A stretch of DNA of 64,000 bases, taken from Anaerolineales bacterium. Its GTDB lineage: Bacteria > Chloroflexota > Anaerolineae > Anaerolineales > UBA11579. Position numbers and translations under genes: made by a program. The stretch is taken from positions 2,859 through 66,858 of the forward strand of contig JANWHN010000076.1 of NCBI GenBank assembly GCA_025450445.1. Reading direction: 5' to 3'. This document shows positions 1 to 64,000 of this stretch, piece by piece (position 1 is the first letter of the stretch; every line of letters begins with the position of its first letter). The notes under the pieces were generated by a model. The model had not been told where the DNA came from. It made no database searches and saw only the letters and a program-made list of their open reading frames with translations.

Positions 1-144
1 CAGATCGGGAATTAACGCCACAGGCTCGGCTGGTTCTGCAAATGAAGGCGCTCACGGATTGGCTAGCTGCCCAACGAGCCCAATCTGCAATCGAGATTTC
101 CCTGCCCCAATAGCCGGGTGCGGCTAGAATCGGAAGAAGGAAAT

Positions 145-816
145 ATGCTGGACGAATTCGATTTCAAGGAAGAGAAGCCGAAGAAGCAATTCAAGCTGGG
201 CTCGGCCATGTGGAATGTGGCCAGCTTGTTCACCCTAATCGCGACCTTGTGCGCGGGCGGCTGGTTCACGCAAATCTTTCTCGATCCGCAATCCGGATTA
301 AACCCGTTGCCGCCTGTGGCCACTGCCGCACCCGCGCAGCCGACCGATATTCTCCTACCCTCTGCAACGACTGTGCTCGTCGCAACGGAGGCTCCAACCA
401 GCGAGCCGCCGACGGCCACGCCAGAGCCAGCGGTCAATTCCTTCCAGACCCAAGAAGGCAGCCCAGTTGCGTTAGATAGCTCCGTCTTTCATCCCGAGCT
501 TGGATGCAACTTTTTGGGTGTGGCTGGTCAAGTGTTCGATATCAATGGCAGTCCGATCAACGGATTGCGGATTAATGTAACTGGAACTTTAGCGGGCGCG
601 ACTGTAAGCGAGTTGGGCGTTACCGGCGCGGCAACCCAATATGGCACAGGTGCGTATTATGAGATCCAGCTGGCTGACGCGCCGACGGTTTCGGAAGGCA
701 CTTTGCAGATCTCGGTGCTGGATGCGAACGACCAGGCGATTTCGCCGCTGGTCACCTTTAGCACCACTGATAGCTGCCAACAAAACCTACTCCTGATCAA
801 CTTTAGCGAACAATAA
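145..816 (+). CDS. hypothetical single-pass membrane protein with Pro/Thr/Ala-rich linker
   Basis: ORF 118..816. The ATG at 145 is preceded by GAAGGA. Hydrophobic segment WNVASLFTLIATLCAGGWF is followed by the linker PPVATAAPAQPT...TSEPPTATPEP. A hairpin terminator follows. No family recognised. Confidence 0.6.
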   Translation: MLDEFDFKEEKPKKQFKLGSAMWNVASLFTLIATLCAGGWFTQIFLDPQSGLNPLPPVATAAPAQPTDILLPSATTVLVATEAPTSEPPTATPEPAVNSFQTQEGSPVALDSSVFHPELGCNFLGVAGQVFDINGSPINGLRINVTGTLAGATVSELGVTGAATQYGTGAYYEIQLADAPTVSEGTLQISVLDANDQAISPLVTFSTTDSCQQNLLLINFSEQ

Positions 817-821
817 TAAGG

Positions 822-848
822 AAAAGACCCGCCGTCGGCGGGTCTTTT
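822..848. terminator. bidirectional rho-independent terminator hairpin
   Basis: aagacccgcc-gtc-ggcgggtctt stem flanked by an A-run and a T-run. It sits between convergent genes 145..816 (+) and 847..2034 (-). Confidence 0.6.
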
Positions 849-2034
849 AGGTTATGGCTTTTGGCAAAGCCTTCTTTAATTCATCGCAGACCAGACCAAC
901 ATCATCCTGGCTCATAACTCCAGAAAAAGGGAGGGCCAAGCCACGCCGGCCGATGTCTTCGGTGACGGGAAAATCGCCGGGCTTGTAGCTGAAGCGGTCG
1001 ATCATAAAGGGCTGCAAATGGATGGGAGCGAAATAAGGCCGAGAGGGAATGCCAGCCTCGCCAAGTAAAGCCGATAACTTTTCGCGATCGATCTGCGGAG
1101 CCACCCGGATAACGTAGACAAACCAGCTCATGCGCGTGGTGGATGGGACGATTGCTGGCAATTCGACTTCCGGAACATTAGCCAGGTGTTCGCCATACCA
1201 GGCGGCCACTTGGTCGCGCTTGGCGAGGAGTTCATCCAGGCGATTCAACTGAGCGCGACCCAAAGCGGCGCTCATTTCAGTTATGCGATAGTTGTAGCCA
1301 AGGTGCGTATGCTCGAGCCAGGTGTCGCCGGGAGCGCGACCCTGGTTGCGCATAGCGCGCATAAATTCGGCCGCTTCGTCATCGTTGGTAACGATTACCC
1401 CGCCCTCGCCAGTGGTCATTTGCTTATTGGGATAAAAGGCGTAGACGGCACTCTGGCCAAATCGGCCGGCTAATTTCTTTTTGTATCTGGCGCCGAGCGC
1501 TTCGCACGAATCCTCAATAAGCACCAGATCATTTTTATTGGCGATGTCTTCCAACGCATCGTAATCGGCAGGCTGCCCGAAAACATCCACCGCCAAAATT
1601 GCCTTGGGTTTTTTGGCGACCGCGTTTTTGCGCGGCAGCCAATTCTGGGCGGGCTTTCCCCCGGCGGCGATTTGTTCGACCGCTTGGGCCAATCGCTGCG
1701 GATCGATATTGCCAGTTTCCATATGGACGTCCACGAAAACGGGAACTGCGTTCTCGTAAAGAAGGGCATTGCTAGAAGCAACGAATGAAAACGGTGTGGT
1801 GAGCACCAGGTCGCCAGCTCGAATACCCGCAGCACGGACGCACAAGTGCAGGCCAGCGGTGCCGGAATTGACCGCTATAGCATGCTTGGCGCCCGAATAT
1901 TCTTTTATCGCTCGTTCGAATTCAAAAGTTTGCTCGCCCATGCTGAGCACGGGGGTGTTGAGCACATCTGCAACTGCCTGGCGCTCAGCTTCGGTAATGT
2001 CCGGGGCGGACATGGAGACGCGATACTTGGTCAT
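847..2034 (-). CDS. DegT/DnrJ/EryC1/StrS-family PLP-dependent sugar aminotransferase
   Basis: 395-aa ORF with motifs AVNSGTAGLHL, IEDSCEALGA and AFYPNKQMTTGEGG (PLP lysine context), typical of sugar 3-/4-aminotransferases. Confidence 0.9.
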   Translation of the reverse strand: MTKYRVSMSAPDITEAERQAVADVLNTPVLSMGEQTFEFERAIKEYSGAKHAIAVNSGTAGLHLCVRAAGIRAGDLVLTTPFSFVASSNALLYENAVPVFVDVHMETGNIDPQRLAQAVEQIAAGGKPAQNWLPRKNAVAKKPKAILAVDVFGQPADYDALEDIANKNDLVLIEDSCEALGARYKKKLAGRFGQSAVYAFYPNKQMTTGEGGVIVTNDDEAAEFMRAMRNQGRAPGDTWLEHTHLGYNYRITEMSAALGRAQLNRLDELLAKRDQVAAWYGEHLANVPEVELPAIVPSTTRMSWFVYVIRVAPQIDREKLSALLGEAGIPSRPYFAPIHLQPFMIDRFSYKPGDFPVTEDIGRRGLALPFSGVMSQDDVGLVCDELKKALPKAIT

Positions 2035-2052
2035 TTTCGAGCGGCGATTATC

Positions 2053-2883
2053 TCACAGCGAGATTTGGAATGTTGCGACTGCGATCAGAGCTCCTGCAAC
2101 GGCGCTTATGAAATTTACCCAGTCGTTATCGAGCCAAGCCCAACCGCGATGCAATGTTGTTTCTGTTCCGCAGGTATGCAGCGGATGGCGCTCAGTTTCT
2201 TTTTTGCATTGAGGACAGTAATAAATTCCTTGCACGGTCGCGCCTAGCAGCGAGTCGATTGCCGAGCCAAATACACCACCAATGGTGACCGCCAAGATTA
2301 CTTGGCTCGTTTGGCCGCTGAGAAACCAAGCGGCGAGACCAGCGATCAGCATCGCGCCGAGCAAGCTGACTGCGCTGCCCAGTAATGAAATTGCACCCGA
2401 TGTGCCGCCCGGCACGCGCTTACCGTTCGAGATCAGGATGGGCGAAGCAGAACTGAGCACGCCCAATTCGGTGGCCCATGTGTCTGCGTTCACGGTCGCC
2501 AACGATCCGGCATAAGCCAGCCAGGCTGTTGGCGCGGGCAGCCAGCCTGCGGTGGCGGCTAGCAATGCAAGCACACCGAGGCCGCCATTGGCTGCAACCT
2601 GCGCCCAGTCTCGGCGACCGCCCTTGGCGAAATCAGCGGCGACGATCTTTTTTCTGGAGACGGAGGAGCGTGAAAGCAGGCTCGAGGAACCGAAGAAAAC
2701 CAATAATGGGATTGCCCAGGCTAAGCCGCCCAATCCATAAATTACGCCGCCCATTACAAAGGCTGCGATAGCGCCGTTGATCGACAAAATTCGGAGCCGC
2801 CAGGCAGCCACAGAGACGAATACCGCTAAGCCAAAACCAACCAGGATTTGGGTCAGGTCGATTTCAGGAGCAATGTCTAGCAT
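2053..2883 (-). CDS. DUF92/TMEM19-like integral membrane protein
   Basis: 276-aa polytopic ORF. N-terminus LSINGAIAAFVMGGVIYGLGG...FFGSSSLLSR resembles the DUF92 family. It has a CPQC...HTC cysteine/histidine cluster in a loop. Confidence 0.7.
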   Translation of the reverse strand: MLDIAPEIDLTQILVGFGLAVFVSVAAWRLRILSINGAIAAFVMGGVIYGLGGLAWAIPLLVFFGSSSLLSRSSVSRKKIVAADFAKGGRRDWAQVAANGGLGVLALLAATAGWLPAPTAWLAYAGSLATVNADTWATELGVLSSASPILISNGKRVPGGTSGAISLLGSAVSLLGAMLIAGLAAWFLSGQTSQVILAVTIGGVFGSAIDSLLGATVQGIYYCPQCKKETERHPLHTCGTETTLHRGWAWLDNDWVNFISAVAGALIAVATFQISL

Positions 2884-2944
2884 GGGAATTCTGTGGATAA
2901 GTGGGCAAGCAATTGTGGATAAGTACTGGGTTTATGTTGAGAAA

Positions 2945-3844
2945 TTAGATACTGAAGAGAACTGCCCCCAGAAACAGGGCGCTAGAAAAAAGGCTTGCCC
3001 CCCATACGAGATAGGAAAAATTCAAACCCTTTGGTTCCCGGAAAAAAAGCAGGCCTAAAAACAAATTTCCCACAAAGAAGAAGAGATTGATGGCTGGCAG
3101 CAAAAAGAGCTGGAGGGATGCTACTGCAGGCAGAGGCAAACCATCGGCGGCGAAGCCGAGGGAAACAAAGGGCAAACCAGGCGCCAAAATCCCGACCAGA
3201 ATCAGCAAGCCCAGCGCCAATACGCCGCCGGCGACAAACAATTGGCGCGCCCGAGGTTGCGCCCAAGCTTCGACGAGCACGAAGCTTGGTGAGATGGATC
3301 GAGCGCGGAAAGGGCGTAGGCTGCCGCGCTCGGATTGCTGTTTGTACAGCTCCACAAATTTTTGGGGATCGACGGGAGAGATGATAAACACCCGCTCTTT
3401 GGTTCCCAGAAGAACCAGTCCTGTCTTCTCGGCGGCAAGAAACTCCAAGGTCCCCAATTCCGGGTCCTTGATCTCGGCTGAAACATTTCCAGGCCATATC
3501 CAACGGGGGAGAGCGATCGGATTTTCAAGCTCGTCTGCATGGGCCACATCGACGATGGCATCGTGAGGCAGATCGACCTGGCGCAAGCCCCAGCGCAAGC
3601 GCAGGCCCTCGCGGCCGAGCCAGTAACCGGATTGCAGCAGGGCATACAGGCGATATAGCAGAAGAGGCAGCGGAAGGCTGAAAAGAAGAGCGCCAACCAG
3701 CAGCAACACTGATGTCAAAGCTGTTGCTTGGGCCGAGGCGAGGAACAAAAATGTGATGAGCAGGCCGACGCAAAGGATCAAAGCGCCAAAGTGAAAGGCT
3801 AGACCTCTGCGACGGGGCGGATCAAAACGAGTGAGGGATTCCAT
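2945..3844 (-). CDS. membrane protein with two N-terminal TM helices and a PH-like (YdbS/YdbT-type) domain
   Basis: The ORF extends to 3958, but the ATG at 3844 (MESLTRFDPPRRRG...) gives the usual short N-tail + 2 TM + soluble domain + C-terminal TMs. The longer version would overlap the plus-strand promoter. Start uncertain. Confidence 0.5.
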   Translation of the reverse strand: MESLTRFDPPRRRGLAFHFGALILCVGLLITFLFLASAQATALTSVLLLVGALLFSLPLPLLLYRLYALLQSGYWLGREGLRLRWGLRQVDLPHDAIVDVAHADELENPIALPRWIWPGNVSAEIKDPELGTLEFLAAEKTGLVLLGTKERVFIISPVDPQKFVELYKQQSERGSLRPFRARSISPSFVLVEAWAQPRARQLFVAGGVLALGLLILVGILAPGLPFVSLGFAADGLPLPAVASLQLFLLPAINLFFFVGNLFLGLLFFREPKGLNFSYLVWGASLFSSALFLGAVLFSI

Positions 3845-3947
3845 TAAGTTGAGAAGTGCGGTTCGTAGCCACAATAGTAATGCAGAGCTTTCCGTTTTGT
3901 GGTCTGAGCTAGCAAAACGCAAAAAATAAGCCTGAAAGCCCCCTGAC

Positions 3948-3976
3948 TTGACCTTCACATAGCGCGCATATACAAT
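3948..3976 (+). promoter_or_regulatory. sigma70-like promoter TTGACC-17 nt-TACAAT
   Basis: TTGACC at 3948-3953, a 17-nt spacer, then TACAAT at 3971-3976. The first codon (GTG 3983) of the downstream operon lies about 7 nt after the -10 box. Confidence 0.4.
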
Positions 3977-3982
3977 CTACCT

Positions 3983-4273
3983 GTGATTCCCGGAACAAAC
4001 AACAACGAAATACGCGCACTAGAGAAAAAAGTTCCAACAGAGTGGGAAACCTGGGCACGGCAATTGAGACGCTGGGGCTTGTCCGGGTTCGCGGCGACGC
4101 TGTTTGAGACTGGCGGCGCGTTTGCCACACTCGTCGCGCAAAGTATTTACATCAGCAAACCGCTAGCGAATACTTGGATCGCGGACGCGAGGCTTAGCAG
4201 CCTTGCTAATTTGCTAGAAGATCCTGAACAAGGGATCGCATTTGCCAATCTTCTGCGAGAGCAAGCGCAATGA
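3983..4273 (+). CDS. hypothetical small protein, first gene of nine-gene operon
   Basis: 96-aa ORF with a GTG start. Its stop overlaps the next start (ATGA at 4270-4273). Hydrophobic/amphipathic segment GLSGFAATLFETGGAFATLVAQSIY. Confidence 0.5.
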   Translation: MIPGTNNNEIRALEKKVPTEWETWARQLRRWGLSGFAATLFETGGAFATLVAQSIYISKPLANTWIADARLSSLANLLEDPEQGIAFANLLREQAQ

Positions 4274-5022
4274 GTATTTCACCAGAAGTATTAGTCGCAC
4301 TTGCGCTTTTCTTCATCCTCTTGTTTTCGGTATGGGGCAGGAACAACCCGCGCCGCGTGTTTCGATCAATTAAAGCTTTCAAAGAATTGCAACGCAACAT
4401 CGAGCTCTCCGTAGAAGACGGTTCACGTTTGCAGATCGGCCTGGGTTCCGGTGGTCTATTGGGGCCGCAGAGTGCGGCTGCATTTGCTGGTCTGACTCTG
4501 CTGCGCCAAGTGGCGGATATCGCCTCGGATAGCGATCAACCGCCAATCGCGACCACGGGCGATGGCGCGCTGATGCTGCTGGCGCAAGATACGTTGCGCA
4601 GCACCTATCGACGGCTGGGAATTCGCGAGCAATTTAATTCCAAACTCGGCCGGGTTACCGGGCTCACACCCTTCTCACATGCGGCTGGTGCGCTGCCGTT
4701 GATTCTTGATCGTTCGGTTCTCGGAAGCGCGTTGATCGGCAGCTATGGAAACGAAGTGGGCCTGATCGCCGGGGCAAGCCAGCGGGCAAACGGCTTCACC
4801 ACCGGCGGCAGCGACAGACTAAGCACCCAAGCGATCTTGTTCGCAGCTGCGGATGAGCCGCTAATCGGCGAAGAGATCTATGCCACCGGCGCATACACCA
4901 ACGCTGGGGCGGCGCACCAAGCCAGTCTGCGCTCACAAGATTTGTTGCGTTGGATTCTGATCGCGCTCTTGATCATCACTGCCCTAGCCCCGCTATTTGA
5001 AGGCAGTCAAATCGTTCAATGA
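4270..5022 (+). CDS. hypothetical bitopic membrane protein
   Basis: 250-aa ORF with an N-terminal TM (VLVALALFFILLFSVW), a C-terminal TM (WILIALLIITALAPLF) and a Gly/Ala-rich middle. ATGA overlaps on both sides. Confidence 0.65.
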   Translation: MSISPEVLVALALFFILLFSVWGRNNPRRVFRSIKAFKELQRNIELSVEDGSRLQIGLGSGGLLGPQSAAAFAGLTLLRQVADIASDSDQPPIATTGDGALMLLAQDTLRSTYRRLGIREQFNSKLGRVTGLTPFSHAAGALPLILDRSVLGSALIGSYGNEVGLIAGASQRANGFTTGGSDRLSTQAILFAAADEPLIGEEIYATGAYTNAGAAHQASLRSQDLLRWILIALLIITALAPLFEGSQIVQ

Positions 5023-5636
5023 GGACAGGTATTCGCGCACCAGTATCCACTGCGGTTGCGATCGCGGTCGGGTTTCTTGTTCTCATTAGCCTGCTCATTC
5101 CGGGACTTGAGGACCTGCGCAACCAGATCCTGAACTGGGCGATCCTGCTGGCGGCGATCGCATTGTTACTTGGCTTAGCCAACCTTTTTCAAGTTCATTT
5201 CAACAAAGTCCGCGATCGAGAAAAACCTGTCTACAGCTCGATTTTGCTGGTGGCAATGCTGGTTACCTTTGGGCTAACCCTTTGGCAGGGCAGCCAGGGT
5301 GATGTGCCGAAGTGGATCTTCAATAATTTGCAGCTTCCGATCGAGACCGGCTTGATGGCAGTTTTGGCGGTGAGCCTGACCATTGCGGCAGCTCGCTTTT
5401 TTCAAAGCCGTAGCGACCTGATGGGTTTTGTTTTCATCGGCGCGCTATTTATTGCGTTGCTGGCAGCCGCCCCGGTCTTTGGGCTTGAATTACCGATCTT
5501 CACTCAGGTCGTCGGGCCGATCATAAATAGCCTATCGATCAGCGCGGCGCGCGGTTTGCTGATCGGGGTCGGTCTAGGAACACTGGCGACGGGGCTGCGC
5601 ATTCTGCTTGGCGCCGATCGACCTTACGGCGGCTAG
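5019..5636 (+). CDS. hypothetical polytopic membrane protein
   Basis: 205-aa ORF with about 5-6 hydrophobic helices and no Cys. Its start overlaps the upstream stop. Confidence 0.7.
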   Translation: MRTGIRAPVSTAVAIAVGFLVLISLLIPGLEDLRNQILNWAILLAAIALLLGLANLFQVHFNKVRDREKPVYSSILLVAMLVTFGLTLWQGSQGDVPKWIFNNLQLPIETGLMAVLAVSLTIAAARFFQSRSDLMGFVFIGALFIALLAAAPVFGLELPIFTQVVGPIINSLSISAARGLLIGVGLGTLATGLRILLGADRPYGG

Positions 5637-5646
5637 AGCTAACTTC

Positions 5647-7278
5647 ATGTCTTATCAATCTTCACAGGACCCCGAAGACAGGCTGCCCGATTGGCTCAAG
5701 GCTCTGCGCAAGCGGCAGAGCGAAGAGCCGAAAGAGGAAGCGAAACCTGCTCAGCCAAGTCAGCCTCCGGCTGCCGAGGGTGAGGATACAGAGCCTACCT
5801 GGCTGCGCGAAATTCGCGAAAGGCACAGACGCGAGCAACCCACTGACGAAGAATTGCTCGCGGAAGAGCGTGCCCTCACAGATACTCAACCCACTGCGCC
5901 GATCAAACCGCTGGAGAAACGGCGGATCGAAACTCCGTTTGAGCCGATCGAGCTGGAAAAACCAGTAGAAAAAATTCCCGAGCCAGTCAGCAAAATCCCT
6001 GATTGGCTTACGTTAGATGAACACGGAGAATCCTCGGCTGCTGAGGAAACCGCAGATGAGTTCACCCAACCTGAGAAACGAACGCCTGCTTTTGCAGATA
6101 TGGAAGCCGAGGCATTAAGCCCCGGTGAACTGCCCAGTTGGCTGCAAGCAATCCGGCCGAGCGAAACATTTCCGGAAGAAGACAATCGCTCGGAGGAAAT
6201 GCTGCCAAGCAGTGAGGAAACTGCTGGGCCTTTAGCAGGCCTAGTCGGGGTCTTGCCCGCGGAACCTGAGATCGTCCAATTCGGGAAACCGCCTGTGTTC
6301 TCGGCGCGGCTGGATGTGACTGAGAGCCAGGCGCGCCACGCAGCGGCTTTTAGCCGGCTTGTCGCGGCTGAGGGCCGGCCGCGAGAAGATCTGGGGCGGC
6401 AGGTTGCGCTGCCGACCAGGGTTCTCAATTGGATCATCAGCGCAGCTGTCTTTCTCGCCGTTCTATTCCCGCTGATCGTCCAAAGCCAAGGTACTCCCCG
6501 CCCCGAAGTTGATGCCGTGCAATTTGCGGCCAGCACAAATATTTTCAACGCCATTGACGTCTTGCCTCCAAATGCGCCGGTGCTGATCGCGTTTGAAGTG
6601 CAACCAGCTTTGTATGGCGAGCTTTCCGCGCCTGCAGCGGCGGTGCTGTCCCATCTACTGGATAAACAAGCTCGGCTGGTATTCATATCGACGCAACCCA
6701 CCGGGCCAGCTTTAGCAGATCGATTATTGCAAGAACACTTAAGCGCGGCACCCAGTGTGGCAACCGGCGACTATGTGAACCTGGGTTATCTCTCAGGAGG
6801 AATGGCGGCATTACGCAGCTTCACCTCCGATCCGCGCACGGCCACGTTGTCGGCTGCGGCCGCGGTGCAGAATCCCTGGCAGAGCACGAGTTTGTTAGCA
6901 GTTGGACAACTCCGTGATTTTGCCATGGTGTTCGTCATTACCAGCGAGGCTGAAGACGGACGAGCCTGGATTGAGCAGGCGGGCAGTTCGCTGCCGCAAG
7001 GGTTGTACATTGTCGGGAGCACGCAGTCAGCGCCACTGCTTAAGCCTTATCTGCTTAGCGACCCGCCAACATTGCGCGGGCTTGTTGATGGTTTTGGCGG
7101 GGCGACATTTTACGAGCGCCTGCGAAACACAGACGGCCTGGGACGAACTTATTGGGATGCGTTCAGCTATGGCCTGGGCGCGATCGTGTTGCTGATCCTT
7201 CTGGGTGGGTTGTACAGCCGGCTCATCCATCTGCGACCGGAAAAACCGGCCGCGCAAACGGAGGGCAAGAGTGCCTAG
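5647..7278 (+). CDS. hypothetical membrane protein: acidic Pro/Glu-rich N-terminal region with four PxWL repeats, TM, large extracytoplasmic domain, C-terminal TM
   Basis: The ORF track starts at TTG 5608, but ATG 5647 (MSYQSSQD) is more likely. Repeats are LPDWLKALR, EPTWLREIR, IPDWLTLDE and LPSWLQAIR. TMs are VLNWIISAAVFLAVLFPLIV and LGAIVLLILLGGLY. Confidence 0.65.
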   Translation: MSYQSSQDPEDRLPDWLKALRKRQSEEPKEEAKPAQPSQPPAAEGEDTEPTWLREIRERHRREQPTDEELLAEERALTDTQPTAPIKPLEKRRIETPFEPIELEKPVEKIPEPVSKIPDWLTLDEHGESSAAEETADEFTQPEKRTPAFADMEAEALSPGELPSWLQAIRPSETFPEEDNRSEEMLPSSEETAGPLAGLVGVLPAEPEIVQFGKPPVFSARLDVTESQARHAAAFSRLVAAEGRPREDLGRQVALPTRVLNWIISAAVFLAVLFPLIVQSQGTPRPEVDAVQFAASTNIFNAIDVLPPNAPVLIAFEVQPALYGELSAPAAAVLSHLLDKQARLVFISTQPTGPALADRLLQEHLSAAPSVATGDYVNLGYLSGGMAALRSFTSDPRTATLSAAAAVQNPWQSTSLLAVGQLRDFAMVFVITSEAEDGRAWIEQAGSSLPQGLYIVGSTQSAPLLKPYLLSDPPTLRGLVDGFGGATFYERLRNTDGLGRTYWDAFSYGLGAIVLLILLGGLYSRLIHLRPEKPAAQTEGKSA

Positions 7279-7990
7279 CGATCTGCTCTCACAAGCAGGC
7301 ATTGTTGCCGCGGCGTTGCTGACGCTGATCACGCTGTCGTATGCGTTCGGTGACCATCCTGTCTTTCGCATTGTCCTCTATCTCTTCATTGGCATCGCGG
7401 CCGGCTATGCCGGAGCGATCGCGATCGAAGATGTGATCCTTCCGCAACTTGTGTTCCCGGTTCTGGATGCGTGGAATGGCGTTTTCCAGATCGCACCGGC
7501 GGATCTAATCGTGCGGGTTGTATTGTCGGCCTTGCTGCTGTTAAAGCTTTCACCACGGGCAGCCAATCTGGGCAACCCGGTAACGGCCCTGCTGGCCGGC
7601 GTGGGCGCGGCTTTGGCGATCGGGGGCGCGGTGCAGGGCACGATACTGCCGCAAGTTGGCGCAGCGGTGACCACGTTTAACGCGGCACAGTTCGATCTGG
7701 CGATGCAGGGCGGTCATTATGGCGAGAGTATCCAAGTTGTCGTTGAAGGGACGATCCTGTTGCTGGCCACTGTGAGTACGCTGGCATATTTCCACTTTGG
7801 CGCCACGGCGCGCGGTTCACAGCCGCCTCTGCGGCCGATCGTTGTCGATGGATTAGCGTGGGTTGGAAGCATCTTCATTGTGATCACGCTAGCGACTCTG
7901 TTCGCGGGAGTATTGTTGGCGGCCCTGAGCGCATTGATCGAACGATTATCGTTCCTGGTGGGCGTGGCAAACATGTTGATGGGTCAATGA
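7271..7990 (+). CDS. hypothetical polytopic membrane protein
   Basis: GTG at 7271 is preceded by GGAGGG (7259-7264) and overlaps the upstream stop (7276-7278). The protein is hydrophobic throughout. Confidence 0.65.
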   Translation: MPSDLLSQAGIVAAALLTLITLSYAFGDHPVFRIVLYLFIGIAAGYAGAIAIEDVILPQLVFPVLDAWNGVFQIAPADLIVRVVLSALLLLKLSPRAANLGNPVTALLAGVGAALAIGGAVQGTILPQVGAAVTTFNAAQFDLAMQGGHYGESIQVVVEGTILLLATVSTLAYFHFGATARGSQPPLRPIVVDGLAWVGSIFIVITLATLFAGVLLAALSALIERLSFLVGVANMLMGQ

Positions 7991-9747
7991 GCGAATCGAA
8001 CGGAAAGCCAAGTCTTTCTCTCGTCAGCCTGGAGATCGGCAGCGTAAACACGCGGGCGCAATTCTTCGATTCAGTTGAAGGACGGTATCGCTTTTTGGCG
8101 GCAGGCGAAGCCCACAGCACGGTCGGCTCGCCGGCGTTTGACCTGAATGTCGGCGTATTAGACGCGTTGACGCAATTGCAGGAAACCACCGGGCGGCAGC
8201 TTTTAAGCGACCGTGGCTTGCTGATCTCCACGGATCCAGAAGACACAATTGGCGTGAACGCAGTGACAACAACCTTTTCTGGAGGGACTCCGCTCAAGGT
8301 AGTAACAGCTGGACTACTGGATGGGGTATCGCTTAAAAGCGTAAACAAGTTAGTCAACACCAGTTACTCCCACATTGTCGAAACATTCGGATTGAATGAT
8401 CGGCGCAGCCCTGAAAACATCATCGACGCGATCTGCCAACATTTGCCCGACTTGATCGTGTTGGCAGGCGGCACCAACCGCGGGGCATCCCGTTCGGTGA
8501 TCCGACTCGCAAATTACCTCGCCCTGGCGCTCAATTTGATCCCAGAAAAGCAGCGCCCGGCAGTGCTGTTTGTCGGCAACGAAAACCTGCAAGAAGAGAT
8601 CGATAATTTGCTGGGCTCGCTGACGGAATTGCACCTGGTTCACAATATTCGACCCAGCCTTGACCAGGAAAGCAGCGCCCCAGCGGAAGCCAGACTGGCT
8701 GATATTTACTTCAGTATCCAATCCCGCAAATTGGGCGGGCTGGAACAACTGCGCGACCTTTCTGCCGGCCACTTGCACCCGGGCGCTAACGGATTTGGAC
8801 GGGTGATCCGTTTTTTGAGCACGGTGATCGATGCGCCAAAAGGAATGTTGGGGGTCGACATAGGGGCTTCCAGCATCACAGTAGCGTCGGCTTTTGCAGG
8901 CGAGCTGGAAATGCGGGTGTATGCCGGCCTGGGGGTGGGCCGCGGGCTGACGGGGATGATCGCCGAAACGCATTTGCAACAGATCACCCGCTGGCTGCCC
9001 TTCGATGTGAGCGATGATTTCGTTTTGGACTATTTGTACAACAAGCCACTCTTTCCGCACAGCCTGCCAGCTACGCCCGAAGAACTGGCCGTTGAGCAGG
9101 CCGCGGCTCGCCAAGCGATGCGCCTGGCGATTGGCAAAAGCTTGCCGCTTTTCCCGGCTGATGCGATCTACCCGCTGCCGGGCACGGTGCCGTGGTTCGA
9201 CCGCATCCTGGTGAGCGGCAGCGCGGTGACTCGCGCGCCGCGTTTGGAACAGAGCCTGCTGATGATCCTGGACGCGATCCAGCCAGTGGGAATTACGACC
9301 ATTATTTTGGACCAAAACAATTTGGCGTCTTCGGTTGGGGCCAGCGCGGAGATCGATCCGCTGATGGCTGTGCAGGTCTTGGAATCGAATGCGTTCGTAA
9401 ACCTGGGTACGATCATTTCGCCAGTCGGGGCGGCGCGCAGCGGGAGCCCGATCTTGCGCATTCAAATGCTGCGAGATGGGCAAAAAGAACCCGTCGTCGA
9501 AATCAAAGAAGGCGGCTTTAGTGTGTTGCCTCTTGCGCCCGGAAAAGTGGCGGACCTGTATATTCATCCGCTGCAGAATGTGAATATTGGGCTTGGACCC
9601 GGACGGGGTGGCTGGGTGCGCCGCGTGGTGGGCGGTGTATTTGGGGTCGTTATTGATGGGCGCGGGCGGCCAGTGCAAGTGCCGACGTCTTTCAATCGAC
9701 GCCAGGAAACATTGGAAGCCTGGCACAACGCGCTGAGCGGGATGTGA
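7987..9747 (+). CDS. GlmL/MutL-like ASKHA (actin-fold) ATPase-like protein
   Basis: ATG 7987 overlaps the upstream TGA (7988-7990). There are two phosphate-loop-like segments: SLVSLEIGSVNTRAQFFD near the N-terminus and MLGVDIGASSITVASAF mid-protein. This is the arrangement seen in glutamate-mutase-accessory (GlmL)-type actin-fold proteins. Confidence 0.55.
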   Translation: MSESNGKPSLSLVSLEIGSVNTRAQFFDSVEGRYRFLAAGEAHSTVGSPAFDLNVGVLDALTQLQETTGRQLLSDRGLLISTDPEDTIGVNAVTTTFSGGTPLKVVTAGLLDGVSLKSVNKLVNTSYSHIVETFGLNDRRSPENIIDAICQHLPDLIVLAGGTNRGASRSVIRLANYLALALNLIPEKQRPAVLFVGNENLQEEIDNLLGSLTELHLVHNIRPSLDQESSAPAEARLADIYFSIQSRKLGGLEQLRDLSAGHLHPGANGFGRVIRFLSTVIDAPKGMLGVDIGASSITVASAFAGELEMRVYAGLGVGRGLTGMIAETHLQQITRWLPFDVSDDFVLDYLYNKPLFPHSLPATPEELAVEQAAARQAMRLAIGKSLPLFPADAIYPLPGTVPWFDRILVSGSAVTRAPRLEQSLLMILDAIQPVGITTIILDQNNLASSVGASAEIDPLMAVQVLESNAFVNLGTIISPVGAARSGSPILRIQMLRDGQKEPVVEIKEGGFSVLPLAPGKVADLYIHPLQNVNIGLGPGRGGWVRRVVGGVFGVVIDGRGRPVQVPTSFNRRQETLEAWHNALSGM

Positions 9748-9775
9748 GCTGGCATATGAATTGCACGAATTTGAG

Positions 9776-10837
9776 ATGTCGATGTTAGCCCCCATTACAT
9801 ATATTCAACCGCACGCCACCATTCGCCGGCCGCGCAGGCTTTCAGTGGAGGGCGAGGTGCTGGTGAGCGAAGGAGACCAAGTCCATTCCGGCGACGTGAT
9901 CGCCCGCGCCAACTTAGCGGCCGAGCATATGATGCTGGACGCAACGCGGGCGCTGGGGTTGAACCCCGAACGAGCCAGCAAAATGATCCAGCGCAACGTT
10001 GGCGAAAAAGTGGATGCTGGCGCCATTATCGCTGGCCGGCGCGGAGTAGGCGCACGCCAATTGCGCTCTCCGGCAAAAGGAACGATCGCGGCGATCAGCG
10101 AAGGACAGATATTGCTGCAAGTGAGCGATGAGCGAGCTGAACTGCACGCCCGCGTCCCCGGCGAAGTGATCGACGTTGAGGCCGGTCGCGGTGTTGTCAT
10201 CGAATGCGTGTGCGCCTGGGTGCAGGGAGTGTGGGGCAACGGACGCGTGGCGGACGGCATCCTGCATTTAGTTGGCAACGGAGCTGAGCAAATCCTGACT
10301 GCGGACCAGATCGACATGAGCCTGCGCGGGGCGATTCTGTTGGCTGGCCATTGCGGCCAACGCCAGGCGCTGGAATTAGCCGCACAAGTTCCTATTCGTG
10401 GATTGATCCTGGGCAGCTTAACCACGCGCTTGCTGCCGATCGCTGAAAAAGTTCCATACCCCATCTTGGTGATGGAAGGTTTTGGAACCGGGCCAATGAA
10501 TGCGGACGCGTTTACGTTGTTCAGCGACCATAAACAAGCGCAAACTACACTGAATGCCCAGCGAACCGACCCGATCTCTGGCGAAAGACCAGAAGTGATC
10601 ATTCCGCTGAAGGATGCCGGAAGGCCACCACAGCCGATCGAGCTGCAAACTTTTCGAGTGGGGCAAAACGTGAGACTGCTAAACGGCGAGTACAAAGGCG
10701 AGTTGGGTGAGATCGTAAGCCTGCTGCCGGCTTCGACGTTGTATGCCAGCGGCTTGCGTGCGCCTGGAGCCGAGGTAGAGCTCGCTTCCGGGCAAGCAAC
10801 GACCATTCCGCTAGCGAACCTAGAGCTTCTAGGGTAA
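9776..10837 (+). CDS. hypothetical protein with barrel-sandwich-hybrid-like repeats and a C-terminal KOW-like motif
   Basis: ATG 9776 (MSMLAPITY). GDQVHSGDVIA and GEKVDAGAIIA resemble lipoyl/HlyD-type hybrid barrels. The C-terminal FRVGQNVRLLNGEYKGELGEIVSL fits the KOW pattern. Confidence 0.5.
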   Translation: MSMLAPITYIQPHATIRRPRRLSVEGEVLVSEGDQVHSGDVIARANLAAEHMMLDATRALGLNPERASKMIQRNVGEKVDAGAIIAGRRGVGARQLRSPAKGTIAAISEGQILLQVSDERAELHARVPGEVIDVEAGRGVVIECVCAWVQGVWGNGRVADGILHLVGNGAEQILTADQIDMSLRGAILLAGHCGQRQALELAAQVPIRGLILGSLTTRLLPIAEKVPYPILVMEGFGTGPMNADAFTLFSDHKQAQTTLNAQRTDPISGERPEVIIPLKDAGRPPQPIELQTFRVGQNVRLLNGEYKGELGEIVSLLPASTLYASGLRAPGAEVELASGQATTIPLANLELLG

Positions 10838-10861
10838 AAATAGCTTCCACTTAAGGAACTG

Positions 10862-11473
10862 ATGCTCGAAGACAGCGAACTCGATTTTCCAGAAGAATCA
10901 CCTCCACCCGAACCCAAACGGGCAGGCAACCGCGGTTTTTTGGTTGCTGCCGGTACGTTGGGGGCGATCATGCTGTTGGCCATGGTGGGCATCGCCTACT
11001 ATGCGCTGGTCATTCTGCCTGAGCAGCAAGCGGCGGAGCCGCCGCCACTTTCGGCGGCAGAGATGACGGGCACCGCAGTTGCATTGGCTTTGCAAGCGAC
11101 CAATACGTCTACGAACACAATCACGAGCACCAGCACTAATACGACCACAAATACGCCAACCGCGACGCGAACATCCACATCCACATTGACCCCAATCACC
11201 CCACTCTTCACGGAAACATTTACGGCGAGCCCAAACGGCGCAACCCAAACAGTGAACGCACTGTTGACCCAAGCCGCAGTTGCACAAACGCAAGCGGCCG
11301 GAACCGGCGCAGCGAGTGCGACCCAGGGTACGCCGGGAACTCCAACGTCCACGCCGAGCGCGCTGCCGGATAGCGGTTTTGCGGACAATATCGGCGCGCC
11401 GGGATTGTTGGCCGCGGCGGCGGCGCTGTTACTGATCATTTTCATCGCCCGCCGCTTACGCGCAAACACATAA
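10862..11473 (+). CDS. Thr/Ser-rich surface protein with N-terminal TM/signal anchor and C-terminal LPDSG-type sorting signal
   Basis: N-terminal GFLVAAGTLGAIMLLAMVGIAYYALVIL. Low-complexity stretch TNTSTNTITSTSTNTTTNTPTATRTSTST. The C-terminus ALPDSG-FADNIGAPGLLAAAAALLLIIFIA-RRLRANT is motif + hydrophobic helix + basic tail. Confidence 0.65.
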   Translation: MLEDSELDFPEESPPPEPKRAGNRGFLVAAGTLGAIMLLAMVGIAYYALVILPEQQAAEPPPLSAAEMTGTAVALALQATNTSTNTITSTSTNTTTNTPTATRTSTSTLTPITPLFTETFTASPNGATQTVNALLTQAAVAQTQAAGTGAASATQGTPGTPTSTPSALPDSGFADNIGAPGLLAAAAALLLIIFIARRLRANT

Positions 11474-11496
11474 CGATCCGCCTTCTAGAAATCACA

Positions 11497-11521
11497 AGGC
11501 GCCTTCGGGCGTCTTTTGTTT
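11497..11521 (+). terminator. rho-independent terminator of the nine-gene operon
   Basis: AGGCGCC-TTCG-GGCGTCT hairpin (one G-U pair, UUCG loop) followed by TTTTGTTT, 24 nt after the stop codon. Confidence 0.6.
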
Positions 11522-11601
11522 CCCCGCTGATTGCCCCAATTACTACACGGAATCAGATTTTTAGGGATGAAATGGCGTAGATGTCAAGGAGCTGGACAGA
11601 A

Positions 11602-11627
11602 AGGGACAGGTTTGTAAACCTGTCCCT
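11602..11627 (-). terminator. hairpin downstream of coaBC (candidate terminator)
   Basis: agggacaggttt/aaacctgtccct palindrome immediately after the coaBC stop (11632). The trailing T-tract on the minus strand is weak (TTCTGTCC). Confidence 0.4.
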
Positions 11628-11631
11628 ACAA

Positions 11632-12831
11632 TCAGCGCAATAATTTAACTACGCGTTCCAACACAATTCGGGCGACATCTTCTTTGCTCATTAGCGCCAG
11701 CTCTTCTTTGCTGCCTGATCTGTCGATCAGGGTGACGCGGTTTGTATCGACCTCAAAGCCGGCGTCAACGGCGCGGATGTCGTTGGCAACGATCAGGTCG
11801 AGGTTCTTGGATTCCAGTTTATGAGCAGCATTCTTTAGCAAATCGTCGCTTTCGGCGGCGAAGCCAACAATCACTTTGGGGCGAGATGCGTTGGTAACCG
11901 CCTGCAGAATATCGGGATTGGTTTCCAGTTCAAGATCGGGGACTCCGCCGGCGCGTTTGATCTTTTTCTGGCTGGAGTTGGTGACGCGGAAATCGGCCAC
12001 GGCGGCGGCCATCAAGAGCGCGTCTGCGCCTTTGGTGGCTTGCAATGTGGCGTCCAGCATCTCCTCAGCGCTAGTAATTGCAACTAAGTTGACGCCGAAT
12101 GGTGCGGTGAGTGCGGTCGGGGCCGAGACCAGGGTGACACCTGCGCCAAGGTCGATAGCGGCTTGAGCCAGGGCGTAGCCCTGCTTGCCGGAGGAACGGT
12201 TGGCGATCACGCGGACCGGATCGATGGCTTCTTGCGTGCCCCCAGCGGTGACGACGACCTTGCGGCCAGCCAATGGTCCTTTGGCGCCTAGTAGGCAGCG
12301 AATGTGACCGACTAGTTCGCTTGGCTCGGTCATACGGCCCTGGCCGCTGAGTCCGGACGCCAGGTGGCCGCTGACGGGGCCAACGATGTGAGCGCCGCGT
12401 TCGGTGAGGCTGCGCAGGTTTTGCTGGGTGGCAGGATGGTCGTACATGCCACCATCCATAGCTGGCGCGAGCAGAAGAGGAACGGTGCCAGCCAGGGCAG
12501 CGAGGGTGATCAGATTATCGGCCTGACCGTTGGCGAGTTTGGCGAGCGTATTGGCGGTGACGGGAGCGATGACGATGAGATCGGCGTCTTTGCTGAGGCC
12601 AACGTGGAGGACATGGCCCTCGGGTCCCCATAAGTCTTGATCGGTGTAAGCGCGTCGGCCAGTTACGGATTGGAACGTAAGCGGAGCGACGAATTTGGTG
12701 GCCGCGTCACTGAGGACGACATCAACCTTGATGCCAAGTTGGGTGAGCTTGGAGGCGAGATCGACTGCTTTGTAGCAGGCGATCGAGCCGGTGACGCCGA
12801 GAAGGACGCGTTTGGACTCGAAGGGATTCAT
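11632..12831 (-). CDS. coaBC: bifunctional phosphopantothenoylcysteine decarboxylase / phosphopantothenate-cysteine ligase
   Basis: 399 aa. N-terminal flavoprotein motif LLGVTGSIACYKAVDLASKL. The CoaB half has VVVTAGGTQEAIDPVRVIANRSSGKQG. Confidence 0.95.
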   Translation of the reverse strand: MNPFESKRVLLGVTGSIACYKAVDLASKLTQLGIKVDVVLSDAATKFVAPLTFQSVTGRRAYTDQDLWGPEGHVLHVGLSKDADLIVIAPVTANTLAKLANGQADNLITLAALAGTVPLLLAPAMDGGMYDHPATQQNLRSLTERGAHIVGPVSGHLASGLSGQGRMTEPSELVGHIRCLLGAKGPLAGRKVVVTAGGTQEAIDPVRVIANRSSGKQGYALAQAAIDLGAGVTLVSAPTALTAPFGVNLVAITSAEEMLDATLQATKGADALLMAAAVADFRVTNSSQKKIKRAGGVPDLELETNPDILQAVTNASRPKVIVGFAAESDDLLKNAAHKLESKNLDLIVANDIRAVDAGFEVDTNRVTLIDRSGSKEELALMSKEDVARIVLERVVKLLR

Positions 12832-13700
12832 GGTTTCACCGCCACAAATTCGGCGAGGGCAGAGGCGAAGCGCGCTGGAGCGCCAGGATTGAAGCCAAGG
12901 AAGAGATGGGGCTCAATAAGCTCGAGTTCCATCAAGAGGAGCTGACCATCGCGATCGATGCCATCTACACGCTCATACAAAATCCGATCTTCGACCGTAT
13001 CGACGACTTTTTGCGCTTGAGCGATCAGGTAATCCGGCGCCTCGGCGACCAGTTCGGCTCCGCCCCACTCGGATTGGACGCGAAAATCGCCGCGCTTGGG
13101 CTGCTTAAGCATCGAATGACTGTATTGCTTGTTGAAGAAAACCAGCGACCATTCGCCGGTTTGCTGGATCTCGGGCGCGAACTCCTGCACGATGGTGCCG
13201 GTGCGAGAAAGCAAGTCGGAAAAATTAGATTGGTGCGCGGCGGCTTCGGCTACGGAAACTAGCGAAGTTTCGTGAGCCGTGGCTGAGACTATCGGTTTAA
13301 CGACGGCGTGCTGCCAGCCTTGCCGCGAAACAATTTCTGAAAGGTTAGCCTCCGCGCGCTGTGGCAGCCAGACAGATGGGATGACGCTGATTCCGTTTTG
13401 CTGAAGTTCATGTAAATAATTCTTGTCAACATTCCAACGCACAGTTTTCGTCGAGTTCCAAACAGTCGCGCCGGCTTGGTCGAGTTTATCGAGCCATGAA
13501 ATGAACTCTCGTGGCTGGAGGTGATAATCCCACATCGAGCGCAGAATCACTGCATCGTAAGCGCCCCACTCAACGGTCGGGTCATTCCAAAAGGCCGGCG
13601 CCACTGTGATGCCGCGCGATTCGAGTTCGGGAATCGCAAGGCGATCGTCGTCGGTGAGACTTGGGATCTCGTAGCAGGTAACGAATGCGATCCTGGTCAT
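12828..13700 (-). CDS. ATP-grasp-family ligase-like protein of unknown substrate
   Basis: 290 aa. The N-terminal pattern RIAFVTC...DDDRL...WNDPTVEWGAYDAVILRSMWDYH...WNVDKNYL matches a family usually annotated as ATP-grasp/glutathione-synthetase-like. ATGA overlap with coaBC, and a 3-nt gap to coaX. Confidence 0.6.
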   Translation of the reverse strand: MTRIAFVTCYEIPSLTDDDRLAIPELESRGITVAPAFWNDPTVEWGAYDAVILRSMWDYHLQPREFISWLDKLDQAGATVWNSTKTVRWNVDKNYLHELQQNGISVIPSVWLPQRAEANLSEIVSRQGWQHAVVKPIVSATAHETSLVSVAEAAAHQSNFSDLLSRTGTIVQEFAPEIQQTGEWSLVFFNKQYSHSMLKQPKRGDFRVQSEWGGAELVAEAPDYLIAQAQKVVDTVEDRILYERVDGIDRDGQLLLMELELIEPHLFLGFNPGAPARFASALAEFVAVKP

Positions 13701-13703
13701 AAG

Positions 13704-14468
13704 CTACTTGTTTAAGCCCCAGATAATACGCAAACCATCGAGAGTGAGCCAGGGCGCGAGGATCTTAATCACGTCGGTCTCACGTGAAACAATTTCGGCG
13801 AGACCGCCGGTCCCGATGACCTTCATCTCCGGGCCGAGCTCGGCGCGGAAGCGGGCGACGAGACCTTCAACCAATCCGACATAGCCGAAGAGCAGTCCAG
13901 ATTGCAAAGCGTGGGTGGTGTTGCGGCCGATCACGCTGGGCGGGCGAGCGATATCGACCCGCATCAGCTTGGCGCCGGCGGAGAACAGAGCTTCGGCGGC
14001 AACGCCGATGCCGGGAGCGATGGCGCCGCCGAGGTATTCGCCGTTGGCGGTGATGGCATCAAAGGTGGTGCCAGTGCCGAAGTCGACCACGCAAGCTGGG
14101 CCGCCGTAGAGATGCTGGACGGCGGCGGCGTCGACGATGCGATCGGCGCCGACCGCTTTGGGATCTTCGTAGAGGACGCGCACGCCGGTCTTGACGCCAG
14201 CGTCGACGATGAGCGGGTCCCTTTGCAAATAATTGCGGCAGGCTTCGACGACCTTGTTGGTCAGCGGTGGGACGACGGAAGCCAGGCAGATTCCAGTCAG
14301 CTTATCGACGGCGATGCCGGCATTGGCGAACATGCCGACGAACTGCAAACCATATTCATCGGGCATGCTGGCGTGATCGGTGGCGATGCGCCAGCGCGGG
14401 CCGAGCGTCTCGCCGTCGTAGAGGCCGAGGGTGATGTTCGTGTTACCAACGTCAACTGCGAGCAACAT
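13704..14468 (-). CDS. coaX: type III pantothenate kinase
   Basis: 254 aa with LLAVDVGNTNITLGLY and VVDFGTGTTFDA (ASKHA phosphate motifs of CoaX). Confidence 0.95.
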   Translation of the reverse strand: MLLAVDVGNTNITLGLYDGETLGPRWRIATDHASMPDEYGLQFVGMFANAGIAVDKLTGICLASVVPPLTNKVVEACRNYLQRDPLIVDAGVKTGVRVLYEDPKAVGADRIVDAAAVQHLYGGPACVVDFGTGTTFDAITANGEYLGGAIAPGIGVAAEALFSAGAKLMRVDIARPPSVIGRNTTHALQSGLLFGYVGLVEGLVARFRAELGPEMKVIGTGGLAEIVSRETDVIKILAPWLTLDGLRIIWGLNK

Positions 14469-14477
14469 AGCGACTCC

Positions 14478-15311
14478 TTAGGACAAGAGAACGTTATCGA
14501 TGAGGCGGGTTTTGCCAATGAAAACGGCCAGCGAGAGCAAGGCATCGTTTTCGATCTGATTGAGTTCTTGGAGAGTGAGTGAATCTGCGCATGAAACGTA
14601 TTGCAGGCGGGCTAGAGGTTCTTGTTTGAGCACGTCGTGCATCGCGGCGCGGAGGGCGTCGCCGCTGTGCTCGCCGGCTTCGTAGGAGGTCTTGGCAGCG
14701 GAGAGAGCGCGGTGCAGCACAGGGGCGGCTTGACGCTCCTCGGCAGAGAGGTAGCTGTTGCGGCTGGACATGGCCAAGCCGTCCGGCTCACGCAGGGTCG
14801 GGCCGACGACGATCTCGAGCGGGAAGTTGAGGTCGCGGGTCATCTGTTTGATGACAGCGACTTGCTGGGCATCCTTTTGGCCGAAGTAGGCTGACTGCGG
14901 CTGGACGGCATTGAACAGCTTGGCGACCACGGTGGCGACGCCGCGGAAATGTCCGGGCCGTGAAGCGCCTTCAAGCGGCTCAGTGACGCCCTCGACCGAG
15001 ACCCAGGTGGCGAAACCGGGCGGATAGACGTCATCCGGGGTGGGCAACCAGACGAGATCGACGCCGGCGTCAGCGAGCATCTTCAGATCTTTCGGAATAT
15101 CGCGCGGGTAAGCGGAGAGATCTTCGTTGGGACCGAACTGAGCCGGGTTGACGAAAATGCTAACGACGACTGAGGCGTTTGCTTTCTTGGCCAACTCGAC
15201 CAGCGAGATGTGACCAGCGTGCAAGAAGCCCATAGTGGGAACAAACCCGATCGGCTCGGCCAGCGATTTGCGGGCGGCGCGCAATTCTTCCAGGCTTACG
15301 ACTTGCTTCAC
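14478..15311 (-). CDS. panC: pantoate--beta-alanine ligase
   Basis: Contains VPTMGFLHAGHISLV (HxGH). The ORF extends to ATG 15341. GTG 15311 forms a GTGA overlap with the panE stop and gives the usual ~23-aa distance to the VPTMG motif. Confidence 0.9.
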   Translation of the reverse strand: MKQVVSLEELRAARKSLAEPIGFVPTMGFLHAGHISLVELAKKANASVVVSIFVNPAQFGPNEDLSAYPRDIPKDLKMLADAGVDLVWLPTPDDVYPPGFATWVSVEGVTEPLEGASRPGHFRGVATVVAKLFNAVQPQSAYFGQKDAQQVAVIKQMTRDLNFPLEIVVGPTLREPDGLAMSSRNSYLSAEERQAAPVLHRALSAAKTSYEAGEHSGDALRAAMHDVLKQEPLARLQYVSCADSLTLQELNQIENDALLSLAVFIGKTRLIDNVLLS

Positions 15312-16219
15312 GCGGGCCTCAATGCGCTGACGAGCTTCCACATCATCTCGTTGGCAGGAGTTGGCACGCCCAAGGCTTTGCCGGCTTCGACAACCGCGCC
15401 GCAGATGGCGTCGATCTCGGTTTGGGCTTCGCGGCGCACATCTTGCAGCATCGAAGAGATGTTGGCGGCGGTGCGCTGGGCAACGTCTTCGGCGGCGGCA
15501 ACCGGGTCAGCGAAGTTGAGGATGACGCCCTTCTTGTGGGCAACATCGGCGACTTCGCGGGCGAGAGCGGCGCTGATCTCGCGGGCGGTGGAGCGAGTCA
15601 GTAATTCGCCGTTGGGAATATCGAGCAACGCGGTGAGCGGATTGATGGCTGCGTTGACGACGAGCTTGCTCCATGCGAGGGCATCAACATCTTCGACCAC
15701 TTCGGTGGCGAAGTTTGCCGCTGTAAGCAAATCTACAAGAGCAGAAATGCGGGCGTGATTGCCGAACGTGATCGTGCCATCACCGCCGGCACGGACTTCG
15801 CCGGGGCCAAGGAGTGTGGCGCCGTTGGTGCTGATGCCGAAGGCGACGCGCTCGGCGCCAAGGGCGGCAACCAGCTTCTCGCGATTACCGAGCCCGTTCT
15901 GCAATGTGAGGGCGATGCCATCGACGGCCAGGCTCTCGAATAATTGATGAGCGGCATGTTCGGTCTGCCAGGCCTTGACCAAAACGAGCGCAACTTTTGC
16001 GCCGGCAAATTCTTTGGGATCGCTGCCGGCGCGAACGACATAGTTGCGCTTCTTGCCATCCGGCAAGACCAACGTGACGCCGCGATTGTTGAGCGCAGCC
16101 AAGCCCTCGGCCCAATTGCCTAGGATGCTGACATGCTGACCGGCGGCAGCCAAACGGGCAGCGAACAAGCAACCAAGCGCCCCTGTGCCGACGATGAGGA
16201 CTGAGTCGTTAGGACTCAC
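15308..16219 (-). CDS. panE: 2-dehydropantoate 2-reductase (ketopantoate reductase)
   Basis: 303 aa with an N-terminal Rossmann motif VLIVGTGALGCLFAARLAAAG and ApbA/PanE-like length and context. Confidence 0.85.
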   Translation of the reverse strand: MSPNDSVLIVGTGALGCLFAARLAAAGQHVSILGNWAEGLAALNNRGVTLVLPDGKKRNYVVRAGSDPKEFAGAKVALVLVKAWQTEHAAHQLFESLAVDGIALTLQNGLGNREKLVAALGAERVAFGISTNGATLLGPGEVRAGGDGTITFGNHARISALVDLLTAANFATEVVEDVDALAWSKLVVNAAINPLTALLDIPNGELLTRSTAREISAALAREVADVAHKKGVILNFADPVAAAEDVAQRTAANISSMLQDVRREAQTEIDAICGAVVEAGKALGVPTPANEMMWKLVSALRPA

Positions 16220-17105
16220 CCAATTCCTTGAGCAAGGCTTGCCATTGCTCTTCTTTGATGGTCACGCTGTGTTCGTCAGTTGGGAAGCTGCGGGCCTCGA
16301 CATCATTTTTAAATCCGGTGAAGGCGTCGTTCATCACGCTGTGCATGCTGGCATACTGTTTGACGAACTTGGGCGTGAAGCGATCGAAGAGACCGAGGAG
16401 ATCGTGAGTGACGAGGACCTGACCGTCGCAGCCGATGCCGGCGCCGATGCCGATAGTGGGGATGGATAATTTTTTAGAGACCCATTCAGCGAGACGGGCG
16501 GGAACAGATTCGAGGACGACGCTGAACGCGCCGGCTTCTTCAAGGGAAAAAGCATCGTCGATCAATTTTTTGGCAGCGGAACTGGTGCGGGCTTGCGGGC
16601 GAAACCCGCCAAGAGTGTTGACGCTTTGCGGAGTGAGGCCGAGGTGGCCCATCACCGGGATGCCGGCGGCCACAATCTGGCGCACGGCTTCGGCGCGCTC
16701 GCGGCCGCCTTCGAGCTTGACCGCGTCCATGCCGGCTTCCTGCAAAAAGCGGCCGGCGTTGGCGACGGCTTGTTCAACGGAAACCTGATAGGACATGAAG
16801 GGCATATCGCCGATGAGCAGTGCGTAGTGAGCGCCGCGCGAAACGGCGCGAGAGTGATGAAGCATGTCATCCATGGTGACGGGCAGCGTGTTGGGGTAGC
16901 CGAGCACGACCATGCCGAGAGAATCGCCGACGAGGATGGCGTCAATGCCGGCCCGGTCGACTGCCAGCGCGGTCGGATAATCGTAGGCGGTGAGCATCGT
17001 GATGACCTCACCATCTTTTTTCTTTTGGCGGAATAAACGGGTGGTTACCTTGGCGCGCTCAGTTTCACCGGCCTTGGTTTTGACCTTGGGTGTTTCTGTG
17101 GACAC
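16209..17105 (-). CDS. panB: 3-methyl-2-oxobutanoate hydroxymethyltransferase
   Basis: Contains MLTAYDYPTALAVDRAGIDAILVGDSLGMVVLG. GTG 17105 is preceded by GAGGAGGG. The track's 338-aa version (start 17225) would run through the leader hairpins. Confidence 0.9.
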   Translation of the reverse strand: MSTETPKVKTKAGETERAKVTTRLFRQKKKDGEVITMLTAYDYPTALAVDRAGIDAILVGDSLGMVVLGYPNTLPVTMDDMLHHSRAVSRGAHYALLIGDMPFMSYQVSVEQAVANAGRFLQEAGMDAVKLEGGRERAEAVRQIVAAGIPVMGHLGLTPQSVNTLGGFRPQARTSSAAKKLIDDAFSLEEAGAFSVVLESVPARLAEWVSKKLSIPTIGIGAGIGCDGQVLVTHDLLGLFDRFTPKFVKQYASMHSVMNDAFTGFKNDVEARSFPTDEHSVTIKEEQWQALLKELGES

Positions 17106-17276
17106 AGTACCCTCCTCGATGGGTAGAGTCTTAGATTTACAACCTGCCTTTTGCAGGCAGTAAATCTTTAAAACAAAAAACCGCCTGCATGAACAAGGCG
17201 GTCGGACGTGACCTATTACGGCCACAGTGAACCTCTAGTTTGTCCGCCGTCTCGGCCCTTACGGGTCCAAGCAGCT
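17106..17276 (-). promoter_or_regulatory. structured 5' leader of the panB operon with intrinsic terminator (candidate riboswitch/attenuator, possibly the pan motif)
   Basis: On the minus strand there are three stem elements: GGACCC-GUAA-GGGCC (17254-17268), CGGAC...GUCCG (17242-17246 / 17203-17207), and the enclosed GUGGCC-GUAAUA-GGUCAC (17208-17225). These are followed by CCGCCU-9 nt-AGGCGG + UUUUUUGUUUU (17172-17201). A further CUGCCU-5 nt-AGGCAG hairpin (17144-17160) precedes the RBS. Confidence 0.4.
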
Positions 17277-17282
17277 AAAAGG

Positions 17283-17311
17283 ATTATTACCTAAGAGGGG
17301 AATTTGGGCAA
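17283..17311 (-). promoter_or_regulatory. candidate promoter of pan/coa operon (TTGCCC-17 nt-AATAAT)
   Basis: Read on the minus strand: TTGCCC (17311-17306), a 17-nt spacer, then AATAAT (17288-17283). Confidence 0.3.
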
Positions 17312-17406
17312 GGGGTCGGGTGTTAGGGTGTTGTTAACAATCTTCTGTCGGCGGGCAGGAAACAGGTAGCGAATTTTTAGGCTAATTCCGAAGACAAAGT
17401 ATGGGT

Positions 17407-17447
17407 GGATGATCCTTCGGCTCGCCGAGCTCGCCTCAGGAAAGCAC
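17407..17447 (-). repeat. short hairpin-type intergenic repeat (copy 1)
   Basis: Minus strand reads gtgctttcCTGAGgcgagctcggcgagccgaAGGATCatcc. It aligns with the copies at 18657, 18708 and 55846. Confidence 0.55.
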
Positions 17448-17450
17448 GCT

Positions 17451-18182
17451 TTATTTCTCGTAGCCCATTTTGCTTAGATAAGGCTCGAAGGCTTTGTTGG
17501 CGGCTTCGAGCTGGGCGGAGGTGAGAGCGGTGCGGAAGCGCTCCGCTTCGCCGTGTTGGAAATGCTGGCCTTTGCCGCCCTGGTTACCTTGATCGGAGCG
17601 ATAGAACTCGATGGCTTCGCGGACGTCCGAATCGCTGGGATCGGCGCCGAGGAAAAGCGCCAGGCGCTCAGCTTCAGCATCGAACTGGCTAACCAGGTTT
17701 TCATAACGCATAGCGTGGACGCCTTTTACCGCCATCCATTCTGTCCAGATCTGCAAATAAGACAGCATAAATTCTATCGCCGTATCCATGGTCTCAAGGA
17801 GGGTGAAGGCGTTGCGACGACCGGCGCCGCGGGAGCGCTGACCGTATTCGTAGGCAGAGAGCATGGCGGCGCGCGGGTCACGATAGACGTAGGTCACTTT
17901 CATTTGGCCCTCGCCCATCAGGCGCAGCGCGATTGGCGTAGGACCGGAATGGGTCTTGATGGCGAAGGTGTTGCCGAGACGGGAAGGAATGAGCACGGGC
18001 ACAAGGCGCTTGGCGCTGAGGGCGCGGATATTGCAATTGACCGCAGTGAGAATGGGAAATAAAAGGAAGAACTGACGGATGAGGCGCGCGTCCTGGCCGC
18101 CATTCGCCACAACCAGATCATGGACGAGGTTGTAGTGCCAGCCAGAGCCGGCGCGGGGCATGCCAGCGGCGAGAATGATCAT
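17451..18182 (-). CDS. sulfotransferase-family protein
   Basis: PAPS 5'-phosphosulfate-binding-like MPRAGSGWHYNLV and 3'-phosphate-binding-like YVYRDPRAAMLSAYEY. ATG 18182 (MIILAAG) is preferred over 18254. The C-terminus ends in GYEK. Confidence 0.75.
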   Translation of the reverse strand: MIILAAGMPRAGSGWHYNLVHDLVVANGGQDARLIRQFFLLFPILTAVNCNIRALSAKRLVPVLIPSRLGNTFAIKTHSGPTPIALRLMGEGQMKVTYVYRDPRAAMLSAYEYGQRSRGAGRRNAFTLLETMDTAIEFMLSYLQIWTEWMAVKGVHAMRYENLVSQFDAEAERLALFLGADPSDSDVREAIEFYRSDQGNQGGKGQHFQHGEAERFRTALTSAQLEAANKAFEPYLSKMGYEK

Positions 18183-18367
18183 GTGAGTTCTTGCGACCAA
18201 AAGAAGATCGCGTTGGAGTGTCCTAGTCGGCTGCGCCGACTCACGGAACTCCATGTGGGCCTTCCCAAATTGGTCGATTCGAGATACTTAGGACACATCG
18301 GCATAATGTGCAATATAATTTTTCGGCGGACGCGGTCATGTTACCATAGCAAAAGGAGTGCACAAAA

Positions 18368-18601
18368 ATGAGACGACTCTTGTCTTTTCTTTTAGGAGCA
18401 GTGGGCGGCGCGATCGTAGGCGCCACAATCGCGATCTTGCTGGCGCCCGAATCGGGCCAGGATCTGCGCAGCGATTTGCGCAACCGAATTAGCCGCTTCG
18501 GCGATGAGCTGAAGGATGCGGCTAATCAGCGGCGTACGGAGCTGGAACGGCAGCTGCAATCGTTTCGGCAGCCGGGCGAGATTCCGTTAGAAGAACGGTA
18601 A
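18368..18601 (+). CDS. YtxH-domain protein
   Basis: 77 aa with an AAGGAG RBS. N-terminal LLGAVGGAIVGATIAILLAPESGQDLR followed by a charged helix is typical of the YtxH family. Confidence 0.75.
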   Translation: MRRLLSFLLGAVGGAIVGATIAILLAPESGQDLRSDLRNRISRFGDELKDAANQRRTELERQLQSFRQPGEIPLEER

Positions 18602-18656
18602 ATAAAAACAGCCGCTTTGAAAACGAAGCAGGGTTGGCGATCCTTGCACAAACCAG

Positions 18657-18691
18657 ATTGCCACGACGACCTTTGGTCGTCTCGCAATGAC
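18657..18691 (-). repeat. short hairpin-type intergenic repeat (copy 2)
   Basis: Minus strand reads GTCATTGCGAGacgaccaaaggtcgtcgtgGCAATC, with an internal 7-8 bp stem and inverted termini ATTGC/GCAAT. Confidence 0.55.
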
Positions 18692-18707
18692 GATATTTCA
18701 TCTTGGA

Positions 18708-18744
18708 GGATGCTTCGCTTCGCTGGAGCGCGCCTCAGGATGAC
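18708..18744 (-). repeat. short hairpin-type intergenic repeat (copy 3)
   Basis: Minus strand reads GTCATCCTGAGgcgcgctccagcgaagcgaaGCATCC. Confidence 0.55.
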
Positions 18745-18760
18745 ACGGTGAATAAATAAA

Positions 18761-18791
18761 AAGAGCCGCCTAAAAGGCGGCTCTTTTTTTT
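18761..18791. terminator. bidirectional rho-independent terminator
   Basis: Perfect 10-bp stem AAGAGCCGCC-taaaa-GGCGGCTCTT flanked by an A-run and T8. It lies between the convergent ytxH-like gene (+) and the peptidase gene (-). Confidence 0.75.
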
Positions 18792-18801
18792 GCGTCAGGA
18801 G

Positions 18802-20808
18802 CTAAGGAACGAACGAGAAGCGATAGGCCGCGGTCTGGCGAGTGAAGCGCGTGGTTCCGACCACGACCAGGGTCACATCGTCGCCATTGAGCGGGACGTC
18901 GACCACGTTGCCATCGGGAATGTCGATGTACTCAACCGTTTCTGCGTCGTGATTGATCACCGCGATGCGGAACGTTTGCGGCAGCACGTTAGTGACGCGG
19001 GCAAAGCCGAGCCCTTCCCAGCCACCGTCGCCAGCTTCAAAATCTTCTGAGTAGCCGATCTCATCGATGGTGATGTCATCGATCAGGAAGCCTTCGCCGT
19101 TCACAGCCGCGTCGGTGACGTATTCGAAGCGCAGTAGAACCTGCTGACCAGCGTATTGAGAGATGTCGACAGTTTCTTGAGTCCATTCTGAAACGTTGCC
19201 ACCACCGGAAAGACCGGTGAAGCCCCAGCCATAGCTGTTGCCGGTCGGGTTGGTGTCGGTGCCGCTGGGCGTAGTGATGAAGTCCCAGTCGTCCCCATTG
19301 TTGGTGGAGCCGAGCAAGTAGACGTAATCCCAGTCGGTCTCGATGTCGAACCAGGTCTGGAAGGACAGATTGATGTCGCCGGACACGCCAGAGAAATCGA
19401 AGGCGCGGGTCAAGGTCATGTCGGAAACGTCGCCCTTGTTGGACCAGAAGGCATAATCGCCGGAGTAAGCCGAAGCCGGTAACAGGCCGGTGGAGGTTGA
19501 CCCCTCAAAGCGCAGAGTTCCACCGCAAGCTAGACTAATGTAGTCGGCCCCATACTGATTGACGGAGCGAGTTTGAGGATCTGTTGAACAATCAGCAGTC
19601 TCAGTGGCACTCACGGGGAAATGCAAGGAATCTGGATATTGCGAATAGCCGTAACGGCCATCGGCAAAAGAGGGATCCGCGAGATAGTTAGCCACGGCCC
19701 AATCCAAGACCACGTCATCGCCAACAAATGGAGAGCCCGTTGACGGGTTTGCAATCCCTTCGGCTAGAAGGACATCATCTACGCTGTCCATGCCGTTAGC
19801 CGGATCGGCCACTAAAGCTTGAGTAGCTTCCTTGCCAAAGCGTTCCAAGAAGTAGGTGACAAACAAACAGCCAGCGCCGTAGTGAGGGGTGGTGGCATTG
19901 CTGTCGTTGGGCCAGTCATTCAGGGATACATCGGGATCTACTAAGTACTCGGAAGCAAAATCACAGGCTCCGTATCCGTTCAAAGAAGACGCCAACTCAG
20001 ACATACCCTCATTCAGCCAGCTGGTTTCATTTTGATCTCGATAGGCATGGATCATGTGCTGGAATTCATGGGCAAGCACGCCATAGGTATAAACGTCATC
20101 GAGTGCGCTGTTATCGGAGTTGAAAACAAACATTTCGGCTGCGTTCGAGTACTCATTTGCCAAAGGATGGATCCCGTCGTTGGACGAGAAATACCCAGCG
20201 ATACTAAATCCGATGCCGGGCGTGTAAAGAACGTAAATGTGGGGGTCGTTATCGATGCCAGGGAAGAACTCCTGACCAAAGAATTCGCGATCGGTGGGAA
20301 CGATATCGTTTTCGAATTCCTGAGCCAGAGCTACCAGGTCGCCCTCGTCGTAGCTGACGCCTTCTTCCACCCAGAAGTAAGCAACTGGGCCTTCATAGCG
20401 AAGAACAGCATTTACCTGAGAGCTAAGGTCAGTATCGTTGTTAGTAATCCAGAAGCTGCGCTCGTCCCCAATGCTGTATTCACCTGGAAAGGGGACCGTG
20501 TCAGGAATGTTCTCAATTCCCTTGAGACGATCAGCTAGATCTTCCGGATCGTTTTCGGGAACTATAGTGTTCTCCAGTGTCAACAAAGTTTCATCTGACG
20601 GCATTTCGCCGGATTGAAAATCAGCAGGGGTCGGATCTGCGGAAGAGGAGTCTGTTGGCGGAGAAAATTCGCTTAGGGTGCTAAGCAGGCCGGGTTCCTC
20701 GCTGAGGAACCATAATGCGCCGAAACCGCCAAGGGCTACACAGGCCACGCAGGCGATGACCGCGACCAACAACACAATTCCGATAATGAGCAGGGTTCTT
20801 TGATTCAT
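18802..20808 (-). CDS. membrane-anchored secreted zinc metallopeptidase (HExxH; M6/InhA-like)
   Basis: 668 aa with an N-terminal TM (LLIIGIVLLVAVIACVACVALGGF) and zinc motif VLAHEFQHMIH. The large C-terminal beta-rich region is rich in D/G/W/Y. Family assignment is tentative. Confidence 0.75.
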   Translation of the reverse strand: MNQRTLLIIGIVLLVAVIACVACVALGGFGALWFLSEEPGLLSTLSEFSPPTDSSSADPTPADFQSGEMPSDETLLTLENTIVPENDPEDLADRLKGIENIPDTVPFPGEYSIGDERSFWITNNDTDLSSQVNAVLRYEGPVAYFWVEEGVSYDEGDLVALAQEFENDIVPTDREFFGQEFFPGIDNDPHIYVLYTPGIGFSIAGYFSSNDGIHPLANEYSNAAEMFVFNSDNSALDDVYTYGVLAHEFQHMIHAYRDQNETSWLNEGMSELASSLNGYGACDFASEYLVDPDVSLNDWPNDSNATTPHYGAGCLFVTYFLERFGKEATQALVADPANGMDSVDDVLLAEGIANPSTGSPFVGDDVVLDWAVANYLADPSFADGRYGYSQYPDSLHFPVSATETADCSTDPQTRSVNQYGADYISLACGGTLRFEGSTSTGLLPASAYSGDYAFWSNKGDVSDMTLTRAFDFSGVSGDINLSFQTWFDIETDWDYVYLLGSTNNGDDWDFITTPSGTDTNPTGNSYGWGFTGLSGGGNVSEWTQETVDISQYAGQQVLLRFEYVTDAAVNGEGFLIDDITIDEIGYSEDFEAGDGGWEGLGFARVTNVLPQTFRIAVINHDAETVEYIDIPDGNVVDVPLNGDDVTLVVVGTTRFTRQTAAYRFSFVP

Positions 20809-22268
20809 GATTTCCTTCCGAGGCGGAATTCTTTAGGATAGTAAGGGGAAAGTCCAGCAATAATGCCCAATATAACCCACATGATGGGAAAGGTGAATGA
20901 ATCCTGAGTTAGATTGCGCAGAACCAGCGCGAGCCAAGCGAACAAGCCAGCGATGGCGACGAAACGCAGCGTGCTGTCTCCGGAGATGAACAGGCGCCGG
21001 ATGATGGCAACGAAGGAAAGAAGGAAGGCGACAAAAAGCCAGAAGCCAGGCAAGCCGGTTTCGGCGAGCAAGCGGACGTAAAGGCTCTTAGTGTTTGGAA
21101 TGAGATCCGAATCGGGGCTGAGCTGGCGGGCGATCTCCGGCAGGTTGAACGACCACTCCGGAAAATTCTGGAGCAGGGTCAGCCCGCTGGCGCCCATGCC
21201 CACGCCCGTAAGCGGCGTGCTTTCGTAAAGGCGATAGCCGGCGACGGCGTAGGCCAAACGCGGCCCGGCGCTAATGTCGACGAGGTAGTCAAGCGGATCA
21301 TCGGCTTCGGTGATCCGCCAGATGTTGGCAAAGTATTCGTAGTCGGACAGAAAGTTTACCGACACAAAAGCGATCAGCAAGATTCCGACAACCAAGCCAG
21401 ATCGAATCAGCATAGGAGTAGCGCGTTGCTTTTGTCGAGATCGTCTAAACGGGGTTATGAACCAAGACCAAGCGGCGCGCAAGTTTGATCTACCCGCAAG
21501 CAGGGTTACTAAAACAATACAGAGCAACCCGGTAAGCAAGCCGCTGCGAGAGTACGTGAAAACTAGCACGGCCAATGACAAAACAAACAGCGAAGGCTCG
21601 ACCCACTTGCGTTTGGTTAGGGAGCGAGCGCTAAGTAAAGCGGCGAACAGCCACGGCAGGAAAAAGATGACGAGCTGATCGGCCAGCCAAGCTGGCTCAT
21701 AGGCGAAACCGCTGATGCGGCGCTGCTGGAGAGGCCGGGTGGAGATAAAAGTTTGCAGCTGGTTGACCCAACTGCGCGGGATTAAGGAAGTGTTGACGGC
21801 GACGGCCTGGATCAGAGACCAGACGATGGTTAGTGCTAAGCCGGCGTAGATCCATTTCAGGGACCAGTTGAGATCGTCCTTGGTGCGATTCATCCAGAAG
21901 GCAACGAAGAAAAAAAGTAGACCGATAAGAACCGAAAACCAACCGCGCAAGGCGCGTTCGTCATAGGAAAAATCGCGCATGGGCAACGGCGCCTGCAGCA
22001 AGCCGATAAACGTAAAAGCGAGGGCGACAAAGAGGAAGGCTAGCAACGGTTTAATGTTGGTGGGCAGGGCGATGCGGCGGCGCTGAAGAAAGATAATGAG
22101 TAAGACAATGACCAGCAGAGCCAGAGGATAGAGCGCCAACGGCTTGACCAAAGTGCGCCCGAGACCAGGAATGTAGCGAAAGGTTGTGATCGGCAAGGTC
22201 AGCAGGACGAAACCCCACAGCCAGCGTGCGACGCGCTCGAGGCGCGGCAAACTGAAAAATTCGGCCAT
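20805..22268 (-). CDS. O-antigen ligase/polymerase-family (Wzy_C domain) membrane protein
   Basis: 487 aa with at least 10 TM helices. The FTYSRSGLLTGLLCIVLV region and a large loop are typical of WaaL/Wzy_C/O-oligosaccharyltransferase proteins. ATGA overlap with the peptidase gene. Confidence 0.8.
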   Translation of the reverse strand: MAEFFSLPRLERVARWLWGFVLLTLPITTFRYIPGLGRTLVKPLALYPLALLVIVLLIIFLQRRRIALPTNIKPLLAFLFVALAFTFIGLLQAPLPMRDFSYDERALRGWFSVLIGLLFFFVAFWMNRTKDDLNWSLKWIYAGLALTIVWSLIQAVAVNTSLIPRSWVNQLQTFISTRPLQQRRISGFAYEPAWLADQLVIFFLPWLFAALLSARSLTKRKWVEPSLFVLSLAVLVFTYSRSGLLTGLLCIVLVTLLAGRSNLRAAWSWFITPFRRSRQKQRATPMLIRSGLVVGILLIAFVSVNFLSDYEYFANIWRITEADDPLDYLVDISAGPRLAYAVAGYRLYESTPLTGVGMGASGLTLLQNFPEWSFNLPEIARQLSPDSDLIPNTKSLYVRLLAETGLPGFWLFVAFLLSFVAIIRRLFISGDSTLRFVAIAGLFAWLALVLRNLTQDSFTFPIMWVILGIIAGLSPYYPKEFRLGRKS

Positions 22269-23005
22269 TATTTGAATTTAGATGGACGGACTAGCACATA
22301 AGTCGCGGCAGCTAGTGCGCTGACCAGCGAACCGGCCAATAAATAAGTGGCCTGGCTAACACTGCGCTCAACTGGCAAATCTTCTGCCTGACTGACGCTA
22401 ATCTCGATATACATCGAAATGCCTTGCGTATGCTCGGCGAGAAACGCGATCTCATCCAACAATTCTTCGATGCGGGCTTGATCGGGTTCGGATGCGGCCA
22501 GCTCAGCATTTAATTCTGCGCGAGCGGATTGCAATTCAGGTGAGGCGGTCATCGCAGCGCGGGCTGCATCTACGAAAGCCTGCGCCCAGGCACCCGCCAA
22601 CTGCTGGGCGGTAGCAGGATCACCATCATCGGCGTACAAGTGCCAGCCGCCGTCAGACGGGTGAGCAAGCTGCAAAATATCGGGGCGCAATTCTGCGACG
22701 CTAATGCCTGATTCTTGCGCTACCTGTTCCATGACAACATCGGACCAAGCGAGTTGTTCCAAGCGCTCAGTTTCCCGCTGCAAAAATTGAAAGAGAGCCC
22801 GGTCGGGGTAGTACTGCCAGGCTTCTTCGAGATTGTGATCGACGACCACGGTAGCGCGAGCGCGGTAATCCGGCGGGGCGACCAAGTAGACGACCCAAGC
22901 CAGCAGGGCGCCAGCCAGCGCACCCAGCAGCCAAAGACGCCAGTTGCCGAAAAGGTCGGCGAGCGGATCGTTGGTTGGATTGAAACGAGATTTGCGCTTG
23001 GGCAT
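22268..23005 (-). CDS. Wzz-like polysaccharide chain-length determinant / co-polymerase-like protein
   Basis: 245 aa with an N-terminal TM followed by PPDYRARATVVV, a coiled acidic middle and a C-terminal TM (LLAGSLVSALAAATYVLV). This is PCP topology. Confidence 0.55.
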   Translation of the reverse strand: MPKRKSRFNPTNDPLADLFGNWRLWLLGALAGALLAWVVYLVAPPDYRARATVVVDHNLEEAWQYYPDRALFQFLQRETERLEQLAWSDVVMEQVAQESGISVAELRPDILQLAHPSDGGWHLYADDGDPATAQQLAGAWAQAFVDAARAAMTASPELQSARAELNAELAASEPDQARIEELLDEIAFLAEHTQGISMYIEISVSQAEDLPVERSVSQATYLLAGSLVSALAAATYVLVRPSKFK

Positions 23006-23006
23006 G

Positions 23007-23798
23007 TTAATCGCGAACTCCGGCCATGCGCTGGCGGCGATAGCGAATTATTGGGAAAAGCAATTTACGCAGCCAATATTTGGCGGTGATGATCGAGAGC
23101 GGGCTGCCACCCTGGCGGCGATGGACGGTGAGCATGTCGTCCCAAGCGTGCATGTCGTTCTGAATGGTCTTTGAGTCAGCGTGGAGGCGGAATTCCGCCC
23201 AGAGGCGGGGGTGATAGTGCAAGGTGCTGATCTTGGCCAATCGCACCCAAAAATCATAATCCATGGCAAAGGTTAGGTTTTCATCAAGCGGACCAGCCTG
23301 CCACCAGAGCGCCGAACGCCAGAAGGTAGCCTGCTGCGGGATGTGCACATAGCCTTCGAGCAAGCGAGCGTAGTCGGTTTGGTGGGCGGCGAAGCGACCG
23401 ATCAGGCGACCTTCGGCGTCGATGAAATCTGCATCACCATAGACCAGGCCGATATTGGAATGAGCTTCCAGGAATTCGACAGCTTCGCGCACAGCGCCAG
23501 GTTTGAGGCGATCGTCGGCGTTGAGCCAGGCCATATATTTGCCTTTGGCCTTGGCGAACCCTTTATTGATCGCATCAGCCTGGCCGCGATCGCGCTCCGA
23601 GACCCAAAACGCCAACTGGCGCTGCAGGCGCTTGATGATGGCTGGGCTTTCGTCGGTGGAGCCGCCGTCGATGACGATGTATTCAATGTTGGCGTGGTCC
23701 TGGGAGAGGACCGAATCCATGGCCGCTTGAAGGAATGCGGCCTGATTGTAGGAGGGCGTGACGATGGAGACGAGCGGTTGCATCGCCATTACGACCAA
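23007..23798 (-). CDS. family-2 glycosyltransferase
   Basis: [24 protein letters not shown]...[14 protein letters not shown]...WLNADD (DxD-type). Paralogous to the N-terminal half of the next gene. Confidence 0.9.
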
Positions 23799-25633
23799 CT
23801 CTCGTTGTTGTAATAAGGATGGGCAACATCTTTGGTTAGATCGTGGATGCGGGAAATTTCTTCGGGGGTCAGGCGATGTTTCCAGTTTTCGAGATTGGCG
23901 GCGCTATCGAGCTTGGTGGAGTAGATCGAACTCAGGGAAACTTCTTGTGGATTCTCGACGCCTGTCGAGCGCGAGATTCTTTTCTTTGCGCGCGAAGTGA
24001 AAAACAAGCCGAGGTGGTTATAGAGTTTCGAGAAGCCTGCAATTGGGTCGCGGGATAAATCTTCATGCAAGATCACGCCAAGCTGAGGATTTTCTCGCTG
24101 CCTGCGGTGAGTCACGGTGGCAATTATGCGCCACAGCAAACTGCCCTGCAGGATGACATCACTGGGAGCTTTGGTCACGGCTTCGAGCTCGGTGCGGAAC
24201 GGCTCGAGCAGATCGCGCATCAGGAGTGGCTGGGCGAGCAGATCGTTGAAGTCGAAGGACCAGTCGAGGCGCTTGAGGCTGCTGACGAACGCGGCCGGAT
24301 GGCGGAGCACGACGACGACATCGCAATTGAGGCGCTCAGCGAACCAGGACGTTGAGAAGACGGCGAAGGGGTCTTTAAGAAGCACGCGGCGGCGCTGGAT
24401 GCGGCCGATGGTGAAATTGGCCCAATCGCGGAGCATGCGCAGGAAATCTTTGAGCGAGCGTAGGGATTTTATTTCGCGCAAGAGGTGGTAGTCGAGCTTT
24501 AGGGTCTCATTGAACGGCTGAACAAATTCTGTTTCATTCTCTTTGCAAATATACGTGTACCAATGCGTGACCGGGGAGCGCATCACGCCGGGACGGTGCC
24601 AGACGTTGAGCGGCTCGCTGACATAGGCCACATCGCCGTTCTGGGCAAGCATGCGCCCCACCCAGGTGGTGCCGGAGCGATGGAGACCGGTCACCATGAT
24701 TGGGCGGCGGTTTGCTGCCGGGTTGCGGTGCAGCCAGCCGAGCCCGAGCAAACTGAGAAGCGCGTAGCCGATGCGCTTCCAATGGGCAAGCGTGTAAGTT
24801 GGATGCAAAGATAAGGCGCGGGCGTAAGAGCCTAGTGCGCGAGCAGGCTCGCCGCCATCGAGCAGATAGCGCGCCTGCAGCCGATAGGCACCGCCGTGGA
24901 CGCGGCGCGAGTGCTTGCGAACAAGATCGCCCAGAACCGGTTCCGTTTTGGCCAATTCGAGAATGCGGAAGGCTTCTTCGCCGAAACGGGCGGCGTGGGC
25001 TACGTTCTTTGCGGCCGCGTGATGGCGAGCGGCGGCCCAAACTCGCGGCATGTGACGGATGGAAACAAGCCGCGCCATGCGCAGCCAGAGATGATGATCG
25101 AAGAGGAAGTTGTAGGTAGGATCGAGGTGGCCGGCTTCTTCGAGCACCGCGCGGCGCATAAACACGGATGGCTGCCCGATGATGCGGAAGGTGAACAGGT
25201 CGAGTAGGTCGTACTGACCATAGCGAATTGTGTTGAAGACTTTGCCATCTGCGTCGATCGAATCAAGTTCACCGTAAACCAATCCGGCGTCGGGGTGCTG
25301 CGCAAATGCGGCGACGGCTTGGCGGATGGCGCCAGGGCGATAGATGTCATCGGAATTTAGCCAGGCGACGAATTGGCCGCGGGCGCGAGCGAAACCTTTG
25401 TTAATCGCGGCGGCTTGGCCTTCGTCTGGCTCGGAAACCCACCAAGAAATGCGGTCGGAATATTTCTTGATGATTTCGACCGATCCATCGGTCGAGCCAC
25501 CGTCGATAACCAGGTATTCGATGTTTGGATAATCCTGCTCAAGAACTGAGAGGATGGTTTGCTCGAGATATGCGGCTTGATTAAAGGATGGCGTGATGAT
25601 CGAAACGAGAGGCTGATCTTGTTTCTCTGCCAT
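23789..25633 (-). CDS. fusion protein: N-terminal GT2 glycosyltransferase + C-terminal sulfotransferase
   Basis: 614 aa. N-terminal half: [24 protein letters not shown]...[10 protein letters not shown]...WLNSDD. C-terminal half: [19 protein letters not shown] (5'-PSB loop) and [17 protein letters not shown] (3'-PB). Confidence 0.85.
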
Positions 25634-25637
25634 TCGA

Positions 25638-27170
25638 TCAAGACCCGCTGCGCAAATCGTAAATTAAATAGCCGTCGCCTTCGGCAAAGACCGGGTAGTG
25701 AGCTGCTAAGTATTCCTGCAGCAATGGCTGCTGGTCCAGCTGGTTGAAGGTGGTGATCAGGAAATAATCCATGCCAGCCGTGCGGGTCAGAAAGAATTGC
25801 TCGAAGTCATCGGGTTCATTGCCGCGCAGACCAGCGAGGTAAAGCTCGCCGGTGACCGGCCACAGCTCGACCCGGCGCCAGCCATAGTAGTTGAGCAGGT
25901 TGCCATAGTGTTGGACTAGGCCGATTGTCTTGCCTTCGGCGGGAATAGCCGCGCCAACCCGTTCCCAATATAGGGCTTCGGAGCGATAGTCAACACCGAG
26001 CAGGTTCGAGCGATTGGTCCAGGCGGTGATGGCTAGAGCGCCAACAAGCAGACCTACAAACAAGAAACGCCAACCGCGCGATTGTCCGGCGATCTTCTTA
26101 ACCACAAGATCGAAGAGCGGCGCCATGGAAAGAGCTGCGATGGGGACGAGCATGAGGTGGTAATAGGTGTGGGTGGTGGTTTGGTGCGGGAGCGTGATGC
26201 CGTAAGCCGCGTAGCCGAGCCAGGCGCCGATCAGCAGCCAGCGGGCAAGCGGCGGCGCGATCAGCACGCCGGCGGCGGCCAGCACCAATCGGGCGCTGCC
26301 GAGAATCTCGGTGAGCATATCGGCCCAGCGAAAATAGAATTCGGGCTGGAATGCTAGCGGCATGAGAGCGACGACCCAGTTCTGGAAATAATTTCCGGAT
26401 GTGCCGCCAATGCTGAGAAGGTAATAGAGCCCAGCCGGCAAAATGGCAATCAACGCGACAGCCCAGACCTGGCGATTGCGCAATGCAGCCCTTGCCCCAA
26501 AGGCGGCCAGAACCAAAGCGGCGAGCACGCCTAGCAGCAAATAAGCGGCGAAGACTTTGACCAGGATCGCGATCGCGGAGGCAACCGCGGCGATGAGCGC
26601 CCACTTCCATTCCCGTTCGCTGCCCCAACGATAAGCAGCGTACATCGCCAAGATCAACCAGGCGACCATGAAAGGATCGGGCTGAAACGACCGGCTGGCC
26701 TGAAAACCAAACGGAAGGAATAAATAGTAGGCAACTGCGATCAGAGCCGCGGCGGGGCCGGTGAATTGCAGGGCCAGTGCATACAACGGGATTGCGGCGA
26801 GAACCCAGAAGAGCGATGTAAAAATGCGGGCGACCCACAAATTTTCGCCACCGGAAAGCCAATAGCCAGCGGCGACAATGGTTTCAGGGATCGGCGGCTC
26901 AAGCTCGGCGACGGAGAAGCGCTGGGCGAGTGCCTCTTCTTGGACAACGGGATCAGTTGATGGCGAAAGTTGGTAGTAGATGCTGCGGGCGATCAGTGCG
27001 CCCCGGTATTGGCGGGTGGGATGAAAATCGAGCGGCAGGTCGGTGAGATCGACCATGCGCAAGCCGAATCCAAATAGCATCAGACCGGCCAAAGTGAACT
27101 CCGCCCAGTGAGTTTGAATACGCGAACGTATGGAACGCGATTTGTTTTTTTGTTTCTTTCTTGGAGTCAT
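25638..27170 (-). CDS. GT-C fold membrane glycosyltransferase (ArnT/PMT, GT39/83-like)
   Basis: 510 aa, polytopic. The N-terminal loop [30 protein letters not shown] and overall architecture resemble ArnT/PMT_2 proteins. Confidence 0.7.
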
Positions 27171-27989
27171 TCAAGATCGGAAGAGCGAATTGTATTCAAC
27201 TTTGGGGAAGACTGTGAGTTGCCCACCTACAGTGGCATCCAGAACGCGGCGGCCATCCGCTTCGTAGGCATCCCGCGCCATTTGGTAAGCGCGCTCCGAC
27301 ATGTCGAGGTCGGGCAGCTGCCAGCGGAAGCCGCGCCCGAAGTAGCGAGGGTCGAAATGATCCAGATCTTCGCCCTGCGAAGTGACGGTGGTGTTTGACG
27401 CACCTTTGGATGCAAAGCTGTGATCGACGCCAATCAGGATCACGGGGTCGAAACCCATGTGATAGGCCAGTTGAAGCGCGACATAGGTAACGGTAGCGCC
27501 TTCCCACAAACGGCCGCGGGCATCCTTGGCGAATTTCGGTCGTTCGTAGGTTGTGTGCAGGAAAATTGTTTGGTCGTCAGGCTTTAAAAAGAGTCTTGAT
27601 CGCCAAGATAGAAATTTTGGCATTGGTAAAGCAGTAATGTCTGCCGCGGATTGTTCAATCACCAAATCATTTACCGAAACTAAAAACGAAGTTTGAAAAC
27701 CCCACTCGGGGAAGGCGAGGAAAACACGATTCATTCCAAATGTCTTTTCGTCTTTAAGTTTGCCTATACCCGTGGTGCGCAAACTAGGACCGTTGCCCAG
27801 AATAAAGGCGCGCTCGCCGCGATGTGCATCTTTGAGATCAGCCAAGCGCCGAACGCTGTCTCGGCGCCATGGATGAAGCGTTGCCAGCGGCCAAGAGGCG
27901 GCATGTTTTAGCGCTAGCCAGCTATCGCGGCCAGCCCGCCACAGTGGAGCAGGCGTTAAGTTCTTCGCTTGCTGGCGAAGGGAGCTCAT
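27171..27989 (-). CDS. DUF115 / MptE-like protein (Maf/CstII-type putative nonulosonic-acid transferase)
   Basis: ATG 27989 forms an ATGA overlap with the upstream SDR stop. Motifs are AFILGNGPSL, GMNRVF and TVTYVALQLAYHMGFDPVILIGVDHSF. The track's longer start (28172) is an out-of-frame overlap artefact. Confidence 0.7.
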   Translation of the reverse strand: MSSLRQQAKNLTPAPLWRAGRDSWLALKHAASWPLATLHPWRRDSVRRLADLKDAHRGERAFILGNGPSLRTTGIGKLKDEKTFGMNRVFLAFPEWGFQTSFLVSVNDLVIEQSAADITALPMPKFLSWRSRLFLKPDDQTIFLHTTYERPKFAKDARGRLWEGATVTYVALQLAYHMGFDPVILIGVDHSFASKGASNTTVTSQGEDLDHFDPRYFGRGFRWQLPDLDMSERAYQMARDAYEADGRRVLDATVGGQLTVFPKVEYNSLFRS

Positions 27990-28759
27990 TCGGTGCTGAG
28001 GCGCGCGGTCGCCCCGCCATCGACCACGAGAGATTGACCAGTGATGTAGGCAGACTGTTCGTTGTCGGCAAGGAAATAAATCGCGCTGGCAATTTCGGAA
28101 GGTTTTGCGAGGCGCTTGAGCAGGATCTTGTCGGCCAGGTCTTTTTTGCGCGCATTGGCGTCCGCGCCCCACACATGGGCGCGGTTCAAGCCAGCAACTA
28201 GCCTGGGGGTGTCGGTTGCGCCGGGCAGGATGACGTTCACGCGAATGCCTTGGGGCGCAAACTCAATCGCCATGGCGCGGGTGAGAGCCAGCAGACCACC
28301 CTTGGTGCTGGCGTAGGCGCCGATATTGGCTGAGGTAGCAAGCGCGTGGACAGAGCTGACATTAACGATCGTTCCTCTTGCCTTTGAGAGCGCCGAAAAT
28401 AAATTCTTGGCCAACAAATACGGGGCACGCAAATTTACGGCGTGGACCGAGTCCCATTCCTCAACAGCTGTATCAGCGAGGGATTTAGTAATCTGAACGG
28501 CGGCGTTGTTTATCAGTGCATCTACGCCGGCAGTTTGAGTGAGGATCGTTTTGCACAACAAGTCAACCTGATCAGCCGCAGAAATATCAGCCTCCAGGGA
28601 GACTATGGCATCCGGGAATTCAGGTTCGGGCTTACGCACATCGACCGCAAATACGCGCCAGCCCCTTTCGTGGAAAAGTTCTACCGAGGCGCGACCCACC
28701 CCACCGGCGGCGCCGGTGATCACCACACTCTTTTGGTCTTTTTGGGCCATAGCGGACAA
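27986..28759 (-). CDS. SDR-family oxidoreductase
   Basis: VVITGAAGGVGRA (TGxxxGxG) and YASTKGG (YxxxK). Confidence 0.9.
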   Translation of the reverse strand: MSAMAQKDQKSVVITGAAGGVGRASVELFHERGWRVFAVDVRKPEPEFPDAIVSLEADISAADQVDLLCKTILTQTAGVDALINNAAVQITKSLADTAVEEWDSVHAVNLRAPYLLAKNLFSALSKARGTIVNVSSVHALATSANIGAYASTKGGLLALTRAMAIEFAPQGIRVNVILPGATDTPRLVAGLNRAHVWGADANARKKDLADKILLKRLAKPSEIASAIYFLADNEQSAYITGQSLVVDGGATARLSTE

Positions 28760-28761
28760 TT

Positions 28762-29742
28762 CTATCCGCGGGGTGGGTAATCCTCTGGATTTAGCGCAGA
28801 CGAATCAATTCCGAGCCCATCGAGCAGATTGCGGATCGTGTTCCAGTGCACACGCTCCCAGGCTTCGGGGCTGGCGTTGGAATTGTGAGGGGCGAGGAGA
28901 ACATTGTCCATCTTCAGAAGCGGGCTATCGGCGGGCAAGGGCTCATATTCGAAGACATCCAGCCCGGCTCCGGCAAGATTAGTAGTTTGAAGTGCAGCGA
29001 TGAGGGCAGCCTCGTCCACAAGTGGTCCGCGGGCTGTGTTTATCAAAACTGCGGAGGGTTTCATTTTCGCTAGTGCGCTAGCATCGATCAGGTGCTTGCT
29101 TGTCGGATTTAGATCGCAGTTAAGGCTAACGAAATCAGATTGGGAAAGCAGCAGGTCCAATCCGACCATCTGGACATTGACTTCAGAAACTAAATCTTTG
29201 GGGGGCTCGACGATGTCGTTGCCGAGCAAGCGCATACCGAAGGGCTTGGCGCGGCGCAAAACCGCCTGCCCGATGCGACCAACGCCAATGACTCCTAGAG
29301 TGCACTCCGCAAGCGAGCGGCCAGGTAGCTTGGACCATTCTCCTGTTTTTATCTGCTTGTCCATCCAAGGCGTCTGACGAGCAAAGGCCAAGATGTAAGC
29401 CATCACCGAATCGGCAACCGGTTCGGTAAAGGCGCCGGGTGTATTGCGAACTTGAATGCCCAGTTTTTTAGCGGCGTCTTGATCGATGGAATCGATGCCC
29501 GTCCCCCATTTCGAGATTACCTTGAGCCGCGGCGCACAGGCGGCCAGCACCTCGGCCATGAAGCGATCGTCACCGCAGATAGCACCGTCGAATTGACCAG
29601 CGTGCTGCAAGATCGCTTCGGCTTCAAGTCGCTCGCTGACTGGAGGCACGATCAACTCAATTCCAAATTTTGAAAATACTGGGCGGAAGCGCTGCAGGCT
29701 TGGCAACATGTAAGGAGCAGAAATTAAAACTGTCTTTGCCAT
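28762..29742 (-). CDS. D-isomer-specific 2-hydroxyacid dehydrogenase (PGDH-like)
   Basis: LGVIGVGRIGQAVLRRAKPFG (NAD fold), LINTARGPLVDEAAL and GLDVFEYEPLP. Confidence 0.9.
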   Translation of the reverse strand: MAKTVLISAPYMLPSLQRFRPVFSKFGIELIVPPVSERLEAEAILQHAGQFDGAICGDDRFMAEVLAACAPRLKVISKWGTGIDSIDQDAAKKLGIQVRNTPGAFTEPVADSVMAYILAFARQTPWMDKQIKTGEWSKLPGRSLAECTLGVIGVGRIGQAVLRRAKPFGMRLLGNDIVEPPKDLVSEVNVQMVGLDLLLSQSDFVSLNCDLNPTSKHLIDASALAKMKPSAVLINTARGPLVDEAALIAALQTTNLAGAGLDVFEYEPLPADSPLLKMDNVLLAPHNSNASPEAWERVHWNTIRNLLDGLGIDSSALNPEDYPPRG

Positions 29743-30432
29743 TTAGGAATTTATTCGCTGCCGCATAAGAAAATCTGCGATCTGAAAGTCAATCTCTTCG
29801 TCAATATCCCAAGCTTCATCGCGTGATATCGGGAACATCAACGGATTTTCGCTGATCCGGTGGTTGCGCTTCTTTAGATTTGTGCTTGTGAAAATGTATA
29901 AGCAAGAATTTTCTTCATACACAGGCGGTAGATCTTGTGTGCGCAGAAGTTCGGCCGGATTGTGATTGAGTGCCTTGCCCTCGGCATCGTAGAGGCGAGT
30001 GTGCAGTTCGGTGACTCCGAACAAGGAGTCCTTGCCGGGATAGGTGCCCAAGAAGGCGGCGATGGCGGTGCGTACTGTGGCAGCTTTTAGCAGCGGGTTG
30101 GTGCTGTGAGTCTGCAAATAAAAATCCCCTGCCACCTGGGCCGTGTCGTGCAGCAAAATCTCGTTCATCGGAATTTCGCCGGCGCGCAAATGTTGAGGAC
30201 GATCGATAACGCGCACGGCCGGAAAATTTTGGGCAAGCCCGTCGCGGATCTCGGCACTATCGGTGTCGACCGCGATCTCAGCGATCTCGCTACATTGTTG
30301 CAGCGTGGCGATGATGTGATGGAAGAGGGGTTTGCCCGCTAAGGGCCGGATATTTTTCCCTGGCACCCGCTCCGACTGGGCGCGCATGGGCACAAGGGCC
30401 ACGATGCGTGGCTTGTCTACCAATGCGCTCAA
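29743..30432 (-). CDS. acylneuraminate cytidylyltransferase-family (CMP-sugar synthetase) protein
   Basis: IVALVPMRAQSERVPGKNIRPLAGKPLFHH, the CTP_transf_3 N-terminal signature. Confidence 0.85.
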   Translation of the reverse strand: MSALVDKPRIVALVPMRAQSERVPGKNIRPLAGKPLFHHIIATLQQCSEIAEIAVDTDSAEIRDGLAQNFPAVRVIDRPQHLRAGEIPMNEILLHDTAQVAGDFYLQTHSTNPLLKAATVRTAIAAFLGTYPGKDSLFGVTELHTRLYDAEGKALNHNPAELLRTQDLPPVYEENSCLYIFTSTNLKKRNHRISENPLMFPISRDEAWDIDEEIDFQIADFLMRQRINS

Positions 30433-31397
30433 GCCGACTTGCGGCTCTCCTCTTTGTAGCTTTTAGTAGATGGCTTAGGTCGTTTTTCTAAAGAGCCAGG
30501 AGGATAGAAAAACACCTCACGCATTTCTGCACTGACCTTGACCGGATCGCGATAGCCGCGATAAGTCCCTAAGTACTGCAAAAATCGAAACGAGATGATA
30601 CCGAGCGCTTCTTTCAGAAAGACTCGCTCACGCAACGAGGCACGAAAATCAGAAATTACATTGCGGAGGAACAGGCTTGCAAAGTTCCACAAAGTGAAGC
30701 GGCTCTTGGGCAGGATTTGTTTGAGCGCCAAAGCTTCGCGGCGATGGCGGTTCGTAATCTGGGCGGCAGTCTCGTCATGTAAGTGTTGCACGTTGGCATC
30801 AGCGGCATAGGCGATCTTGTAGCCTTTGCCGCGCGCCCAAGAGGCCCAGGCTATGTCTTCGAGACCCGTTAATTTCTCGTCGAACGGACTTTGCTTCCAA
30901 ATCGAGCTGCGTAAGGCGGCATTGGCATTGTTGCAAAACGCGTTTTGTTGGTCAAGGTCGGAATGGTCTGGAAACCAGCGCACAAAATGGCGAGCTTCGG
31001 AAAACTTGCTGCGTTTGCCTCCGCGCTGCTTTCCATATACAAGCGCCACCTTGCGATCTGCGAAAGGAGCCAAAAGGTTCTGGAGCCAGCTCTCCGACGA
31101 AGGAACAACGTGCGCGCTGGCGAGCACAATCAGCTCGCTGCGGGCGGCCCGCATGCCCATATTCAGGGCGCGCCCAAATGTAAATTCGGTCGGTTTGATC
31201 TTCAGCACGCGGGCTTTGTGCTGGGCAGCTATGTTGAGGGTCTTATCGGTCGAACCGGAATCGACGACGATGACTTCGACATTGCGAAGCGATTGGCGGC
31301 TGATAGCAGCTAGCAGGTTGCCAAGGTGTTTTTCTTCATTGAATGCACGGATAACAACCGTTGCGCGCGGCGGCTTTTGGGGTCTGAGGGCCATCAC
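30429..31397 (-). CDS. family-2 glycosyltransferase
   Basis: ATVVIRAFNEEKHLGNLLAAISRQ...VEVIVVDSGSTDKT. Confidence 0.85.
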   Translation of the reverse strand: MMALRPQKPPRATVVIRAFNEEKHLGNLLAAISRQSLRNVEVIVVDSGSTDKTLNIAAQHKARVLKIKPTEFTFGRALNMGMRAARSELIVLASAHVVPSSESWLQNLLAPFADRKVALVYGKQRGGKRSKFSEARHFVRWFPDHSDLDQQNAFCNNANAALRSSIWKQSPFDEKLTGLEDIAWASWARGKGYKIAYAADANVQHLHDETAAQITNRHRREALALKQILPKSRFTLWNFASLFLRNVISDFRASLRERVFLKEALGIISFRFLQYLGTYRGYRDPVKVSAEMREVFFYPPGSLEKRPKPSTKSYKEESRKSA

Positions 31398-31406
31398 CGC
31401 GGAATC

Positions 31407-32267
31407 TTACCAGTTCTGATTTTGTTCATATCCGAGCGTAATTAGAAGGTCGCCACAGACTTCTTTGAAGATTTTTTTGTTGGATTCGTTGAAATGTTCT
31501 CGCCAGCCACCGCTTTCGCCTTTGCGAAACGTGGGAGATTTTTGAGGATCGATGGCTTTGGTAAGCACTTCTACTGATTCTGCAGGATTTTTGGCGCTGA
31601 CAAAACCGCGGTTTACTGCATGATCGAAGATCTGCAGGAGCGAGATTTGCGGATCAGCAATTAGATCTTCGAAGCGCAAAGTGAGAACTTCTTTACGCTC
31701 AAACCACGGCAGGTAGGGCTCAAAGCGTTCACGAATGTTTGGGAACGGATACTCCAATTCGGGACGTCCAAAAATACTGACTTTTAGATGCTCGTCGAAG
31801 TCCTTGAGGTGATTTACGTAATAGTCATGATGTACATGCCGGTTTGCGAGATCGGTTACGTAGAAAACATGCGAGACTGCTACATCACGCGGATCGCGAT
31901 AAATGAAATAAGGAGCCACGCCAGGGCGACAGAGTTCGGCGACAACTTCAGGAAAAGCGTGCAGGTGCCCGTAAGCGATGTCACCTGAGGAAAGGCGTTT
32001 GAGGTCTTTTAGGATCTGCTGGATAGGCCGCGGTTTACCGCTTTCGCCTTCAAAGGTGAGCACCGGCGGGAGCCCACTTTCGACAACCGGGCCAAGCTGC
32101 GTGAACCCGGCCAAGATCTGGGTCAATAAGTGCGTGCCGCTTTTGGGGAACGAGATGCCGAACAAGATCGGCATCGTGTCGATGGCTACATTGGGAAAGC
32201 GGCGTTGGGCTGCGGCGCGACGCAAGGAGCGGCGAGCCAAGCGTGCGGGAAGATCGAATTTCACCAT
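31407..32267 (-). CDS. sulfotransferase
   Basis: 286 aa with FPKSGTHLLTQIL and FIYRDPRDVAVSHVFY. The C-terminus ends in LGYEQNQNW. Confidence 0.8.
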   Translation of the reverse strand: MVKFDLPARLARRSLRRAAAQRRFPNVAIDTMPILFGISFPKSGTHLLTQILAGFTQLGPVVESGLPPVLTFEGESGKPRPIQQILKDLKRLSSGDIAYGHLHAFPEVVAELCRPGVAPYFIYRDPRDVAVSHVFYVTDLANRHVHHDYYVNHLKDFDEHLKVSIFGRPELEYPFPNIRERFEPYLPWFERKEVLTLRFEDLIADPQISLLQIFDHAVNRGFVSAKNPAESVEVLTKAIDPQKSPTFRKGESGGWREHFNESNKKIFKEVCGDLLITLGYEQNQNW

Positions 32268-33121
32268 TGGGCGTTCTTCTCATAACCAAGATTTTGGAGC
32301 AGGTTGCCCGTTTCCGATTTGAAGGTCTGCTTATTCGCTTCGGTGAAATGCTGGCGCCAGTCGCCGGTTTGGCCGCGGCGGAAGGTGCCGGAGGCTTGCG
32401 GGCGCAAGGCACCTTCGAGTGCCGGTTTCGCTTGTTCACGCGGCCGCGGATCGAAGCCGTGGGCCGCAAGGTGGTCGAGGACGCGATCGAGGGCGGCGCG
32501 GCGATCTAGGATCAAGTCTTCAAATCGCAGAGCGAAAACTGCGGGCTGCTGAAGCCACCCAACGTAGTGCTCGTACTTAGCAAAGATCGATGAAAGTTGA
32601 GCGCCCGGTTCCTGAACGCCTTTGATCGCTGCATCTATGCGCTGTTCCATGGTGGAAAGCGTTTCCGTGTAGTAACGGTGCATGCCGTGGCCGGGGTAAA
32701 TTTCGGTGGCGTAAAACACGTGCGAAACGATCACATCGCGTGGATCGCGATAGATAAAAAACGATGCAACATCAGACCGGGTTAGTTCGGCGATGAAAGG
32801 CTTACGGGCGTGCAAGTAGCTGTACGTGATGTCTCCCGGATTTAGCAAATGCAAATTTGCGAGGATCGCGTCGTCGCCAAGGTTGCGATTCTCTGCCGAG
32901 CGGCTTACTGGCGGCATGCCAGGGTCCACAAATGGGCCGATACGGGTTAATCCTTGCAACACCTGAAACAAAAGATGCGAGCCGGACTTGGGCATCGCGT
33001 TGCCGATGACGATCGGCATGCGGGCTAGTTCGGCGGCGCCCCAGCGGCGCGCAGCGGCGGCGCGGCGGGCGCGCCAGCGCAGCATTTTGAATGGCTGCTT
33101 GATTTTGGAAACGATCGACAT
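32261..33121 (-). CDS. sulfotransferase (tandem paralogue)
   Basis: 286 aa with MPKSGSHLLFQVL and FIYRDPRDVIVSHVFY. The C-terminus ends in LGYEKNAQW. Confidence 0.8.
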   Translation of the reverse strand: MSIVSKIKQPFKMLRWRARRAAAARRWGAAELARMPIVIGNAMPKSGSHLLFQVLQGLTRIGPFVDPGMPPVSRSAENRNLGDDAILANLHLLNPGDITYSYLHARKPFIAELTRSDVASFFIYRDPRDVIVSHVFYATEIYPGHGMHRYYTETLSTMEQRIDAAIKGVQEPGAQLSSIFAKYEHYVGWLQQPAVFALRFEDLILDRRAALDRVLDHLAAHGFDPRPREQAKPALEGALRPQASGTFRRGQTGDWRQHFTEANKQTFKSETGNLLQNLGYEKNAQW

Positions 33122-33125
33122 TCGT

Positions 33126-34502
33126 TTAATTCAGATGCGGATCGCTAGGCCTCGGGACATCGCTTAGCGAGACCAGATCCTTGGCCATGAATTTCTCGAT
33201 GATCTCCCACACAGTCTCGACGGGTAAATCGAGCTCGGCGGCGATTTCTGCGGGGCGGCGGGTGCCATCACAACGCTCCATGATCTCGAAGAGGCGCTTA
33301 TGGCCGGCGGGATTGGTTTTGTAATCGATCCAAATGCCGTAGCCCGAGGCGAAGACCTCGCCCTTGAAATGATTGACCACGTATCCGCGATCGTCGTGGA
33401 CGCTCGCTTTCGGCGTTCCGTTTGGGCTCTTGCCAGGTTGAAAGCGGGTTTTATCGAATGCCGAAATTAAGCCCAGAACTAGATCGACTGAAGCCTGCAG
33501 GCGATCCGCAGAAATAATTTCGGGTGTGTCCAGGCTGGAATGGTATTCGGGATACGGAGCGAAGCGCGATTCGGGAAGATGCGGATTCACGACGCGGGAC
33601 AATGAGAGCATGGGCACGCGCACGCCGGGGGAATTGAACTGGCGCTCATCGTTGTCGATGATCGTGCGATATGGGCCAACGTAAGCGTCTGGGGCAAGTT
33701 TTTTAAAGGCAGCGACCAATCTTTTATCCGTCGGACTTTCCGGCTGGAAGGAGGTTTGTAGCGCGGTGGGAGCATCGTTTCCAAGCATTTCGAGGAACAG
33801 ACCACCCTTCATTTTCGGAATCAAGTTCTCGTGCAGGCTTAAGTAGGCGATCGAACCTAAAGTTTCCGGGAAGAAAAGGAAACGATATGTGAAATGCGCT
33901 CTCGGTCCGGCGAGCAATCGGTTTGCGACCTCCACTCCGACTACGACGCCAGTGAGATCGTCGTTCACCATAGCGGGATGATCCAGATGGGCAGCAAGGA
34001 CGAAGCAATCTTCGACCTCGCCCGGCACCAGCACCTCGCCGATCTTGAGCTCGCCTGGAGTAAATTCGGTACGGATGACGACGCGGTAGCGATCCTCTTT
34101 TAGGGAATCGCACAGAGTTTGCGAAGCGCACAGGCCCCAATCGCGCTGATAATACTTAAACACGAACGGGATTGCGTCGGGCAGTTTGGGATGCACGTGC
34201 AGATGTTGTAGCAATTCTTCGCGGCTTACTTCGCCCTCAAAAGGCAGGGAATACGAAACAACATGCAGGGGGTGATCCGCGTAATCTAGAAGGAGCTTGC
34301 CATCCATTGTTTCCAAGTAAGCCTCGGAACAGGTCCATTTCTCAGGCACCGTCCAGGTCCATACTTTGGTGCCGGTGGGCACTGCGTGAATTGTCATCGG
34401 TAGTTCTTTTGCCAGCCGATTCAAAGCGTGATCGTAATCGTCCGAAACGATGTCGCGCTTGAGCGTCCAGAGCTCATTGACGAGCTCCATCATGCTAGCC
34501 AT
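33126..34502 (-). CDS. DUF4910/M28 aminopeptidase-like domain protein with C-terminal winged-helix
   Basis: 458 aa. CFVLAAHLDHPAMVNDDLTGVVVGVEVANRL resembles the M28-like metal site region. The C-terminal CDGTRRPAEIAAELDLPVETVWEIIEKF is wHTH-like. Confidence 0.6.
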   Translation of the reverse strand: MASMMELVNELWTLKRDIVSDDYDHALNRLAKELPMTIHAVPTGTKVWTWTVPEKWTCSEAYLETMDGKLLLDYADHPLHVVSYSLPFEGEVSREELLQHLHVHPKLPDAIPFVFKYYQRDWGLCASQTLCDSLKEDRYRVVIRTEFTPGELKIGEVLVPGEVEDCFVLAAHLDHPAMVNDDLTGVVVGVEVANRLLAGPRAHFTYRFLFFPETLGSIAYLSLHENLIPKMKGGLFLEMLGNDAPTALQTSFQPESPTDKRLVAAFKKLAPDAYVGPYRTIIDNDERQFNSPGVRVPMLSLSRVVNPHLPESRFAPYPEYHSSLDTPEIISADRLQASVDLVLGLISAFDKTRFQPGKSPNGTPKASVHDDRGYVVNHFKGEVFASGYGIWIDYKTNPAGHKRLFEIMERCDGTRRPAEIAAELDLPVETVWEIIEKFMAKDLVSLSDVPRPSDPHLN

Positions 34503-35278
34503 TATTTGGATACCGGCTCGGGCTTGTTAGCGACAAGGGCCCACGCGTCCGCAGCCAAGAGAGCATCGGCCGCGGCCACAAAGTCGCGCAGGGTGCAGGA
34601 GGCAATCTCGCCGTAATTCAATTTTGCAGAATGCCATTGCCCCTTCGACTCCAAGACCGATTGGATGGGAGCCAGGCGCAGCTGCGGGTCCAAGTCCATA
34701 TCCCGAACCAGCATGCGATAAGTTTGCGTAGTCCAAGTCCCGGCTTGGTTCACGCGTCCAGAAAATTCCTTCCAATATCGATAGGGGACTGTGGCACGTT
34801 GCTCGCTGTAGTGCACGATCGAGGCGGCCTGCACATCGGCTCCGAGTAACAGCAGCTTGAAATCCAGATCGAGCATGCGCTCAAAGACAGAGCCCGCCTC
34901 AAAAGCGGAAGGCGTATCTATCTGCGCCAACTTTTTCGCTCTCTCCCCAATCACAGCCAAAGACTGCATCGGATGTCTGGTGCGCACGGCTACAGCCTGC
35001 TGACGCACAAATTCGGAGAGGGCGCCCATGCCGACTGATGGGCTGGTTTGCGGGTCGTAATCTTTGCCGCGGGCAAACTCGAACGTAAAAGTAGGGACAG
35101 CCAGCGTACCCTGTGGGCCAATGGCCGCAAGCAATGCGTCCAAGTACATTTGCAACCCGCCTTCAGGGCGGCCAAGAAATTGAAGCGCCGAATGGACCAG
35201 GAGACCGTCGCCCGCGCGCACCCCTACTTTATTGAGCGCTTCATCTAACTGCGAACGAGTGAGAACGGGCAGCGTCAT
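34502..35278 (-). CDS. AAC(3)-family (aminoglycoside N3-acetyltransferase-like) N-acyltransferase
   Basis: LLVHSALQFLGRPEGGLQMYLDALLAAIGPQGTLAVPTFTFEF. ATG 35278 overlaps the GNAT stop by 1 nt and gives 258 aa. Confidence 0.8.
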   Translation of the reverse strand: MTLPVLTRSQLDEALNKVGVRAGDGLLVHSALQFLGRPEGGLQMYLDALLAAIGPQGTLAVPTFTFEFARGKDYDPQTSPSVGMGALSEFVRQQAVAVRTRHPMQSLAVIGERAKKLAQIDTPSAFEAGSVFERMLDLDFKLLLLGADVQAASIVHYSEQRATVPYRYWKEFSGRVNQAGTWTTQTYRMLVRDMDLDPQLRLAPIQSVLESKGQWHSAKLNYGEIASCTLRDFVAAADALLAADAWALVANKPEPVSK

Positions 35279-35763
35279 CAGGATTTTGGATTCACAACCT
35301 TGCGAACCAATGTCAGATCCTTGTTGAAGCCTTGTTTCATCCAAAAACCAAGACCGGCTTCGTTGCCTTCTAGCACTTGCACCTCTACCGAATGGACCTT
35401 GAGATCAGAAAATTTCTTCATAGCCAGCTCAGTTAATTTTGTGCCGACCCCGGAACCCTGCAGACTTTCATTTACATAAAGATCGCTGATCTCCCCCACT
35501 TGCACACCCCCCAAAAATGCAGGGCTTTGTTTAACGCGAGCCATCAAAAACGCTTTTGGAACCCCCTCCTTTTCTGCAAGCCAGACGAAACTGAAACGAC
35601 CCAGGGTCCGGGCGAACGAATTGGTCCACTTTTCGCCAGCGCCTTCCGTATGTGGAAAGCTCAGGCCGAGGCTGCGATGGAAAACATCCAGGTGCGACCA
35701 TAGCTCGGCAAGCGCGGGCAGGTCGGCTTCGGTCGCCTCGCGCAGCTTGATGTCATCCAACAA
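35278..35763 (-). CDS. GNAT-family N-acetyltransferase
   Basis: IKLREATEADLPALAELW and VNESLQGSGVGTKLTELAMK (acetyl-CoA loop). A TTG start at 35763/35760 gives about 160 aa and an 8-11 nt overlap with the upstream gene. The ATG 35853 version overlaps by 101 nt. Confidence 0.75.
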   Translation of the reverse strand: MLDDIKLREATEADLPALAELWSHLDVFHRSLGLSFPHTEGAGEKWTNSFARTLGRFSFVWLAEKEGVPKAFLMARVKQSPAFLGGVQVGEISDLYVNESLQGSGVGTKLTELAMKKFSDLKVHSVEVQVLEGNEAGLGFWMKQGFNKDLTLVRKVVNPKS

Positions 35764-36934
35764 AAGCCTCGCGGATCGGTGCGGGCCACTTGGTGGAATC
35801 GAGGCCGAACTGGCAAAGGAATGCATAAGCCAATCGCTCAAGCCCAAAGGCAACGCAGCCGGTGTGGGCTGGCTTGCCGTCTGGCAGAGTGATGTTTAGA
35901 TTGCGGCCAAAGAAATCCTGGTGATGGTTGTATGAGCCAACTGCCAAGGTTTCATTCTTGAACGGAAGCTGAGCGCGAATTTCATATTTCAATTGAAATG
36001 CGTTTTGAAAAGCTGATTGTTTGCGAAACTCACCTACGAAGAACGGATCGTTGGCGCTCTCGACTTTGTAGGCAAGACCGATCTTTTCCAAATATTCGGC
36101 GACCAGCTTGCGAGCCGCTTCGCGATTTTCGAGAACATAGTCCATCGGTCCAACGAAAATAATCTCGCGCATCGTGAAATCCCACATGCGCTCAAGGGTA
36201 GTGAGATTATTGGATTCGTAGCGGAAGCAATGACCCACTGCGGTGGCAGCCAGCTTGCCATCCGGCAGCGGTTTATCAGCCAATGCAAAATAGAGGTGGT
36301 AGCAAACCGCCGGTGACAGGAGAGCCTGGATGCGTGCGAAGGATTCAGGCGGCGTATTGAGCCCGGCCGCTTCGTGGGCAGCGTGCTCAGCAAAATCGCT
36401 GATCGTGTCGAGGTCTTCGCGCAAGTGCGTGGCGAAGGTTAGCGAATGAGGAAAGGCACGAAAATAATTGACGCGGCCGAGTTTTTCCGCAGAGATGAGT
36501 GTGGGGAAGCGTTGCGGTTTAGCGCCGAACTCGGTTGCCAGTTCCAGGAAATAGGATTCGAACACTTCGATCAAGCGAGTGACCATCGGACCAAAGCTAT
36601 AAATGCCAGTCTGTTCCAAGCTCAATTCGCCGCGAGACATCAACTCGGACATTGGGTCGGAGGCAAATGGAACCTTGCGCCCTAGATGATCCTCGAGGAC
36701 TTCGACCTTTGGCTGCATCGCGCCCTTGGCCATCTCGGCCACGACGCGCTGTACTTTTTCTTCCAAACTCTCCGAGCTCGCATTTCCATTACGGAGTTGT
36801 AATTCGATCGTGCCGTCGGAGGAGATGCTGGCCGCGGCGATATCTTCATCTACATAAGCCAGCTTGGACTGCACCTGACCAAGTAAATGATCCGGAATCG
36901 TCACCGCTGGTGTGATGCGCATAATCTCAGCCAT
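35753..36934 (-). CDS. seryl-tRNA-synthetase-like class II enzyme lacking a tRNA-binding arm: amino acid--[carrier protein] ligase
   Basis: 393 aa. Motif-2-like GHCFRYESNNLTTLERMWDFTMREIIFVG and motif-3-like HTGCVAFGLERLAYAFL. Candidate Zn ligands are AVCYH, E and GC. It overlaps the start of a carrier-protein gene by 8 nt. Confidence 0.75.
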   Translation of the reverse strand: MAEIMRITPAVTIPDHLLGQVQSKLAYVDEDIAAASISSDGTIELQLRNGNASSESLEEKVQRVVAEMAKGAMQPKVEVLEDHLGRKVPFASDPMSELMSRGELSLEQTGIYSFGPMVTRLIEVFESYFLELATEFGAKPQRFPTLISAEKLGRVNYFRAFPHSLTFATHLREDLDTISDFAEHAAHEAAGLNTPPESFARIQALLSPAVCYHLYFALADKPLPDGKLAATAVGHCFRYESNNLTTLERMWDFTMREIIFVGPMDYVLENREAARKLVAEYLEKIGLAYKVESANDPFFVGEFRKQSAFQNAFQLKYEIRAQLPFKNETLAVGSYNHHQDFFGRNLNITLPDGKPAHTGCVAFGLERLAYAFLCQFGLDSTKWPAPIREAFVG

Positions 36935-37184
36935 TTTGCTTGGCCTTTACGTGAGCAATGATGGCTGGGATGCTGACCAATTTGCTGATCGTCTCCGCGG
37001 TTATTTCGACGCCGAATTTGCTCTCCAGCGCGACCATCAGGTCCATATGCCCCATCGAATCCCACTGCGGCAATTCACCGAACTGAGTTTCTGATCCAAC
37101 TTCAGCAGCCGAAATGTGAAAGACGTCGACAAATACGTCTCGCAGCTCGACTAATAGCGCTGTTTCAGTTGTTTTCGAGGCCAT
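36927..37184 (-). CDS. acyl/peptidyl carrier protein
   Basis: 85 aa with the phosphopantetheine attachment motif LPQWDSMGHMDLMVALE. Confidence 0.85.
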   Translation of the reverse strand: MASKTTETALLVELRDVFVDVFHISAAEVGSETQFGELPQWDSMGHMDLMVALESKFGVEITAETISKLVSIPAIIAHVKAKQNG

Positions 37185-37192
37185 CTCAGTTT

Positions 37193-38773
37193 TTATACCA
37201 GAAAAGGCTTGCCAGCCACCACGCCATCAACCACTGCTTTTATTGCGGCAGAATTTTCCAGGCGCAAAGCGTCGATCGAAAAATCTTTCAGATGGACGTA
37301 GCCCATCCGGCTATGAGCAGAGAGATATTGCTCAAAAGGAAGCGCGGTTTTGAATAGTTGATAGTAAAGCACCCGTCTGGCTTCCTGTACGAATTCGTCC
37401 CGCTGAACTACTTTTTCCGATTGCAGGAATTCTTCGGCTTGCTCCACATAAGCTGCGATTGATTTTGGAAAATAAACGGTCGGGTAGGTGGTGTAGCGCG
37501 AGGCGCCGGCGCTCAGAACGGCCTTTCCCAAGATCGAGGCTTCGATTCCGATAGACGAGTTGTAGACCATCACGAAGTGAGCACGTTGGATCAGCGCGTA
37601 CGAACTCAGGTATTCATTCGCATCGACAAAGACAACGTTAGGCAGCTCTCGAACCTTGTTATCGAGCACCCATTGGGCCACGCTCTCGCGGCTTTGCTTA
37701 CGGGTGCCGGGTCGCATTTCATCCGGATGGGCGCGAATGACGAATAGAGTGTCGGGATGAGCTTTTACTAGAGTGAGAGCCACATCCAGCCAGGCAAACA
37801 TGTGTGGCAAGATTACGTTTGCATGAACCTGGCTGGTGTCAAAGATCACGTTGGTAAAAACCGGCACGATCTTTTTGAAGTCCTTTGCCTTTTGCAGAAA
37901 TTCGTCATCAAGTCCCTGCATCTGCGGCCAGAAACGGATACCGGCCATGGTGAACTGACCCTGAAAGCGTTGGCTCAGATACGCATCTAACTGAGCATTT
38001 TCCTTATCACCGAGCTTAAAGTCAGTGGGAATATCCATGGGATACGCGGTGGCTTGTCCGTCTGTGAAAAATGCGGTGAACGGACGCAAGGCAACTTCAT
38101 GGGTGATCGCGCGGATGCCGCGCTGTTGAGCAACCTGGCGCGCCATCGCCTCGGGAAACATGATCCCATTGAAGACAACAACTACTTGCGGTTTGACGCT
38201 ATCCAGAAATTTTGTGAATTCGCGCCCGACGTTATAAGCGGAAAGGATGTATTCGCGCAAAAGCATTCGCGTGCCCTGATCGTCCTGCAAATTATGGCGG
38301 CGGAGGGACCAACGCAGGCTGGGCGTTACGATCTCACCTAGAGGTTGCCCTTTGAAAACATAGTTCTGCAGCGCGGGGACATCCAAAGAAGCAATTTGCT
38401 TCCTTATTTCCTGATCTTCCGAAAAAGCGAACCAGCCAATTTCGGAATCTTGAAATAACCGATTGGATTGGGCAATACATGCCGCGCAGGGCGGAGCCTG
38501 CGCAGGATCATCTGGGTTTGTGCCCAAGACACAGCGGCTCATTCCGCTAGCGCAGACGAAATGGACAACGCGCGCGCCCTCCAGGCGCAATCCCCATGCG
38601 CTCAGCAAGGAGAAAGCGGCGTTTTGGCTCAGATAGCCGAGACGAGCAGATGCGTTGAAAAACACAACGGGTGTGCCATTTGGTTTGGCTTGCGCTTCAA
38701 TGGCGCGCGCAGTGCGCGCAATCCGCAGGTTGCTCAGCCAACTCTGAAATTTGTCGGATATTCGCTTGAACAA
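37193..38773 (-). CDS. capsule-biosynthesis-like (KpsC/KpsS, GT-B type) protein, paralogue 1
   Basis: Shared blocks with 60008..61594 include VVVVFNGIMFPEAMARQVAQQRGIRAITHE, FVIRAHPDE and MVYNSSIGIEASILGKAVL, plus a Cys cluster FVCASGMSRC...PPCAAC. The start is uncertain: TTG 38773, ATG 38869 or ATG 38923. The two ATG starts overlap neuB by 65 or 119 nt. Confidence 0.5.
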   Translation of the reverse strand: MFKRISDKFQSWLSNLRIARTARAIEAQAKPNGTPVVFFNASARLGYLSQNAAFSLLSAWGLRLEGARVVHFVCASGMSRCVLGTNPDDPAQAPPCAACIAQSNRLFQDSEIGWFAFSEDQEIRKQIASLDVPALQNYVFKGQPLGEIVTPSLRWSLRRHNLQDDQGTRMLLREYILSAYNVGREFTKFLDSVKPQVVVVFNGIMFPEAMARQVAQQRGIRAITHEVALRPFTAFFTDGQATAYPMDIPTDFKLGDKENAQLDAYLSQRFQGQFTMAGIRFWPQMQGLDDEFLQKAKDFKKIVPVFTNVIFDTSQVHANVILPHMFAWLDVALTLVKAHPDTLFVIRAHPDEMRPGTRKQSRESVAQWVLDNKVRELPNVVFVDANEYLSSYALIQRAHFVMVYNSSIGIEASILGKAVLSAGASRYTTYPTVYFPKSIAAYVEQAEEFLQSEKVVQRDEFVQEARRVLYYQLFKTALPFEQYLSAHSRMGYVHLKDFSIDALRLENSAAIKAVVDGVVAGKPFLV

Positions 38774-38804
38774 TTTTTGTTTTGCGCCCCCCAGCGCTTC
38801 CCAG

Positions 38805-39677
38805 CTACTGAACGCGTCTAAGTTTCTTGAGCGAAGCCTGCTCGCTTTCGTAAACCTTCTTCTCGCCATCACCGAGGGCTTGCTCGGTGACGCGAATGTA
38901 TTTGACCAATCGCTGCAGCCCACCGGGCTCCACGGAGGCGGCTTGATCGCTGCCCCACATGGCCCGGTCCAGGGTGATGTGGCGCTCGACGAGGCTGGCG
39001 CCCATTGCCACCGCGACCGCCGAGATCACCAAGCCCACTTCGTGGCCCGAATAGCCTACAGGACATGGAAATGTGTCGCGCAAGGTCTGGATCATTTTCA
39101 GATTCAGCTCTTCCGGCTCGCACGGATACGTGCTGGTGGTGTGGGTGAGCATCAGATTCTTCATATCCATCATGCTCACCGAATCTTTGATCTGCTCCAT
39201 GGTCGACATGCCGGTGGACAAAACGATCGGCTTGCCAGTCTTCTTGAGGTGCGTCAATAATCCTTTGTCTGTTAGCGACGCAGACGGGACTTTATAGGTT
39301 GGAGTATCGAACTTCTCCATGAAATCCACTGAGCCCTCATCCCAAACAGAAACGAACCAATCGATGCCCTTTTGTTTGGCATGCGCTTCTATTTCGCGAT
39401 ATTCCTTTTCGCCAAATTCCACCTTGTAGCGGTAATCCAAATAGCTAATGTAGCCCCAAGGGGTCTCGCGCATTTTGTCTTTCTGATCGGCCGGCACGGC
39501 CAGCTCGGGTGTGCGCTTCTGAAACTTGACCGCGTCGACACCGGCCCACTTGGCCAGGTCGATCAATTGCTTGGCAACCTCAACGTCACCGTTGTGGTTG
39601 ATGCCAATCTCGCCAACAATGTAAGTCGGGTGCCCGTCTCCCACCAATTGCTTGCCAATCTTCAACTCGCGCGCCAT
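38805..39677 (-). CDS. NeuB-family nonulosonic acid (sialic-acid-like) synthase, short form
   Basis: PTYIVGEIGINHNGDVEVAKQLIDLAKWAGVDAVKFQKR. At 290 aa it appears to lack most of the C-terminal SAF domain. Confidence 0.85.
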   Translation of the reverse strand: MARELKIGKQLVGDGHPTYIVGEIGINHNGDVEVAKQLIDLAKWAGVDAVKFQKRTPELAVPADQKDKMRETPWGYISYLDYRYKVEFGEKEYREIEAHAKQKGIDWFVSVWDEGSVDFMEKFDTPTYKVPSASLTDKGLLTHLKKTGKPIVLSTGMSTMEQIKDSVSMMDMKNLMLTHTTSTYPCEPEELNLKMIQTLRDTFPCPVGYSGHEVGLVISAVAVAMGASLVERHITLDRAMWGSDQAASVEPGGLQRLVKYIRVTEQALGDGEKKVYESEQASLKKLRRVQ

Positions 39678-40913
39678 TCACTCTCCTCGAGAATTATTCG
39701 CCAGGATTAAATCACATACTTCGCGCACTGCGCCAAATCCACCCTTGTTGTCAAGCACTTTGTCAGCCTGGCGCAACACTTCGGGATGCGAATCAGCAAC
39801 CGCGAACGCGCAGGCCACCAGCGGGAAACACGGTAAATCATTCGTATCGTTGCCCACAAAAACGGTTTCTTCGGGCGAAACTTTGTACTCAGCAAATAGC
39901 TCTTCCAACGCCTTGCCCTTATTGTGGACTCCCTTTTTGTAGGGGATGCCTATTTTTTCACAGCGGCGGGCCACCACGGGGTTCTCTTCTTTCGACAGCA
40001 CGACAGCTTCGACTTCGGTTTTCAGTAACATTTCCATCCCTAGACCATCGCTGCGGTTGGCCGCGATCGATTCCTTGCCAACCTCATCGATCCAGACGCG
40101 ATTATCGCTCATCACTCCATCGAAATCCATGACGAGCAGCTTCACTTTCTTGGGCATGGGTCTAGGCGGCTTGCCGGGCCAAACCAGGTCGAGTTCGCCG
40201 GATGTGGCAAGCGATTCGGCACGGCGCCAGTCGTTCATGGTATCGATGTCCACCGCATAGCGCGGGTCGATTAGCACCGGCCAAATGACTTCGCCGCTCA
40301 TACTGTTCTTTTTCAAGATCGTTCTGGCGCGGATGGCGTCAATATGACCGGTTTGCCAATAAGTCTGCGGCAATTTTTGGCGCGGCGCGTTGTATGGTTC
40401 TGCGATTCCCTTTGCTTTGAGCAAAGGCTGCATCGCTTCTTCGCCACTAAACCGCCACATCTTATAGGGATTCTGACCAGCCGGCACGACCCCGCGAACT
40501 GAATCCGCGTCTGCATGTTTTAGCAATTTTTCTACGGCTCGATCTACTAAATCACGTGGGCGTAACGGTGAGGTCGGGCGCAATTGAACGATAACATCGG
40601 GTCGATACCCTTCTTCCTCGGCAAGCCAATTTAAGGCGTGCTGAAAGACAGGCAGATCCAATGTTTCATCCTGAGCAAATTCAGCCGGACGCAGAAACGG
40701 CGCCTCGGCGCCATACTGACGAGCAATCTCAGCAATGCCTTCGTCATCAGTCGAGACAATCACTCGGCTCACCGATTTGGCTTGCAGACCAGCGGCGATG
40801 CTATAGGCTAGCAATGGATGACCAACAAAGTTCTGCTCGTTTTTACGCAGGATGCTCTTTGATCCGCCGCGGGCCGGAATAATGGCAAGAACTTCAGTTG
40901 GCTTATTGGGCAT
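39678..40913 (-). CDS. fusion: CMP-nonulosonic-acid synthetase (cytidylyltransferase) + KdsC/YrbI-like HAD phosphatase
   Basis: N-terminal half: VLAIIPARGGSKSILRKNEQNFVGHPLLAYSI. C-terminal half: LLVMDFDGVMSDNRVW (DxD motif I) and FVGNDTNDLP (motif IV). Confidence 0.85.
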   Translation of the reverse strand: MPNKPTEVLAIIPARGGSKSILRKNEQNFVGHPLLAYSIAAGLQAKSVSRVIVSTDDEGIAEIARQYGAEAPFLRPAEFAQDETLDLPVFQHALNWLAEEEGYRPDVIVQLRPTSPLRPRDLVDRAVEKLLKHADADSVRGVVPAGQNPYKMWRFSGEEAMQPLLKAKGIAEPYNAPRQKLPQTYWQTGHIDAIRARTILKKNSMSGEVIWPVLIDPRYAVDIDTMNDWRRAESLATSGELDLVWPGKPPRPMPKKVKLLVMDFDGVMSDNRVWIDEVGKESIAANRSDGLGMEMLLKTEVEAVVLSKEENPVVARRCEKIGIPYKKGVHNKGKALEELFAEYKVSPEETVFVGNDTNDLPCFPLVACAFAVADSHPEVLRQADKVLDNKGGFGAVREVCDLILANNSRGE

Positions 40914-42510
40914 TTGCGTTATCCAAAAATACGCCCTGACCTTGAAAAAGATACAGGTCCCAGTTCAACGGCTGGAAGGTCCCTGCATAAACATAATGCT
41001 CAGTAATAAAATGATACAAAGGTCGCAATTGGATCGGCACCCTATCCAATCGAGTTTCAATTGCGGGCAAAAACTCACCATTGGGATTGGTATCAATAAT
41101 AATCGGCGGATCGCCAACGAGTTCATCAATAACCAGCTGAACGCGTTCCTCAGTAGCATACTCGCTGTTTAACAACGGGCTCTGATAGACAAACCGCGAA
41201 GGGGACGTGCGAGCGCTTAGCCAGTTGACTGCAACTGCGTTTCCAAACATGAGCAGTTTTTGATCTGAGTCTGTATTCGTATAGAGGTAGCTGAGGACGG
41301 TCTCATATCTATGGCCAGAAAGATTTAAAGAGAACCGGGCTTCGTCGGCAACAAAGCTATTCAGATCCAAATAAAGCGTTGGCACTAAAGGAAGGACGAA
41401 GCTCACGGCGAAGCCAACTAAGAGCGCTGGAGCGAAAATTCTGCTTAGCTCTACTTTGCTTAAACTGGATCTCAGATTTGAGGCAACAAAATAAACAAAG
41501 AAGGCACACAAGGCAACTAAAACCGGCAACCAGGATAAAAAATAATGGGGAAAACTTCGACCTGATAATACTGTCAAGGTAAATTCAAATAATGGGGCCA
41601 ATGCGAGCACTGTCATAAAAACAAAAAATGGGTCTTTGTTGTTGGCGTTGCCTCTTAACCACGCAACCAGCAGAACCCAGGCGGCATTAGCCACGGGGGC
41701 AAGGATTGACAAATTGCGTAAGCCTTCCATCAAAACGGTAAAGTAAGATTGGTCACCCTGGCTGCTATAGGCAAAGTTAAACACGAAAACCGATTCCCAC
41801 AGCTGAGCGAGAGCGCCTTTGCCAAAAAAGTAAATGGCAGTAATCAACATCACAATGATGCCGCCAAAGACCATAGCCCCAAATGATTTAAGTGAGGCGC
41901 GAACGTTCTTTTCTTTAATCATCCGCCATACAAAAAAACTGCCGATAGCAAGTGGAATTCCAATAATGTTCGGGCGAAGCAAAAAAGCCAGCGCGGCTAC
42001 GACGCCTGTTGCAAAATAGGTCTGCCATTTCTCAGAATTAATCGCCCGCCAGAAGAACCAAAGACACGCCACTTGCAAGAGCAAACCATATTCTTCTACT
42101 AAATTCCCTCGGTCTAATACTGGTTTGAGCTGCACCAGGAAAAAAACGGACGCGAAGAGGGCAGGCCAGGAACCAAACACTGAACGGAGCAAGCGGTACA
42201 AGATCCAGGCAGCGGCAAAAACAAACACAAACTCCAGCATCCATACGCCCCAGCGAGAACCACTGAGCAGACCCAGCGCATTTATGTAATAGATGAGCGG
42301 GCCTTTGTGATCCCAGACATCACGATACGGAATTTGGCCTTTAAGAATTTGGTCGCCGGTGTAAAGAAATATGCTGGAGTCTGTGGCCGGTACCGGTTGA
42401 AAATAGGGTGAGACACCAATTAGGATCGAAAAACAAATAACACCTAGCAGGACTGCAACAAACACTTCGCCGCTTCTTGCGAACAGAGTGTTTTTTTTAT
42501 TTTTCACCAA
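40903..42510 (-). CDS. GT-C fold membrane glycosyltransferase (ArnT/PMT-like)
   Basis: 535 aa, polytopic. The first-loop motif DSSIFLYTGDQILKGQIPYRDVWDHKGPLIYYINALG is typical of PMT_2/ArnT-like proteins. The segment is visibly more AT-rich than its neighbours. Confidence 0.7.
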   Translation of the reverse strand: MVKNKKNTLFARSGEVFVAVLLGVICFSILIGVSPYFQPVPATDSSIFLYTGDQILKGQIPYRDVWDHKGPLIYYINALGLLSGSRWGVWMLEFVFVFAAAWILYRLLRSVFGSWPALFASVFFLVQLKPVLDRGNLVEEYGLLLQVACLWFFWRAINSEKWQTYFATGVVAALAFLLRPNIIGIPLAIGSFFVWRMIKEKNVRASLKSFGAMVFGGIIVMLITAIYFFGKGALAQLWESVFVFNFAYSSQGDQSYFTVLMEGLRNLSILAPVANAAWVLLVAWLRGNANNKDPFFVFMTVLALAPLFEFTLTVLSGRSFPHYFLSWLPVLVALCAFFVYFVASNLRSSLSKVELSRIFAPALLVGFAVSFVLPLVPTLYLDLNSFVADEARFSLNLSGHRYETVLSYLYTNTDSDQKLLMFGNAVAVNWLSARTSPSRFVYQSPLLNSEYATEERVQLVIDELVGDPPIIIDTNPNGEFLPAIETRLDRVPIQLRPLYHFITEHYVYAGTFQPLNWDLYLFQGQGVFLDNANAQ

Positions 42511-43316
42511 GCAGTCCAGCCGCCGTCGACAACTAGATTAGCTCCAGTCATATAGCTGGAGGCATCCGAGGCTAGGAAGAGCAGCGCACCGTTCATTTCA
42601 TTGGGTTCAGCCATGCGACCCAGTACTGTACGGGCAGAATAAGCTTTCACAAATTCGTCGTCATGCATATTAAATACACCGCCGGGTGTCAAGGCATTGA
42701 CGCGAATTTTTTTGTCACCGTAGTAGGTTGCCAGGTATTTGGTCAGCCCCAGAATCCCGGCTTTCGTAACGGTGTAATCAACTGGCTTGTACTGAGCTGG
42801 TCTTCCAGGCTTTTGATAAATGCGCTGGTCCGGGCCACCAAGGCCATAGGTGGAGCAAATATTGATGATCACGCCGCTGCCTAGCTTTAGCATTTGTCCA
42901 ACAGCCGCTTGGGAGCAAAGGAAAGCCCCGGTTAGGTTTACTCGAAGGGCAGCTTCCCAAGCTTGAAGTGGATAATTTTCAAAGGCACTGTTGTGTTTTC
43001 CCTCGCCGGCTGGGTCAAACTTCGGGTCGAGCGCGGCGCTATTTACCAGAATATCCAAGCGACCAAATGCTTTTATGACCGCCTCATTCATCTGCTTTAC
43101 GGATTTGGGGTCGCCCACATCGCAGGCGAAGCCCTGCGCCGTTTTGCCAATTTGCTTAGCCACATCTTTGGCTGCGCCCTCATTCATATCGACAACCAGC
43201 ACAGCGGCGCCAGCTTCAGCCAGCGTGGCACAGAATTGACGCCCAAGCAGACCGGCGCCGCCGGTTACTACGGCAGCGCGGCCAGTCAGATCAAAAGCTT
43301 GGGGGATTTGGGGCAT
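42504..43316 (-). CDS. SDR-family oxidoreductase
   Basis: AAVVTGGAGLLGRQF and YTVTKAG (YxxxK). Confidence 0.9.
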   Translation of the reverse strand: MPQIPQAFDLTGRAAVVTGGAGLLGRQFCATLAEAGAAVLVVDMNEGAAKDVAKQIGKTAQGFACDVGDPKSVKQMNEAVIKAFGRLDILVNSAALDPKFDPAGEGKHNSAFENYPLQAWEAALRVNLTGAFLCSQAAVGQMLKLGSGVIINICSTYGLGGPDQRIYQKPGRPAQYKPVDYTVTKAGILGLTKYLATYYGDKKIRVNALTPGGVFNMHDDEFVKAYSARTVLGRMAEPNEMNGALLFLASDASSYMTGANLVVDGGWTAW

Positions 43317-43339
43317 TCGTGGAGGGAAAATCCTTCGCG

Positions 43340-45100
<1,761 letters not shown>

Positions 45101-45149
45101 TCAAACTCCAAACTTTCATATATTCCGCATTAAGCGGGTGATTAGCGGG

Positions 45150-45180
45150 CAAAAAACAGCCTGCTCTTTAAGCAGGCTGT
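45150..45180 (-). terminator. intrinsic-terminator-like hairpin inside the sat/cysC 5' region
   Basis: Perfect 10-bp stem ACAGCCTGCT-5 nt-AGCAGGCTGT (45156-45180), followed on the minus strand by UUUUU. It lies about 50 nt upstream of the sat start. Confidence 0.45.
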
Positions 45181-45267
45181 CAAGCAGTCAACAACGCTAA
45201 AAATGATACCACGAAGAAAATCTGATGACCCGAACCGATGTTCGCATTAATTGCCACGAAGACCGGT

Positions 45268-45276
45268 TGTTATAAT
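45268..45276 (+). promoter_or_regulatory. extended -10 promoter element TGTTATAAT
   Basis: Exact TGnTATAAT at 45268-45276, 14 nt upstream of ATG 45290. Confidence 0.45.
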
Positions 45277-45289
45277 CCGCGCGCCCAAT

Positions 45290-46930
45290 ATGCCCAACCC
45301 TCCGAGAATTTCCAAACAACAGGCTAAGCGGCTAAGCCTGATCGCATTCGGGTTGCTCCTGGTCGCTTTTGCCTTGTATTCGGCCCGGTTCATCGAGCGC
45401 ACCAGCTTCGAAATCGACGGGCAGCGCTACTTTGCGCTCTTCGATGATGCCATGATCTCAATGCAGTATGCACGCAACCTGGCAAACGGCGATGGCCTGG
45501 TGTGGAACGCCGGTGGCCAGCGGGTTGAAGGCTTCAGCAACCCGCTGTGGGTGCTGTTTATGGCCTTCTTTCACCTGTTCAAGATGCCAAATTGGCAGGT
45601 GAGTGTCGCGCTTCAGATCAGTGGGGCGGTCTTTCTATTGGGGAATTTGTTTTTCGTCAAAAAGATCGCCGAAGAATTAATGGATGGCTATTTGGCGCCG
45701 CTGCTGGCCGTTTTTCTCACCGCGTTTTATTTCCATCTCAACAATTGGGCATTACAGGGTATGGAAGTCGGCGCCCTGGTTTTGTTGCTGAGTGCCTCGG
45801 TATGGTTGGCTTTCCGCAATCTGCGCGCTAAACGGTTTTCCGTTTGGCCGTATGCGCTGCTAACCCTTGGCACCCTAGTGCGCTTCGACATGGTGGTTCC
45901 GCAGATCATTATGACTGCAATTCTGGCCTGGAAAGATTTGCGCCATCGCCGCTCGCATCTTGCATGGGGACTTGGCTTGCTGGCTGCCTCGACAATTATC
46001 CAAACCTTGTTACGGCTCTGGTATTACGGTGAGTGGCTGCCCAACACCTACTTTCTTAAGGTTTTGGGGGTGCCTTTGTGGGACCGCATCGAACGCGGAT
46101 TGATCGTATTGGGTGATTTTGTGTGGGGCTCGGGCTGGTTCTTGATGGTGTTGCCGATCCTGCTGGTTTTACTTTGGCCGAACACGCCAACAATCTTGCT
46201 GTTCGGACTGCTCATCAGCCAGGTCGCGTACAGTGTTTTCGTTGGCGGCGACGCCTGGGAGCACAAGGGCGGCGCAAATCGATTTATCGCCATCGTAATG
46301 CCCTTGTTCTTCATTTTATTCGTTGAAACGCTGGATGAGATTCGTCAGGAATTAGTTAAGCTTCGGCGAAAAAGGTGGACCCCAATCATTAGTCATGCGG
46401 CCTTGGCCGGATTAGTTTTTGCGAGTCTTTTCAGCTTCAACGTGATCAACGAAAACAATCCAGTCGATAAATGGACGCTGATCAAGCGCCCGATCTTCGT
46501 ACCTGGCACGCAACGTTACGTAACACTTGGGCTGCTTCTAAATAAAATCACCGACGAGCACGCTAAGATCGCGGTGGTGACGGCCGGCAACATTATTTAT
46601 TTCGCCGAACGCGAAGGCATCGACATGCTCGGCAAGAGCGATGCGGTGATCGCCCGCAGCCTGCCGCACGAGAACGGCGGCTCATTCGATCAGGTAGACG
46701 AGGCCTTCAGGCCTGGGCACAACAAGTGGGATTACGAATATTCCATCAATCAGCTGATGCCAGATATCGTCGCGCAGATCTGGGGCAGCAGCCGCGAAAT
46801 GGCGCCCTACTTAGACGCAGGCGGCTATGAATATTTCAATGTCGATGGCTTCGAACTTTACATCCGTACCGTTTCGGTTCACGTTCTTTGGGATGAAGTT
46901 AACAGCCGTCTTCAACAGCCCGCAGAATGA
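45290..46930 (+). CDS. large polytopic membrane protein, GT-C-like candidate (paralogue A)
   Basis: ATG 45290 (MPNPPRISKQQ). First-loop acidic motif FALFDDAMISMQYARNLANGDGLVWNAGGQRVEGFSNPLW, about 10 TMs and a soluble C-terminal domain (RPGHNKWDYEYSI). Confidence 0.65.
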   Translation: MPNPPRISKQQAKRLSLIAFGLLLVAFALYSARFIERTSFEIDGQRYFALFDDAMISMQYARNLANGDGLVWNAGGQRVEGFSNPLWVLFMAFFHLFKMPNWQVSVALQISGAVFLLGNLFFVKKIAEELMDGYLAPLLAVFLTAFYFHLNNWALQGMEVGALVLLLSASVWLAFRNLRAKRFSVWPYALLTLGTLVRFDMVVPQIIMTAILAWKDLRHRRSHLAWGLGLLAASTIIQTLLRLWYYGEWLPNTYFLKVLGVPLWDRIERGLIVLGDFVWGSGWFLMVLPILLVLLWPNTPTILLFGLLISQVAYSVFVGGDAWEHKGGANRFIAIVMPLFFILFVETLDEIRQELVKLRRKRWTPIISHAALAGLVFASLFSFNVINENNPVDKWTLIKRPIFVPGTQRYVTLGLLLNKITDEHAKIAVVTAGNIIYFAEREGIDMLGKSDAVIARSLPHENGGSFDQVDEAFRPGHNKWDYEYSINQLMPDIVAQIWGSSREMAPYLDAGGYEYFNVDGFELYIRTVSVHVLWDEVNSRLQQPAE

Positions 46931-48522
46931 AGTCATCTCCCCTCTTCCAAATATTGTTCGGCCTGCTGCTTGTCGCCTATGCCGCATACGGCTGGGCTTT
47001 TATCCAACGCACAGCGATCGTCGTTGACGGCGAGAAAATCCAGGCGCTGTTTGACGATGCCATGATCTCGATGCAGTACGCCAAGAATTTCGCCAATGGC
47101 GACGGCTTGGTGTGGAATGCAGGCGGAGAGCGAGTAGAAGGTTACAGCAACCCGCTTTGGGTTCTTTTGATGGCTGGCATTCATTTACTGCCGATCCCAC
47201 TCACACAGACCAGTCTTTATTTGAAACTACTGAGCTTGGTTTTTCTGTTGGCAAACCTGGTCGTAATCAAAAAATTAGCTGAGCAACTTTCCAATAACAA
47301 ACTGGTTCCGATACTGGCAGCTTTTCTCACCGCCTTTTATTTCTCCTTAAACAATTGGAGCCTGCAGGGCATGGAGGTCGGCTTGCAGGCGCTCTTGATC
47401 AACACCGGGCTCCTGCTCGCTTTGCGATCAATACGAGCAAAAACATTTTCCTATTGGCTTTATGTGGTCTTTGCCATATCCATTCTGTTGCGCATGGATT
47501 CGGCTGCCCCAGCAATCGTCGCGACTGCGGTGATTGCCTGGATCGATAAACCTCACCGCAAGCAGCACCTGCAATGGGGGCTTAGCGCCATTGTGGCTAC
47601 GTTGGTTGCGCTGACAATCTTCAGACTGACCTATTACGGGGAGTGGCTGCCAAATACGTATTTCCTAAAGCTGGGCGGCATGTCTACCATTCTGCGGATC
47701 AGCCTGGGCTTGCGCAGACTCTGGGATTTTGTATGGAATTCAAATTGGGTTTTGTTTGCTTTGCCACTTGCTATACCACTATTAGACAAACGCAAGTTGC
47801 TGTGGCCGCTCTATGCAGTCTTCATCGCCCTAGTTGGCTATAGCATTTATGTCGGCGGAGATGCTTGGGAGCACGTCGGCGGCGCCAACCGATTTATCGC
47901 AGCTGTGATGCCAATCTTCTTTATCCTTTTCGCTCACACAGCCGGAGAGTTAGTTGAGTCGATGTTGCGCAATGCCAAATTTAAATCTGAAAGGGCGCAA
48001 ACCTTTGGGGGCGCAGCTCTTGTCGTTTTTATCATCACAAGCTTGTTTTCCTTCAACAATTTACTAGTCAACAACCCAATCGCTAAGTGGGCATTGACAG
48101 ACAAGCCCGTTTTTGCCGATAGCGTAGAACGCTATGCATTGATGGGTCTTGCCTTGCGCGAGGTAACTAGTCCAGACGCGGTGATCGCGGTGATTACTGC
48201 GGGCAACATCCCATATTTTTCCGAACGCACGTCGATCGATCTCTTGGGTAAGAACGATCCGTTTATTGCGCGCGGACCGATGCGGGTCAACTCGAGTTTG
48301 TTTGAACCTGGAGACTATCGACCAGGACACAACAAATGGGATTACGCATATTCGATCGGAGAATTACAGCCGGACGTGGTCGCCCAGATCTGGGAAGGAA
48401 CGGAAGAAGAAGCTGCCCCTTATCTTGTGAATTATGAACGCTATGTAATTGATGGGATCCCGTATTTTTTTCTTGAAGATTCTGACAAAATCCTTTGGGA
48501 CCTGATCCCGCCCCAGAACTAG
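46927..48522 (+). CDS. large polytopic membrane protein, GT-C-like candidate (paralogue B)
   Basis: ATGA overlap with paralogue A. QALFDDAMISMQYAKNFANGDGLVWNAGGERVEGYSNPLW and RPGHNKWDYAYSI are colinear with paralogue A. Confidence 0.65.
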   Translation: MKSSPLFQILFGLLLVAYAAYGWAFIQRTAIVVDGEKIQALFDDAMISMQYAKNFANGDGLVWNAGGERVEGYSNPLWVLLMAGIHLLPIPLTQTSLYLKLLSLVFLLANLVVIKKLAEQLSNNKLVPILAAFLTAFYFSLNNWSLQGMEVGLQALLINTGLLLALRSIRAKTFSYWLYVVFAISILLRMDSAAPAIVATAVIAWIDKPHRKQHLQWGLSAIVATLVALTIFRLTYYGEWLPNTYFLKLGGMSTILRISLGLRRLWDFVWNSNWVLFALPLAIPLLDKRKLLWPLYAVFIALVGYSIYVGGDAWEHVGGANRFIAAVMPIFFILFAHTAGELVESMLRNAKFKSERAQTFGGAALVVFIITSLFSFNNLLVNNPIAKWALTDKPVFADSVERYALMGLALREVTSPDAVIAVITAGNIPYFSERTSIDLLGKNDPFIARGPMRVNSSLFEPGDYRPGHNKWDYAYSIGELQPDVVAQIWEGTEEEAAPYLVNYERYVIDGIPYFFLEDSDKILWDLIPPQN

Positions 48523-49508
48523 CCTTTCAGGTCGATCTTTTTGCCCTGCGCAGCCGCAGCGTGAGCCGCGAGCACAATTTCCAAAGCTTGGCGGCCATCG
48601 TCCAGCGTGCAGCTTGACTCAGCCTTGTTCGAAACAACATCGATGAAATGTTTCATTTGCTCGAGAAAAAGGTCGTTGCGCTCAAATCCTGCTGACACGG
48701 GATGTTCTTGCTGGTTCCCTTCTGAATCGGTCACTTGCAGTGAGCCGCTCTCCGCATCCCAGTGGATCACGCCTTTGGAGCAGATGACCTCCAGCCAATG
48801 AGCGCCGGGCCGCTGCAAATAATCAAGGTGAACTGACCCGAGTGCGCCGTTGGCGAATTCAAGTCCAACCTCGGCTTGATCTTCGACATCGATGTCGAGT
48901 TCCCCGGATTTGATGACCGAACCCCAAACAGAGTTCACATCACCAAGCAGCCAACGCAAGTAGTCGAAGGGATGGCAAAGAGTAAGGAGTACGCCGCCAC
49001 CTAAGTTCGCTCTGGCGCTGTAGCCCTGCCGATAATCTTCCCAAGGATGCCAATTTGGTAAGAAAGATCCCCAATGGGCGCGTGCCGATAGTGGCCTCCC
49101 CAACTTTCCACTCATGAGGAGCTGTGCAGCTTTTTGTAATCCAGGATGAAAGCGAAATTGAAAACCAACCAAAACGCGACTGCGGCTGGCCTTGACCGCG
49201 GCCTCTAATTCGTCCAGCCTTTCAAGGCTGTGCGAGATCGGTTTTTCGAGGAACAAGTGGGACCTGGCTTTAGCGGAAGGGATAGCTATGTCTAAATGCA
49301 ACGCAGTCGGGTTTGCTACGATCACCGCATCCGGCTTGTGGGCCAGCGCCGTAGTCATATCCCTCTCGACTGTATATCCAGCCAATTCCTTATCGTCGAG
49401 CTGGCTGTTGCCACTGCGGTGAAACAAAATGTCCCGCTCGCCGAGCGCTTTTAGATTGCGAAAATGACGGCGGCCGATCGAGCCAAAACCGGCGATTAGA
49501 AATTTCAT
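48519..49508 (-). CDS. Gfo/Idh/MocA-family NAD(P)-dependent oxidoreductase
   Basis: MKFLIAGFGSIGRRHFRNL with the family's typical length. Its stop overlaps the convergent gene's stop by 4 nt. Confidence 0.9.
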   Translation of the reverse strand: MKFLIAGFGSIGRRHFRNLKALGERDILFHRSGNSQLDDKELAGYTVERDMTTALAHKPDAVIVANPTALHLDIAIPSAKARSHLFLEKPISHSLERLDELEAAVKASRSRVLVGFQFRFHPGLQKAAQLLMSGKLGRPLSARAHWGSFLPNWHPWEDYRQGYSARANLGGGVLLTLCHPFDYLRWLLGDVNSVWGSVIKSGELDIDVEDQAEVGLEFANGALGSVHLDYLQRPGAHWLEVICSKGVIHWDAESGSLQVTDSEGNQQEHPVSAGFERNDLFLEQMKHFIDVVSNKAESSCTLDDGRQALEIVLAAHAAAAQGKKIDLKG

Positions 49509-49509
49509 C

Positions 49510-50532
49510 TCACCAATCTAAATTCTGTTCGTAACCCCAGGTGATCAGGACTTCGCCAGCAGTTTTTTTGAAGAGAGCTTTGTCTTCACTGGTAAACATC
49601 TGCTTCCAGGAACCGCGTTTGCCCTTTTCGAGCGCTACGGCCAATTCGGGAGCTTTCTCGTTTTGCCAGGCCGCATCCGGGTTTTCTCCAATTTCAGCAG
49701 CCACTTTGTTTTCGAGGCCTTCGGGATTTACGCCGAGGAAATGCCACGCTTTAGACAGCATTTCGTAAGGCCGCGCCACAAGGTCTTCATATCGTAATGA
49801 AAAATAGCGCTCGCCGTAAAGCTGGCGCCCCTGGCGATCTGTTTCCGTGACATTTTCTGCCCAGCTTTGGGCCATGGTTTTTAACGCTTGAGATGTGAAT
49901 ACAGACCGTTCTCCATTTAGAAAGGGGGTTGGGTCTTTTGCAAAGGCATCCCGCAACTTCAGATCGGCCGGGCCAAGGAATTGCGAACCGTCGATGAAAT
50001 TCTGGAAACGGTGAGAGACCAATGTATCCCGCCCATCGCGGACAATATAGACAAGCAAACCGTCAGGATAGATGAGATGCATTTCGTTGACCGCTGCGCC
50101 GCCCAGCAGAACATTGGGGCTTTTGTCTCCTACGACCGATTTACCCAGCTTAAGCGCATCCCTTTCAAGAATGTAGTCGCTCATTGCCCGCAGAGCAACC
50201 GGTGAAAGATCGCGGCCGCGGTTCCAGCGGTTGCTGGGCCGGGCGAGCCACTTTTCAAATTTCTGGTCGGCGAGAATGCTGCTCAGCATCGGTGGGCGAG
50301 TGAAGAAATGAGCCTGCCAGTTGCAATGTACGTCAGGGTGAATGCGAATCAAACGGGCGAGCAACGTGGTGCCAGAACGGGCATGCCCAAATATGAAGAA
50401 TTTGGGCATCGGGAAGAATTCTTTGATCTCAGCCAGATCCTCAGCGTGGATAGCAGGAATTTCGCGCTGGTGGCTTTCCTCCAGCTTGCCGGTGAAGAGG
50501 ACGCGCATGGCTCGCTGAATTCGATTGCTCAT
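49510..50532 (-). CDS. sulfotransferase
   Basis: ATG 50532 forms an ATGA overlap with the upstream stop. Motifs FIFGHARSGTTLLARLI and VYIVRDGRDTLVSH. The C-terminus ends in WGYEQNLDW. Confidence 0.8.
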   Translation of the reverse strand: MSNRIQRAMRVLFTGKLEESHQREIPAIHAEDLAEIKEFFPMPKFFIFGHARSGTTLLARLIRIHPDVHCNWQAHFFTRPPMLSSILADQKFEKWLARPSNRWNRGRDLSPVALRAMSDYILERDALKLGKSVVGDKSPNVLLGGAAVNEMHLIYPDGLLVYIVRDGRDTLVSHRFQNFIDGSQFLGPADLKLRDAFAKDPTPFLNGERSVFTSQALKTMAQSWAENVTETDRQGRQLYGERYFSLRYEDLVARPYEMLSKAWHFLGVNPEGLENKVAAEIGENPDAAWQNEKAPELAVALEKGKRGSWKQMFTSEDKALFKKTAGEVLITWGYEQNLDW

Positions 50533-51998
50533 GCGCGCCGCCCCATCCGTGATAACAAATACTGACCGGTACGCGCCCCGGCGCTGCCATCCAAGAAAGT
50601 GCACTCGTGGTGGATAAAGCTCCGGCGCTCCACCATATCCGCGTTCGGAGTCTGCAAATAGAAATTCAAAACGCCACGCAATTCATCTTTGGTATAAGCG
50701 ACGCGCCCAGCTTTCGAGTCGCGGAAACGTGAATGTGTGGGCCAGTCGCCGATTTTGGATAATGGCAAAGTGAACTTGCCCGGCCAGCCAGTTTGCGAAT
50801 CGATGCAGGCGCTCACCACCGGTCGCTCATGTGTTGAAGCTTCGACGACCATCGTCGAATAGACCGTGACGAAAACATCCGAGTGAGCCATCATTGAAGA
50901 TTTTTCTGGCATGTCCTCGCCGGAATAATAGCCCAAAGAGCCACCCAGAGGCACGGGTTCCACTACGTGAACGTGCGGATACCTCTGCGCGAGAGCGCGA
51001 ACCTGCTCGCGCTCCGCGGCAAAGCGGGCCACTTCCATGAAATGATTCGGGTGCAAGCGCACTAAGAGCTGCGCGGGTTCTGATAATTCATCCTGCGAGA
51101 CCAGTTCAACCAGGGCTTCAATATTTTGGATATTTGGAGAAAAGGTAATGAAACTGCTGGCATAGGAGATTAGCTTGCGTTTTGGATCTAGGCCGTGCTG
51201 TTTGAAATATTCATCGCGGGAAAGCTGCCATTCTTTCTGGAAGTAACCGTCGTATGACGGAATTCCGTTAATACCCACCCGTTCAGGATCCCAGTCAGAT
51301 CCTTTGACCAACTCGTCTTTCTGGATTTCCGACCAACAGGTGATCCAGTCCACCGGCGACCCAGGCAAGCTGTAGCTGCTTGTGTTGTCCCAGCCGACGA
51401 TTACAGACGCGGTCGGTATGCCGCGGGCAGCGGCCTCGCGCAGCAAATAGCGATCGGAGCGCCATCCGGGCGTGCTCGCAACGACGACATCGGGCTGGTA
51501 TTGATCAAACAAATCGGCGTAGATCTTGGGCGAGAAGCGCGTTTGGGCGCGCAGCAAAATTCCCCGCGCCCAGCGCGAATGACGCAGGATAGCGACGAGT
51601 AACTGCATGAAAGGGAACAAGATCTTCCGGCGCGGATGAGCCTCGGCTTTGACCTGATCTATGTAACTATCAACAGCTTCAAGATTGATGCGGTTGGACG
51701 CGCCGGCGCGGCGTAGAAAATCAAGCCAGAATTGAACCGAGGCTGAAACTTGATTGAAATAGTCTTGAGCTTGCTTCAGACGCAAACCCTCAACAATGAG
51801 GCCGGGCTGCCCAAAGCGTTCACGAATGCGCTCAACCAATGCGTCGTCGGTCAATAGAACGACTTCCGCTCCACCCTTTATCAGGGTGCCAACTACATCG
51901 CTTTGCAGGAAATATACGATTGCCAACCCATGGTCGGCGCTCACAAAAATGCGCTTCGCCAAACTACTTTCCTTGGTCCATGCGATGCAGGCGATCAA
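50529..51998 (-). CDS. GT-B-like capsule/teichoic-type biosynthesis protein, paralogue-like 2
   Basis: 489 aa with VVVASTPGWRSDRYLLREAAARGIPTASVIVGWDN, LLVRLHPNHF and VFVTVYSTMVVEASTHERPVV. The block order matches 37193 and 60008. Function is tentative. Confidence 0.5.
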   Translation of the reverse strand: MIACIAWTKESSLAKRIFVSADHGLAIVYFLQSDVVGTLIKGGAEVVLLTDDALVERIRERFGQPGLIVEGLRLKQAQDYFNQVSASVQFWLDFLRRAGASNRINLEAVDSYIDQVKAEAHPRRKILFPFMQLLVAILRHSRWARGILLRAQTRFSPKIYADLFDQYQPDVVVASTPGWRSDRYLLREAAARGIPTASVIVGWDNTSSYSLPGSPVDWITCWSEIQKDELVKGSDWDPERVGINGIPSYDGYFQKEWQLSRDEYFKQHGLDPKRKLISYASSFITFSPNIQNIEALVELVSQDELSEPAQLLVRLHPNHFMEVARFAAEREQVRALAQRYPHVHVVEPVPLGGSLGYYSGEDMPEKSSMMAHSDVFVTVYSTMVVEASTHERPVVSACIDSQTGWPGKFTLPLSKIGDWPTHSRFRDSKAGRVAYTKDELRGVLNFYLQTPNADMVERRSFIHHECTFLDGSAGARTGQYLLSRMGRRA

Positions 51999-52941
51999 AG
52001 CTCCAGCCGTTGAGCCATTTCAGGAGCCTGCGAATCGGTTGCCAGCGCCAGATTCCGGGGTTGTTCGTGCGTTTTTTGGATGCATATGGAATGGTTGGCG
52101 ATCCGATTAGGTCGTCCGGGCGAGGCATGGTATTGCCCAAATGCTGCACGTGCCAGCTTGTGGTGCTCAAACGCAGAAACCCTACAGCGTTCATCGCTTC
52201 GTCCAGCATGCGCACCTGCCCCATTGGCCGATCGGCGGAGAGTGGCAGCACGGTCTTCAAAGCGGATCTGCGGGCAGTAAACTGGAAATGAGCCGCGCCA
52301 ACGTAATAGCTTTGCTTCTTATACGTAATCCTAATTGCCTCATTCTCGTCATAAAAATGGCGGGCTTGTTGTTCCTCATCACCAAGGCTGCGTGCATGCC
52401 GCCAAAAATCATCCCAGGGAAGCAATGGGCCACGCTCGGTCTTTACGCTGGCCTGCTTCTTCGCCCATTTCAGAGTTGCAGTCGAATATTTTTCGGGAAC
52501 TAATATCGGCATGGCAGTAACCATGCCGGCCTGCGGAAATTCGTCGAGTGCGACTAAGCTTGCCGGCAACCATCCGGGATAAAAGTAGACGTCGCTATCG
52601 GCATAGACCACAACCTCCCCGGGGGCAGCGAGCAACGCCGAATTCCAGGCAGCCGGTTTGCCAAGATTGCGCTCCGACAACGTGAGATATTGAATTCGCC
52701 CTTCCGTGTGTTCAGCCAGTAAATAATCCCGGACCTCGGCTGAGCTTGCATTATCAAAAACCATCAAGTCATATTCGCCTTCGGTGTTAGTGTGTAAACT
52801 CTGAAGGCAGAGTTTGAAAACGTCTAAACTTTCGGCGTAGTACCCGCCCAGAAATGGAATGTAAGAAATCACCACAACCGTCACTTTGGCAGGTGGCGCT
52901 ATTTTTTCGACTGCCTTGATCGGATTCTGGCCTACGCGCAT
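51964..52941 (-). CDS. family-2 glycosyltransferase
   Basis: VTVVVISYIPF...YDLMVFDNASS...VVVYADSDVYF (DxD). Confidence 0.8.
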   Translation of the reverse strand: MRVGQNPIKAVEKIAPPAKVTVVVISYIPFLGGYYAESLDVFKLCLQSLHTNTEGEYDLMVFDNASSAEVRDYLLAEHTEGRIQYLTLSERNLGKPAAWNSALLAAPGEVVVYADSDVYFYPGWLPASLVALDEFPQAGMVTAMPILVPEKYSTATLKWAKKQASVKTERGPLLPWDDFWRHARSLGDEEQQARHFYDENEAIRITYKKQSYYVGAAHFQFTARRSALKTVLPLSADRPMGQVRMLDEAMNAVGFLRLSTTSWHVQHLGNTMPRPDDLIGSPTIPYASKKRTNNPGIWRWQPIRRLLKWLNGWSFDRLHRMDQGK

Positions 52942-53843
52942 TAATTAACTCCTGACAAGGCGCGGCGTAGCTTGCGCACCCCGCGCAACAGGACCCAGCG
53001 CGGGCCGCTGCCTACCATTTGATCGGGCTGCAGCTTACGCTCAAGGGAGCGCAAAGCACGCGGTAACGACCAAGCCGCGCGGCGGATCTTTCCATTCACA
53101 AGTTGATACTTAAGATCGAGGAGCATGTACATATTGCGCATACCACCACCCAATTCGGCGTTCGAGAATGTTTCCGGGTGGCGCTGGTGCGAATCGGTGT
53201 TTTTTAGATGGGAATAATCGTGATTTTGGTGAACGATCATGAGTTTTGGCGTTGCATCCACGGCTGGCCAAGGCTGAGAAACCGCATGATAGATCATCCA
53301 GTTGTCCCAACCAGCCCGGCCAATTGCAAATTTGGGGATCTGAGTAAATAAATGGCGCGGGAAGATGAAATAGTCACTGCCGCCCATCGGATGCATGTGA
53401 CCGCGGGCTCTGACGTCGGCGCGTAAGCGATCTGCCCAGCCTGCAGAAAATTCCAACGGTGCCGTAACATCAAGGTCGTGACGCTGACCGAGAAGCACGA
53501 ACTCTGAATGCTGCAACAGGACTCGGTTGGCAATGTCGACCGTTTCGGGAAATAGCAACATATCCGCGTTTCCGTACGCTAACAACGGCGAATGACTGGC
53601 CTCGCGGGCCAGGTGGAAGATCGAACTGACGAGTGGCGTGCCTAGGTCGTTGCGTTGTACATTGCTGAGCTGTCTGACGCTCAGTTCTTTGGCGACTTGT
53701 GCCATCCCCTCTTCCTCGCCAATTAGCAACACTTCAACTTCAGGTCCCATCGCCTGCCAGGACCGAATCGCGTTGCGTTGAATCAGGTCGATATGCGGAT
53801 CGGTGAACGGCTTGGGAGCGGTGAAGATCGTGAGCTGGGTCAT
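52941..53843 (-). CDS. uncharacterised putative glycosyltransferase
   Basis: 300 aa. The pattern LTIFTAPKPFTDPHIDLIQRNAIRSWQAMGPEVEVLLIGEEEG...LLAYGNADMLLF recurs in glycan loci. No defined family was recognised by eye. Confidence 0.45.
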   Translation of the reverse strand: MTQLTIFTAPKPFTDPHIDLIQRNAIRSWQAMGPEVEVLLIGEEEGMAQVAKELSVRQLSNVQRNDLGTPLVSSIFHLAREASHSPLLAYGNADMLLFPETVDIANRVLLQHSEFVLLGQRHDLDVTAPLEFSAGWADRLRADVRARGHMHPMGGSDYFIFPRHLFTQIPKFAIGRAGWDNWMIYHAVSQPWPAVDATPKLMIVHQNHDYSHLKNTDSHQRHPETFSNAELGGGMRNMYMLLDLKYQLVNGKIRRAAWSLPRALRSLERKLQPDQMVGSGPRWVLLRGVRKLRRALSGVN

Positions 53844-54601
53844 CGGCGGGTATCCACGTCGCGCTGGGTTCTGTGGTGTACGGCCGCATTGACCAGCGCA
53901 AGCTCGGGATTCTTCTCAAATAGCTCTAAAACTTCTGCCCACGAGAACTCGTCGTTGTCGAAATGCGCCACGATCTGGCGCAAAAGCTTCAGATCCTCCG
54001 GCGTATCCAAAGTCCAGCGCAGATGCCCGTAATCTGGCATATGCTTGATGTGCAGAATGCGAAAGCGGTCCGGGTGCTCGTAGAAAAATGGCATCACGTG
54101 TTCGCGCTGATGCGGCTCTTCCGCTTCGCGCCAGGCGATCTCGAGCGCTTCGCGGGTACAAAATTCAGCATCTAGGCCAATGGGGATTGTGCGCTCGTTG
54201 GGCAGCCGGTTGGCCGCAAAATCCAACGGCGGGTCGGCGGATAGAAAAGTTTCTAGATTTTCAGAAAGCATCCCGGGATCGATCAACGGGCAATCGCCTG
54301 TTAGCCGGACGATGACATCTGCGTCTGTTTCGCGGGCTGCGTGAGTGTAGCGATCGAGGACATCTTGCAAATTGCCGCGCACGCATGCATAGCCCAGCTC
54401 TTTGCAAAATGCGGCGATCACATCATCTTCAGCGGCAACCGAGGTTGCTACGACGACCTGGTCTATGCTTGTGGCCCGTGTAGCGCGGCGGACAACCCAG
54501 GAGAGGACCAGCTGCCCGCCCAGATCGAGGAGGACTTTGCCCGGAAGGCGTTCAGACGCCACGCGGGCCTGGATGATGGCGACGACGCGGGGTTTGCTCA
54601 T
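53840..54601 (-). CDS. SpsF/PseF-like cytidylyltransferase
   Basis: VVAIIQARVASERLPGKVLLDLGGQLVLSWVV, the CTP_transf_3 / spore-coat SpsF-type signature. Confidence 0.85.
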   Translation of the reverse strand: MSKPRVVAIIQARVASERLPGKVLLDLGGQLVLSWVVRRATRATSIDQVVVATSVAAEDDVIAAFCKELGYACVRGNLQDVLDRYTHAARETDADVIVRLTGDCPLIDPGMLSENLETFLSADPPLDFAANRLPNERTIPIGLDAEFCTREALEIAWREAEEPHQREHVMPFFYEHPDRFRILHIKHMPDYGHLRWTLDTPEDLKLLRQIVAHFDNDEFSWAEVLELFEKNPELALVNAAVHHRTQRDVDTRR

Positions 54602-54605
54602 TTTT

Positions 54606-54673
54606 GGCAGAAAAGTCGGCGGATTTCAGGGTGGAAATAGCAGATTTGGTGGGCAAAATGGCAGATTTTGGGT
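54606..54673. repeat. three (possibly four) direct repeats GC(A/G)GATTT(n)GGGT with 21-nt spacing
   Basis: Cores start at 54618 (gcggatttcagggtgg), 54639 (gcagatttggtggg) and 54660 (gcagattttgggtt), with a partial gcagaaaa at 54606. They lie in the 97-nt gap upstream of the SpsF-like gene. Confidence 0.5.
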
Positions 54674-54698
54674 TGTGTAGACATGTGCGATTCCGTAA

Positions 54699-55769
54699 TC
54701 ATGAAGGCATCGACATGTGCTTAAGGGCGAGTTTGTAAGCCATGTCAAGGCCTTTTTTATTGCGGGTCCAGTTGGCGCGATCCTCCGCGGTTTTGCGCGC
54801 CTGCGCGGCAATGGCTTTCAATTTTTTATTTTGCATCGCTGACAGAATCTTATCTGCAAGATCTTTTTCGTTGCCCGATTTAAAAAGCCAACCTTCTTTG
54901 CCAGTATGGACCCACTCGCGATTGCTGGGAATGTCCGAGACCAACGCGGGCAAGCTGCTGGCGAGGCCTTCCATCAATGATACGGAAGAACCGTCGCTGA
55001 GGGAGCCGCTGAGATACATGTCGGCGGCGCGATAAAAAGAAGGCAGCTCATCTTGTGAAATGTGACCCACAAAATGGACGCGATCCTGGAGCCCGGAGCG
55101 AGCGACGATGCTTTTGACACGGGGGGCGAGACTGCCAGCGCCCGGCATCATCAGACGCAAACGTGGCTGCGATGCGGCGGCGCGCAGGAAGCCGCGGACC
55201 ACCGTTTCGGGATCGTATAAAGTTTCCCAACTGCGAAGATGCAACAAGACAAACATATTTTGCCAGCCAAGTTTTTTGCGCAAGCCGCTATCGGGGCCGG
55301 GAGAGAAACGCTTAAGGTTTACGCCCCAAGGGAACGAGACGATGCGATCTGCAGGGAAACCTAGCTTTTCGGCTGCATGCTGGACGGTTTCGCAATCGCA
55401 AATCAATGCGTCACCTTTTTTTAGCGCGTAGGAAACCCGGGCGCGAATAAAAGCGTTGCGTTTGGCGTAGTGAAGAATGTCAGAACCCCAAGACATTTGG
55501 ACCAGCGGGTGAAAATCGCGCTTGGCGGCAAGGTAGCTGCAAGTATCCAATGATCCGGCGTGGATGAGATCGGGTTTGATATCGGAAACGAGTTTGCGCA
55601 GGCTGCCGGTCCAGTGCAGCGCCTGGGTGCCTTCAGGCAGCGGGCGCGATTCGCTGGTTTTGTCAGTGATGAGTTTCAGGAAGAATGGCTGATGCCCGGC
55701 TTCAGCAATCGCGGTTAGGAAGCGATGATCGTGCGGTGTGTAGGCTCGGCTGAAGTAGAGGACACGCAT
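54699..55769 (-). CDS. GT4-family (GT-B, Glycos_transf_1) glycosyltransferase
   Basis: 356 aa with a C-terminal ...GSLSDGSSVSLMEGLASSLPALVSDIPSNREWV (EX7E-type region). Confidence 0.9.
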   Translation of the reverse strand: MRVLYFSRAYTPHDHRFLTAIAEAGHQPFFLKLITDKTSESRPLPEGTQALHWTGSLRKLVSDIKPDLIHAGSLDTCSYLAAKRDFHPLVQMSWGSDILHYAKRNAFIRARVSYALKKGDALICDCETVQHAAEKLGFPADRIVSFPWGVNLKRFSPGPDSGLRKKLGWQNMFVLLHLRSWETLYDPETVVRGFLRAAASQPRLRLMMPGAGSLAPRVKSIVARSGLQDRVHFVGHISQDELPSFYRAADMYLSGSLSDGSSVSLMEGLASSLPALVSDIPSNREWVHTGKEGWLFKSGNEKDLADKILSAMQNKKLKAIAAQARKTAEDRANWTRNKKGLDMAYKLALKHMSMPS

Positions 55770-55845
55770 TTTTACAAAAATAGAGGGGCGGTGTTACAGC
55801 AGGAGGGCTTGCGAAAATTGGTTATTCTGAAGAGAAGGTTGTAGG

Positions 55846-55907
55846 GATTCCTCGCTGTGCGGGTTCGGTGATTCTGGTGAGGGTTTTCGAAGGACGCTCG
55901 GAATGAC
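55846..55907 (-). repeat. short hairpin-type intergenic repeat (copy 4, long form)
   Basis: Minus strand reads GTCATTCCGAGcgtccttcgaaaaccctcaccagaatcaccgaacccgcacagcGAGGAATC, with inverted termini ATTCC/GGAAT. Confidence 0.55.
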
Positions 55908-55917
55908 AAGGGAAAGG

Positions 55918-55950
55918 GAATAACCGCCGGGAAAGCACCGGCGGTTATTC
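55918..55950 (-). other. strong intercistronic hairpin (13-bp stem)
   Basis: GAATAACCGCCGG-gaaagca-CCGGCGGTTATTC, 28 nt after the neuB-like stop. There is no clear U-tract on either strand, so it could be a terminator, a processing site or a stabiliser. Confidence 0.5.
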
Positions 55951-55977
55951 GATTCGAAGCGATGTTTCGAGGGTTGT

Positions 55978-57042
55978 TCACATCAAATCCGAAGAGCGGA
56001 GTTCTTTGCCGTACGGCAAATCTGCGACGGCTTTTTTGCCGAGAACGCCTGGGATATCCCAAGCCATGAGTGCGCCAGGGGTGGCAGGGCGCAAGACCTC
56101 AAGCATATCTTCGCTGAAAGTTTCGCCCTTTTTCACGTCGCGCGAAACGCGCAAGCAATGACGCTGGACGATGTAGGTGTCTTTTTCGTTTTCGGCGACA
56201 AATTTTTCGGAGGAGCCGAGGGCGCGTTCCAGGATGCGGACCTCGGCGACCATGTGCGCCCAGTTTTCGGGATTGAGGGCGAACTTATGATCGGGGCCTT
56301 CGCGGTCGTTGCTATCGGTGAAGTGGCGTTCGATGACGCGTGCGCCAAGCGCAACTGCCCCAACAACCGGAGCAGCGGATTGGGTGTGATCTGAAAGGCC
56401 GAGAATCACATCGGGCCAAAGTTGGGCGTAAGTTTTGAGGACGTTCAAATGTAAATGGTCATAATTGCTTTCGGCAGCAGTGTAGTTGGTATTGCACTGC
56501 ATCAGCACGAGTTGCTTGTTGACCTTGCTGACCATGTCCATAGTGCGTTTGACATCATCGAGGTTGGAGTCGCCGGTGGCGATGAGGACGGGCTTGCCAA
56601 ACTCTGCCATGCGCACGATGGCTTGCGGCCACGAGATGAGGCTGGAACCTGCTTTGTATGCGGGCACATACGGATCGAGCATTTCGATGGCTTCGTGATC
56701 GTAGGGCGATGAAAAATAGTGGATTCCAAATTCATCGCATGCGTCTTTCAGCGTGGGCGTCCATTCGAAAGGAACGGCGGCGTCTTCGTAGACCTCGAAA
56801 ACGCTTTTCTTCCAGGCAGCTTGATGCGATAAACGTTCGCCAAGATTCTTGAAACCATAATCGGAAACGATCTTGGGGGCGCGGAAATTTTGGAACTTGG
56901 CCGCGTCGGCGCCGGCCAGCTTGGCAAGGCGAATCAGCTCGACGGCGCGCTTAAGATCGCCGTCGTGGTTAGCAGCAATATCAGCGATGAAGTATGTGGG
57001 GTGGCTGGGACCGACCTTGCGGCCCTGAATTTCAATGTCCAT
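55978..57042 (-). CDS. NeuB/PseI/LegI-family nonulosonic acid synthase (full length with SAF domain)
   Basis: PTYFIADIAANHDGDLKRAVELIRLAKLAGADAAKFQNF, plus C-terminal VSRDVKKGETFSEDMLEVLRP (SAF). Confidence 0.9.
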   Translation of the reverse strand: MDIEIQGRKVGPSHPTYFIADIAANHDGDLKRAVELIRLAKLAGADAAKFQNFRAPKIVSDYGFKNLGERLSHQAAWKKSVFEVYEDAAVPFEWTPTLKDACDEFGIHYFSSPYDHEAIEMLDPYVPAYKAGSSLISWPQAIVRMAEFGKPVLIATGDSNLDDVKRTMDMVSKVNKQLVLMQCNTNYTAAESNYDHLHLNVLKTYAQLWPDVILGLSDHTQSAAPVVGAVALGARVIERHFTDSNDREGPDHKFALNPENWAHMVAEVRILERALGSSEKFVAENEKDTYIVQRHCLRVSRDVKKGETFSEDMLEVLRPATPGALMAWDIPGVLGKKAVADLPYGKELRSSDLM

Positions 57043-57051
57043 CGCTTATCC

Positions 57052-57981
57052 CTAGACCGCTTCGCGAACTGCAGCCAAAGACTGCAGTCTGGCCCGGTAC
57101 CCTGACTCGTGCAAGGCAAATAATTTCTCGATGCCATCGGCGACGGTGGGCATGCGGCGGCCGATAGCTTTGGCTATTTTTGAGGTCTTGAGGGTGAGAT
57201 TGGAAGAGCGAGGCGCGCCGCCGTTGGTTTCGGTGGCGGCGGACTTGATCAAGTCCGGATCCAGTCCAAAGCGTTTTGCGATGGCCTGACCGAACTCAAA
57301 CTTGGTGAGCGAATCGGAGGCGGCGACATGCCAGATACCGCGCAAATTGCTGGCGAGCATATCGAGCAAGACGGCGGCGAGATCATTTACCAAGATGGGG
57401 CAGAAGAGGCGATCGATGAAACCCTGGACCGGTTTGCCTGAAACTAAATTGTTGTAGAAAAATTCCGCCAGGCTGCGGTTACCGGCAATACTCCAGCCGA
57501 AAAAGTTTGGACGGACGATGATGGTGCCGGGGTGAGCGGATTTAGCAGCCAGCTCCGATAGACGCTTGGTGCGACCGTAGACATTGATGGGCGAAGGCGA
57601 ATCTTCTTCGCGGTAATTGCCTTTGGAGCCATCGAAGACGGCGTCGGTGGATATGTGCATGAAGCGCAGCTTGCGCTTGCCCGCTTCGGCGGCGAGCCGG
57701 CCCGGCATCTCGGCGTTGAGGCGCCGAGCGAGCTCGGGTTGGCGCTCACAGGTATCCAAGTTGGCTAGCGCGGCGCAGTTAATAACCCAGTCCGGCTTGG
57801 TCTGCTCTAGCACCGCGGTTATCGCATCTGGTTCAAGCAAATCGGCCTGGATGGTTTCGAAACCGAGATCTCGAAACTCAGCGTTGTGCACAACGCCAAC
57901 GACATCGTATTTGGCGACGGCTTCGAGAGCGAGGTTGATGCCGAGCAGACCGCTGGCACCCGTGATCAGAATGCGGGTCAC
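57052..57981 (-). CDS. RmlD-like NAD(P)H-dependent sugar nucleotide 4-reductase
   Basis: ILITGASGLLGINLALE and ISTDAVFDGSKGNYREED (RmlD substrate-binding pattern). Confidence 0.85.
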   Translation of the reverse strand: MTRILITGASGLLGINLALEAVAKYDVVGVVHNAEFRDLGFETIQADLLEPDAITAVLEQTKPDWVINCAALANLDTCERQPELARRLNAEMPGRLAAEAGKRKLRFMHISTDAVFDGSKGNYREEDSPSPINVYGRTKRLSELAAKSAHPGTIIVRPNFFGWSIAGNRSLAEFFYNNLVSGKPVQGFIDRLFCPILVNDLAAVLLDMLASNLRGIWHVAASDSLTKFEFGQAIAKRFGLDPDLIKSAATETNGGAPRSSNLTLKTSKIAKAIGRRMPTVADGIEKLFALHESGYRARLQSLAAVREAV

Positions 57982-58985
57982 GCCAGCTTGCCTGCTTTGA
58001 TCTCCGCTTCGATCGGAGCGACCATATCGCGGATCTGGGTGAGCGAAAGTTTTTCAGGATTTTCGTCGCTGGAATAATAGAAACCGACGGGGAGAGGCTT
58101 GCCCTGTTTCTCCCAGGACTTTACAAACCAAGGGCCCAGGGCAGGTTGAATCACATACATATCTTTTAATTCAACGGCAGTGCGGGCTTCGTCTTCTGAA
58201 ATAAGGACTTCATGAAGTTTTTCTCCGGGACGAATGCCGACAATGTCGTATTTGGCATCCGGGGCAATGGCTTTAGCCAGATCCAAAAGGGAGGTGCTGG
58301 GCAACTTGGGAACGAAGACTTCGCCGCCTTGCATGACCTCGATGCAATGCAACACGAAGCGCACGCCTTGTTCGAGAGACAACCAGAAGCGGGTCATGCG
58401 CTCATCGGTGATGCTTAGCTTGCCATTGGAGCGCTGGCGGAGAAAGGTCGGCACCACGGAGCCGCGGCTGCCAACGACGTTGCCGTAGCGGACGCAACTG
58501 AAGCGCGCTGGCCGATCTCCGGAATATGCATTGCTTTGCACGGTGAGTTTTTCGGCGGCCAGCTTGGTGGCGCCATAAAGATTTACGGGACTGACGGCCT
58601 TATCGGTGCTGAGCGCCAAAACTTTGCTGACGCCGGTTTCCAGCGCGGCCTCAACCACATTAGCAGTGCCGAGAATATTGGTGTTGATGGCTTCCATCGG
58701 GTTGTATTCACAGGCGGGAACCTGCTTGAGTGCAGCAGCATGGACGACAACCGTGACGCCGTCCATGGCGCGCTTCAGGCGCGCCTGATCGCGCACATCG
58801 CCAATGAAGTAGCGCAAGTTGGGTTGATCGAAGCCGGCGGCACGCATATCGTGCTGCTTGAGCTCGTCGCGGCTAAAGACAATGACCTTGGCCGGCTTGT
58901 ATTCATCCTGCAGAATGCGAATGAAGGCCTTGCCGAACGAACCGGTGCCGCCGGTAACCAATACGACCTGTTTTTTCCAATCCAT
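57978..58985 (-). CDS. UDP-N-acetylglucosamine 4,6-dehydratase (PseB/FlaA1/CapE/WbvB-type, Polysacc_synt_2)
   Basis: VLVTGGTGSFGKAFIRIL and ALSTDKAVSPVNLYGATKLAAEKL (YxxxK). Confidence 0.9.
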   Translation of the reverse strand: MDWKKQVVLVTGGTGSFGKAFIRILQDEYKPAKVIVFSRDELKQHDMRAAGFDQPNLRYFIGDVRDQARLKRAMDGVTVVVHAAALKQVPACEYNPMEAINTNILGTANVVEAALETGVSKVLALSTDKAVSPVNLYGATKLAAEKLTVQSNAYSGDRPARFSCVRYGNVVGSRGSVVPTFLRQRSNGKLSITDERMTRFWLSLEQGVRFVLHCIEVMQGGEVFVPKLPSTSLLDLAKAIAPDAKYDIVGIRPGEKLHEVLISEDEARTAVELKDMYVIQPALGPWFVKSWEKQGKPLPVGFYYSSDENPEKLSLTQIRDMVAPIEAEIKAGKLA

Positions 58986-58994
58986 GCGACGCTC

Positions 58995-59840
58995 CTACTT
59001 ACTAATTACAACCAATGGATATAGTCCGCGTTCGCCAAAGAAACGCGGAAACAATTCTTCAAGCCGATAGAGGATACGCAGCCAAAAGCGACCGCCCCAC
59101 TCCTCGCGAATAAAGAAGCGCAAGACATTGGTGCTGGCGCTGCGCCAGACCAAAATGCGGAAGTTCAATTTACCTTTCAAGGCTTGCTTTAACCAAGCCG
59201 CGTCCTGTTTATTTACGAAAGTGCCTTTGTCTTCCTCATCATCCGGGCTGGCACCGTTCGATTTTTTCTTACGGCCTTTGAGCCAAGCTTTGATGCGGTC
59301 GAACAGTTCATTGAGCGACGAGTAGCCCCAGCCGTTGACGATGACGGCGCGATGGCCGGGGGCGAGGACGCGGTGGAGCTCGAGATAAGCCTGGACGTGC
59401 TGCGAAACGGGAAGGTGATGAATGGTGTGCAATGAGACGACCGCATCGAAAGCGTTAGGGGTGAAGGGCAAGCGAGATACGTCGGATACCACGAACAGCC
59501 CCTGATCGCCGATGCGATGGCGGGCGGCTTTGAGGGCGGTGATGGAGAGATCGGCGCAGACGCGTTTTTGAAAACCGCGCGAATAGTCAACGTATTCAGG
59601 ATATTGGATGGGGCCGGAGCCGGCATCGAGGAAGAGGCGGCCCTGCGAATCGATGTGGCGCATCACGCGCAGATGGCAGCGATGGATGTAGTCCTGCGAG
59701 ATCGGGCGCAGGTCTTCATAGCGGGCGTTCTGGTAGAGGCCGTCGGAGATCTCCTTCCAGCCGACGCGATCGTAGAACTCGCGCACCTGGCGCTGAATCT
59801 CGCGCTCGTCTTCCATGATCTCAGTCGGCATTTCAGTCAT
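58995..59840 (-). CDS. class I SAM-dependent methyltransferase
   Basis: ATG 59840 (MTEMPTEIMED). Motif I-like FLDAGSGPIQYPEY, then AVVSLHTIHHLP. Confidence 0.8.
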   Translation of the reverse strand: MTEMPTEIMEDEREIQRQVREFYDRVGWKEISDGLYQNARYEDLRPISQDYIHRCHLRVMRHIDSQGRLFLDAGSGPIQYPEYVDYSRGFQKRVCADLSITALKAARHRIGDQGLFVVSDVSRLPFTPNAFDAVVSLHTIHHLPVSQHVQAYLELHRVLAPGHRAVIVNGWGYSSLNELFDRIKAWLKGRKKKSNGASPDDEEDKGTFVNKQDAAWLKQALKGKLNFRILVWRSASTNVLRFFIREEWGGRFWLRILYRLEELFPRFFGERGLYPLVVISK

Positions 59841-60007
59841 GGGTGAAAAGTTCCACACTTTTGATTTTGCGCGAGGGTTCGAAAGAAGTGAAACGAAAAA
59901 CCCCTTCGCTAACAACGCTCGGCGATTCTGGTGCCGTATTAATGTTTCCGCTCAGGGAGACATATGAAGAGCGGACGCGGTGATTGTGACTTGGGTTTGA
60001 CATAAAC

Positions 60008-61594
60008 TCAGTTGGCATCCCAGCCAAAGGGATCTCCCGTCAGATAGCTGAAACTGTTTGCGTATTTTTCCTGCCCCGCAGCACTAAAAAGATCTGAGAG
60101 TGAAGTTGTTTCCAGATCCTTGGAAAAGTGGAGCAGGTGCCAAGGAAACGGCTGCGGATAATCGAAAAAGAAGCGGTAGGCATAATGCCAGGCCTGATCA
60201 ATTTTTGCCCGGCTGAGCCGAGCGGTGGGTAGATCGGATAAAGCAGTTTCGAGTTGGGCGAAATAATCTTCCCAAGATTCTGGATCAATAGTGAAACCCT
60301 TGGCGCGGTAATGGGTGCGTCCAGCAACGATCACCGGAACGCCGGTCATAGCCATCTCCAATCCCACGGTGGTGGTGTAGACGAGGCCAAGATCGGCGAT
60401 GGAAGCCAGGTCGTAAGTATTGACCGGATCACCAGCGGACACGACGCGCATGTGCTCGGGGAGCTGGGAGAGTTCCTGGCGGACGAGATCGGCGACTGAA
60501 GGACCGTCGAGGTTTTTCTCGCCGGGATGGACGCGCAGGACGAATTGCAGATCAGGACGGGCGGCGAAAAAGGCAAGGGTGCGGCATAGCCAGGTGCTCA
60601 TGTCGCCGGTGAAGGCGGCCCGACCCAGGGTGAGGCTGTCGCCGATGACGTTGGCGGCCAGCAAAACGATCGGGCGCTGATCGAGACCCAGCTTCGTGCG
60701 GACCGCGTCGGCGCCTTCAGAAGGAATATCCTGCCATTTGCGGTAAAAGTTCTGGAACAAACCGGCGTCGGCGCGGGTAGCGAACAGTTCTTCGACCTTG
60801 GCGCGTTGAGCGTCTGAAAATGGCTCGTCTTTTTTGGCAGTCCACATCGCATCAGTTTCCTGAAGCATGACCGGGCTGTTGCGAGAGAGCCAGATGCGAT
60901 CGCGTTGTTCGCCGAATTCGTAACTGACGACAGGGATATCCAGGTGGCGGGCGGTGTGAAAGATGGCGCCGAATTCAAGAATGAGCCCGTTCGGCAGAAT
61001 AACTACGTCCGGCTTTTCGCGAGTGAGCCAAGCCAGCGCGGCGGAAGCAGCGGCCCGATTGCGCTGCAGACGAAACTGAAAGAGATCGGATCGCTGATCG
61101 ACCTCTTCAATCTGGAGCGTGTATTGCGCGTCCATCAAGGAAACATGCTCGATGTGCGCGTCAAGAACTTTGGGAAAGGGCGCGGTTGCAGCAGTTGAAA
61201 AAGATTGAATGTTCAAAAGTTTTTCCGCGGGTTTGAAAACTTTGCGGGCGTAGGCTTCGCGACGGCGCAGATCGAACTTGCTGACGGGTTTCTTCCAGTT
61301 CGAATACGGCAAATAAGCCAGCGAAACATCATGACCCAAGCCGGCAAGGGCCAGCGACATGAGGGTGGCGTGGCTGATCCAATAGTGGAGGGTGGAGAAA
61401 AGCAACACCTTGTGACCAGGCTGATCGCGCAGCGGAGAAGCTGTGGCCTGCTGTACCCAGCCGGGCAACGATTGCTCAAGCTCCTCGAGCTTGAAGCCGT
61501 CCATGCCGGCACGGCGGCCGCGCAGCACCCAATCGAGCTCGGCGGTGAGGGGTAGTTCGCCGAGGACGCGGGTAATGCGATCTCTGGTAAGCAT
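60008..61594 (-). CDS. capsule-biosynthesis-like (KpsC/KpsS, GT-B type) protein, paralogue 3
   Basis: 528 aa with VVILPNGLILEFGAIFHTARHLDIPVVSYEFG, FVLRVHPGEKN and LVYTTTVGLEMAMTGVPVIV, colinear with 37193..38773. Confidence 0.5.
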   Translation of the reverse strand: MLTRDRITRVLGELPLTAELDWVLRGRRAGMDGFKLEELEQSLPGWVQQATASPLRDQPGHKVLLFSTLHYWISHATLMSLALAGLGHDVSLAYLPYSNWKKPVSKFDLRRREAYARKVFKPAEKLLNIQSFSTAATAPFPKVLDAHIEHVSLMDAQYTLQIEEVDQRSDLFQFRLQRNRAAASAALAWLTREKPDVVILPNGLILEFGAIFHTARHLDIPVVSYEFGEQRDRIWLSRNSPVMLQETDAMWTAKKDEPFSDAQRAKVEELFATRADAGLFQNFYRKWQDIPSEGADAVRTKLGLDQRPIVLLAANVIGDSLTLGRAAFTGDMSTWLCRTLAFFAARPDLQFVLRVHPGEKNLDGPSVADLVRQELSQLPEHMRVVSAGDPVNTYDLASIADLGLVYTTTVGLEMAMTGVPVIVAGRTHYRAKGFTIDPESWEDYFAQLETALSDLPTARLSRAKIDQAWHYAYRFFFDYPQPFPWHLLHFSKDLETTSLSDLFSAAGQEKYANSFSYLTGDPFGWDAN

Positions 61595-62887
<1,293 letters not shown>

Positions 62888-63745
62888 CTAGACGGTATCC
62901 GCAAAAGTGCGCTCCATGTTGCGGAAATAGATCAGGCCGGTGACGAGCAAGGTGATGGCGGTGACGATCGAAATCCACAGGGTGTCAGTGGAATAGATGG
63001 GCGTGCCGAGGAGCGCGGCGCGGAAGCCTTCGATCACGCCGACCATCGGGTTGAGGGCGAAGAGCCAATGCAAACCCTCGGGAATGCGGTCGTAGATCTC
63101 CTTGGCTTCGTAGGCGATGGGCGTGATCAGCATCCAGAATTGAGTAAGGAACGGGATGATGTATTTCACGTCGCGGTAGTGGACGTTGAGGGCGGATAGC
63201 CAGAGGCCGACGCCGAGAGCGGTGACCATCGAGAGGAGCATGTAGAAGGGCAAGGTCCAGATGGCTTCGTTGGGGAAGATGCCGTAATAAAACATCATGC
63301 CGACCAGGATGAGGAAGGCAATGGCGAAATCGAGGATGCCGCTGAGGATGTCGGAGAGGGGAATGATGAGGCGGGGAAAATAAACCTTGGTGATCATATT
63401 GCGATTGGTGACCAGAGAGCGGCCGGCGTCGCCGACGGCGTTGGCGAAAAGGTTCCAGGGCAGCAAGGCAGCGTAGGTAAAGATGGGGCGCGGGATGCCT
63501 GCGCTGGAGAGGCCGGCGATATTGCCGAAGATAAAGTTGAACACGAACATTTGCAGGAGGGGCTGCAGGATGGCCCAGGTGCCGCCGAGTAGGGTCTGCT
63601 TGTAGCGGACGAGGATGTCGCGCCAGGTGAGGAAGAAGATCAGCTCACGGAAGCGCCAAAGCTCGTGCAGGTCGAAGCCGGCTAGGCCGCGCTGCGGCTT
63701 GATGATCACGGTATCACTGGCTGCAGGGTTGGTAACCGCGCTCAC
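62888..63745 (-). CDS. wzm: polysaccharide ABC exporter permease (ABC-2 type, Wzm/TagG)
   Basis: 285 aa with a GTG start. [27 protein letters not shown] and six TMs. GTGA overlap with the upstream gene. Confidence 0.9.
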
Positions 63746-64000
63746 TTAACGGCCACCTTGCGGTGCTCGCGGAACCAGTCGATCGTCTTGCGGAGGCCGT
63801 CTTCGAATTTGGTGGCGGCGCGGAAGCCAAAGTATTTTTCGGCGCGGCTCACGTCGAGGAGGCGGCGAGGCTGGCCGTTGGGCTGGGAGGTGTCCCAGAC
63901 GAACTCACCTGAGTAGCCGGTGAGCTTGCCGATTAATTCGGCTAAGTCCTTGATGCTGATCTCATGGCCTGAGCCGAGGTTGACGGGTTCGTCGCCGTTG
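63742..64000 (-). CDS. fcl: GDP-L-fucose synthase (GDP-4-keto-6-deoxymannose 3,5-epimerase/4-reductase), C-terminal fragment; gene continues beyond the window
   Basis: Manual minus-strand translation: ...[79 protein letters not shown]. It is colinear with the Fcl C-terminus (D.SKPDGTPRKLLDV). Confidence 0.8.

Follow-up and report, generated by a model that had tools for sequence, protein, structure and literature searches.

A tandem pan-motif RNA with an SD-embedded second hairpin in the panB leader of an Anaerolineales bacterium

Introduction

First described in 2010 and an orphan ever since, the pan motif is the only widespread RNA element linked to vitamin B5/CoA synthesis. It is known from Chloroflexi, Firmicutes and delta-proteobacteria, where it lies upstream of panB, panC and panD operons, usually as two tandem hairpins (PMC2864571). 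The annotated alignment published with the motif shows that the panB leaders of Bacillus and Geobacillus carry the pan hairpins, then a terminator and then an anti-SD hairpin (PMC2864571). In-line probing, carried out with three ligands on one single-hairpin Geobacter construct, gave no response to 1 mM pantothenate, CoA or beta-alanine, and the discoverers proposed a dimeric protein (PMC2864571). Reviews as late as 2022 describe CoA as a conspicuous gap among riboswitch ligands, and our literature search turned up no later work on the motif or on how panB leaders are regulated.

Here we describe the panB leader found in a 64-kb stretch of DNA from an Anaerolineales bacterium, the whole of which is called the window below. 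This leader is a tandem pan-motif RNA and represents a new architectural variant of the known orphan motif. It stands out by a hairpin at the 5′ terminus, a second one in which the SD is embedded, a long spacer that is specific to the lineage and includes a terminator, and sub-threshold Rfam scores. The two-hairpin arrangement is typical of the Anaerolineae.

Results

The leader precedes a minus-strand operon with the gene order panB-panE-panC-coaX-(ATP-grasp)-coaBC, which ends at 11632. Its first gene is panB (16209..17105, with a GUG start codon at 17105..17103), and panB, panE, panC, coaX and coaBC all match NCBIfam models above the curated cut-offs. The operon is a pantothenate/CoA operon without panD. 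Between coaX and coaBC, with overlapping stop and start codons, lies an ATP-grasp-like ORF of 290 aa (12828..13700, minus strand), whose top NCBIfam match is the D-cycloserine synthetase DcsG (E 8e-47, 160 bits versus a cut-off of 360) and for which no Pfam match was found. The co-directional gene upstream of the leader encodes a sulfotransferase-domain protein (18254..17451). A consensus scan of positions 16900..17700 found a single sigma-70-like site, on the minus strand at 17283..17311, with TTGCCC as the -35 box (17311..17306), a 17-nt spacer and AATAAT as the -10 box (17288..17283). This is the candidate promoter that an initial annotation of the locus, made by reading the sequence, had placed about 170 nt ahead of the panB GUG; the leader from the promoter to the start codon at 17105 measures about 171 nt, and transcription is predicted to start at about A17276/G17275. 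The relative L102 shares TTGCC in its -35 box with the window. All the elements listed in that annotation were found on the minus strand where it had put them, and the 181-nt leader as a whole folds with a z-score of -5.7.

The 5′ end of the leader is formed by a 30-nt pan-type hairpin, pan-1 (17246..17275, minus strand), which reads G CUG CUUGG [A17266] CCC GUAA GGG CCGAG [A17250] CGG C, the two bulged A's being bracketed. It folds with -17.5 kcal/mol (z -3.8), while the opposite strand reaches -9.1 kcal/mol (z -1.2). The GNRA-capped hairpin that had been noticed by eye, GGACCC-GUAA-GGGCC, is the top of this structure (17275..17246). In the window, the first paired base of pan-1 lies 7-8 nt past the -10 box, and a -10-like hexamer is found at the same distance in 28 of the 33 genome leaders and 34 of the 39 metagenome leaders that have such a box. 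This conserved spacing indicates that pan-1 is essentially the 5′ end of the mRNA, and it also suggests that the terminator described below lies downstream of the promoter.

At the other end of the leader, 115 nt from pan-1 in the window, we found a second pan-type hairpin, pan-R (17106..17131, minus strand; AG ACUCU [A17124] CC CAUCGA GG AGGGU [A17108] CU). Both hairpins share one layout, namely 2-3 bp, a bulged A, 5 bp, a bulged A, 2-3 bp and a loop. The SD sequence GGAGG (17115..17111) lies in the 3′ arm of pan-R with all five nucleotides paired, and 0 nt separate the end of the hairpin from the GUG start codon. The initial annotation had closed the leader with a hairpin next to the ribosome-binding site; that hairpin exists (17166..17134), but the ribosome-binding site lies inside a further hairpin (17131..17106). 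This hairpin, pan-R, had been missed and is the most informative feature for the mechanism. In all homologous loci that carry it, pan-R ends 0-4 nt ahead of the panB start. The masking of the SD by pan-R itself is clear. The fold is weak, with -5.6 kcal/mol in the window and a median of -7.0 kcal/mol in relatives, and the isolated 31-nt pan-R segment of the window has a competing fold of -8.0 kcal/mol in which the SD is left in a loop.

The pan-1 and pan-R pair was found at 36 of 41 Anaerolineae-type panB loci from genomes and at 36 of 80 metagenome loci. A bare descriptor of the hairpin (9 bp and two bulged A's) gave 10 matches in the window versus 10.8 in shuffled sequences and is not significant alone, which is why we relied on covariance models and on a second, independent set of loci. 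Models R1 (pan-1) and R2 (pan-R) were built from the genome loci and checked on the 80 independently fetched metagenome loci; since the training hairpins had been chosen by a pairing descriptor with about 11 chance matches per 128 kb, it is the covariance-model searches on the second set that are independent. R1 gave 47 matches on these 80 loci and R2 gave 43 (E <0.03), every one of them on the strand of panB. The R1 matches lie, with few exceptions, 50-180 nt ahead of panB, and those of R2 end at its start. Across the 64 kb of the window, R1 scored 28.8 bits on pan-1, its sole good match, and pan-R was the one site matched by R2. A third model, R3, made from metagenome pan-R hairpins only, was run across the whole window on both strands and returned a single match (17132..17106, 24.7 bits, E 1.5e-4). 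Neither R2 nor R3 detected a comparable SD hairpin at other genes, be it in the window or in the loci. R1 does not detect pan-R, and the kinship of the two hairpins rests on their shared geometry and on the Rfam alignment of the relative L034 presented below.

When the upstream regions of related panB genes were aligned, both stems were found to covary. These figures are to be read with the caveat that the pairing rule selected the training hairpins and that covariance-model alignments are biased towards the model: in pan-1, two-sided changes affect 10 of 10 pairs in the genome loci (covariation score 0.61 versus 0.22 in shuffles) and 9 of 10 pairs in the independent set (0.50 versus 0.20), and in pan-R they affect 7 of 9 pairs in the genome loci (0.35 versus 0.18) and 7-8 of 9 in the independent sets (0.40-0.41 versus 0.20-0.21). 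In every alignment the observed score was reached by 0 of 500 shuffles. The pan-R stem thus covaries despite the SD constraint, and the AG/CU base of pan-R in the window is itself a compensated change from G-C to A-U. The bulged A's are invariant in the 37 genome and 47 independent pan-1 sequences, and present in all but one of the 33 and 45 pan-R sequences, respectively. They lie one per strand, 5 bp apart, and both are flanked as K-A-Y, which gives each hairpin a pseudo-two-fold symmetry; the loops vary in length and sequence. At one pan-1 pair, G-U occurs in 11/37 genome sequences and 19/47 of the independent set, and such frequent G-U pairs, together with the strand-asymmetric folding, point to an RNA rather than a DNA operator. 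The closest PanB loci, drawn from genomes and metagenomes and almost all from Anaerolineae/Chloroflexota MAGs, reach at most about 76% identity, so that the helices specific to the window stand outside this covariation check. The view of the leader as a cis-regulatory RNA of the pantothenate/CoA operon is borne out by these conserved, covarying hairpins. Of the multi-hairpin aptamer domain that had been proposed, the first hairpin alone is conserved; relatives have neither the CGGAC/GUCCG domain nor the last hairpin.

We then have to ask how these hairpins relate to the published motif. At the gathering threshold, Rfam returned nothing in the window or in 20 relatives. In permissive mode, the pan family (RF01749) was the top match, with 25.6 bits and E 0.03 on 501 nt, compared to a gathering score of 36.2; positions 17274..17247 were aligned to the second hairpin of the model, and both bulged A's matched in register. 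Of the two hairpins that the model expects, at a distance of about 31 nt, only one was aligned in the window. Relatives scored 27.0-31.9 bits, none reaching 36.2, and in L034 both pan-1 and the SD-embedded pan-R were aligned to the two hairpins of the model (29.7 bits, E 0.0011, 161 nt). The suggestion of the initial annotation that this might be the pan motif therefore holds in substance, pan being the best covariance-model match and the bulged-A geometry occurring twice, but the match stays below the gathering score (25.6 versus 36.2 bits). The window also has the tandem hairpins, the orientation on the panB strand, the covariation and the Chloroflexota range of the motif. The permissive mode also produced microRNA-family matches in the relative L015, which we rejected as spurious and caused by tandem-repeat hairpins. 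This locus carries tandem GGTGGATT/GGTAGA-type repeats that form long hairpins at 2127..2250 and 4437..4520 and are unrelated to the panB leader.

The published leaders (RF01749; PMC2864571) and those described here have several points in common: both carry hairpins with two bulged A's, set 5 bp apart on opposite strands, in two copies ahead of panB and on its strand, and Chloroflexi are among the three known phyla. The pan-1 hairpin of the window resembles the published second hairpin (CCGCUUGG-A-UCC...GGA-CCGAG-A-CGG), and in Bacillus, too, a terminator and SD masking follow the pan hairpins. There are also differences. The window and its relatives score 25-32 bits, under the gathering score of 36.2; the order of the hairpin types is swapped with respect to the Firmicutes seeds; pan-1 is fixed at the transcription start in the Anaerolineae; and the spacer measures 23-119 nt (115 nt in the window) versus about 30-70 nt in the pan seeds. 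Whereas Bacillus leaders use a separate, bulge-less anti-SD hairpin, in the Anaerolineae the downstream pan hairpin itself holds the SD and abuts the start codon. The panB gene of one Anaerolineae MAG (L005) is preceded by a leader of the Dehalococcoides/Firmicutes type, with two pan hairpins in the published order, a terminator, an ordinary ribosome-binding site and no pan-R, showing that both architectures coexist within the Anaerolineae. In the B. subtilis panB leader (PMC2864571, Additional file 4), we noticed by eye that pan hairpin 2 is followed by a conserved tail, AGAGGGAU, with complementarity to the 5′ arm AUCCUUCU of the downstream terminator, and that the AGAGG of this tail also matches the anti-SD CCUCU. 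In Firmicutes the tail may thus act as an antiterminator/anti-anti-SD element.

The region between pan-1 and pan-R has neither a common sequence nor a common fold, and its length ranges from 23 to 119 nt with a median of 52. In the window it begins with a variable domain (17203..17246, minus strand; -15.9 kcal/mol, z -2.4), a lineage-specific spacer made of the CGGAC/GUCCG helix around GUGGCC-GUAAUA-GGUCAC that had been drawn by eye and is indeed present (17246..17203). No counterpart in sequence or structure was found among 70 related linkers. In the sub-lineage of the window (the window, L001 and L102), pan-1, the closing helix of the variable domain and the terminator follow one another directly (linkers of 0 nt), as in a three-helix junction, and the sequences within the variable domain are unrelated.

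The variable domain is followed by an intrinsic terminator (17170..17203, minus strand), a GACCGCCUUG-UUCAU-GCAGGCGGUU stem-loop at 17203..17179 with the U6GU4 tract at 17180..17170. The hairpin has -12.4 to -13.6 kcal/mol and abuts the U tract, confirming the canonical terminator that had been recognised inside the leader (stem up to -13.6 kcal/mol and U6GU4). Its stem pairs have an ensemble probability of 0.98-1.0, and it is predicted to form by default. A simple terminator scanner missed it, probably owing to the interrupted stem and the long loop, and folding confirmed it. Terminator-like hairpins with a U tract occur in the linker of 8 of 71 two-hairpin leaders, the most canonical being that of the window. 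A 17-codon AUG ORF starting from the terminator loop has no SD and was dismissed by inspection as a leader peptide. Between the U tract and pan-R lies a further hairpin, hp4 (17134..17166, minus strand; GAUUUAC-UGCCUGC-AAAAG-GCAGG-UUGUAAAUC; -18.0 kcal/mol, z -5.5), which occurs once in the window when searched for as a repeated element and is absent from all the relatives compared. In the minimum free energy structure of the full leader, the hp4 stem is extended and GUUUU of the U tract is paired with AAGAC at the base of the pan-R 5′ arm.

The initial annotation had also proposed that a GGCGG in the 5′ domain pairs with CCGCC of the terminator arm as an antiterminator. These segments (17248..17244 and 17201..17197) are complementary, but their pairing probability is about 0 in the equilibrium model, in which the basal pairs of pan-1 and the pairs of the terminator have a probability of about 1 and the terminator (OFF) state is better by about 8 kcal/mol. 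A duplex of the 3′ arm of pan-1 with the 5′ arm of the terminator has z-scores of -1.5 in the window, -2.4 in L001 and -2.3 in L102, and none was found in five others. The GGCGG/CCGCC antiterminator, or a 3-bp extension of the CGGAC/GUCCG helix, finds no support in the thermodynamic model and has weak comparative support; folding found no mutually exclusive structure linking pan-1 to the terminator.

A different element was observed in 29 of 71 related leaders (including L002-L018, L040, L081-L101, L106 and L160) and is absent from the window. It is a G+C-rich hairpin that lies 5-15 nt ahead of pan-R and has, within its loop or close to it, an RGGGR tract. The SD arm (AGGGU) is mimicked by this tract, which is also complementary to the 5′ arm of pan-R (CCCCU/CUCCU/ACUCU). 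Judging from this complementarity, the hairpin may be an anti-sequestor that frees the SD.

Discussion

Any account of this leader has to start from its two hairpins, which are conserved, covary and lie at set distances from the -10 box (pan-1) and the start codon (pan-R), and from its terminator. The best explanation, to which we assign a rough probability of 0.6, is a tandem pan-motif RNA in which an effector stabilises the occlusion of the ribosome-binding site. That such an effector exists, what kind of molecule it is, which way it regulates and what pan-1 contributes are inferred. Transcription would start 1-2 nt ahead of pan-1, and an effector signalling pantothenate/CoA sufficiency would recognise the bulged-A helices, more likely as a homodimeric RNA-binding protein and less likely as a metabolite. 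By locking the otherwise marginal pan-R (-5.6 kcal/mol), it would block 30S binding and repress panB translation, a repression that would probably extend to the translationally coupled operon. The terminator, inserted between the hairpins in the lineage of the window, would add a layer of transcriptional attenuation. Invariant bulges that weaken the helix, set in stems that covary, argue for specific recognition, and the weak fold of pan-R is consistent with the need for an effector. Against this explanation stands the fact that pan-1 is very stable alone and that no alternative structure ties it to the terminator. The Rfam scores below the gathering score in the window and in the relatives examined, the chance matches of the descriptor that picked the training hairpins, the competing fold of the isolated pan-R segment and the predicted default formation of the terminator count against it as well. 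That the effector is a dimeric protein seems to us slightly short of an even bet. It is favoured over a metabolite by the symmetry within each hairpin, the tiny conserved core and the variable loops, as well as by the negative in-line probing and the lack of any later validation, with CoA still listed as a missing ligand.

The small size of the element also weighs on the reading of the leader as a metabolite riboswitch, in which the two bulged-A hairpins would be aptamers for a small molecule of the pantothenate/CoA pathway and the ligand would stabilise pan-R and/or the terminator. A helix of 26-30 nt, in which the conserved nucleotides are almost limited to the two A's and their neighbours and the loops vary in length and sequence, speaks against an aptamer; the two-fold pseudo-symmetry of each hairpin better fits a dimeric protein, and no conserved alternative-pairing platform was found. 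In favour of such a riboswitch are the strict association with pantothenate/CoA genes and the invariance of the unpaired A's. The published probing was limited to three ligands and one single-hairpin Geobacter construct, a CoA riboswitch is still regarded as missing, and the tandem hairpins of the guanidine-II (mini-ykkC) riboswitch were at first doubted too, a precedent that keeps the riboswitch reading alive. We consider it somewhat unlikely, and its more specific form, a riboswitch for 4′-phosphopantetheine, dephospho-CoA, acyl-CoA or pantoate whose second aptamer hairpin is the SD-sequestering helix in the Anaerolineae, unlikely. If true, this more specific form would supply the long-missing riboswitch class of the CoA pathway.

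The leader could also act without any effector, with pan-1 as a 5′ stabiliser, pan-R as a constitutive SD mask or a thermosensor that sets the expression level, and the terminator as a constitutive leaky attenuator. The stability of pan-1 and its position at +1/+2 of the transcript, a pan-R weak enough for ribosomes to open, and a terminator predicted to form by default are what such a leader would show. However, both A's are invariant over more than 150 hairpins even though the bulges weaken the helices, the paired positions covary, the bulged-A geometry recurs in three phyla and only ahead of pantothenate genes, and neither R2 nor R3 found a comparable SD hairpin at other genes; all this makes the effector-independent reading quite improbable. 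We regard as very improbable that the terminator belongs to the upstream sulfotransferase gene, with a panB start downstream of it and pan-1 outside the panB mRNA: although that gene is co-directional (18254..17451) and the interval from it to panB yielded no further terminator-like site, the sole promoter-like site is located ahead of pan-1, the segment 17170..17132 has no room for a credible promoter, and relatives, which for the most part have no leader terminator, keep the spacing between the -10 box and pan-1. The terminator could do double duty for the sulfotransferase gene too. Finally, the position of pan-1 directly past the -10 box is a classical one for a repressor, and the inverted repeats might be DNA sites for a transcription factor, over the transcription start and the start codon. 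This reading is close to refuted, given that the stems covary rather than keep their sequence, that G-U pairs are common, that the conserved A's are staggered and not mirror-symmetric in duplex DNA, that the opposite strand folds poorly and that the model matches are all on the coding strand.

With the Anaerolineae variant, the pan motif gains more than 80 divergent examples, and it becomes apparent that an entire clade of members, at the level of a class, escapes the Rfam pan model. With the bulged-A hairpin being the helix that masks the SD, effector binding should give translational repression directly, and such a hairpin eases the design of compact reporters and of RNA baits for an effector search.

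Several known systems share parts of this organization. The guanidine-II (mini-ykkC) riboswitch consists of two small, simple hairpins with a variable linker, the downstream one being close to the SD, as in the panB leader; however, it is an ON switch whose conserved nucleotides lie in kissing ACGR loops, while the panB leader has variable loops and its conserved nucleotides bulge out of the stems. In the PyrR and TRAP attenuators, a protein bound to the leader RNA decides whether the terminator forms, and they are comparable to leaders that combine pan hairpins with a terminator, except that no conserved antiterminator was found in the panB leaders. The E. coli thrS operator has two hairpins adjoining the SD that are bound by a homodimeric enzyme, a similar disposition near the SD but with a tRNA mimicry that the panB leader does not have. 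In the MS2/R17 coat-protein operator, a short bulged-A hairpin contains the ribosome-binding region or start codon, and a protein dimer bound to it represses translation. That operator is from a phage, has one bulged A together with loop recognition and bears no sequence relationship to the panB leader. By analogy, however, as a bulged-A hairpin that includes the ribosome-binding region, it is the closest analogue for the way in which pan-R probably acts.

Follow-up and report, generated by a model that had tools for sequence, protein, structure and literature searches.

The window, a 64,000-nt stretch of an Anaerolineales genome, contains what sequence comparison indicates is a real gene cluster for envelope sugars, passed down largely intact among uncultured Anaerolineales (Chloroflexota), and the product of this locus is predicted to be a sulfated, sialic-acid-like surface glycan. 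Metagenome genomes of other Anaerolineales show the same gene order, with proteins 50-85% identical: contig JBBDXR010000008.1 is fully collinear (tiled by the loci L015, L003 and L013), the order is repeated in L001, L002 and L016, and it extends to the more distant genomes L018 and L019 at 54-60% identity. The locus of L018 is flanked by panB-panE-panC, as in the window. Gene order shared at 50-85% identity, once beside the same pantothenate genes, indicates one vertically inherited locus. This preservation of the entire order favours the view of a preliminary description that the region is one coherent glycan locus rather than several unrelated clusters. The limits proposed there (18802-64000) were too small, since the gene order of relatives adds a sulfotransferase gene (17451-18254) and sequence upstream of 64000; the revised locus runs from 17451 to past 64000, and its size is estimated at about 50 kb.

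Within 18802-64000, we counted 41 ORFs, all on the minus strand except 45251-46930 and 46927-48522, and 35 of the 40 junctions between them are overlaps or gaps of 10 nt or less. The principal ORFs were each scanned against Pfam and NCBIfam, which reproduced nearly all of the earlier inventory (about 40 genes, two on the plus strand, tight spacing) as well as the lack of transposase and integrase domains in the locus; no tRNA was found in it either. New to the inventory are the PseB equivalog, the KdsC-type phosphatase part of a cytidylyltransferase fusion, the carrier protein beside the ligase homologue, the Maf-like protein and the three KpsC/TagB/BFO_1060-like GT-B enzymes. Most equivalog scores in the locus fall under the NCBIfam cutoffs. 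The locus comprises three or more transcription units (upstream block, plus-strand pair and PAPS synthase block), and a strong hairpin follows NeuB2 (55978-57042). Its genes may serve one polymer or more than one. The layout also includes the following genes.

18368..18601 (+), small YtxH-like ORF between ST0 and the main block (PF12732, 50 bits)
48519..49508 (-), GFO/IDH/MocA oxidoreductase, GFO (PF22725, 81 bits)
52941..53843 (-), conserved 300-aa protein (55-67% identity in L001, L002, L015, L016 and L019), without family match in Pfam, NCBIfam or PDB

With regard to sulfation, domain scans recovered PAPS synthesis and all the sulfotransferase domains that had been described, four in the locus and a fifth beside it.

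43340..45100 (-), bifunctional PAPS synthase, ATP sulfurylase (PF01747, 280 bits) plus APS kinase (PF01583, 213 bits)
17451..18254 (-), ST0, soluble sulfotransferase at the conserved distal end of the locus (Sulfotransfer_1, 50.3 bits)
23789..25633 (-), GT2-sulfotransferase fusion (PF00535, 108 bits, plus Sulfotransfer_3 and Sulfotransfer_1)
31407..32267 (-), ST1, soluble sulfotransferase (Sulfotransfer_1, 52 bits)
32261..33121 (-), ST2, soluble sulfotransferase (Sulfotransfer_1, 41 bits)
49510..50604 (-), ST3, soluble sulfotransferase (Sulfotransfer_3, 78 bits)

The fifth domain, ST0, had been placed outside the locus at 17451-18182; it is present, but it ends at 18254 and belongs to the locus in relatives, where both ST0 and the YtxH gene hold equivalent places (L013, L014 and L018). 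The possibility had been raised that the sulfotransferase-like genes are inactive; both PAPS-binding motifs are retained, and the 5'-PSB and 3'-PB motifs are invariant among orthologues at 50-75% identity. Conserved pairs are PRAGSG and RDPRAAxLS in ST0, HRSGTT and RHPAAxVSS in the fusion, PKSGTH and RDPRDxxxS in ST1, and ARSGTT and RDGRDxxxS in ST3; for ST2, all 12 of the sequences compared have PKSGSH. No TM segment was predicted in any of the five. PAPS synthase homologues occur throughout Anaerolineales at 70-86% identity. Of the 120 homologue clusters listed for the fusion, about 100 are full-length with identities of at least 50%, and those that carry a name are all Anaerolineales or Chloroflexi.

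Related metagenome loci occur both with and without PAPS synthase and ST1/ST2. The gene after DUF4910 is a sulfotransferase in 16 related loci and directly GT2b in 11, and the gene before SDRb is PAPS synthase in 11 and GFO in 7. ST1 and ST2 are absent from the non-sulfated variants, where the two minus-strand blocks join directly on a single strand and read BFO2-GFO-SDRb-CTP/HAD-NeuB1. Since some relatives do without these genes, sulfation looks like an add-on module, and the same pattern ties PAPS synthase and ST1/ST2 to the locus product.

The domain scans also bore out two NeuB synthases and three cytidylyltransferases, listed here with the other candidate genes for sugar precursors and with the dehydrogenases.

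38805..39677 (-), NeuB1, NeuB-family synthase without SAF domain (PF03102, 260 bits)
55978..57042 (-), NeuB2, NeuB-family synthase with SAF domain (PF03102, 211 bits, plus SAF)
29743..30432 (-), CTPa, CMP-ulosonic-acid-type cytidylyltransferase (CTP_transf_3, 91 bits)
39678..40913 (-), cytidylyltransferase fused to KdsC-type HAD phosphatase (CTP_transf_3, 67 bits, plus Hydrolase_3)
53840..54601 (-), CTPc, KdsB-like cytidylyltransferase (CTP_transf_3, 115 bits)
57978..58985 (-), PseB, inverting UDP-GlcNAc 4,6-dehydratase (TIGR03589 equivalog, 473 bits, cutoff 407.75)
57052..57981 (-), RmlD-like NDP-4-keto-6-deoxyhexose reductase (RmlD_sub_bind, 192 bits), 4-nt overlap with PseB
63756..64000 (-), Fcl-like GDP-6-deoxyhexose synthase, C-terminal 81 codons of a gene running past the window
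27986..28759 (-), SDRa, short-chain dehydrogenase (adh_short_C2, 171 bits)
42504..43316 (-), SDRb, short-chain dehydrogenase (adh_short_C2, 169 bits)
28762..29742 (-), D-2-hydroxyacid dehydrogenase, glycerate/hydroxypyruvate reductase-like (2-Hacid_dh_C, 206 bits; every NCBIfam match under its cutoff)

The top PDB match of NeuB1 is 6ncs, likewise of 290 aa. Under their cutoffs are the scores of NeuB2 for NeuB (243 bits) and PseI (233 bits), of CTPa for PseF (74 bits), of the fusion for KdsC (129 bits) and KDN-9-P phosphatase (72 bits), and of CTPc for KdsB subfamilies (about 76 bits). PseB is present, but neither PseC nor PseG is in the locus, and this second ulosonic-acid route differs from the canonical Pse, Leg and Neu pathways. 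Neither NeuB route has an identified UDP-sugar hydrolase or 2-epimerase of the PseG or NeuC type. The Fcl assignment stands in part: the window holds only the last 81 codons, which are 80% identical to a full-length gene of a relative (L015 6904-7860), whose top NCBIfam match, GDP-L-fucose synthase, reaches 310 bits, under the cutoff of 500.

Chain assembly and elongation may involve the following enzymes.

23007..23798 (-), GT2a (PF00535, 101 bits)
30429..31397 (-), GT2b (PF00535, 81 bits)
51964..52941 (-), GT2c (PF00535, 47 bits)
54699..55769 (-), GT4 (Glycos_transf_1, 83 bits)
27171..28172 (-), MptE-like/Maf (DUF115) protein, candidate ulosonic-acid transferase (PF01973, 44 bits, cutoff 34.6)
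37193..38923 (-), BFO1, KpsC/S-TagB-BFO_1060-type GT-B, candidate CMP-ulosonic-acid transferase (BFO_1060 family, E=1.5e-10)
50529..51998 (-), BFO2, TagB/TagF-like GT-B, candidate CMP-ulosonic-acid/phospho-alditol transferase (Glyphos_transf, 24.5 bits, cutoff 22.1)
60008..61594 (-), BFO3, KpsC/S-like GT-B adjoining wzt, candidate terminal ulosonic-acid transferase (Capsule_synth, 30.8 bits, cutoff 20)
25638..27170 (-), PMT2a, GT-C of PMT_2/GT39-like type, conserved in relatives (PF13231, 65 bits; PF02366, 48 bits)
40903..42510 (-), PMT2b, second PMT_2 GT-C (PF13231, 49.5 bits)
45251..46930 (+), memA, polytopic membrane protein of about 8 TM segments, candidate GT-C
46927..48522 (+), memB, polytopic membrane protein, candidate GT-C (LA_3751/LA_3752 putative glycosyltransferase family, E=1.8e-7)

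Five GT2 domains had been claimed and four were found (23007-23798, 23789-25633, 30429-31397 and 51964-52941), while the single GT4 (54699-55769) was recovered by the domain scan. Both PMT_2 enzymes also held up (25638-27170 and 40903-42510), whereas the two further GT-C candidates remain unproven: memA and memB are paralogues (hhalign probability 100) that share an invariant FDD motif past the first predicted TM helix, the sole structural-database match of the pair is a weak one to AftB (E=0.031), and the AlphaFold model of memB is unusable (pLDDT 39). The GC content of PMT2b is 0.46 against 0.53-0.55 for its neighbours, and no homologue was found in any related locus fetched; it is a window-specific insertion.

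The Maf-like protein, whose family has been linked to NeuB clusters (PMC4000134), probably starts near 27980 (orthologues of 267-270 aa). BFO1, with a start near 38790, scores 18 bits for Capsule_synth and aligns with BFO3 at an hhalign probability of 99.2, and BFO2 matches the BFO_1060 family at E=6.8e-11. An RxHP motif is found in BFO1 (RAHPDE), BFO2 (RLHPNH) and BFO3 (RVHPGE, invariant). The BFO3 model has a GT-B fold (pLDDT 92.7), and its best structural matches include KpsC beta-Kdo transferases, which give the top target-normalised TM-scores (0.48-0.52). Moreover, the BFO_1060 family contains a genetically proven transferase of a Pse derivative in Tannerella forsythia (PMC5420450). The fold of these proteins also resembles UDP-GlcNAc 2-epimerases, and one of them could instead be the missing UDP-sugar 2-epimerase, for which no PseG/NeuC-type candidate was identified.

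The suggestion of aminoacylation is strengthened by a ligase homologue of Bll0957 and a carrier gene that overlaps it by 8 nt.

35753..36934 (-), amino acid:[carrier protein] ligase homologue, SerRS-like class II core (PDB 3mey, Bll0957, E=2.6e-40; NF005479, 168 bits, under cutoff 357)
36927..37184 (-), 85-aa carrier protein with the serine motif WDSMGH, found in all relatives (PP-binding, 29.4 bits, cutoff 20.8)
34502..35344 (-), AAC(3)-like aminosugar N-acyltransferase (PF02522, 135 bits)
35278..35853 (-), GNAT acetyltransferase (PF00583, 46 bits), start probably near 35740 (orthologues of 152-161 aa)
33126..34502 (-), DUF4910/DUF2172 protein of M28-peptidase-like fold, CA_C2195 family (PF16254, 217 bits; PDB 3k9t, E=7e-56)

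The adjacency of the AAC(3)-like gene and the ligase homologue extends to a Proteobacteria MAG (L012). This part of the cassette is already known, as a neighbourhood of DUF4910, N-acyltransferase, ACP, Maf and NeuB has been described (PMC4000134). As for the claim that sulfation, two NulO routes and aminoacylation in one locus is new, its sole basis is that no literature match was found.

The Wzm/Wzt, Wzy_C and Wzz-like genes of the earlier description were all recovered, the Wzz-like one weakly; a metalloprotease-like gene and a methyltransferase gene are listed with them.

61595..62887 (-), Wzt ABC ATPase with C-terminal carbohydrate-binding domain (ABC_tran, 69.5 bits; Wzt_C, 31.5 bits, cutoff 30.4)
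62888..63745 (-), Wzm ABC-2 permease (PF01061, 72 bits)
20805..22268 (-), Wzy_C polytopic membrane protein, candidate glycan ligase/O-oligosaccharyltransferase (PF04932, 49.4 bits, cutoff 31.7)
22268..23005 (-), small protein weakly resembling Wzz-type polysaccharide co-polymerases (PF02706, 27.6 bits, cutoff 25.5)
18802..20808 (-), metalloprotease-like protein (HExxH), membrane-anchored and very acidic, with InhA-like MAM domain (PF20773, 89 bits)
58995..59915 (-), SAM-dependent methyltransferase, possibly for chain capping or sugar O-methylation (Methyltransf_11, 58 bits)

The Wzy_C protein has about 12 TM segments and no PDB match, is conserved in L013, L014, L017 and L018, and its sequence does not tell it apart from a polymerase or a lipid-A-type ligase. 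The Wzz-like match covers the N-terminus only, and TM segments lie at residues 24-42 and 221-239. The metalloprotease-like protein (N-terminal TM segment, HEFQH at residue 247, 0.4% lysine) is encoded with a 4-nt overlap with the Wzy_C gene, is conserved in relatives and is duplicated in L013. The methyltransferase is missing at the equivalent position in L019. A pure ABC pathway needs neither a Wzz-like nor a Wzy_C protein, so these two could belong to a second route; on the other hand, slg loci pair Wzm/Wzt and a methyl cap with a Wzy_C O-OTase (PMC2943079), and our locus resembles them in ABC export with a Wzy_C enzyme. Of the slg and O-antigen logic proposed earlier, the slg half agrees with published loci, while O-antigen is unlikely because Chloroflexota are without LPS genes; BAM genes are missing in the phylum as well (PMC13319060). 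The glycan may or may not be linked to protein. No priming phosphoglycosyltransferase (WecA, WbaP or PglC type) was found in the window, nor, for relatives, in the 5 kb upstream of their loci.

Domain content, intact sulfotransferase motifs and conserved gene order are demonstrated here, and we infer the pathway steps from gene content. With moderate confidence, we favour a route in which the chain is assembled and sulfated in the cytoplasm on a lipid carrier, exported by the ABC system and ligated to a non-LPS acceptor. Cytoplasmic enzymes would make activated sugars, including an Fcl-type 6-deoxyhexose. PseB, the RmlD-like reductase, NeuB2 and the KdsB-like cytidylyltransferase would give a 9-deoxy ulosonic acid without an aminotransferase step, and NeuB1 with the cytidylyltransferase/phosphatase fusion a KDN- or Neu-type acid via a 9-phosphate intermediate. 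The aaRS-derived ligase would load an amino acid onto the carrier protein, from which the AAC(3)-like and GNAT acyltransferases, assisted by the DUF4910 protein, may pass it to an amino sugar. The chain would be built on a polyprenyl carrier at the inner membrane face by four GT2, one GT4, the three KpsC/TagB/BFO_1060-like GT-B and the Maf-like enzyme, and O-sulfated by the five soluble sulfotransferases (one GT2-fused) with PAPS from the synthase of the locus. A terminal residue from the KpsC-like enzyme and/or the wzt-adjacent methyltransferase may be recognised by the C-terminal domain of Wzt before export by Wzm/Wzt. Outside the membrane, the Wzy_C protein would move the chain to a non-LPS acceptor (protein or wall component), and two to four GT-C enzymes would add further sugars. 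Such a sulfated, sialic-acid-like polymer would be of a type not described in Chloroflexota, in which the chemistry of the outer envelope layers is uncharacterised.

The locus reads as one vertically inherited unit that is predicted to make a sulfated, nonulosonic-acid-containing glycan. Every principal ORF of the window was translated and then scanned against Pfam and NCBIfam. The preliminary description had counted about 40 genes, and we found 41 ORFs in 18802-64000, including an 85-aa carrier protein that had not been listed and a truncated last gene. The dense layout was also borne out: all genes but memA and memB are on the minus strand, 35 of the 40 junctions overlap or span no more than 10 nt, and the domain scans revealed no transposase or integrase among the window ORFs. 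Similarly, tRNA and Rfam scans of the window detected no tRNA and no Rfam element. The gene order of relatives places the true extent from 17451 to beyond 64000, past the proposed limits of 18802 and 64000. The features discussed here are as follows (window coordinates, strand, description):

17451-18254 (-), ST0, sulfotransferase
18368-18601 (+), YtxH-like ORF, 77 aa
18802-20808 (-), InhA-like protein
23789-25633 (-), fusion of GT2 and sulfotransferase (GT2-ST)
25638-27170 (-), PMT2a, GT-C enzyme
27171-28172 (-), Maf/MptE-like protein (PF01973)
31407-32267 (-), ST1, sulfotransferase
32261-33121 (-), ST2, sulfotransferase
36927-37184 (-), carrier protein (ACP)
37193-38923 (-), BFO1, KpsC/TagB/BFO_1060-like GT-B protein
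38805-39677 (-), NeuB1, NeuB-type synthase
40903-42510 (-), PMT2b, GT-C enzyme
43340-45100 (-), bifunctional PAPS synthase (PAPSS)
45251-46930 (+), memA, polytopic membrane protein
46927-48522 (+), memB, polytopic membrane protein
49510-50604 (-), ST3, sulfotransferase
50529-51998 (-), BFO2, GT-B protein
55918-55950 (-), hairpin
55978-57042 (-), NeuB2, NeuB-type synthase
57978-58985 (-), PseB
58995-59915 (-), methyltransferase (MT)
60008-61594 (-), BFO3, GT-B protein

Most gene assignments, as far as sequence allows, are at the family level and under equivalog cutoffs. Within this limit the inventory agreed largely with the preliminary description: PAPS synthesis (Pfam), four sulfotransferase domains inside 18802-64000 with a fifth in ST0, two NeuB synthases (260 and 211 bits), three CTP_transf_3 cytidylyltransferases, one GT4, two clear GT-C enzymes (PMT_2 matches of 65.4 and 49.5 bits) and the Wzm/Wzt ABC export genes (Pfam) were all recovered. 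On the other hand, only four of the five claimed GT2 domains were detected; a fifth was sought in a 300-aa orphan protein, which gave no hhalign match to GT2a, GT2b, GT2c, GT4 or the BFO proteins. The Wzy_C domain was found, whereas its Wzz-like companion is a weak match with two TM segments. As for the claimed Fcl, the window holds only its last 81 codons, and the best match of a full-length orthologue is GDP-L-fucose synthase, below the cutoff. PDB sequence searches with BFO1, the Maf-like protein, the 300-aa orphan, BFO3 and the Wzy_C protein returned no meaningful match.

There are at least three transcription units in the locus. The plus-strand gene pair divides two minus-strand blocks, with a divergent intergenic region of 150 nt. 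Straight after NeuB2, a strong, GC-rich hairpin of 13 bp lies in a gap of 208 nt, against 14 nt at the same junction in the homologous locus L015; it may act as an internal terminator or attenuator specific to the window. A sigma-70 promoter scan gave fewer sites than shuffled controls and is thus uninformative for this phylum. Elsewhere in the window, ORFs overlap on opposite strands within 7858-10992, namely 7858-9747 (+) with 8350-9795 (-), and 9761-10837 (+) with 9805-10992 (-). Pfam matches in this stretch fall on the plus strand only, with a strong match of the first ORF to PF13941 (MutL-like) and a weak match of the second, and the two minus-strand ORFs are probably not genes.

The PAPS synthase, the GT2-ST fusion and BFO3 have abundant homologues, whose named hosts are always Anaerolineales, Anaerolineae or Chloroflexi. 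A genome scan with the aminoacyl-tRNA synthetase (aaRS)-like ligase of the locus found nine Anaerolineales/Chloroflexia MAGs and one distant Proteobacteria MAG. Gene order was read from three tiled loci on contig JBBDXR010000008.1 and by tblastn with the window proteins. This contig is fully collinear with the window locus, in the following order:

first: MarR_EPS-like regulator, SDR, Fcl-like, Wzm, Wzt, BFO3, MT, PseB, RmlD, NeuB2, GT4, CTPc (cytidylyltransferase)
second: 300-aa orphan, GT2c, BFO2, ST3, GFO (GFO/IDH/MocA oxidoreductase), memB and memA (opposite strand), PAPSS, SDRb (short-chain dehydrogenase), CTP/HAD (cytidylyltransferase fusion), NeuB1, BFO1
third: ACP, ligase, GNAT, AAC3 (AAC(3)-like N-acyltransferase), DUF4910, ST2, ST1, GT2b, CTPa (cytidylyltransferase), 2HADH, SDRa (short-chain dehydrogenase)
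last: Maf, PMT2a, GT2-ST, GT2a, Wzz-like, Wzy_C, InhA-like (two copies), (YtxH), ST0

This order recurs in the closer relatives L001, L002, L014 and L016 and in the more distant L018 and L019 (marker proteins at 54-60% identity), and L018 is flanked by panB-panE-panC, matching the window. This sharing of gene order indicates a vertically inherited unit. A mobile island was considered and rejected, PMT2b with its low GC being the only sign of recent acquisition. Its GC is 0.46 against 0.53-0.55 in the neighbours, it is the only window-specific gene of the locus, and no relative examined has a counterpart of it between SDRb and CTP/HAD. PMT2b thus seems to have been inserted recently, in this lineage alone, where gene order is otherwise fixed.

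To a metagenome scan with the ligase alignment, more than 500 relatives responded, and the forms of the locus were compared in the best 80 of them. The window form was seen as PAPSS before SDRb in 11 of these loci and as ST2 or ST1 after DUF4910 in 16. In a second form, SDRb comes immediately after GFO (7 loci) and GT2b immediately after DUF4910 (11 loci); this form is represented by L038, L039, L043, L050, L052, L054-L056, L058 and L067. It is devoid of the PAPS synthase, memA/B, ST1/ST2 and a detectable GNAT, and in it the two minus-strand blocks adjoin each other directly on a single strand. The core NeuB1-BFO1-ACP-ligase-AAC3-DUF4910-GT2b is kept, with a DUF4910 protein just 28-30% identical to that of the window. 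The second form appears to be a non-sulfated sister of the locus, and the contiguity of its blocks supports a single ancestral locus. The preliminary description had conceded that the region might consist of several unrelated clusters; collinearity in relatives and contiguity in the non-sulfated variants speak for one locus. The second form also suggests that sulfation is a module added onto a core cassette of ulosonic-acid synthesis and aminoacylation.

With regard to this module, all five sulfotransferases are soluble, and their 5'-PSB and 3'-PB motifs are invariant in orthologues that are otherwise just 50-75% identical. It had been allowed that the sulfotransferase-like genes might be inactive; the intact PAPS-binding motifs argue against this at the level of sequence. 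The genes expected for a sulfated polysaccharide, for PAPS supply and for motif-intact sulfotransferases, are both present here. Homologues of the PAPS synthase occur at 70-86% identity across many Anaerolineales, and the window protein has no exact copy on record, only 99%-identical contigs of 4-7 kb. Such housekeeping-like conservation would also fit a non-glycan target, in which the PAPS synthase and sulfotransferases serve a sulfolipid, a small metabolite or sulfur assimilation and the glycan is unsulfated. Bacterial sulfotransferases acting on lipids and Nod factors are known, and substrate specificity in these enzymes is unreadable from sequence. However, all five genes sit amid glycosyltransferase genes, the GT2-ST fusion is kept in about 100 homologue clusters among the matches listed, and ST1/ST2, placed between DUF4910 and GT2b, come and go with the PAPS synthase among related loci. 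We consider a non-glycan target quite improbable. Sulfation of the glycan remains our reading, and the fusion might be put to use as a tool enzyme that couples glycosylation with sulfation. PAPS-dependent sulfotransferases likewise stand among polysaccharide glycosyltransferases in the cyanobacterial synechan xss cluster and in rhizobial loci. Synechan is exported by a Wzx/Wzy system with PCP and OPX proteins in a diderm host and is not known to contain a nonulosonic acid, whereas our locus encodes Wzm/Wzt export, its own PAPS synthase and a GT2-fused sulfotransferase.

The gene pair by which nonulosonic-acid synthesis is generally recognized, a NeuB-family PEP-condensing synthase and a CMP-ulosonic-acid cytidylyltransferase, is present. 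PseB is an equivalog (TIGR03589, 473 bits against the curated cutoff of 407.75); its gene overlaps that of an RmlD-like reductase by 4 nt, and NeuB2 comes next. The following steps of a pseudaminic acid (Pse) pathway match at the family level only, NeuB2 to PseI with 233 bits (cutoff 340) and the cytidylyltransferases to PseF with 74-157 bits (cutoff 205.7). Inside the locus, both here and in the relatives, there is no DegT-family gene for the PseC aminotransferase, and no Glyco_tran_28_C or PseG match marked the UDP-sugar hydrolase PseG, for which the BFO GT-B proteins are the sole conceivable substitutes. The canonical Pse pathway was rejected, because PseC and PseG are missing from the locus. 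The only DegT/PseC/LegC-family gene, 847-2034 (-), scores 289 bits against 423.5, below both cutoffs, and is located 15 kb past the locus end behind housekeeping genes that include a pantothenate/CoA operon (11632-17225); the amino-sugar step absent from the locus might be provided by this gene. For neither NeuB route could a UDP-sugar hydrolase/2-epimerase be assigned in the locus, and one BFO protein could be this enzyme rather than a transferase. In the route that we propose for NeuB2, the PseB product would be 4-reduced to a 6-deoxy-hexosamine, and condensation would then give a 3,5,9-trideoxy ulosonic acid. A structure of the fusaminic-acid type is known from Fusobacterium. Trideoxy relatives of fusaminic acid have also been described (PMC7371886).

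NeuB1 seems to serve another route. It has no SAF domain, and it adjoins the CTP/HAD fusion, in which a KdsC-type HAD phosphatase is joined to a cytidylyltransferase. Together these features suggest a phospho-sugar route like that of KDN or animal Neu5Ac. Bacteroides thetaiotaomicron makes KDN with a KDN-9-P synthase and a phosphatase, and vertebrate CMAS carries a C-terminal HAD-like domain. The 9-phosphate routes share with our locus a NeuB synthase, a KdsC-family phosphatase, a CMP-transferase and the CMAS-like fusion (NCBIfam NF058599), whereas the equivalog scores are low: 72 bits for KDN-9-P phosphatase (cutoff 180) and 129 for KdsC (cutoff 208).

The acylation cassette is centered on the aaRS-like protein, whose SerRS-like core is homologous to the Bll0957 ligase (E=2.6e-40 over residues 88-390); it scores 168 bits against the NCBIfam equivalog cutoff of 357. 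The gene overlaps by 8 nt that of the carrier protein (PP-binding, 29.4 bits against 20.8), and beyond it are a GNAT, the AAC(3)-like N-acyltransferase and a DUF4910 protein. The Bll0957/Atu2573 ligases (PDB 3mey) share the SerRS-like class II core and the dedicated small carrier protein alongside; in contrast, the present protein has about 87 additional N-terminal aa and its gene is embedded in a glycan locus. We know of no physiological role for the characterized Bll0957-type ligases, and our literature search found no paper linking carrier-protein ligases to polysaccharides. The ligase is consistently part of a sugar-acylation cassette, which points to a role for its enzyme family that can be tested. 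In the Proteobacteria MAG (L012 22-2250, JAHJKV010000446.1), a ligase homologue of 39% identity adjoins an AAC(3)-like acyltransferase, and thus the association may reach beyond Chloroflexota. A comparable neighborhood surrounds CA_C2195 (DUF4910) in Clostridium acetobutylicum and other phyla, where DUF4910, an aminosugar N-acyltransferase and an ACP occur together with Maf/DUF115, NeuB and a cytidylyltransferase (PMC4000134). In C. acetobutylicum, however, the acyl group is activated by an ATP-grasp ligase instead of an aaRS-derived amino acid:carrier-protein ligase, and neither sulfation nor ABC export is encoded (PMC4000134).

The three BFO proteins are large and soluble, show weak matches to Capsule_synth (KpsC/S), Glyphos_transf (TagB/F) and NCBIfam BFO_1060, and all contain an RxHP motif. 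The AlphaFold model of BFO3 (pLDDT 92.7) has a GT-B fold; the best target-normalised TM-scores are to KpsC beta-Kdo transferases, and by E-value UDP-GlcNAc 2-epimerases and GT1 enzymes are on par. The BFO_1060 family includes a genetically proven transferase for a Pse derivative in Tannerella forsythia (PMC5420450). The general protein O-glycosylation locus of this species (Tanf_01245/BFO_1060) also has a TagB-like GT-B protein with an HP motif beside NeuB and a cytidylyltransferase, and its nonulosonic acid bears an unusual N-acyl (glyceroyl) group (PMC5420450); the window encodes a 2-hydroxyacid dehydrogenase and acyltransferases. On the other hand, our BFO_1060 model matches are weak (33-42 bits, cutoff 200), PseC, PseH and PseG are absent, and the phylum, the ABC export and the sulfation differ.

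For export, Wzm matches PF01061 with 72.4 bits (cutoff 26.9), and Wzt has an ABC_tran domain (69.5 bits) and a Wzt_C domain just over the cutoff (31.5 against 30.4). The neighbors of wzt, a KpsC-like GT-B protein and the methyltransferase, are candidate chain-terminating enzymes. The methyltransferase between BFO3 and PseB is missing in the distant L019 (10001-12636), so that a methyl cap is not universal to the locus. We found no Bac_transf/MraY-like domain for a priming polyprenyl-phosphate transferase in the window or, for L015 and L019, within 5 kb upstream of the locus; its gene could be elsewhere in the genome. The Wzy_C domain (49.4 bits) occurs in WaaL and also in some Wzy proteins. 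At residues ~390-405 (window 21000-21100), the motif PNxK(S/N)hhVRLLAETG is kept in orthologues and in relatives at 28-30% identity, with an invariant Lys at what may be the equivalent of the His-Asn of WaaL/PglL-type proteins. The very acidic, membrane-anchored InhA-like protein (HExxH/MAM; lysine 0.4%, aspartate 9.7%) has an S/T/P/D-rich linker after the anchor. Its gene overlaps the Wzy_C stop codon, is conserved in position and is duplicated in L013 (14862-19020). It could be a glycan acceptor or a processing protease, and it is the sole candidate for an acceptor glycoprotein. The YtxH-like ORF lies between this gene and ST0, as in L013, L014 and L018.

Two further GT-C enzymes had been suspected in memA and memB. 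These are paralogous (hhalign probability 100), with an invariant FDD after the first predicted TM helix; the suspected assignment is left with a marginal AftB profile match in the PDB (E=0.031), hhalign to PMT_2 not being significant. An AlphaFold model of memB from a two-sequence alignment was unusable (pLDDT 39). The memA orthologue of L003 (1637-3298 (-), Anaerolineales MAG LejiaD_59_59) has an in-frame stop, L006 has no memA/B between GFO and PAPSS, and L004 has only one gene of this type, the memA and memB matches covering the same stretch. The pair is variable or dispensable.

A pure ABC route has no need of the Wzy_C and Wzz-like proteins, which together are the signature of a pathway other than Wzm/Wzt. 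This raises the possibility that the products of the island are at least two separate glycoconjugates and not a single polymer. An ABC-exported capped polymer would then come from the upstream block (Fcl to GFO), and the downstream block, with PAPSS, NeuB1, the acylation cassette, Maf, the PMT-like GT-C enzyme and Wzy_C/Wzz, would glycosylate proteins or the wall. Maf-type and GT39/PMT-type enzymes can glycosylate proteins directly, with no exported polymer, and PF01973 and PF02366 are both matched here; moreover, the blocks are parted by the divergent plus-strand pair, and the variants L051, L053 and L059 join Wzy_C straight to the ACP-ligase cassette. Nevertheless, the blocks are adjacent in every genome examined and unbroken on one strand in the non-sulfated variants, both contain sulfotransferases and BFO-type transferases, and a separate Wzy route would have no Wzx flippase. 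We regard two products as a serious rival, if a somewhat unlikely one.

For a single polymer, we propose that sugar precursors and acyl donors would be made in the cytoplasm, and that the GT2, GT4, GT-B and Maf enzymes would build the chain on a polyprenyl carrier, where the soluble PAPS-dependent enzymes would sulfate it. A cap would be added and read by the C-terminal domain of Wzt for export by Wzm/Wzt; the Wzy_C enzyme would hand the chain to an acceptor, and the GT-C enzymes would decorate it outside the membrane. Lipid A is an unlikely acceptor, because Chloroflexota have neither LPS nor BAM genes (PMC13319060). It is also on the host phylum that we rejected an LPS O-antigen. A classical diderm O-antigen or group 2-like capsule locus, in which Wzy_C would be the WaaL ligase on lipid A-core and the KpsC/S-like enzymes would build a Kdo linker, does typically contain Wzm, Wzt_C, Wzy_C, Wzz-like and Capsule_synth proteins. 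However, the homologues place the host in Anaerolineales, the window has no KpsD/E, KpsM/T or lipid A genes, and the KpsC-like matches are weak (18-31 bits), so that this explanation is hardly credible.

The proposed scheme of lipid-linked assembly, ABC export and Wzy_C transfer is the published one of the Gram-positive S-layer glycan (slg) loci of Geobacillus stearothermophilus NRS 2004/3a and Paenibacillus alvei (PMC2943079), as the preliminary description had anticipated. The two have in common a host of the monoderm type, export of a lipid-linked glycan by Wzm/Wzt, a possible chain-capping methyltransferase, a multidomain GT2, a TagF-like domain and a Wzy_C-domain protein, which makes the final transfer in slg loci (WsaB/WsfB; PMC2943079) and is a candidate for it here. 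In contrast to slg, our locus has no S-layer gene, WsaP-type primer or rml genes, and adds PAPS synthesis, five sulfotransferases, two NeuB routes, the ACP/ligase cassette and GT-C enzymes.

All components belong to known families, and their logic is that of known ABC-dependent glycan loci. What is new is the combination and the host: a PAPS synthase with five sulfotransferases (one GT2-fused), two non-canonical ulosonic-acid routes and the cassette of the aaRS-derived ligase, united in one conserved locus, in a phylum without a characterized envelope glycan. Our literature search turned up no paper that describes a sulfated or nonulosonic-acid glycan in Chloroflexota. Outer envelope layers of this phylum, which has no LPS genes, have been seen by microscopy and are chemically unidentified (PMC13319060). 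For one such layer, this highly conserved glycan locus, with its 50 kb and vertical inheritance, is a concrete candidate. Sulfated and sialylated glycoconjugates are abundant in the EPS of granular sludge, where sulfotransferase genes were not found with reference queries (PMC10483923), and Chloroflexi have been regarded as degraders, not producers, of sulfated EPS (PMC9723792). The locus offers candidates for both the genes and the producer lineage of sulfated, sialylated EPS, and the variants with and without the PAPS-synthase/sulfotransferase module are a built-in comparison on the role of sulfation.

Finally, the parts can be combined, tentatively, in a joint reading that is unlikely to hold as a whole: in filamentous Anaerolineales, the locus would be the source of the outer envelope or sheath layer. 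This layer would consist of a polyanionic glycan that is sulfated, sialic-acid-like and aminoacylated; it would include a ulosonic acid of the 7-hydroxy-9-deoxy (fusaminic) type, formed with no aminotransferase step, and an N-aminoacyl group delivered from the aaRS-derived ligase. If this is true, the glycan would be a bacterial counterpart of animal sulfated sialoglycans, the orphan carrier-protein ligase family would gain its first physiological role, and Chloroflexota would be producers of sulfated and sialylated EPS in sludge and sediments.

Follow-up and report, generated by a model that had tools for sequence, protein, structure and literature searches.

Identification of a reading frame with two catalytic domains

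The question raised by this locus of Anaerolineales bacterium was whether one gene does code for both a glycosyltransferase and a sulfotransferase (ST) and, if so, what such a protein would do. In the 64,000-nucleotide stretch of DNA analysed here, hereafter referred to as the window, the original prediction had placed a GT2 glycosyltransferase and a PAPS-type sulfotransferase on a single polypeptide encoded at 23789–25633. An ORF with exactly these coordinates was found, and the motifs quoted for it, including VIDGGSTD and LHRSGTTW as well as those at aa 11–23 and aa 442–452, were all present in its translation. Domain annotation with Pfam, which had been proposed as a check, returned Glycos_transf_2 and Sulfotransfer_3/Sulfotransfer_1, with both domains above cut-off. 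The product is a genuine fusion of a GT2 and a PAPS-type sulfotransferase in one polypeptide of 614 aa, in which the parts are arranged in the following order:

23789–25633, minus strand: whole fused gene, 614 aa, ATG start (ORF list, Pfam, AF2, homologues)
25019–25612, minus strand: GT2 catalytic domain of GT-A fold, aa 8–205 (Pfam PF00535/PF13641, PDB sequence matches, Foldseek)
24788–25009, minus strand: alpha-helical domain after the GT-A fold, aa 209–282 (AF2 helices)
24734–24781, minus strand: hydrophobic/amphipathic helix, aa 285–300 (AF2 helix 285–295)
24704–24733, minus strand: short linker at the fusion joint, aa 301–310 (pLDDT about 78, the minimum of the inter-domain region in AF2)
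23792–24703, minus strand: PAPS-dependent sulfotransferase domain, aa 311–614 (Pfam PF13469/PF00685, AF2, Foldseek)

The full-length AF2 model had a pLDDT of 90.2 and a pTM of 0.83, and the mean column conservation was equal in the GT2 half and the ST half (0.68 each). The alignment check for lost PAPS-binding residues found none lost, the nucleotide-sugar- and PAPS-binding residues being all invariant, and judged from these alignments both catalytic domains are apparently intact.

The glycosyltransferase half

The N-terminal half matched Glycos_transf_2 (PF00535) over aa 11–130 with an E-value of 5e-31 (108.3 bits vs. a cut-off of 23.3) and Glyco_tranf_2_3 (PF13641) over aa 8–188. Sequence matches in the PDB were to the E. 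coli K4 chondroitin polymerase K4CP (2z86/2z87, E 3.8e-19) and to WrtF (9omh, E 8.7e-16), and the Foldseek matches were WrtF, 6p61, K4CP, SpsA and TarP. A GT-A Rossmann-like fold was evident from the AF2 pLDDT of >90 over aa 10–205 and from the Foldseek matches to SpsA, K4CP and 6p61 at an rmsd of 2.1–2.9 Å. Two motifs of this fold were located:

25487–25510, minus strand: nucleotide-binding motif VIDGGSTD, aa 42–49 (D44 and D49 invariant)
25346–25357, minus strand: NSDD, the DxD metal/diphosphate motif, aa 93–96 (D95 and D96 invariant)

The latter forms the end of WLNSDD (aa 91–96). D44, D49, D95, D96 and D179 were invariant in 64 orthologues and 67 paralogues. In K4CP, the top PDB sequence match, the region of similarity is the second GT2 domain (about residues 373–567), in which DSDD aligns with NSDD and a conserved Asp aligns with D179. 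K4CP resembles the fusion in being a glycan enzyme with two catalytic domains, but both of these are GT2 domains, the polymer made is unsulfated, and the identity is about 20%.

The best structural match was WrtF (Foldseek E 4e-15, TM to target 0.70–0.76, about 21% identity), a GT2 fucosyltransferase of the Rhizobium tropici O-polysaccharide (PDB 9omh–9omn; PMC12595478). WrtF and the N-terminal half have in common a GT-A domain (about 200 aa), an alpha-helical domain on the C-terminal side and a terminal amphipathic/hydrophobic helix, whereas WrtF is metal-independent, has G-A-D-D where the window protein has N-S-D-D, uses GDP-fucose as donor and is without an ST domain. Since both NSDD aspartates are invariant, the canonical metal-dependent mechanism is likelier than the WrtF-type, and the GT2 domain is probably metal-dependent and inverting. 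When the NCBIfam equivalogs (TuaG, WcaE, PgaC and others) were searched for a specific GT2 function, the best was TuaG with 85.8 bits vs. a cut-off of 400 and the rest were far lower; as none exceeded its cut-off, no specific function could be transferred.

The helical domain, the hydrophobic helix and the joint

The approximately 95 aa between the catalytic domains (aa 209–300), comprising the alpha-helical region and the hydrophobic helix, had not been mentioned in the original prediction. AF2 helices were found at aa 209–212, 214–229, 232–240, 242–259, 263–276 and 278–282 with pLDDT of about 88–96, and the alpha-helical domain was also present in unfused orthologues, which are 310–360 aa long. 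In WrtF, a C-terminal amphipathic helix of about 20 aa serves as a membrane helix, and the enzyme acts on O-polysaccharide repeat-unit acceptors (PMC12595478). By analogy and from the model, aa 209–282 are probably the acceptor-binding domain. Likewise, aa 285–300 probably represent a membrane-association helix at the former C-terminus of the GT2 protein; in the split relative L016, the GT2 protein ends with the equivalent helix.

This helix lacks the length and the hydrophobicity of a TM segment, and no TM segment was found by 19-residue Kyte-Doolittle means over the whole protein, the maximum being 1.23, in the ST domain. A TM topology exporting the ST outside the cell was rejected, as no segment reached TM-like hydrophobicity. 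In the absence of a predicted TM segment the protein should be cytoplasmic, the location of PAPS and NDP-sugars.

Where relatives have two genes, the stop codon of one and the start codon of the next fall at the position of the linker (aa 301–310), and in the joint region of fused members Y270, P278 and P311 were invariant or at least 90% conserved. A separate ST product made from a conserved internal start is unlikely, since M313 is not conserved, the consensus being PILVTG.

The sulfotransferase half

The C-terminal half matched Sulfotransfer_3 (PF13469) over aa 311–544 (E 8e-10, 39.8 bits vs. a cut-off of 27) and Sulfotransfer_1 (PF00685) over aa 311–602 (E 4e-9, 36.7 bits vs. a cut-off of 22). 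Modelled alone by AF2, the ST domain had a pLDDT of 93.1 and a pTM of 0.91. Foldseek gave 68 PDB matches at E ≤ 1e-3, and all the matches listed were PAPS sulfotransferases, namely the CurM ST, TPST1/2, OLS ST, Stf1, Stf9 and SULTs. The following sites were assigned:

24662–24694, minus strand: 5′-phosphosulfate-binding (PSB) loop, aa 314–324 (conserved; Stf1 alignment)
24614–24616, minus strand: E340, candidate catalytic base (S-E-P invariant)
24365–24376, minus strand: KDPF motif, aa 420–423, K420 being the candidate catalytic lysine (K420, D421, P422 and F423 invariant)
24278–24304, minus strand: 3′-phosphate-binding motif RHPAAFVSS, aa 444–452 (conservation)

The PSB loop, which contains LHRSGTTW (aa 317–324) and aligns with the PIFVTGLVRTGTT loop of Stf1 (2zq5), was placed by AF2 at the junction of strand 312–316 and helix 319–329 in a strand-loop-helix arrangement, and RHPAAFVSS at the junction of strand 438–443 and helix 446–455. 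Neither the 36 full-length homologues nor the 17 fused and split ST domains showed any change at G316, H318, R319, T322 and W324 of the loop or at E340, which is located 21 residues after R319. For the 3′-phosphate-binding motif, R444, H445, P446 and S452 were invariant in the 36 homologues; in the 17 ST domains R444, P446 and S452 were invariant and H445 was at least 90% conserved.

The top structural matches were TPST1/2 and the CurM/olefin-synthase STs (3ap1, 5wrj, 4gbm, 4gox), with E-values of 4e-7 to 1e-5 and TM of 0.47–0.59. As in the fused ST, TPSTs have an RSGTT-type 5′-PSB loop, a Glu 21 residues past the loop Arg and then a conserved Lys, these being Arg78, Glu99 and, further on, Lys158 in human TPST2 (PMC10951654). 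By this resemblance in spacing and motif, rather than by superposition, E340 and K420 are candidate catalytic residues. Alignment to TPST/CurM sequences for fixing the catalytic residues gave marginal or empty results in profile and fragment searches, the KDPF region aligning weakly with TPST1 by profile. At E 0.4–0.7 the profile match to TPST1 was not significant for family membership either, and the resemblance is structural only, at TM of about 0.5; the domain may work in a TPST-like manner at its active site, yet it is no member of the TPST family. Sequence similarity to any solved ST was marginal (E 0.004–0.7). The only solved protein with a sequence-level match was the mycobacterial Stf1 (2zq5; E 0.015 with the single sequence and 0.004 with the profile), the match spanning the PSB loop and the C-terminal HEDL...P...LY..LGL region; Stf1 and Stf9 (2z6v) are bacterial like the fused ST, but are stand-alone enzymes with TM of 0.33–0.44.

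That the CurM ST and tyrosylprotein sulfotransferases were the top structural matches, and that the R-21-E spacing resembles TPST2, would suit a non-carbohydrate substrate, which could be a protein tyrosine as for TPST/RaxST, a lipid or, as for the CurM ST, a polyketide-like hydroxyl, and the CurM ST is, like the fused ST, a domain inside a multi-domain biosynthetic protein. However, these matches are weak (TM of about 0.5, 12–19% identity) and the fold is common to all PAPS sulfotransferases; TPST, CurM and OLS enzymes act on peptide or acyl-ACP hydroxyls and have another genomic context, whereas all genomes examined had the ST studied here either fused to glycosyltransferases or next to them. 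Its family comprises >800 clusters at 50% identity, and in it a fusion to a GT4 independent of the GT2 fusion was found and distant members are also located in glycan clusters. A non-carbohydrate substrate thus appears quite improbable. The very low similarity to characterised sulfotransferases might also suggest that either the GT2 or the ST has no catalytic activity and acts as a binding or regulatory module, such as a PAPS/PAP sensor or a glycan-binding module. This must be considered very improbable, because neither domain shows any change in its cofactor-binding or candidate catalytic residues among sequences of 43–99% identity, the two halves are equally conserved, and the stand-alone versions keep the same residues.

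Neighbouring genes

The genes surrounding the fusion that bear on its function are:

25638–27170, minus strand: PMT_2 (GT-C) membrane glycosyltransferase (Pfam), a conserved neighbour
23007–23798, minus strand: stand-alone GT2 paralogue (49% identity), found in nearly all relatives on the downstream side of the gene, fused or split
22268–23005, minus strand: Wzz-like gene (Pfam, conserved synteny), downstream in the same gene run
20805–22268, minus strand: Wzy_C polymerase/ligase-like gene (Pfam, conserved synteny), downstream in the same gene run
43340–45100, minus strand: PAPS synthase with PUA_2, ATP-sulfurylase and APS-kinase (Pfam, E 9e-84 and 4e-63)
31407–33121, minus strand: two tandem stand-alone sulfotransferases (Pfam)

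The TGA stop of the PMT_2 gene is 4 nt upstream of the ATG of the fusion, and the likely ATG of the GT2 paralogue (23787–23789) overlaps the TAA stop of the fusion in TAATG. A Wzy-type polymerase/ligase and a chain-length regulator are present, both syntenic in relatives, the Wzy_C match having an E-value of 5.5e-13 and the N-terminal Wzz match being weak (E 3.6e-6, 27.6 bits vs. 25.5). The PAPS synthase belongs to the gene run of the fusion, so that the sulfate donor is available. The window also contains four other sulfotransferases, which makes five ST domains with the fused one included, as well as two NeuB genes and three CMP-sugar synthetases. The two tandem sulfotransferases are 44% identical to each other and showed no BLAST relation to the fused ST; origin of the fused ST as a duplicate of any of the four others was rejected, there being no BLAST similarity (E > 2). 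ORFs without a Pfam match were found at 37193–38923, 45251–48522 and 52941–53843. Neither a Wzx-type flippase nor an initiating phosphoglycosyltransferase was recognised among window ORFs of at least 180 aa, although they could lie outside the window, and for this reason a lipid-linked Wzy-type route is not fully established. An ABC (Wzm/Wzt) system is located at 61595–63745 as well, so there may be two or more pathways in the window.

Distribution and origin of the fusion

The same single-ORF architecture was found in about 100 independent protein clusters of 43–99% identity from JGI, ENA, NCBI and Logan assemblies. Classification into fused and split forms covered the best 80 species-level genomes out of 543; 27 of these 80, nearly all of them Anaerolineales/Chloroflexota MAGs, had the fused ORF, and the genomes with an uninterrupted ORF included Illumina and long-read assemblies. 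Among the unfused relatives, the halves were adjacent separate genes in about 31 of 53. Because most other relatives carry the halves as adjacent genes, the fusion arose by the joining of neighbours; it is conserved in one clade of Anaerolineales.

The original prediction had cautioned that a sequencing or assembly frameshift might have joined two genes artificially. It is true that many relatives have two genes here, 17 of the 31 split pairs being in the same frame with a single stop codon between (a modest excess, binomial p = 0.011), and that genes plainly split by frameshifts are seen on the homologous contig P0097, which shows that data of this type do contain such errors. Nevertheless, comparison of independent assemblies ruled out an artefact, since the uninterrupted ORF recurs in the clusters and the 27 genomes from several assembly sources; moreover, the joint sequence is conserved among fused members, the fused forms group together on the ST-domain tree, and an artefact could explain this only by arising in identical form in each of the assemblies. 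The chance that the fusion is spurious is therefore extremely small. Programmed read-through or recoding at the in-frame stops of the 17 split pairs was also rejected: all three stop codons are used, an ATG follows a few codons on, and the C-terminal tails are unlike the fused linker, which identifies them as ordinary adjacent genes.

In one clade, the GT2+helical gene and the ST gene are separated by a PMT_2 gene. The stand-alone halves keep the cofactor-binding and candidate catalytic residues of the fused form, and since many close relatives have unfused halves, covalent linkage is not required for function. The neighbour at 23007–23798 had rightly been regarded as a paralogue (49% identity over 206 aa, E 6e-65). 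The pair of orthologue and downstream paralogue occurs in nearly all relatives, fused or split (64 orthologues, 67 paralogues), which indicates that the GT2 duplication is old. The scheme of a duplication followed by a fusion was thus correct in its order, but the two events are unlinked, the duplication being older and common to fused and split genomes. Judged from the sequences compared, the fusion is the joining of the upstream GT2+helical gene to an ST gene that was already located between the two GT2 paralogues.

Proposed function

The protein is probably bifunctional and part of an assembly line for a sulfated glycan in Anaerolineales bacterium. It is best read as a peripheral-membrane cytoplasmic enzyme that would glycosylate and sulfate a lipid-linked glycan intermediate, and most likely it helps build an undescribed sulfated cell-surface glycan. 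The fusion, the conservation and integrity of its two active sites, the folds, the descent from adjacent genes and the genomic setting were observed here; what we infer within this model is that the enzyme associates with the membrane and uses a lipid-linked acceptor, as well as which reaction comes first, the donor sugar and the sulfated position. The helix at aa 285–300 would hold the GT2 at the cytoplasmic face of the membrane with the ST attached after it, and since the ST follows this helix both domains would be at the membrane surface. By this scheme, 1) the GT2 domain would add a sugar from a nucleotide sugar to a polyprenyl-diphosphate-linked oligosaccharide, 2) the ST would move sulfate from PAPS, supplied by the PAPS synthase of the locus, onto the same intermediate, most simply onto the just-added sugar or a neighbouring one, 3) the translationally coupled GT2 paralogue would then lengthen the glycan, and 4) the Wzy_C, Wzz-like and PMT_2 proteins would polymerise it or transfer it outside the cell.

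Addition of a sugar followed by sulfation of the same residue, as the original prediction had implied, is plausible. Gene adjacency, the fusion itself and the second, independent ST-GT4 fusion argue for a functional coupling of GT and ST. Alternatively, it is possible that the two domains are co-localised only, with the ST tethered to a membrane GT2 for stoichiometry or localisation while sulfating another residue or acting at another step; its target would then be the sugar from the paralogous GT2, the sugar from another GT, or the acceptor before glycosylation. Consistent with such tethering, most relatives function with separate genes, the PMT_2 gene intervenes in one clade, the ST gene of split genomes is flanked by two GT2 genes so that adjacency alone names no partner GT, and the ST is joined directly after the putative membrane helix, as plain anchoring would have it. 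On the other hand, fused proteins usually interact or act consecutively, a GT4 fusion arose independently within the same ST family, and the two-domain pTM of 0.83 suggests a defined packing in the model rather than a floppy tether. We prefer the bifunctional enzyme. Only tentatively do we extend this to a true add-and-sulfate machine, with consecutive sites on the same lipid-linked intermediate, that would mark a conserved and previously unrecognised Anaerolineales pathway for a sulfated, nonulosonic-acid-containing cell-surface glycan, the first sulfated-glycoconjugate route in Chloroflexota, its ST defining a large, uncharacterised family of bacterial carbohydrate sulfotransferases repeatedly fused to GTs of different folds.

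Sulfated glycans and related systems

Much is known about the sulfated glycans of animals and algae but little about those of bacteria, and the acceptor specificity of bacterial carbohydrate sulfotransferases is almost unpredictable from sequence (PMC11625862). A natural GT-ST fusion having split relatives provides a built-in pairing of ST and GT that narrows the search for substrates, and the fusion is a compact module with which sulfated oligosaccharides might be made enzymatically or by engineering. Anaerolineales usually receive attention for degrading sulfated polysaccharides (PMC9723792); the fusion indicates that they also have a conserved locus by which a sulfated glycan is made, with a PAPS synthase of its own and five ST domains in the window. 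This bears on the biology of their cell surface and sheath in sediments, sludge and mats.

Our literature search found no described GT-ST fusion, the nearest precedent being a brown-alga fusion of an ST with an alpha/beta-hydrolase, without a GT (PMC6418280). In NDST, a PAPS sulfotransferase domain is covalently joined to a substrate-preparing enzyme (PMC10864358), but the partner is a deacetylase instead of a glycosyltransferase and NDST is a eukaryotic Golgi enzyme, so that the likeness is one of principle and not of homology. At the level of the locus, the synechan (xss) cluster of Synechocystis PCC 6803 is a Wzx/Wzy-type cluster with several GTs and sulfotransferases, in which modification of the repeat unit is assigned to the lipid-linked intermediate on the cytoplasmic side (PMC8205485). 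The xss cluster is cyanobacterial and its sulfotransferases are separate, with no GT-ST fusion described, whereas the window locus adds a PAPS synthase of its own and nonulosonic-acid genes.

The fused gene and its reality

The fused gene is an ORF at 23789..25633 on the minus strand, starting with ATG and encoding a protein of 614 aa. In Pfam, Glycos_transf_2 matched aa 11-130 (E 5e-31) and GT2_3, a wider model, aa 8-188, while Sulfotransfer_3 (aa 311-544, E 8e-10) and Sulfotransfer_1 (aa 311-602, E 4e-9) each exceeded the curated cut-off. The original prediction of one polypeptide combining a GT2 glycosyltransferase with a PAPS-type sulfotransferase (ST) was therefore borne out, and all the motifs quoted for it were found in the protein. 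The stand-alone GT2 directly downstream (23007..23798), proposed to be a paralogue, shared 49% identity with the fused GT2 across 206 aa (E 6e-65).

Among 5.8 billion proteins searched, about 100 clusters (612-656 aa, 43-99% identity) had the same GT2 plus ST architecture. These came from JGI, ENA, NCBI and Logan assemblies; they carried no name other than "glycosyltransferase", and the organism, where the source gave one, was Anaerolineales, Anaerolineae or Chloroflexi/Chloroflexota. When GTDB species were scanned with a single genome each, 543 genomes had a relative; the best 80 of them were nearly all Anaerolineales/Chloroflexota MAGs, and 27 of these 80 contained a single uninterrupted fused ORF. 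Such recurrence across independent assemblies excludes an artefactual join of two genes, and the assembly frameshift considered in the original prediction can be set aside. Mean column conservation in 36 full-length homologues was 0.68 for the GT2 half, 0.68 for the ST half and 0.55 for the middle region. On the ENA contig (L005) of the homologous protein P0097, several genes (SDR, fusion and InhA-like) were in pieces, probably from long-read frameshift errors, so that the split state of P0097, with the halves as separate genes, probably reflects the reverse kind of artefact; split states in MAGs need to be read with caution.

The superfamilies of both domains are known, public databases already contain the fused proteins, and bifunctionality is common among glycan enzymes, e.g. 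K4CP (chondroitin polymerase) and NDST. Our literature search found no published description of a GT-ST fusion, the nearest reported ST fusion being a brown-alga protein that joins an ST to an alpha/beta-hydrolase (PMC6418280). In one metagenome study of a mat, sulfotransferase genes were reported to be absent from the Chloroflexi MAGs, and Anaerolineae were cited as organisms that degrade sulfated polysaccharides (PMC9723792).

Domain structure of the fused protein

The AlphaFold model of the full-length protein (pLDDT 90.2, pTM 0.83) and structure matches indicated that aa 8-205 adopt a GT-A fold, followed by a helical bundle (aa 209-282) and a hydrophobic helix (aa 285-300). The top PDB sequence matches of aa 8-205 were the second GT2 domain of K4CP (E 3.8e-19) and WrtF (E 8.7e-16), and the top structural matches were WrtF, 6p61, K4CP, SpsA and TarP. 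All of the 64 orthologues and 67 downstream paralogues compared had D44, D49, D179 and the two aspartates of the DxD (D95/D96, motif NSDD). WrtF, a GT2 for O-polysaccharide repeat units, consists of a GT-A fold, a C-terminal alpha-helical acceptor domain and an amphipathic membrane helix of about 20 aa (PMC12595478). The fused protein has its GT2, helical bundle and hydrophobic helix in the same order; however, WrtF has G-A-D-D and is metal-independent, whereas the fused protein retains a canonical DxD. Helix 285-300 is insufficient in length and hydrophobicity for a membrane span, the highest 19-residue Kyte-Doolittle mean across the protein being 1.23.

Modelled separately, the ST half (aa 306-614; pLDDT 93.1, pTM 0.91) gave listed Foldseek matches that were all PAPS-dependent sulfotransferases (CurM ST, TPST1/2, olefin-synthase ST, Stf1, Stf9 and cytosolic SULTs), with TM of 0.4-0.59 and identity of 12-19%. 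No solved ST gave more than a marginal sequence match: Stf1 reached E 0.015 with a single sequence and 0.004 with a profile, and TPST1 E 0.4-0.7. Alignments of 36 full-length homologues and of 17 fused and split ST domains showed that G316, H318, R319, T322 and W324 of the 5'-phosphosulfate-binding loop, S339-E340-P341, K420-D-P-F, and R444 and S452 of the 3'-phosphate-binding motif are invariant; the PAPS-binding residues, loss of which would have spoken against the prediction, are thus kept. In human TPST2, Arg78, Glu99 and Lys158 are needed for activity (PMC10951654), and the spacing between R319 and E340 (21 residues) equals that of Arg78-Glu99. From this spacing, rather than from superposition, we infer E340 as the candidate base and K420 as the candidate catalytic lysine.

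Origin of the fusion

Locus classification covered the top 80 of these 543 genomes, with ORFs called stop-to-stop. Besides the fused loci, about 31 had a GT2+helical gene (310-360 aa) directly followed by a separate ST gene (about 315-330 aa), and about 8 had another stretch or gene between the two, PMT_2 where identified; the remaining loci were cut by contig ends or had only the ST and the paralogue visible. The GT2 paralogue was downstream in nearly all 80, followed by Wzz-like and Wzy_C genes where the flank was long enough. One related genome had a GT2+helical orthologue (362 aa) with no adjoining ST. A PMT_2 gene separates the two in one Anaerolineales clade (L064, L068, L071 and L085; also L052, L054, L063, L067, L072, L077 and L079), with the order MptE - GT2+helical - PMT_2 - ST - GT2 - Wzz - Wzy - ST. 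The module is kept, its internal order being variable.

In a rough neighbour-joining distance tree of ST domains, drawn without support values, fused forms made up one broad clade, apart from a split sequence at the base of that clade and a sequence truncated by the end of its contig. Adjacent split pairs were in the same frame in 17 of 31 cases versus one third, a modest excess (p = 0.011), and 15 of these 17 had a single stop codon between the halves (L015, L019, L028, L030-L033, L035, L037, L038, L040, L043, L046, L048 and L049). Because all three stop codons were used, with an ATG within a few codons after the stop, the same-frame pairs are ordinary genes. Their arrangement is a ready precursor, or a remnant, of the fusion, and stop-codon loss is sufficient to turn it into the fusion. 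The GT2 duplication is therefore old and common to fused and split genomes, and the fusion was a later, clade-specific event joining the upstream GT2 to an ST already lying between the two paralogues. The predicted order, duplication and then fusion, therefore stands, with the two as separate events.

With the ST domain alone as query in an exhaustive HMMER search, the number of clusters (50% identity) was 826 at a threshold of E<=1e-30 and rose to 1878 at E<=1e-10. Nearly all of the best 150 clusters were stand-alone proteins of 300-350 aa, only 2 being GT2-ST fusions; one distant stand-alone member sits among GT2, GT4, methyltransferase and MurJ-like genes. Protein P0183 (L087:6001-8328; 775 aa, 22 contigs) is an independent fusion, with an N-terminal ST of the same family (42% identity) followed by a GT4 (GT-B fold) glycosyltransferase. 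Fusion of this ST family to a glycosyltransferase has therefore happened at least two times, the domain order and the glycosyltransferase fold differing between the cases. The P0183 cluster also holds a 1485-aa GT2/Glyphos_transf protein and large methyltransferases.

Genomic context and proposed function

The fused gene lies inside a long minus-strand run, with MptE-like and PMT_2 genes upstream (4 nt from the PMT_2 TGA to the fusion ATG) and, beyond the GT2 paralogue, genes for Wzz-like, Wzy_C and InhA-like MAM proteins. The paralogue is listed with a TTG start; an ATG (MAMQPL) three codons downstream (23787-23798, minus strand) overlaps the TAA stop of the fusion as TAATG and is more likely the true start, the overlap implying translational coupling. 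Other features of the window are:

11632-17225, minus: pantothenate/CoA operon (Dfp, CoaX, PanC, PanE, PanB), directly flanking the glycan cluster
17451-18254, 31407-32267, 32261-33121 and 49510-50604: four other STs
18802-20808, minus: InhA-like MAM-domain protein, 668 aa
27171-28172, minus: MptE-like ORF, 333 aa, GTG start, overlapping the upstream SDR gene by about 190 nt
33126-36934, minus: DUF4910/M28-like, Antibiotic_NAT and class II aminoacyl-tRNA-synthetase-like (weak tRNA-synt_2b match) genes
38805-40913 and 53840-57042, minus: two NeuB-type nonulosonic/ulosonic acid synthases and three CTP_transf_3 (CMP-sugar) cytidylyltransferases
43340-45100, minus: PAPS synthase (PUA_2, ATP-sulfurylase and APS-kinase), within the glycan cluster
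45251-48522 (plus), 37193-38923 (minus) and 52941-53843 (minus): large ORFs with no significant Pfam match, inside the cluster
61595-63745: Wzm/Wzt ABC exporter

The fused protein is most likely a bifunctional enzyme of the cytoplasm that binds the membrane peripherally and works on a polyprenyl-linked oligosaccharide. Its GT2 domain would add a sugar, its ST domain would sulfate the intermediate, drawing PAPS from the synthase encoded in the locus, the coupled GT2 paralogue would lengthen the chain, and the Wzy_C, Wzz-like and PMT_2 proteins would process it outside the membrane. Such sulfation of a lipid-linked intermediate would resemble the repeat-unit modification proposed at the cytoplasmic face for synechan (PMC8205485). 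The GT2-ST and ST-GT4 fusions argue for the ST and glycosyltransferase acting together; simple tethering, in which the ST is merely held near the glycosyltransferase and does not sulfate the residue added by it, is a live alternative, as split and interrupted arrangements also work.

BLAST detected no similarity between the fused ST and the four other STs of the window. Two of these (31407-33121, minus strand) are tandem paralogues, 44% identical with ORFs overlapping by 7 nt, and the pair is kept in relatives L001-L003. The NeuB and cytidylyltransferase genes, one of the latter (39678-40913) fused to a HAD phosphatase domain, are accompanied by genes for PseB-like and RmlD-like proteins and for a putative MptE-like transferase; one or two CMP-activated acidic sugars are probable products of the locus. 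The window has further GT2/GT4/PMT_2 genes; neither a Wzx flippase nor an initiating phosphoglycosyltransferase could be recognised there, and the large ORFs with no significant Pfam match, of which the two on the plus strand (45251-48522) break the minus-strand run, might hide either. Since MptE-like homologues in L001 and L002 are 270 aa, translation of that ORF probably begins some 60 codons after the listed GTG. The genes at 33126-36934, of which DUF4910/M28-like and Antibiotic_NAT are syntenic in relatives, may form a module for the acylation or aminoacylation of an amino sugar. The InhA-like MAM protein, always after Wzy_C in close relatives, may be secreted or at the cell surface and linked to the glycan as target or processing enzyme. 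Adjacency of the pantothenate/CoA operon to the cluster is kept in L001 and L002 at 56-68% identity.
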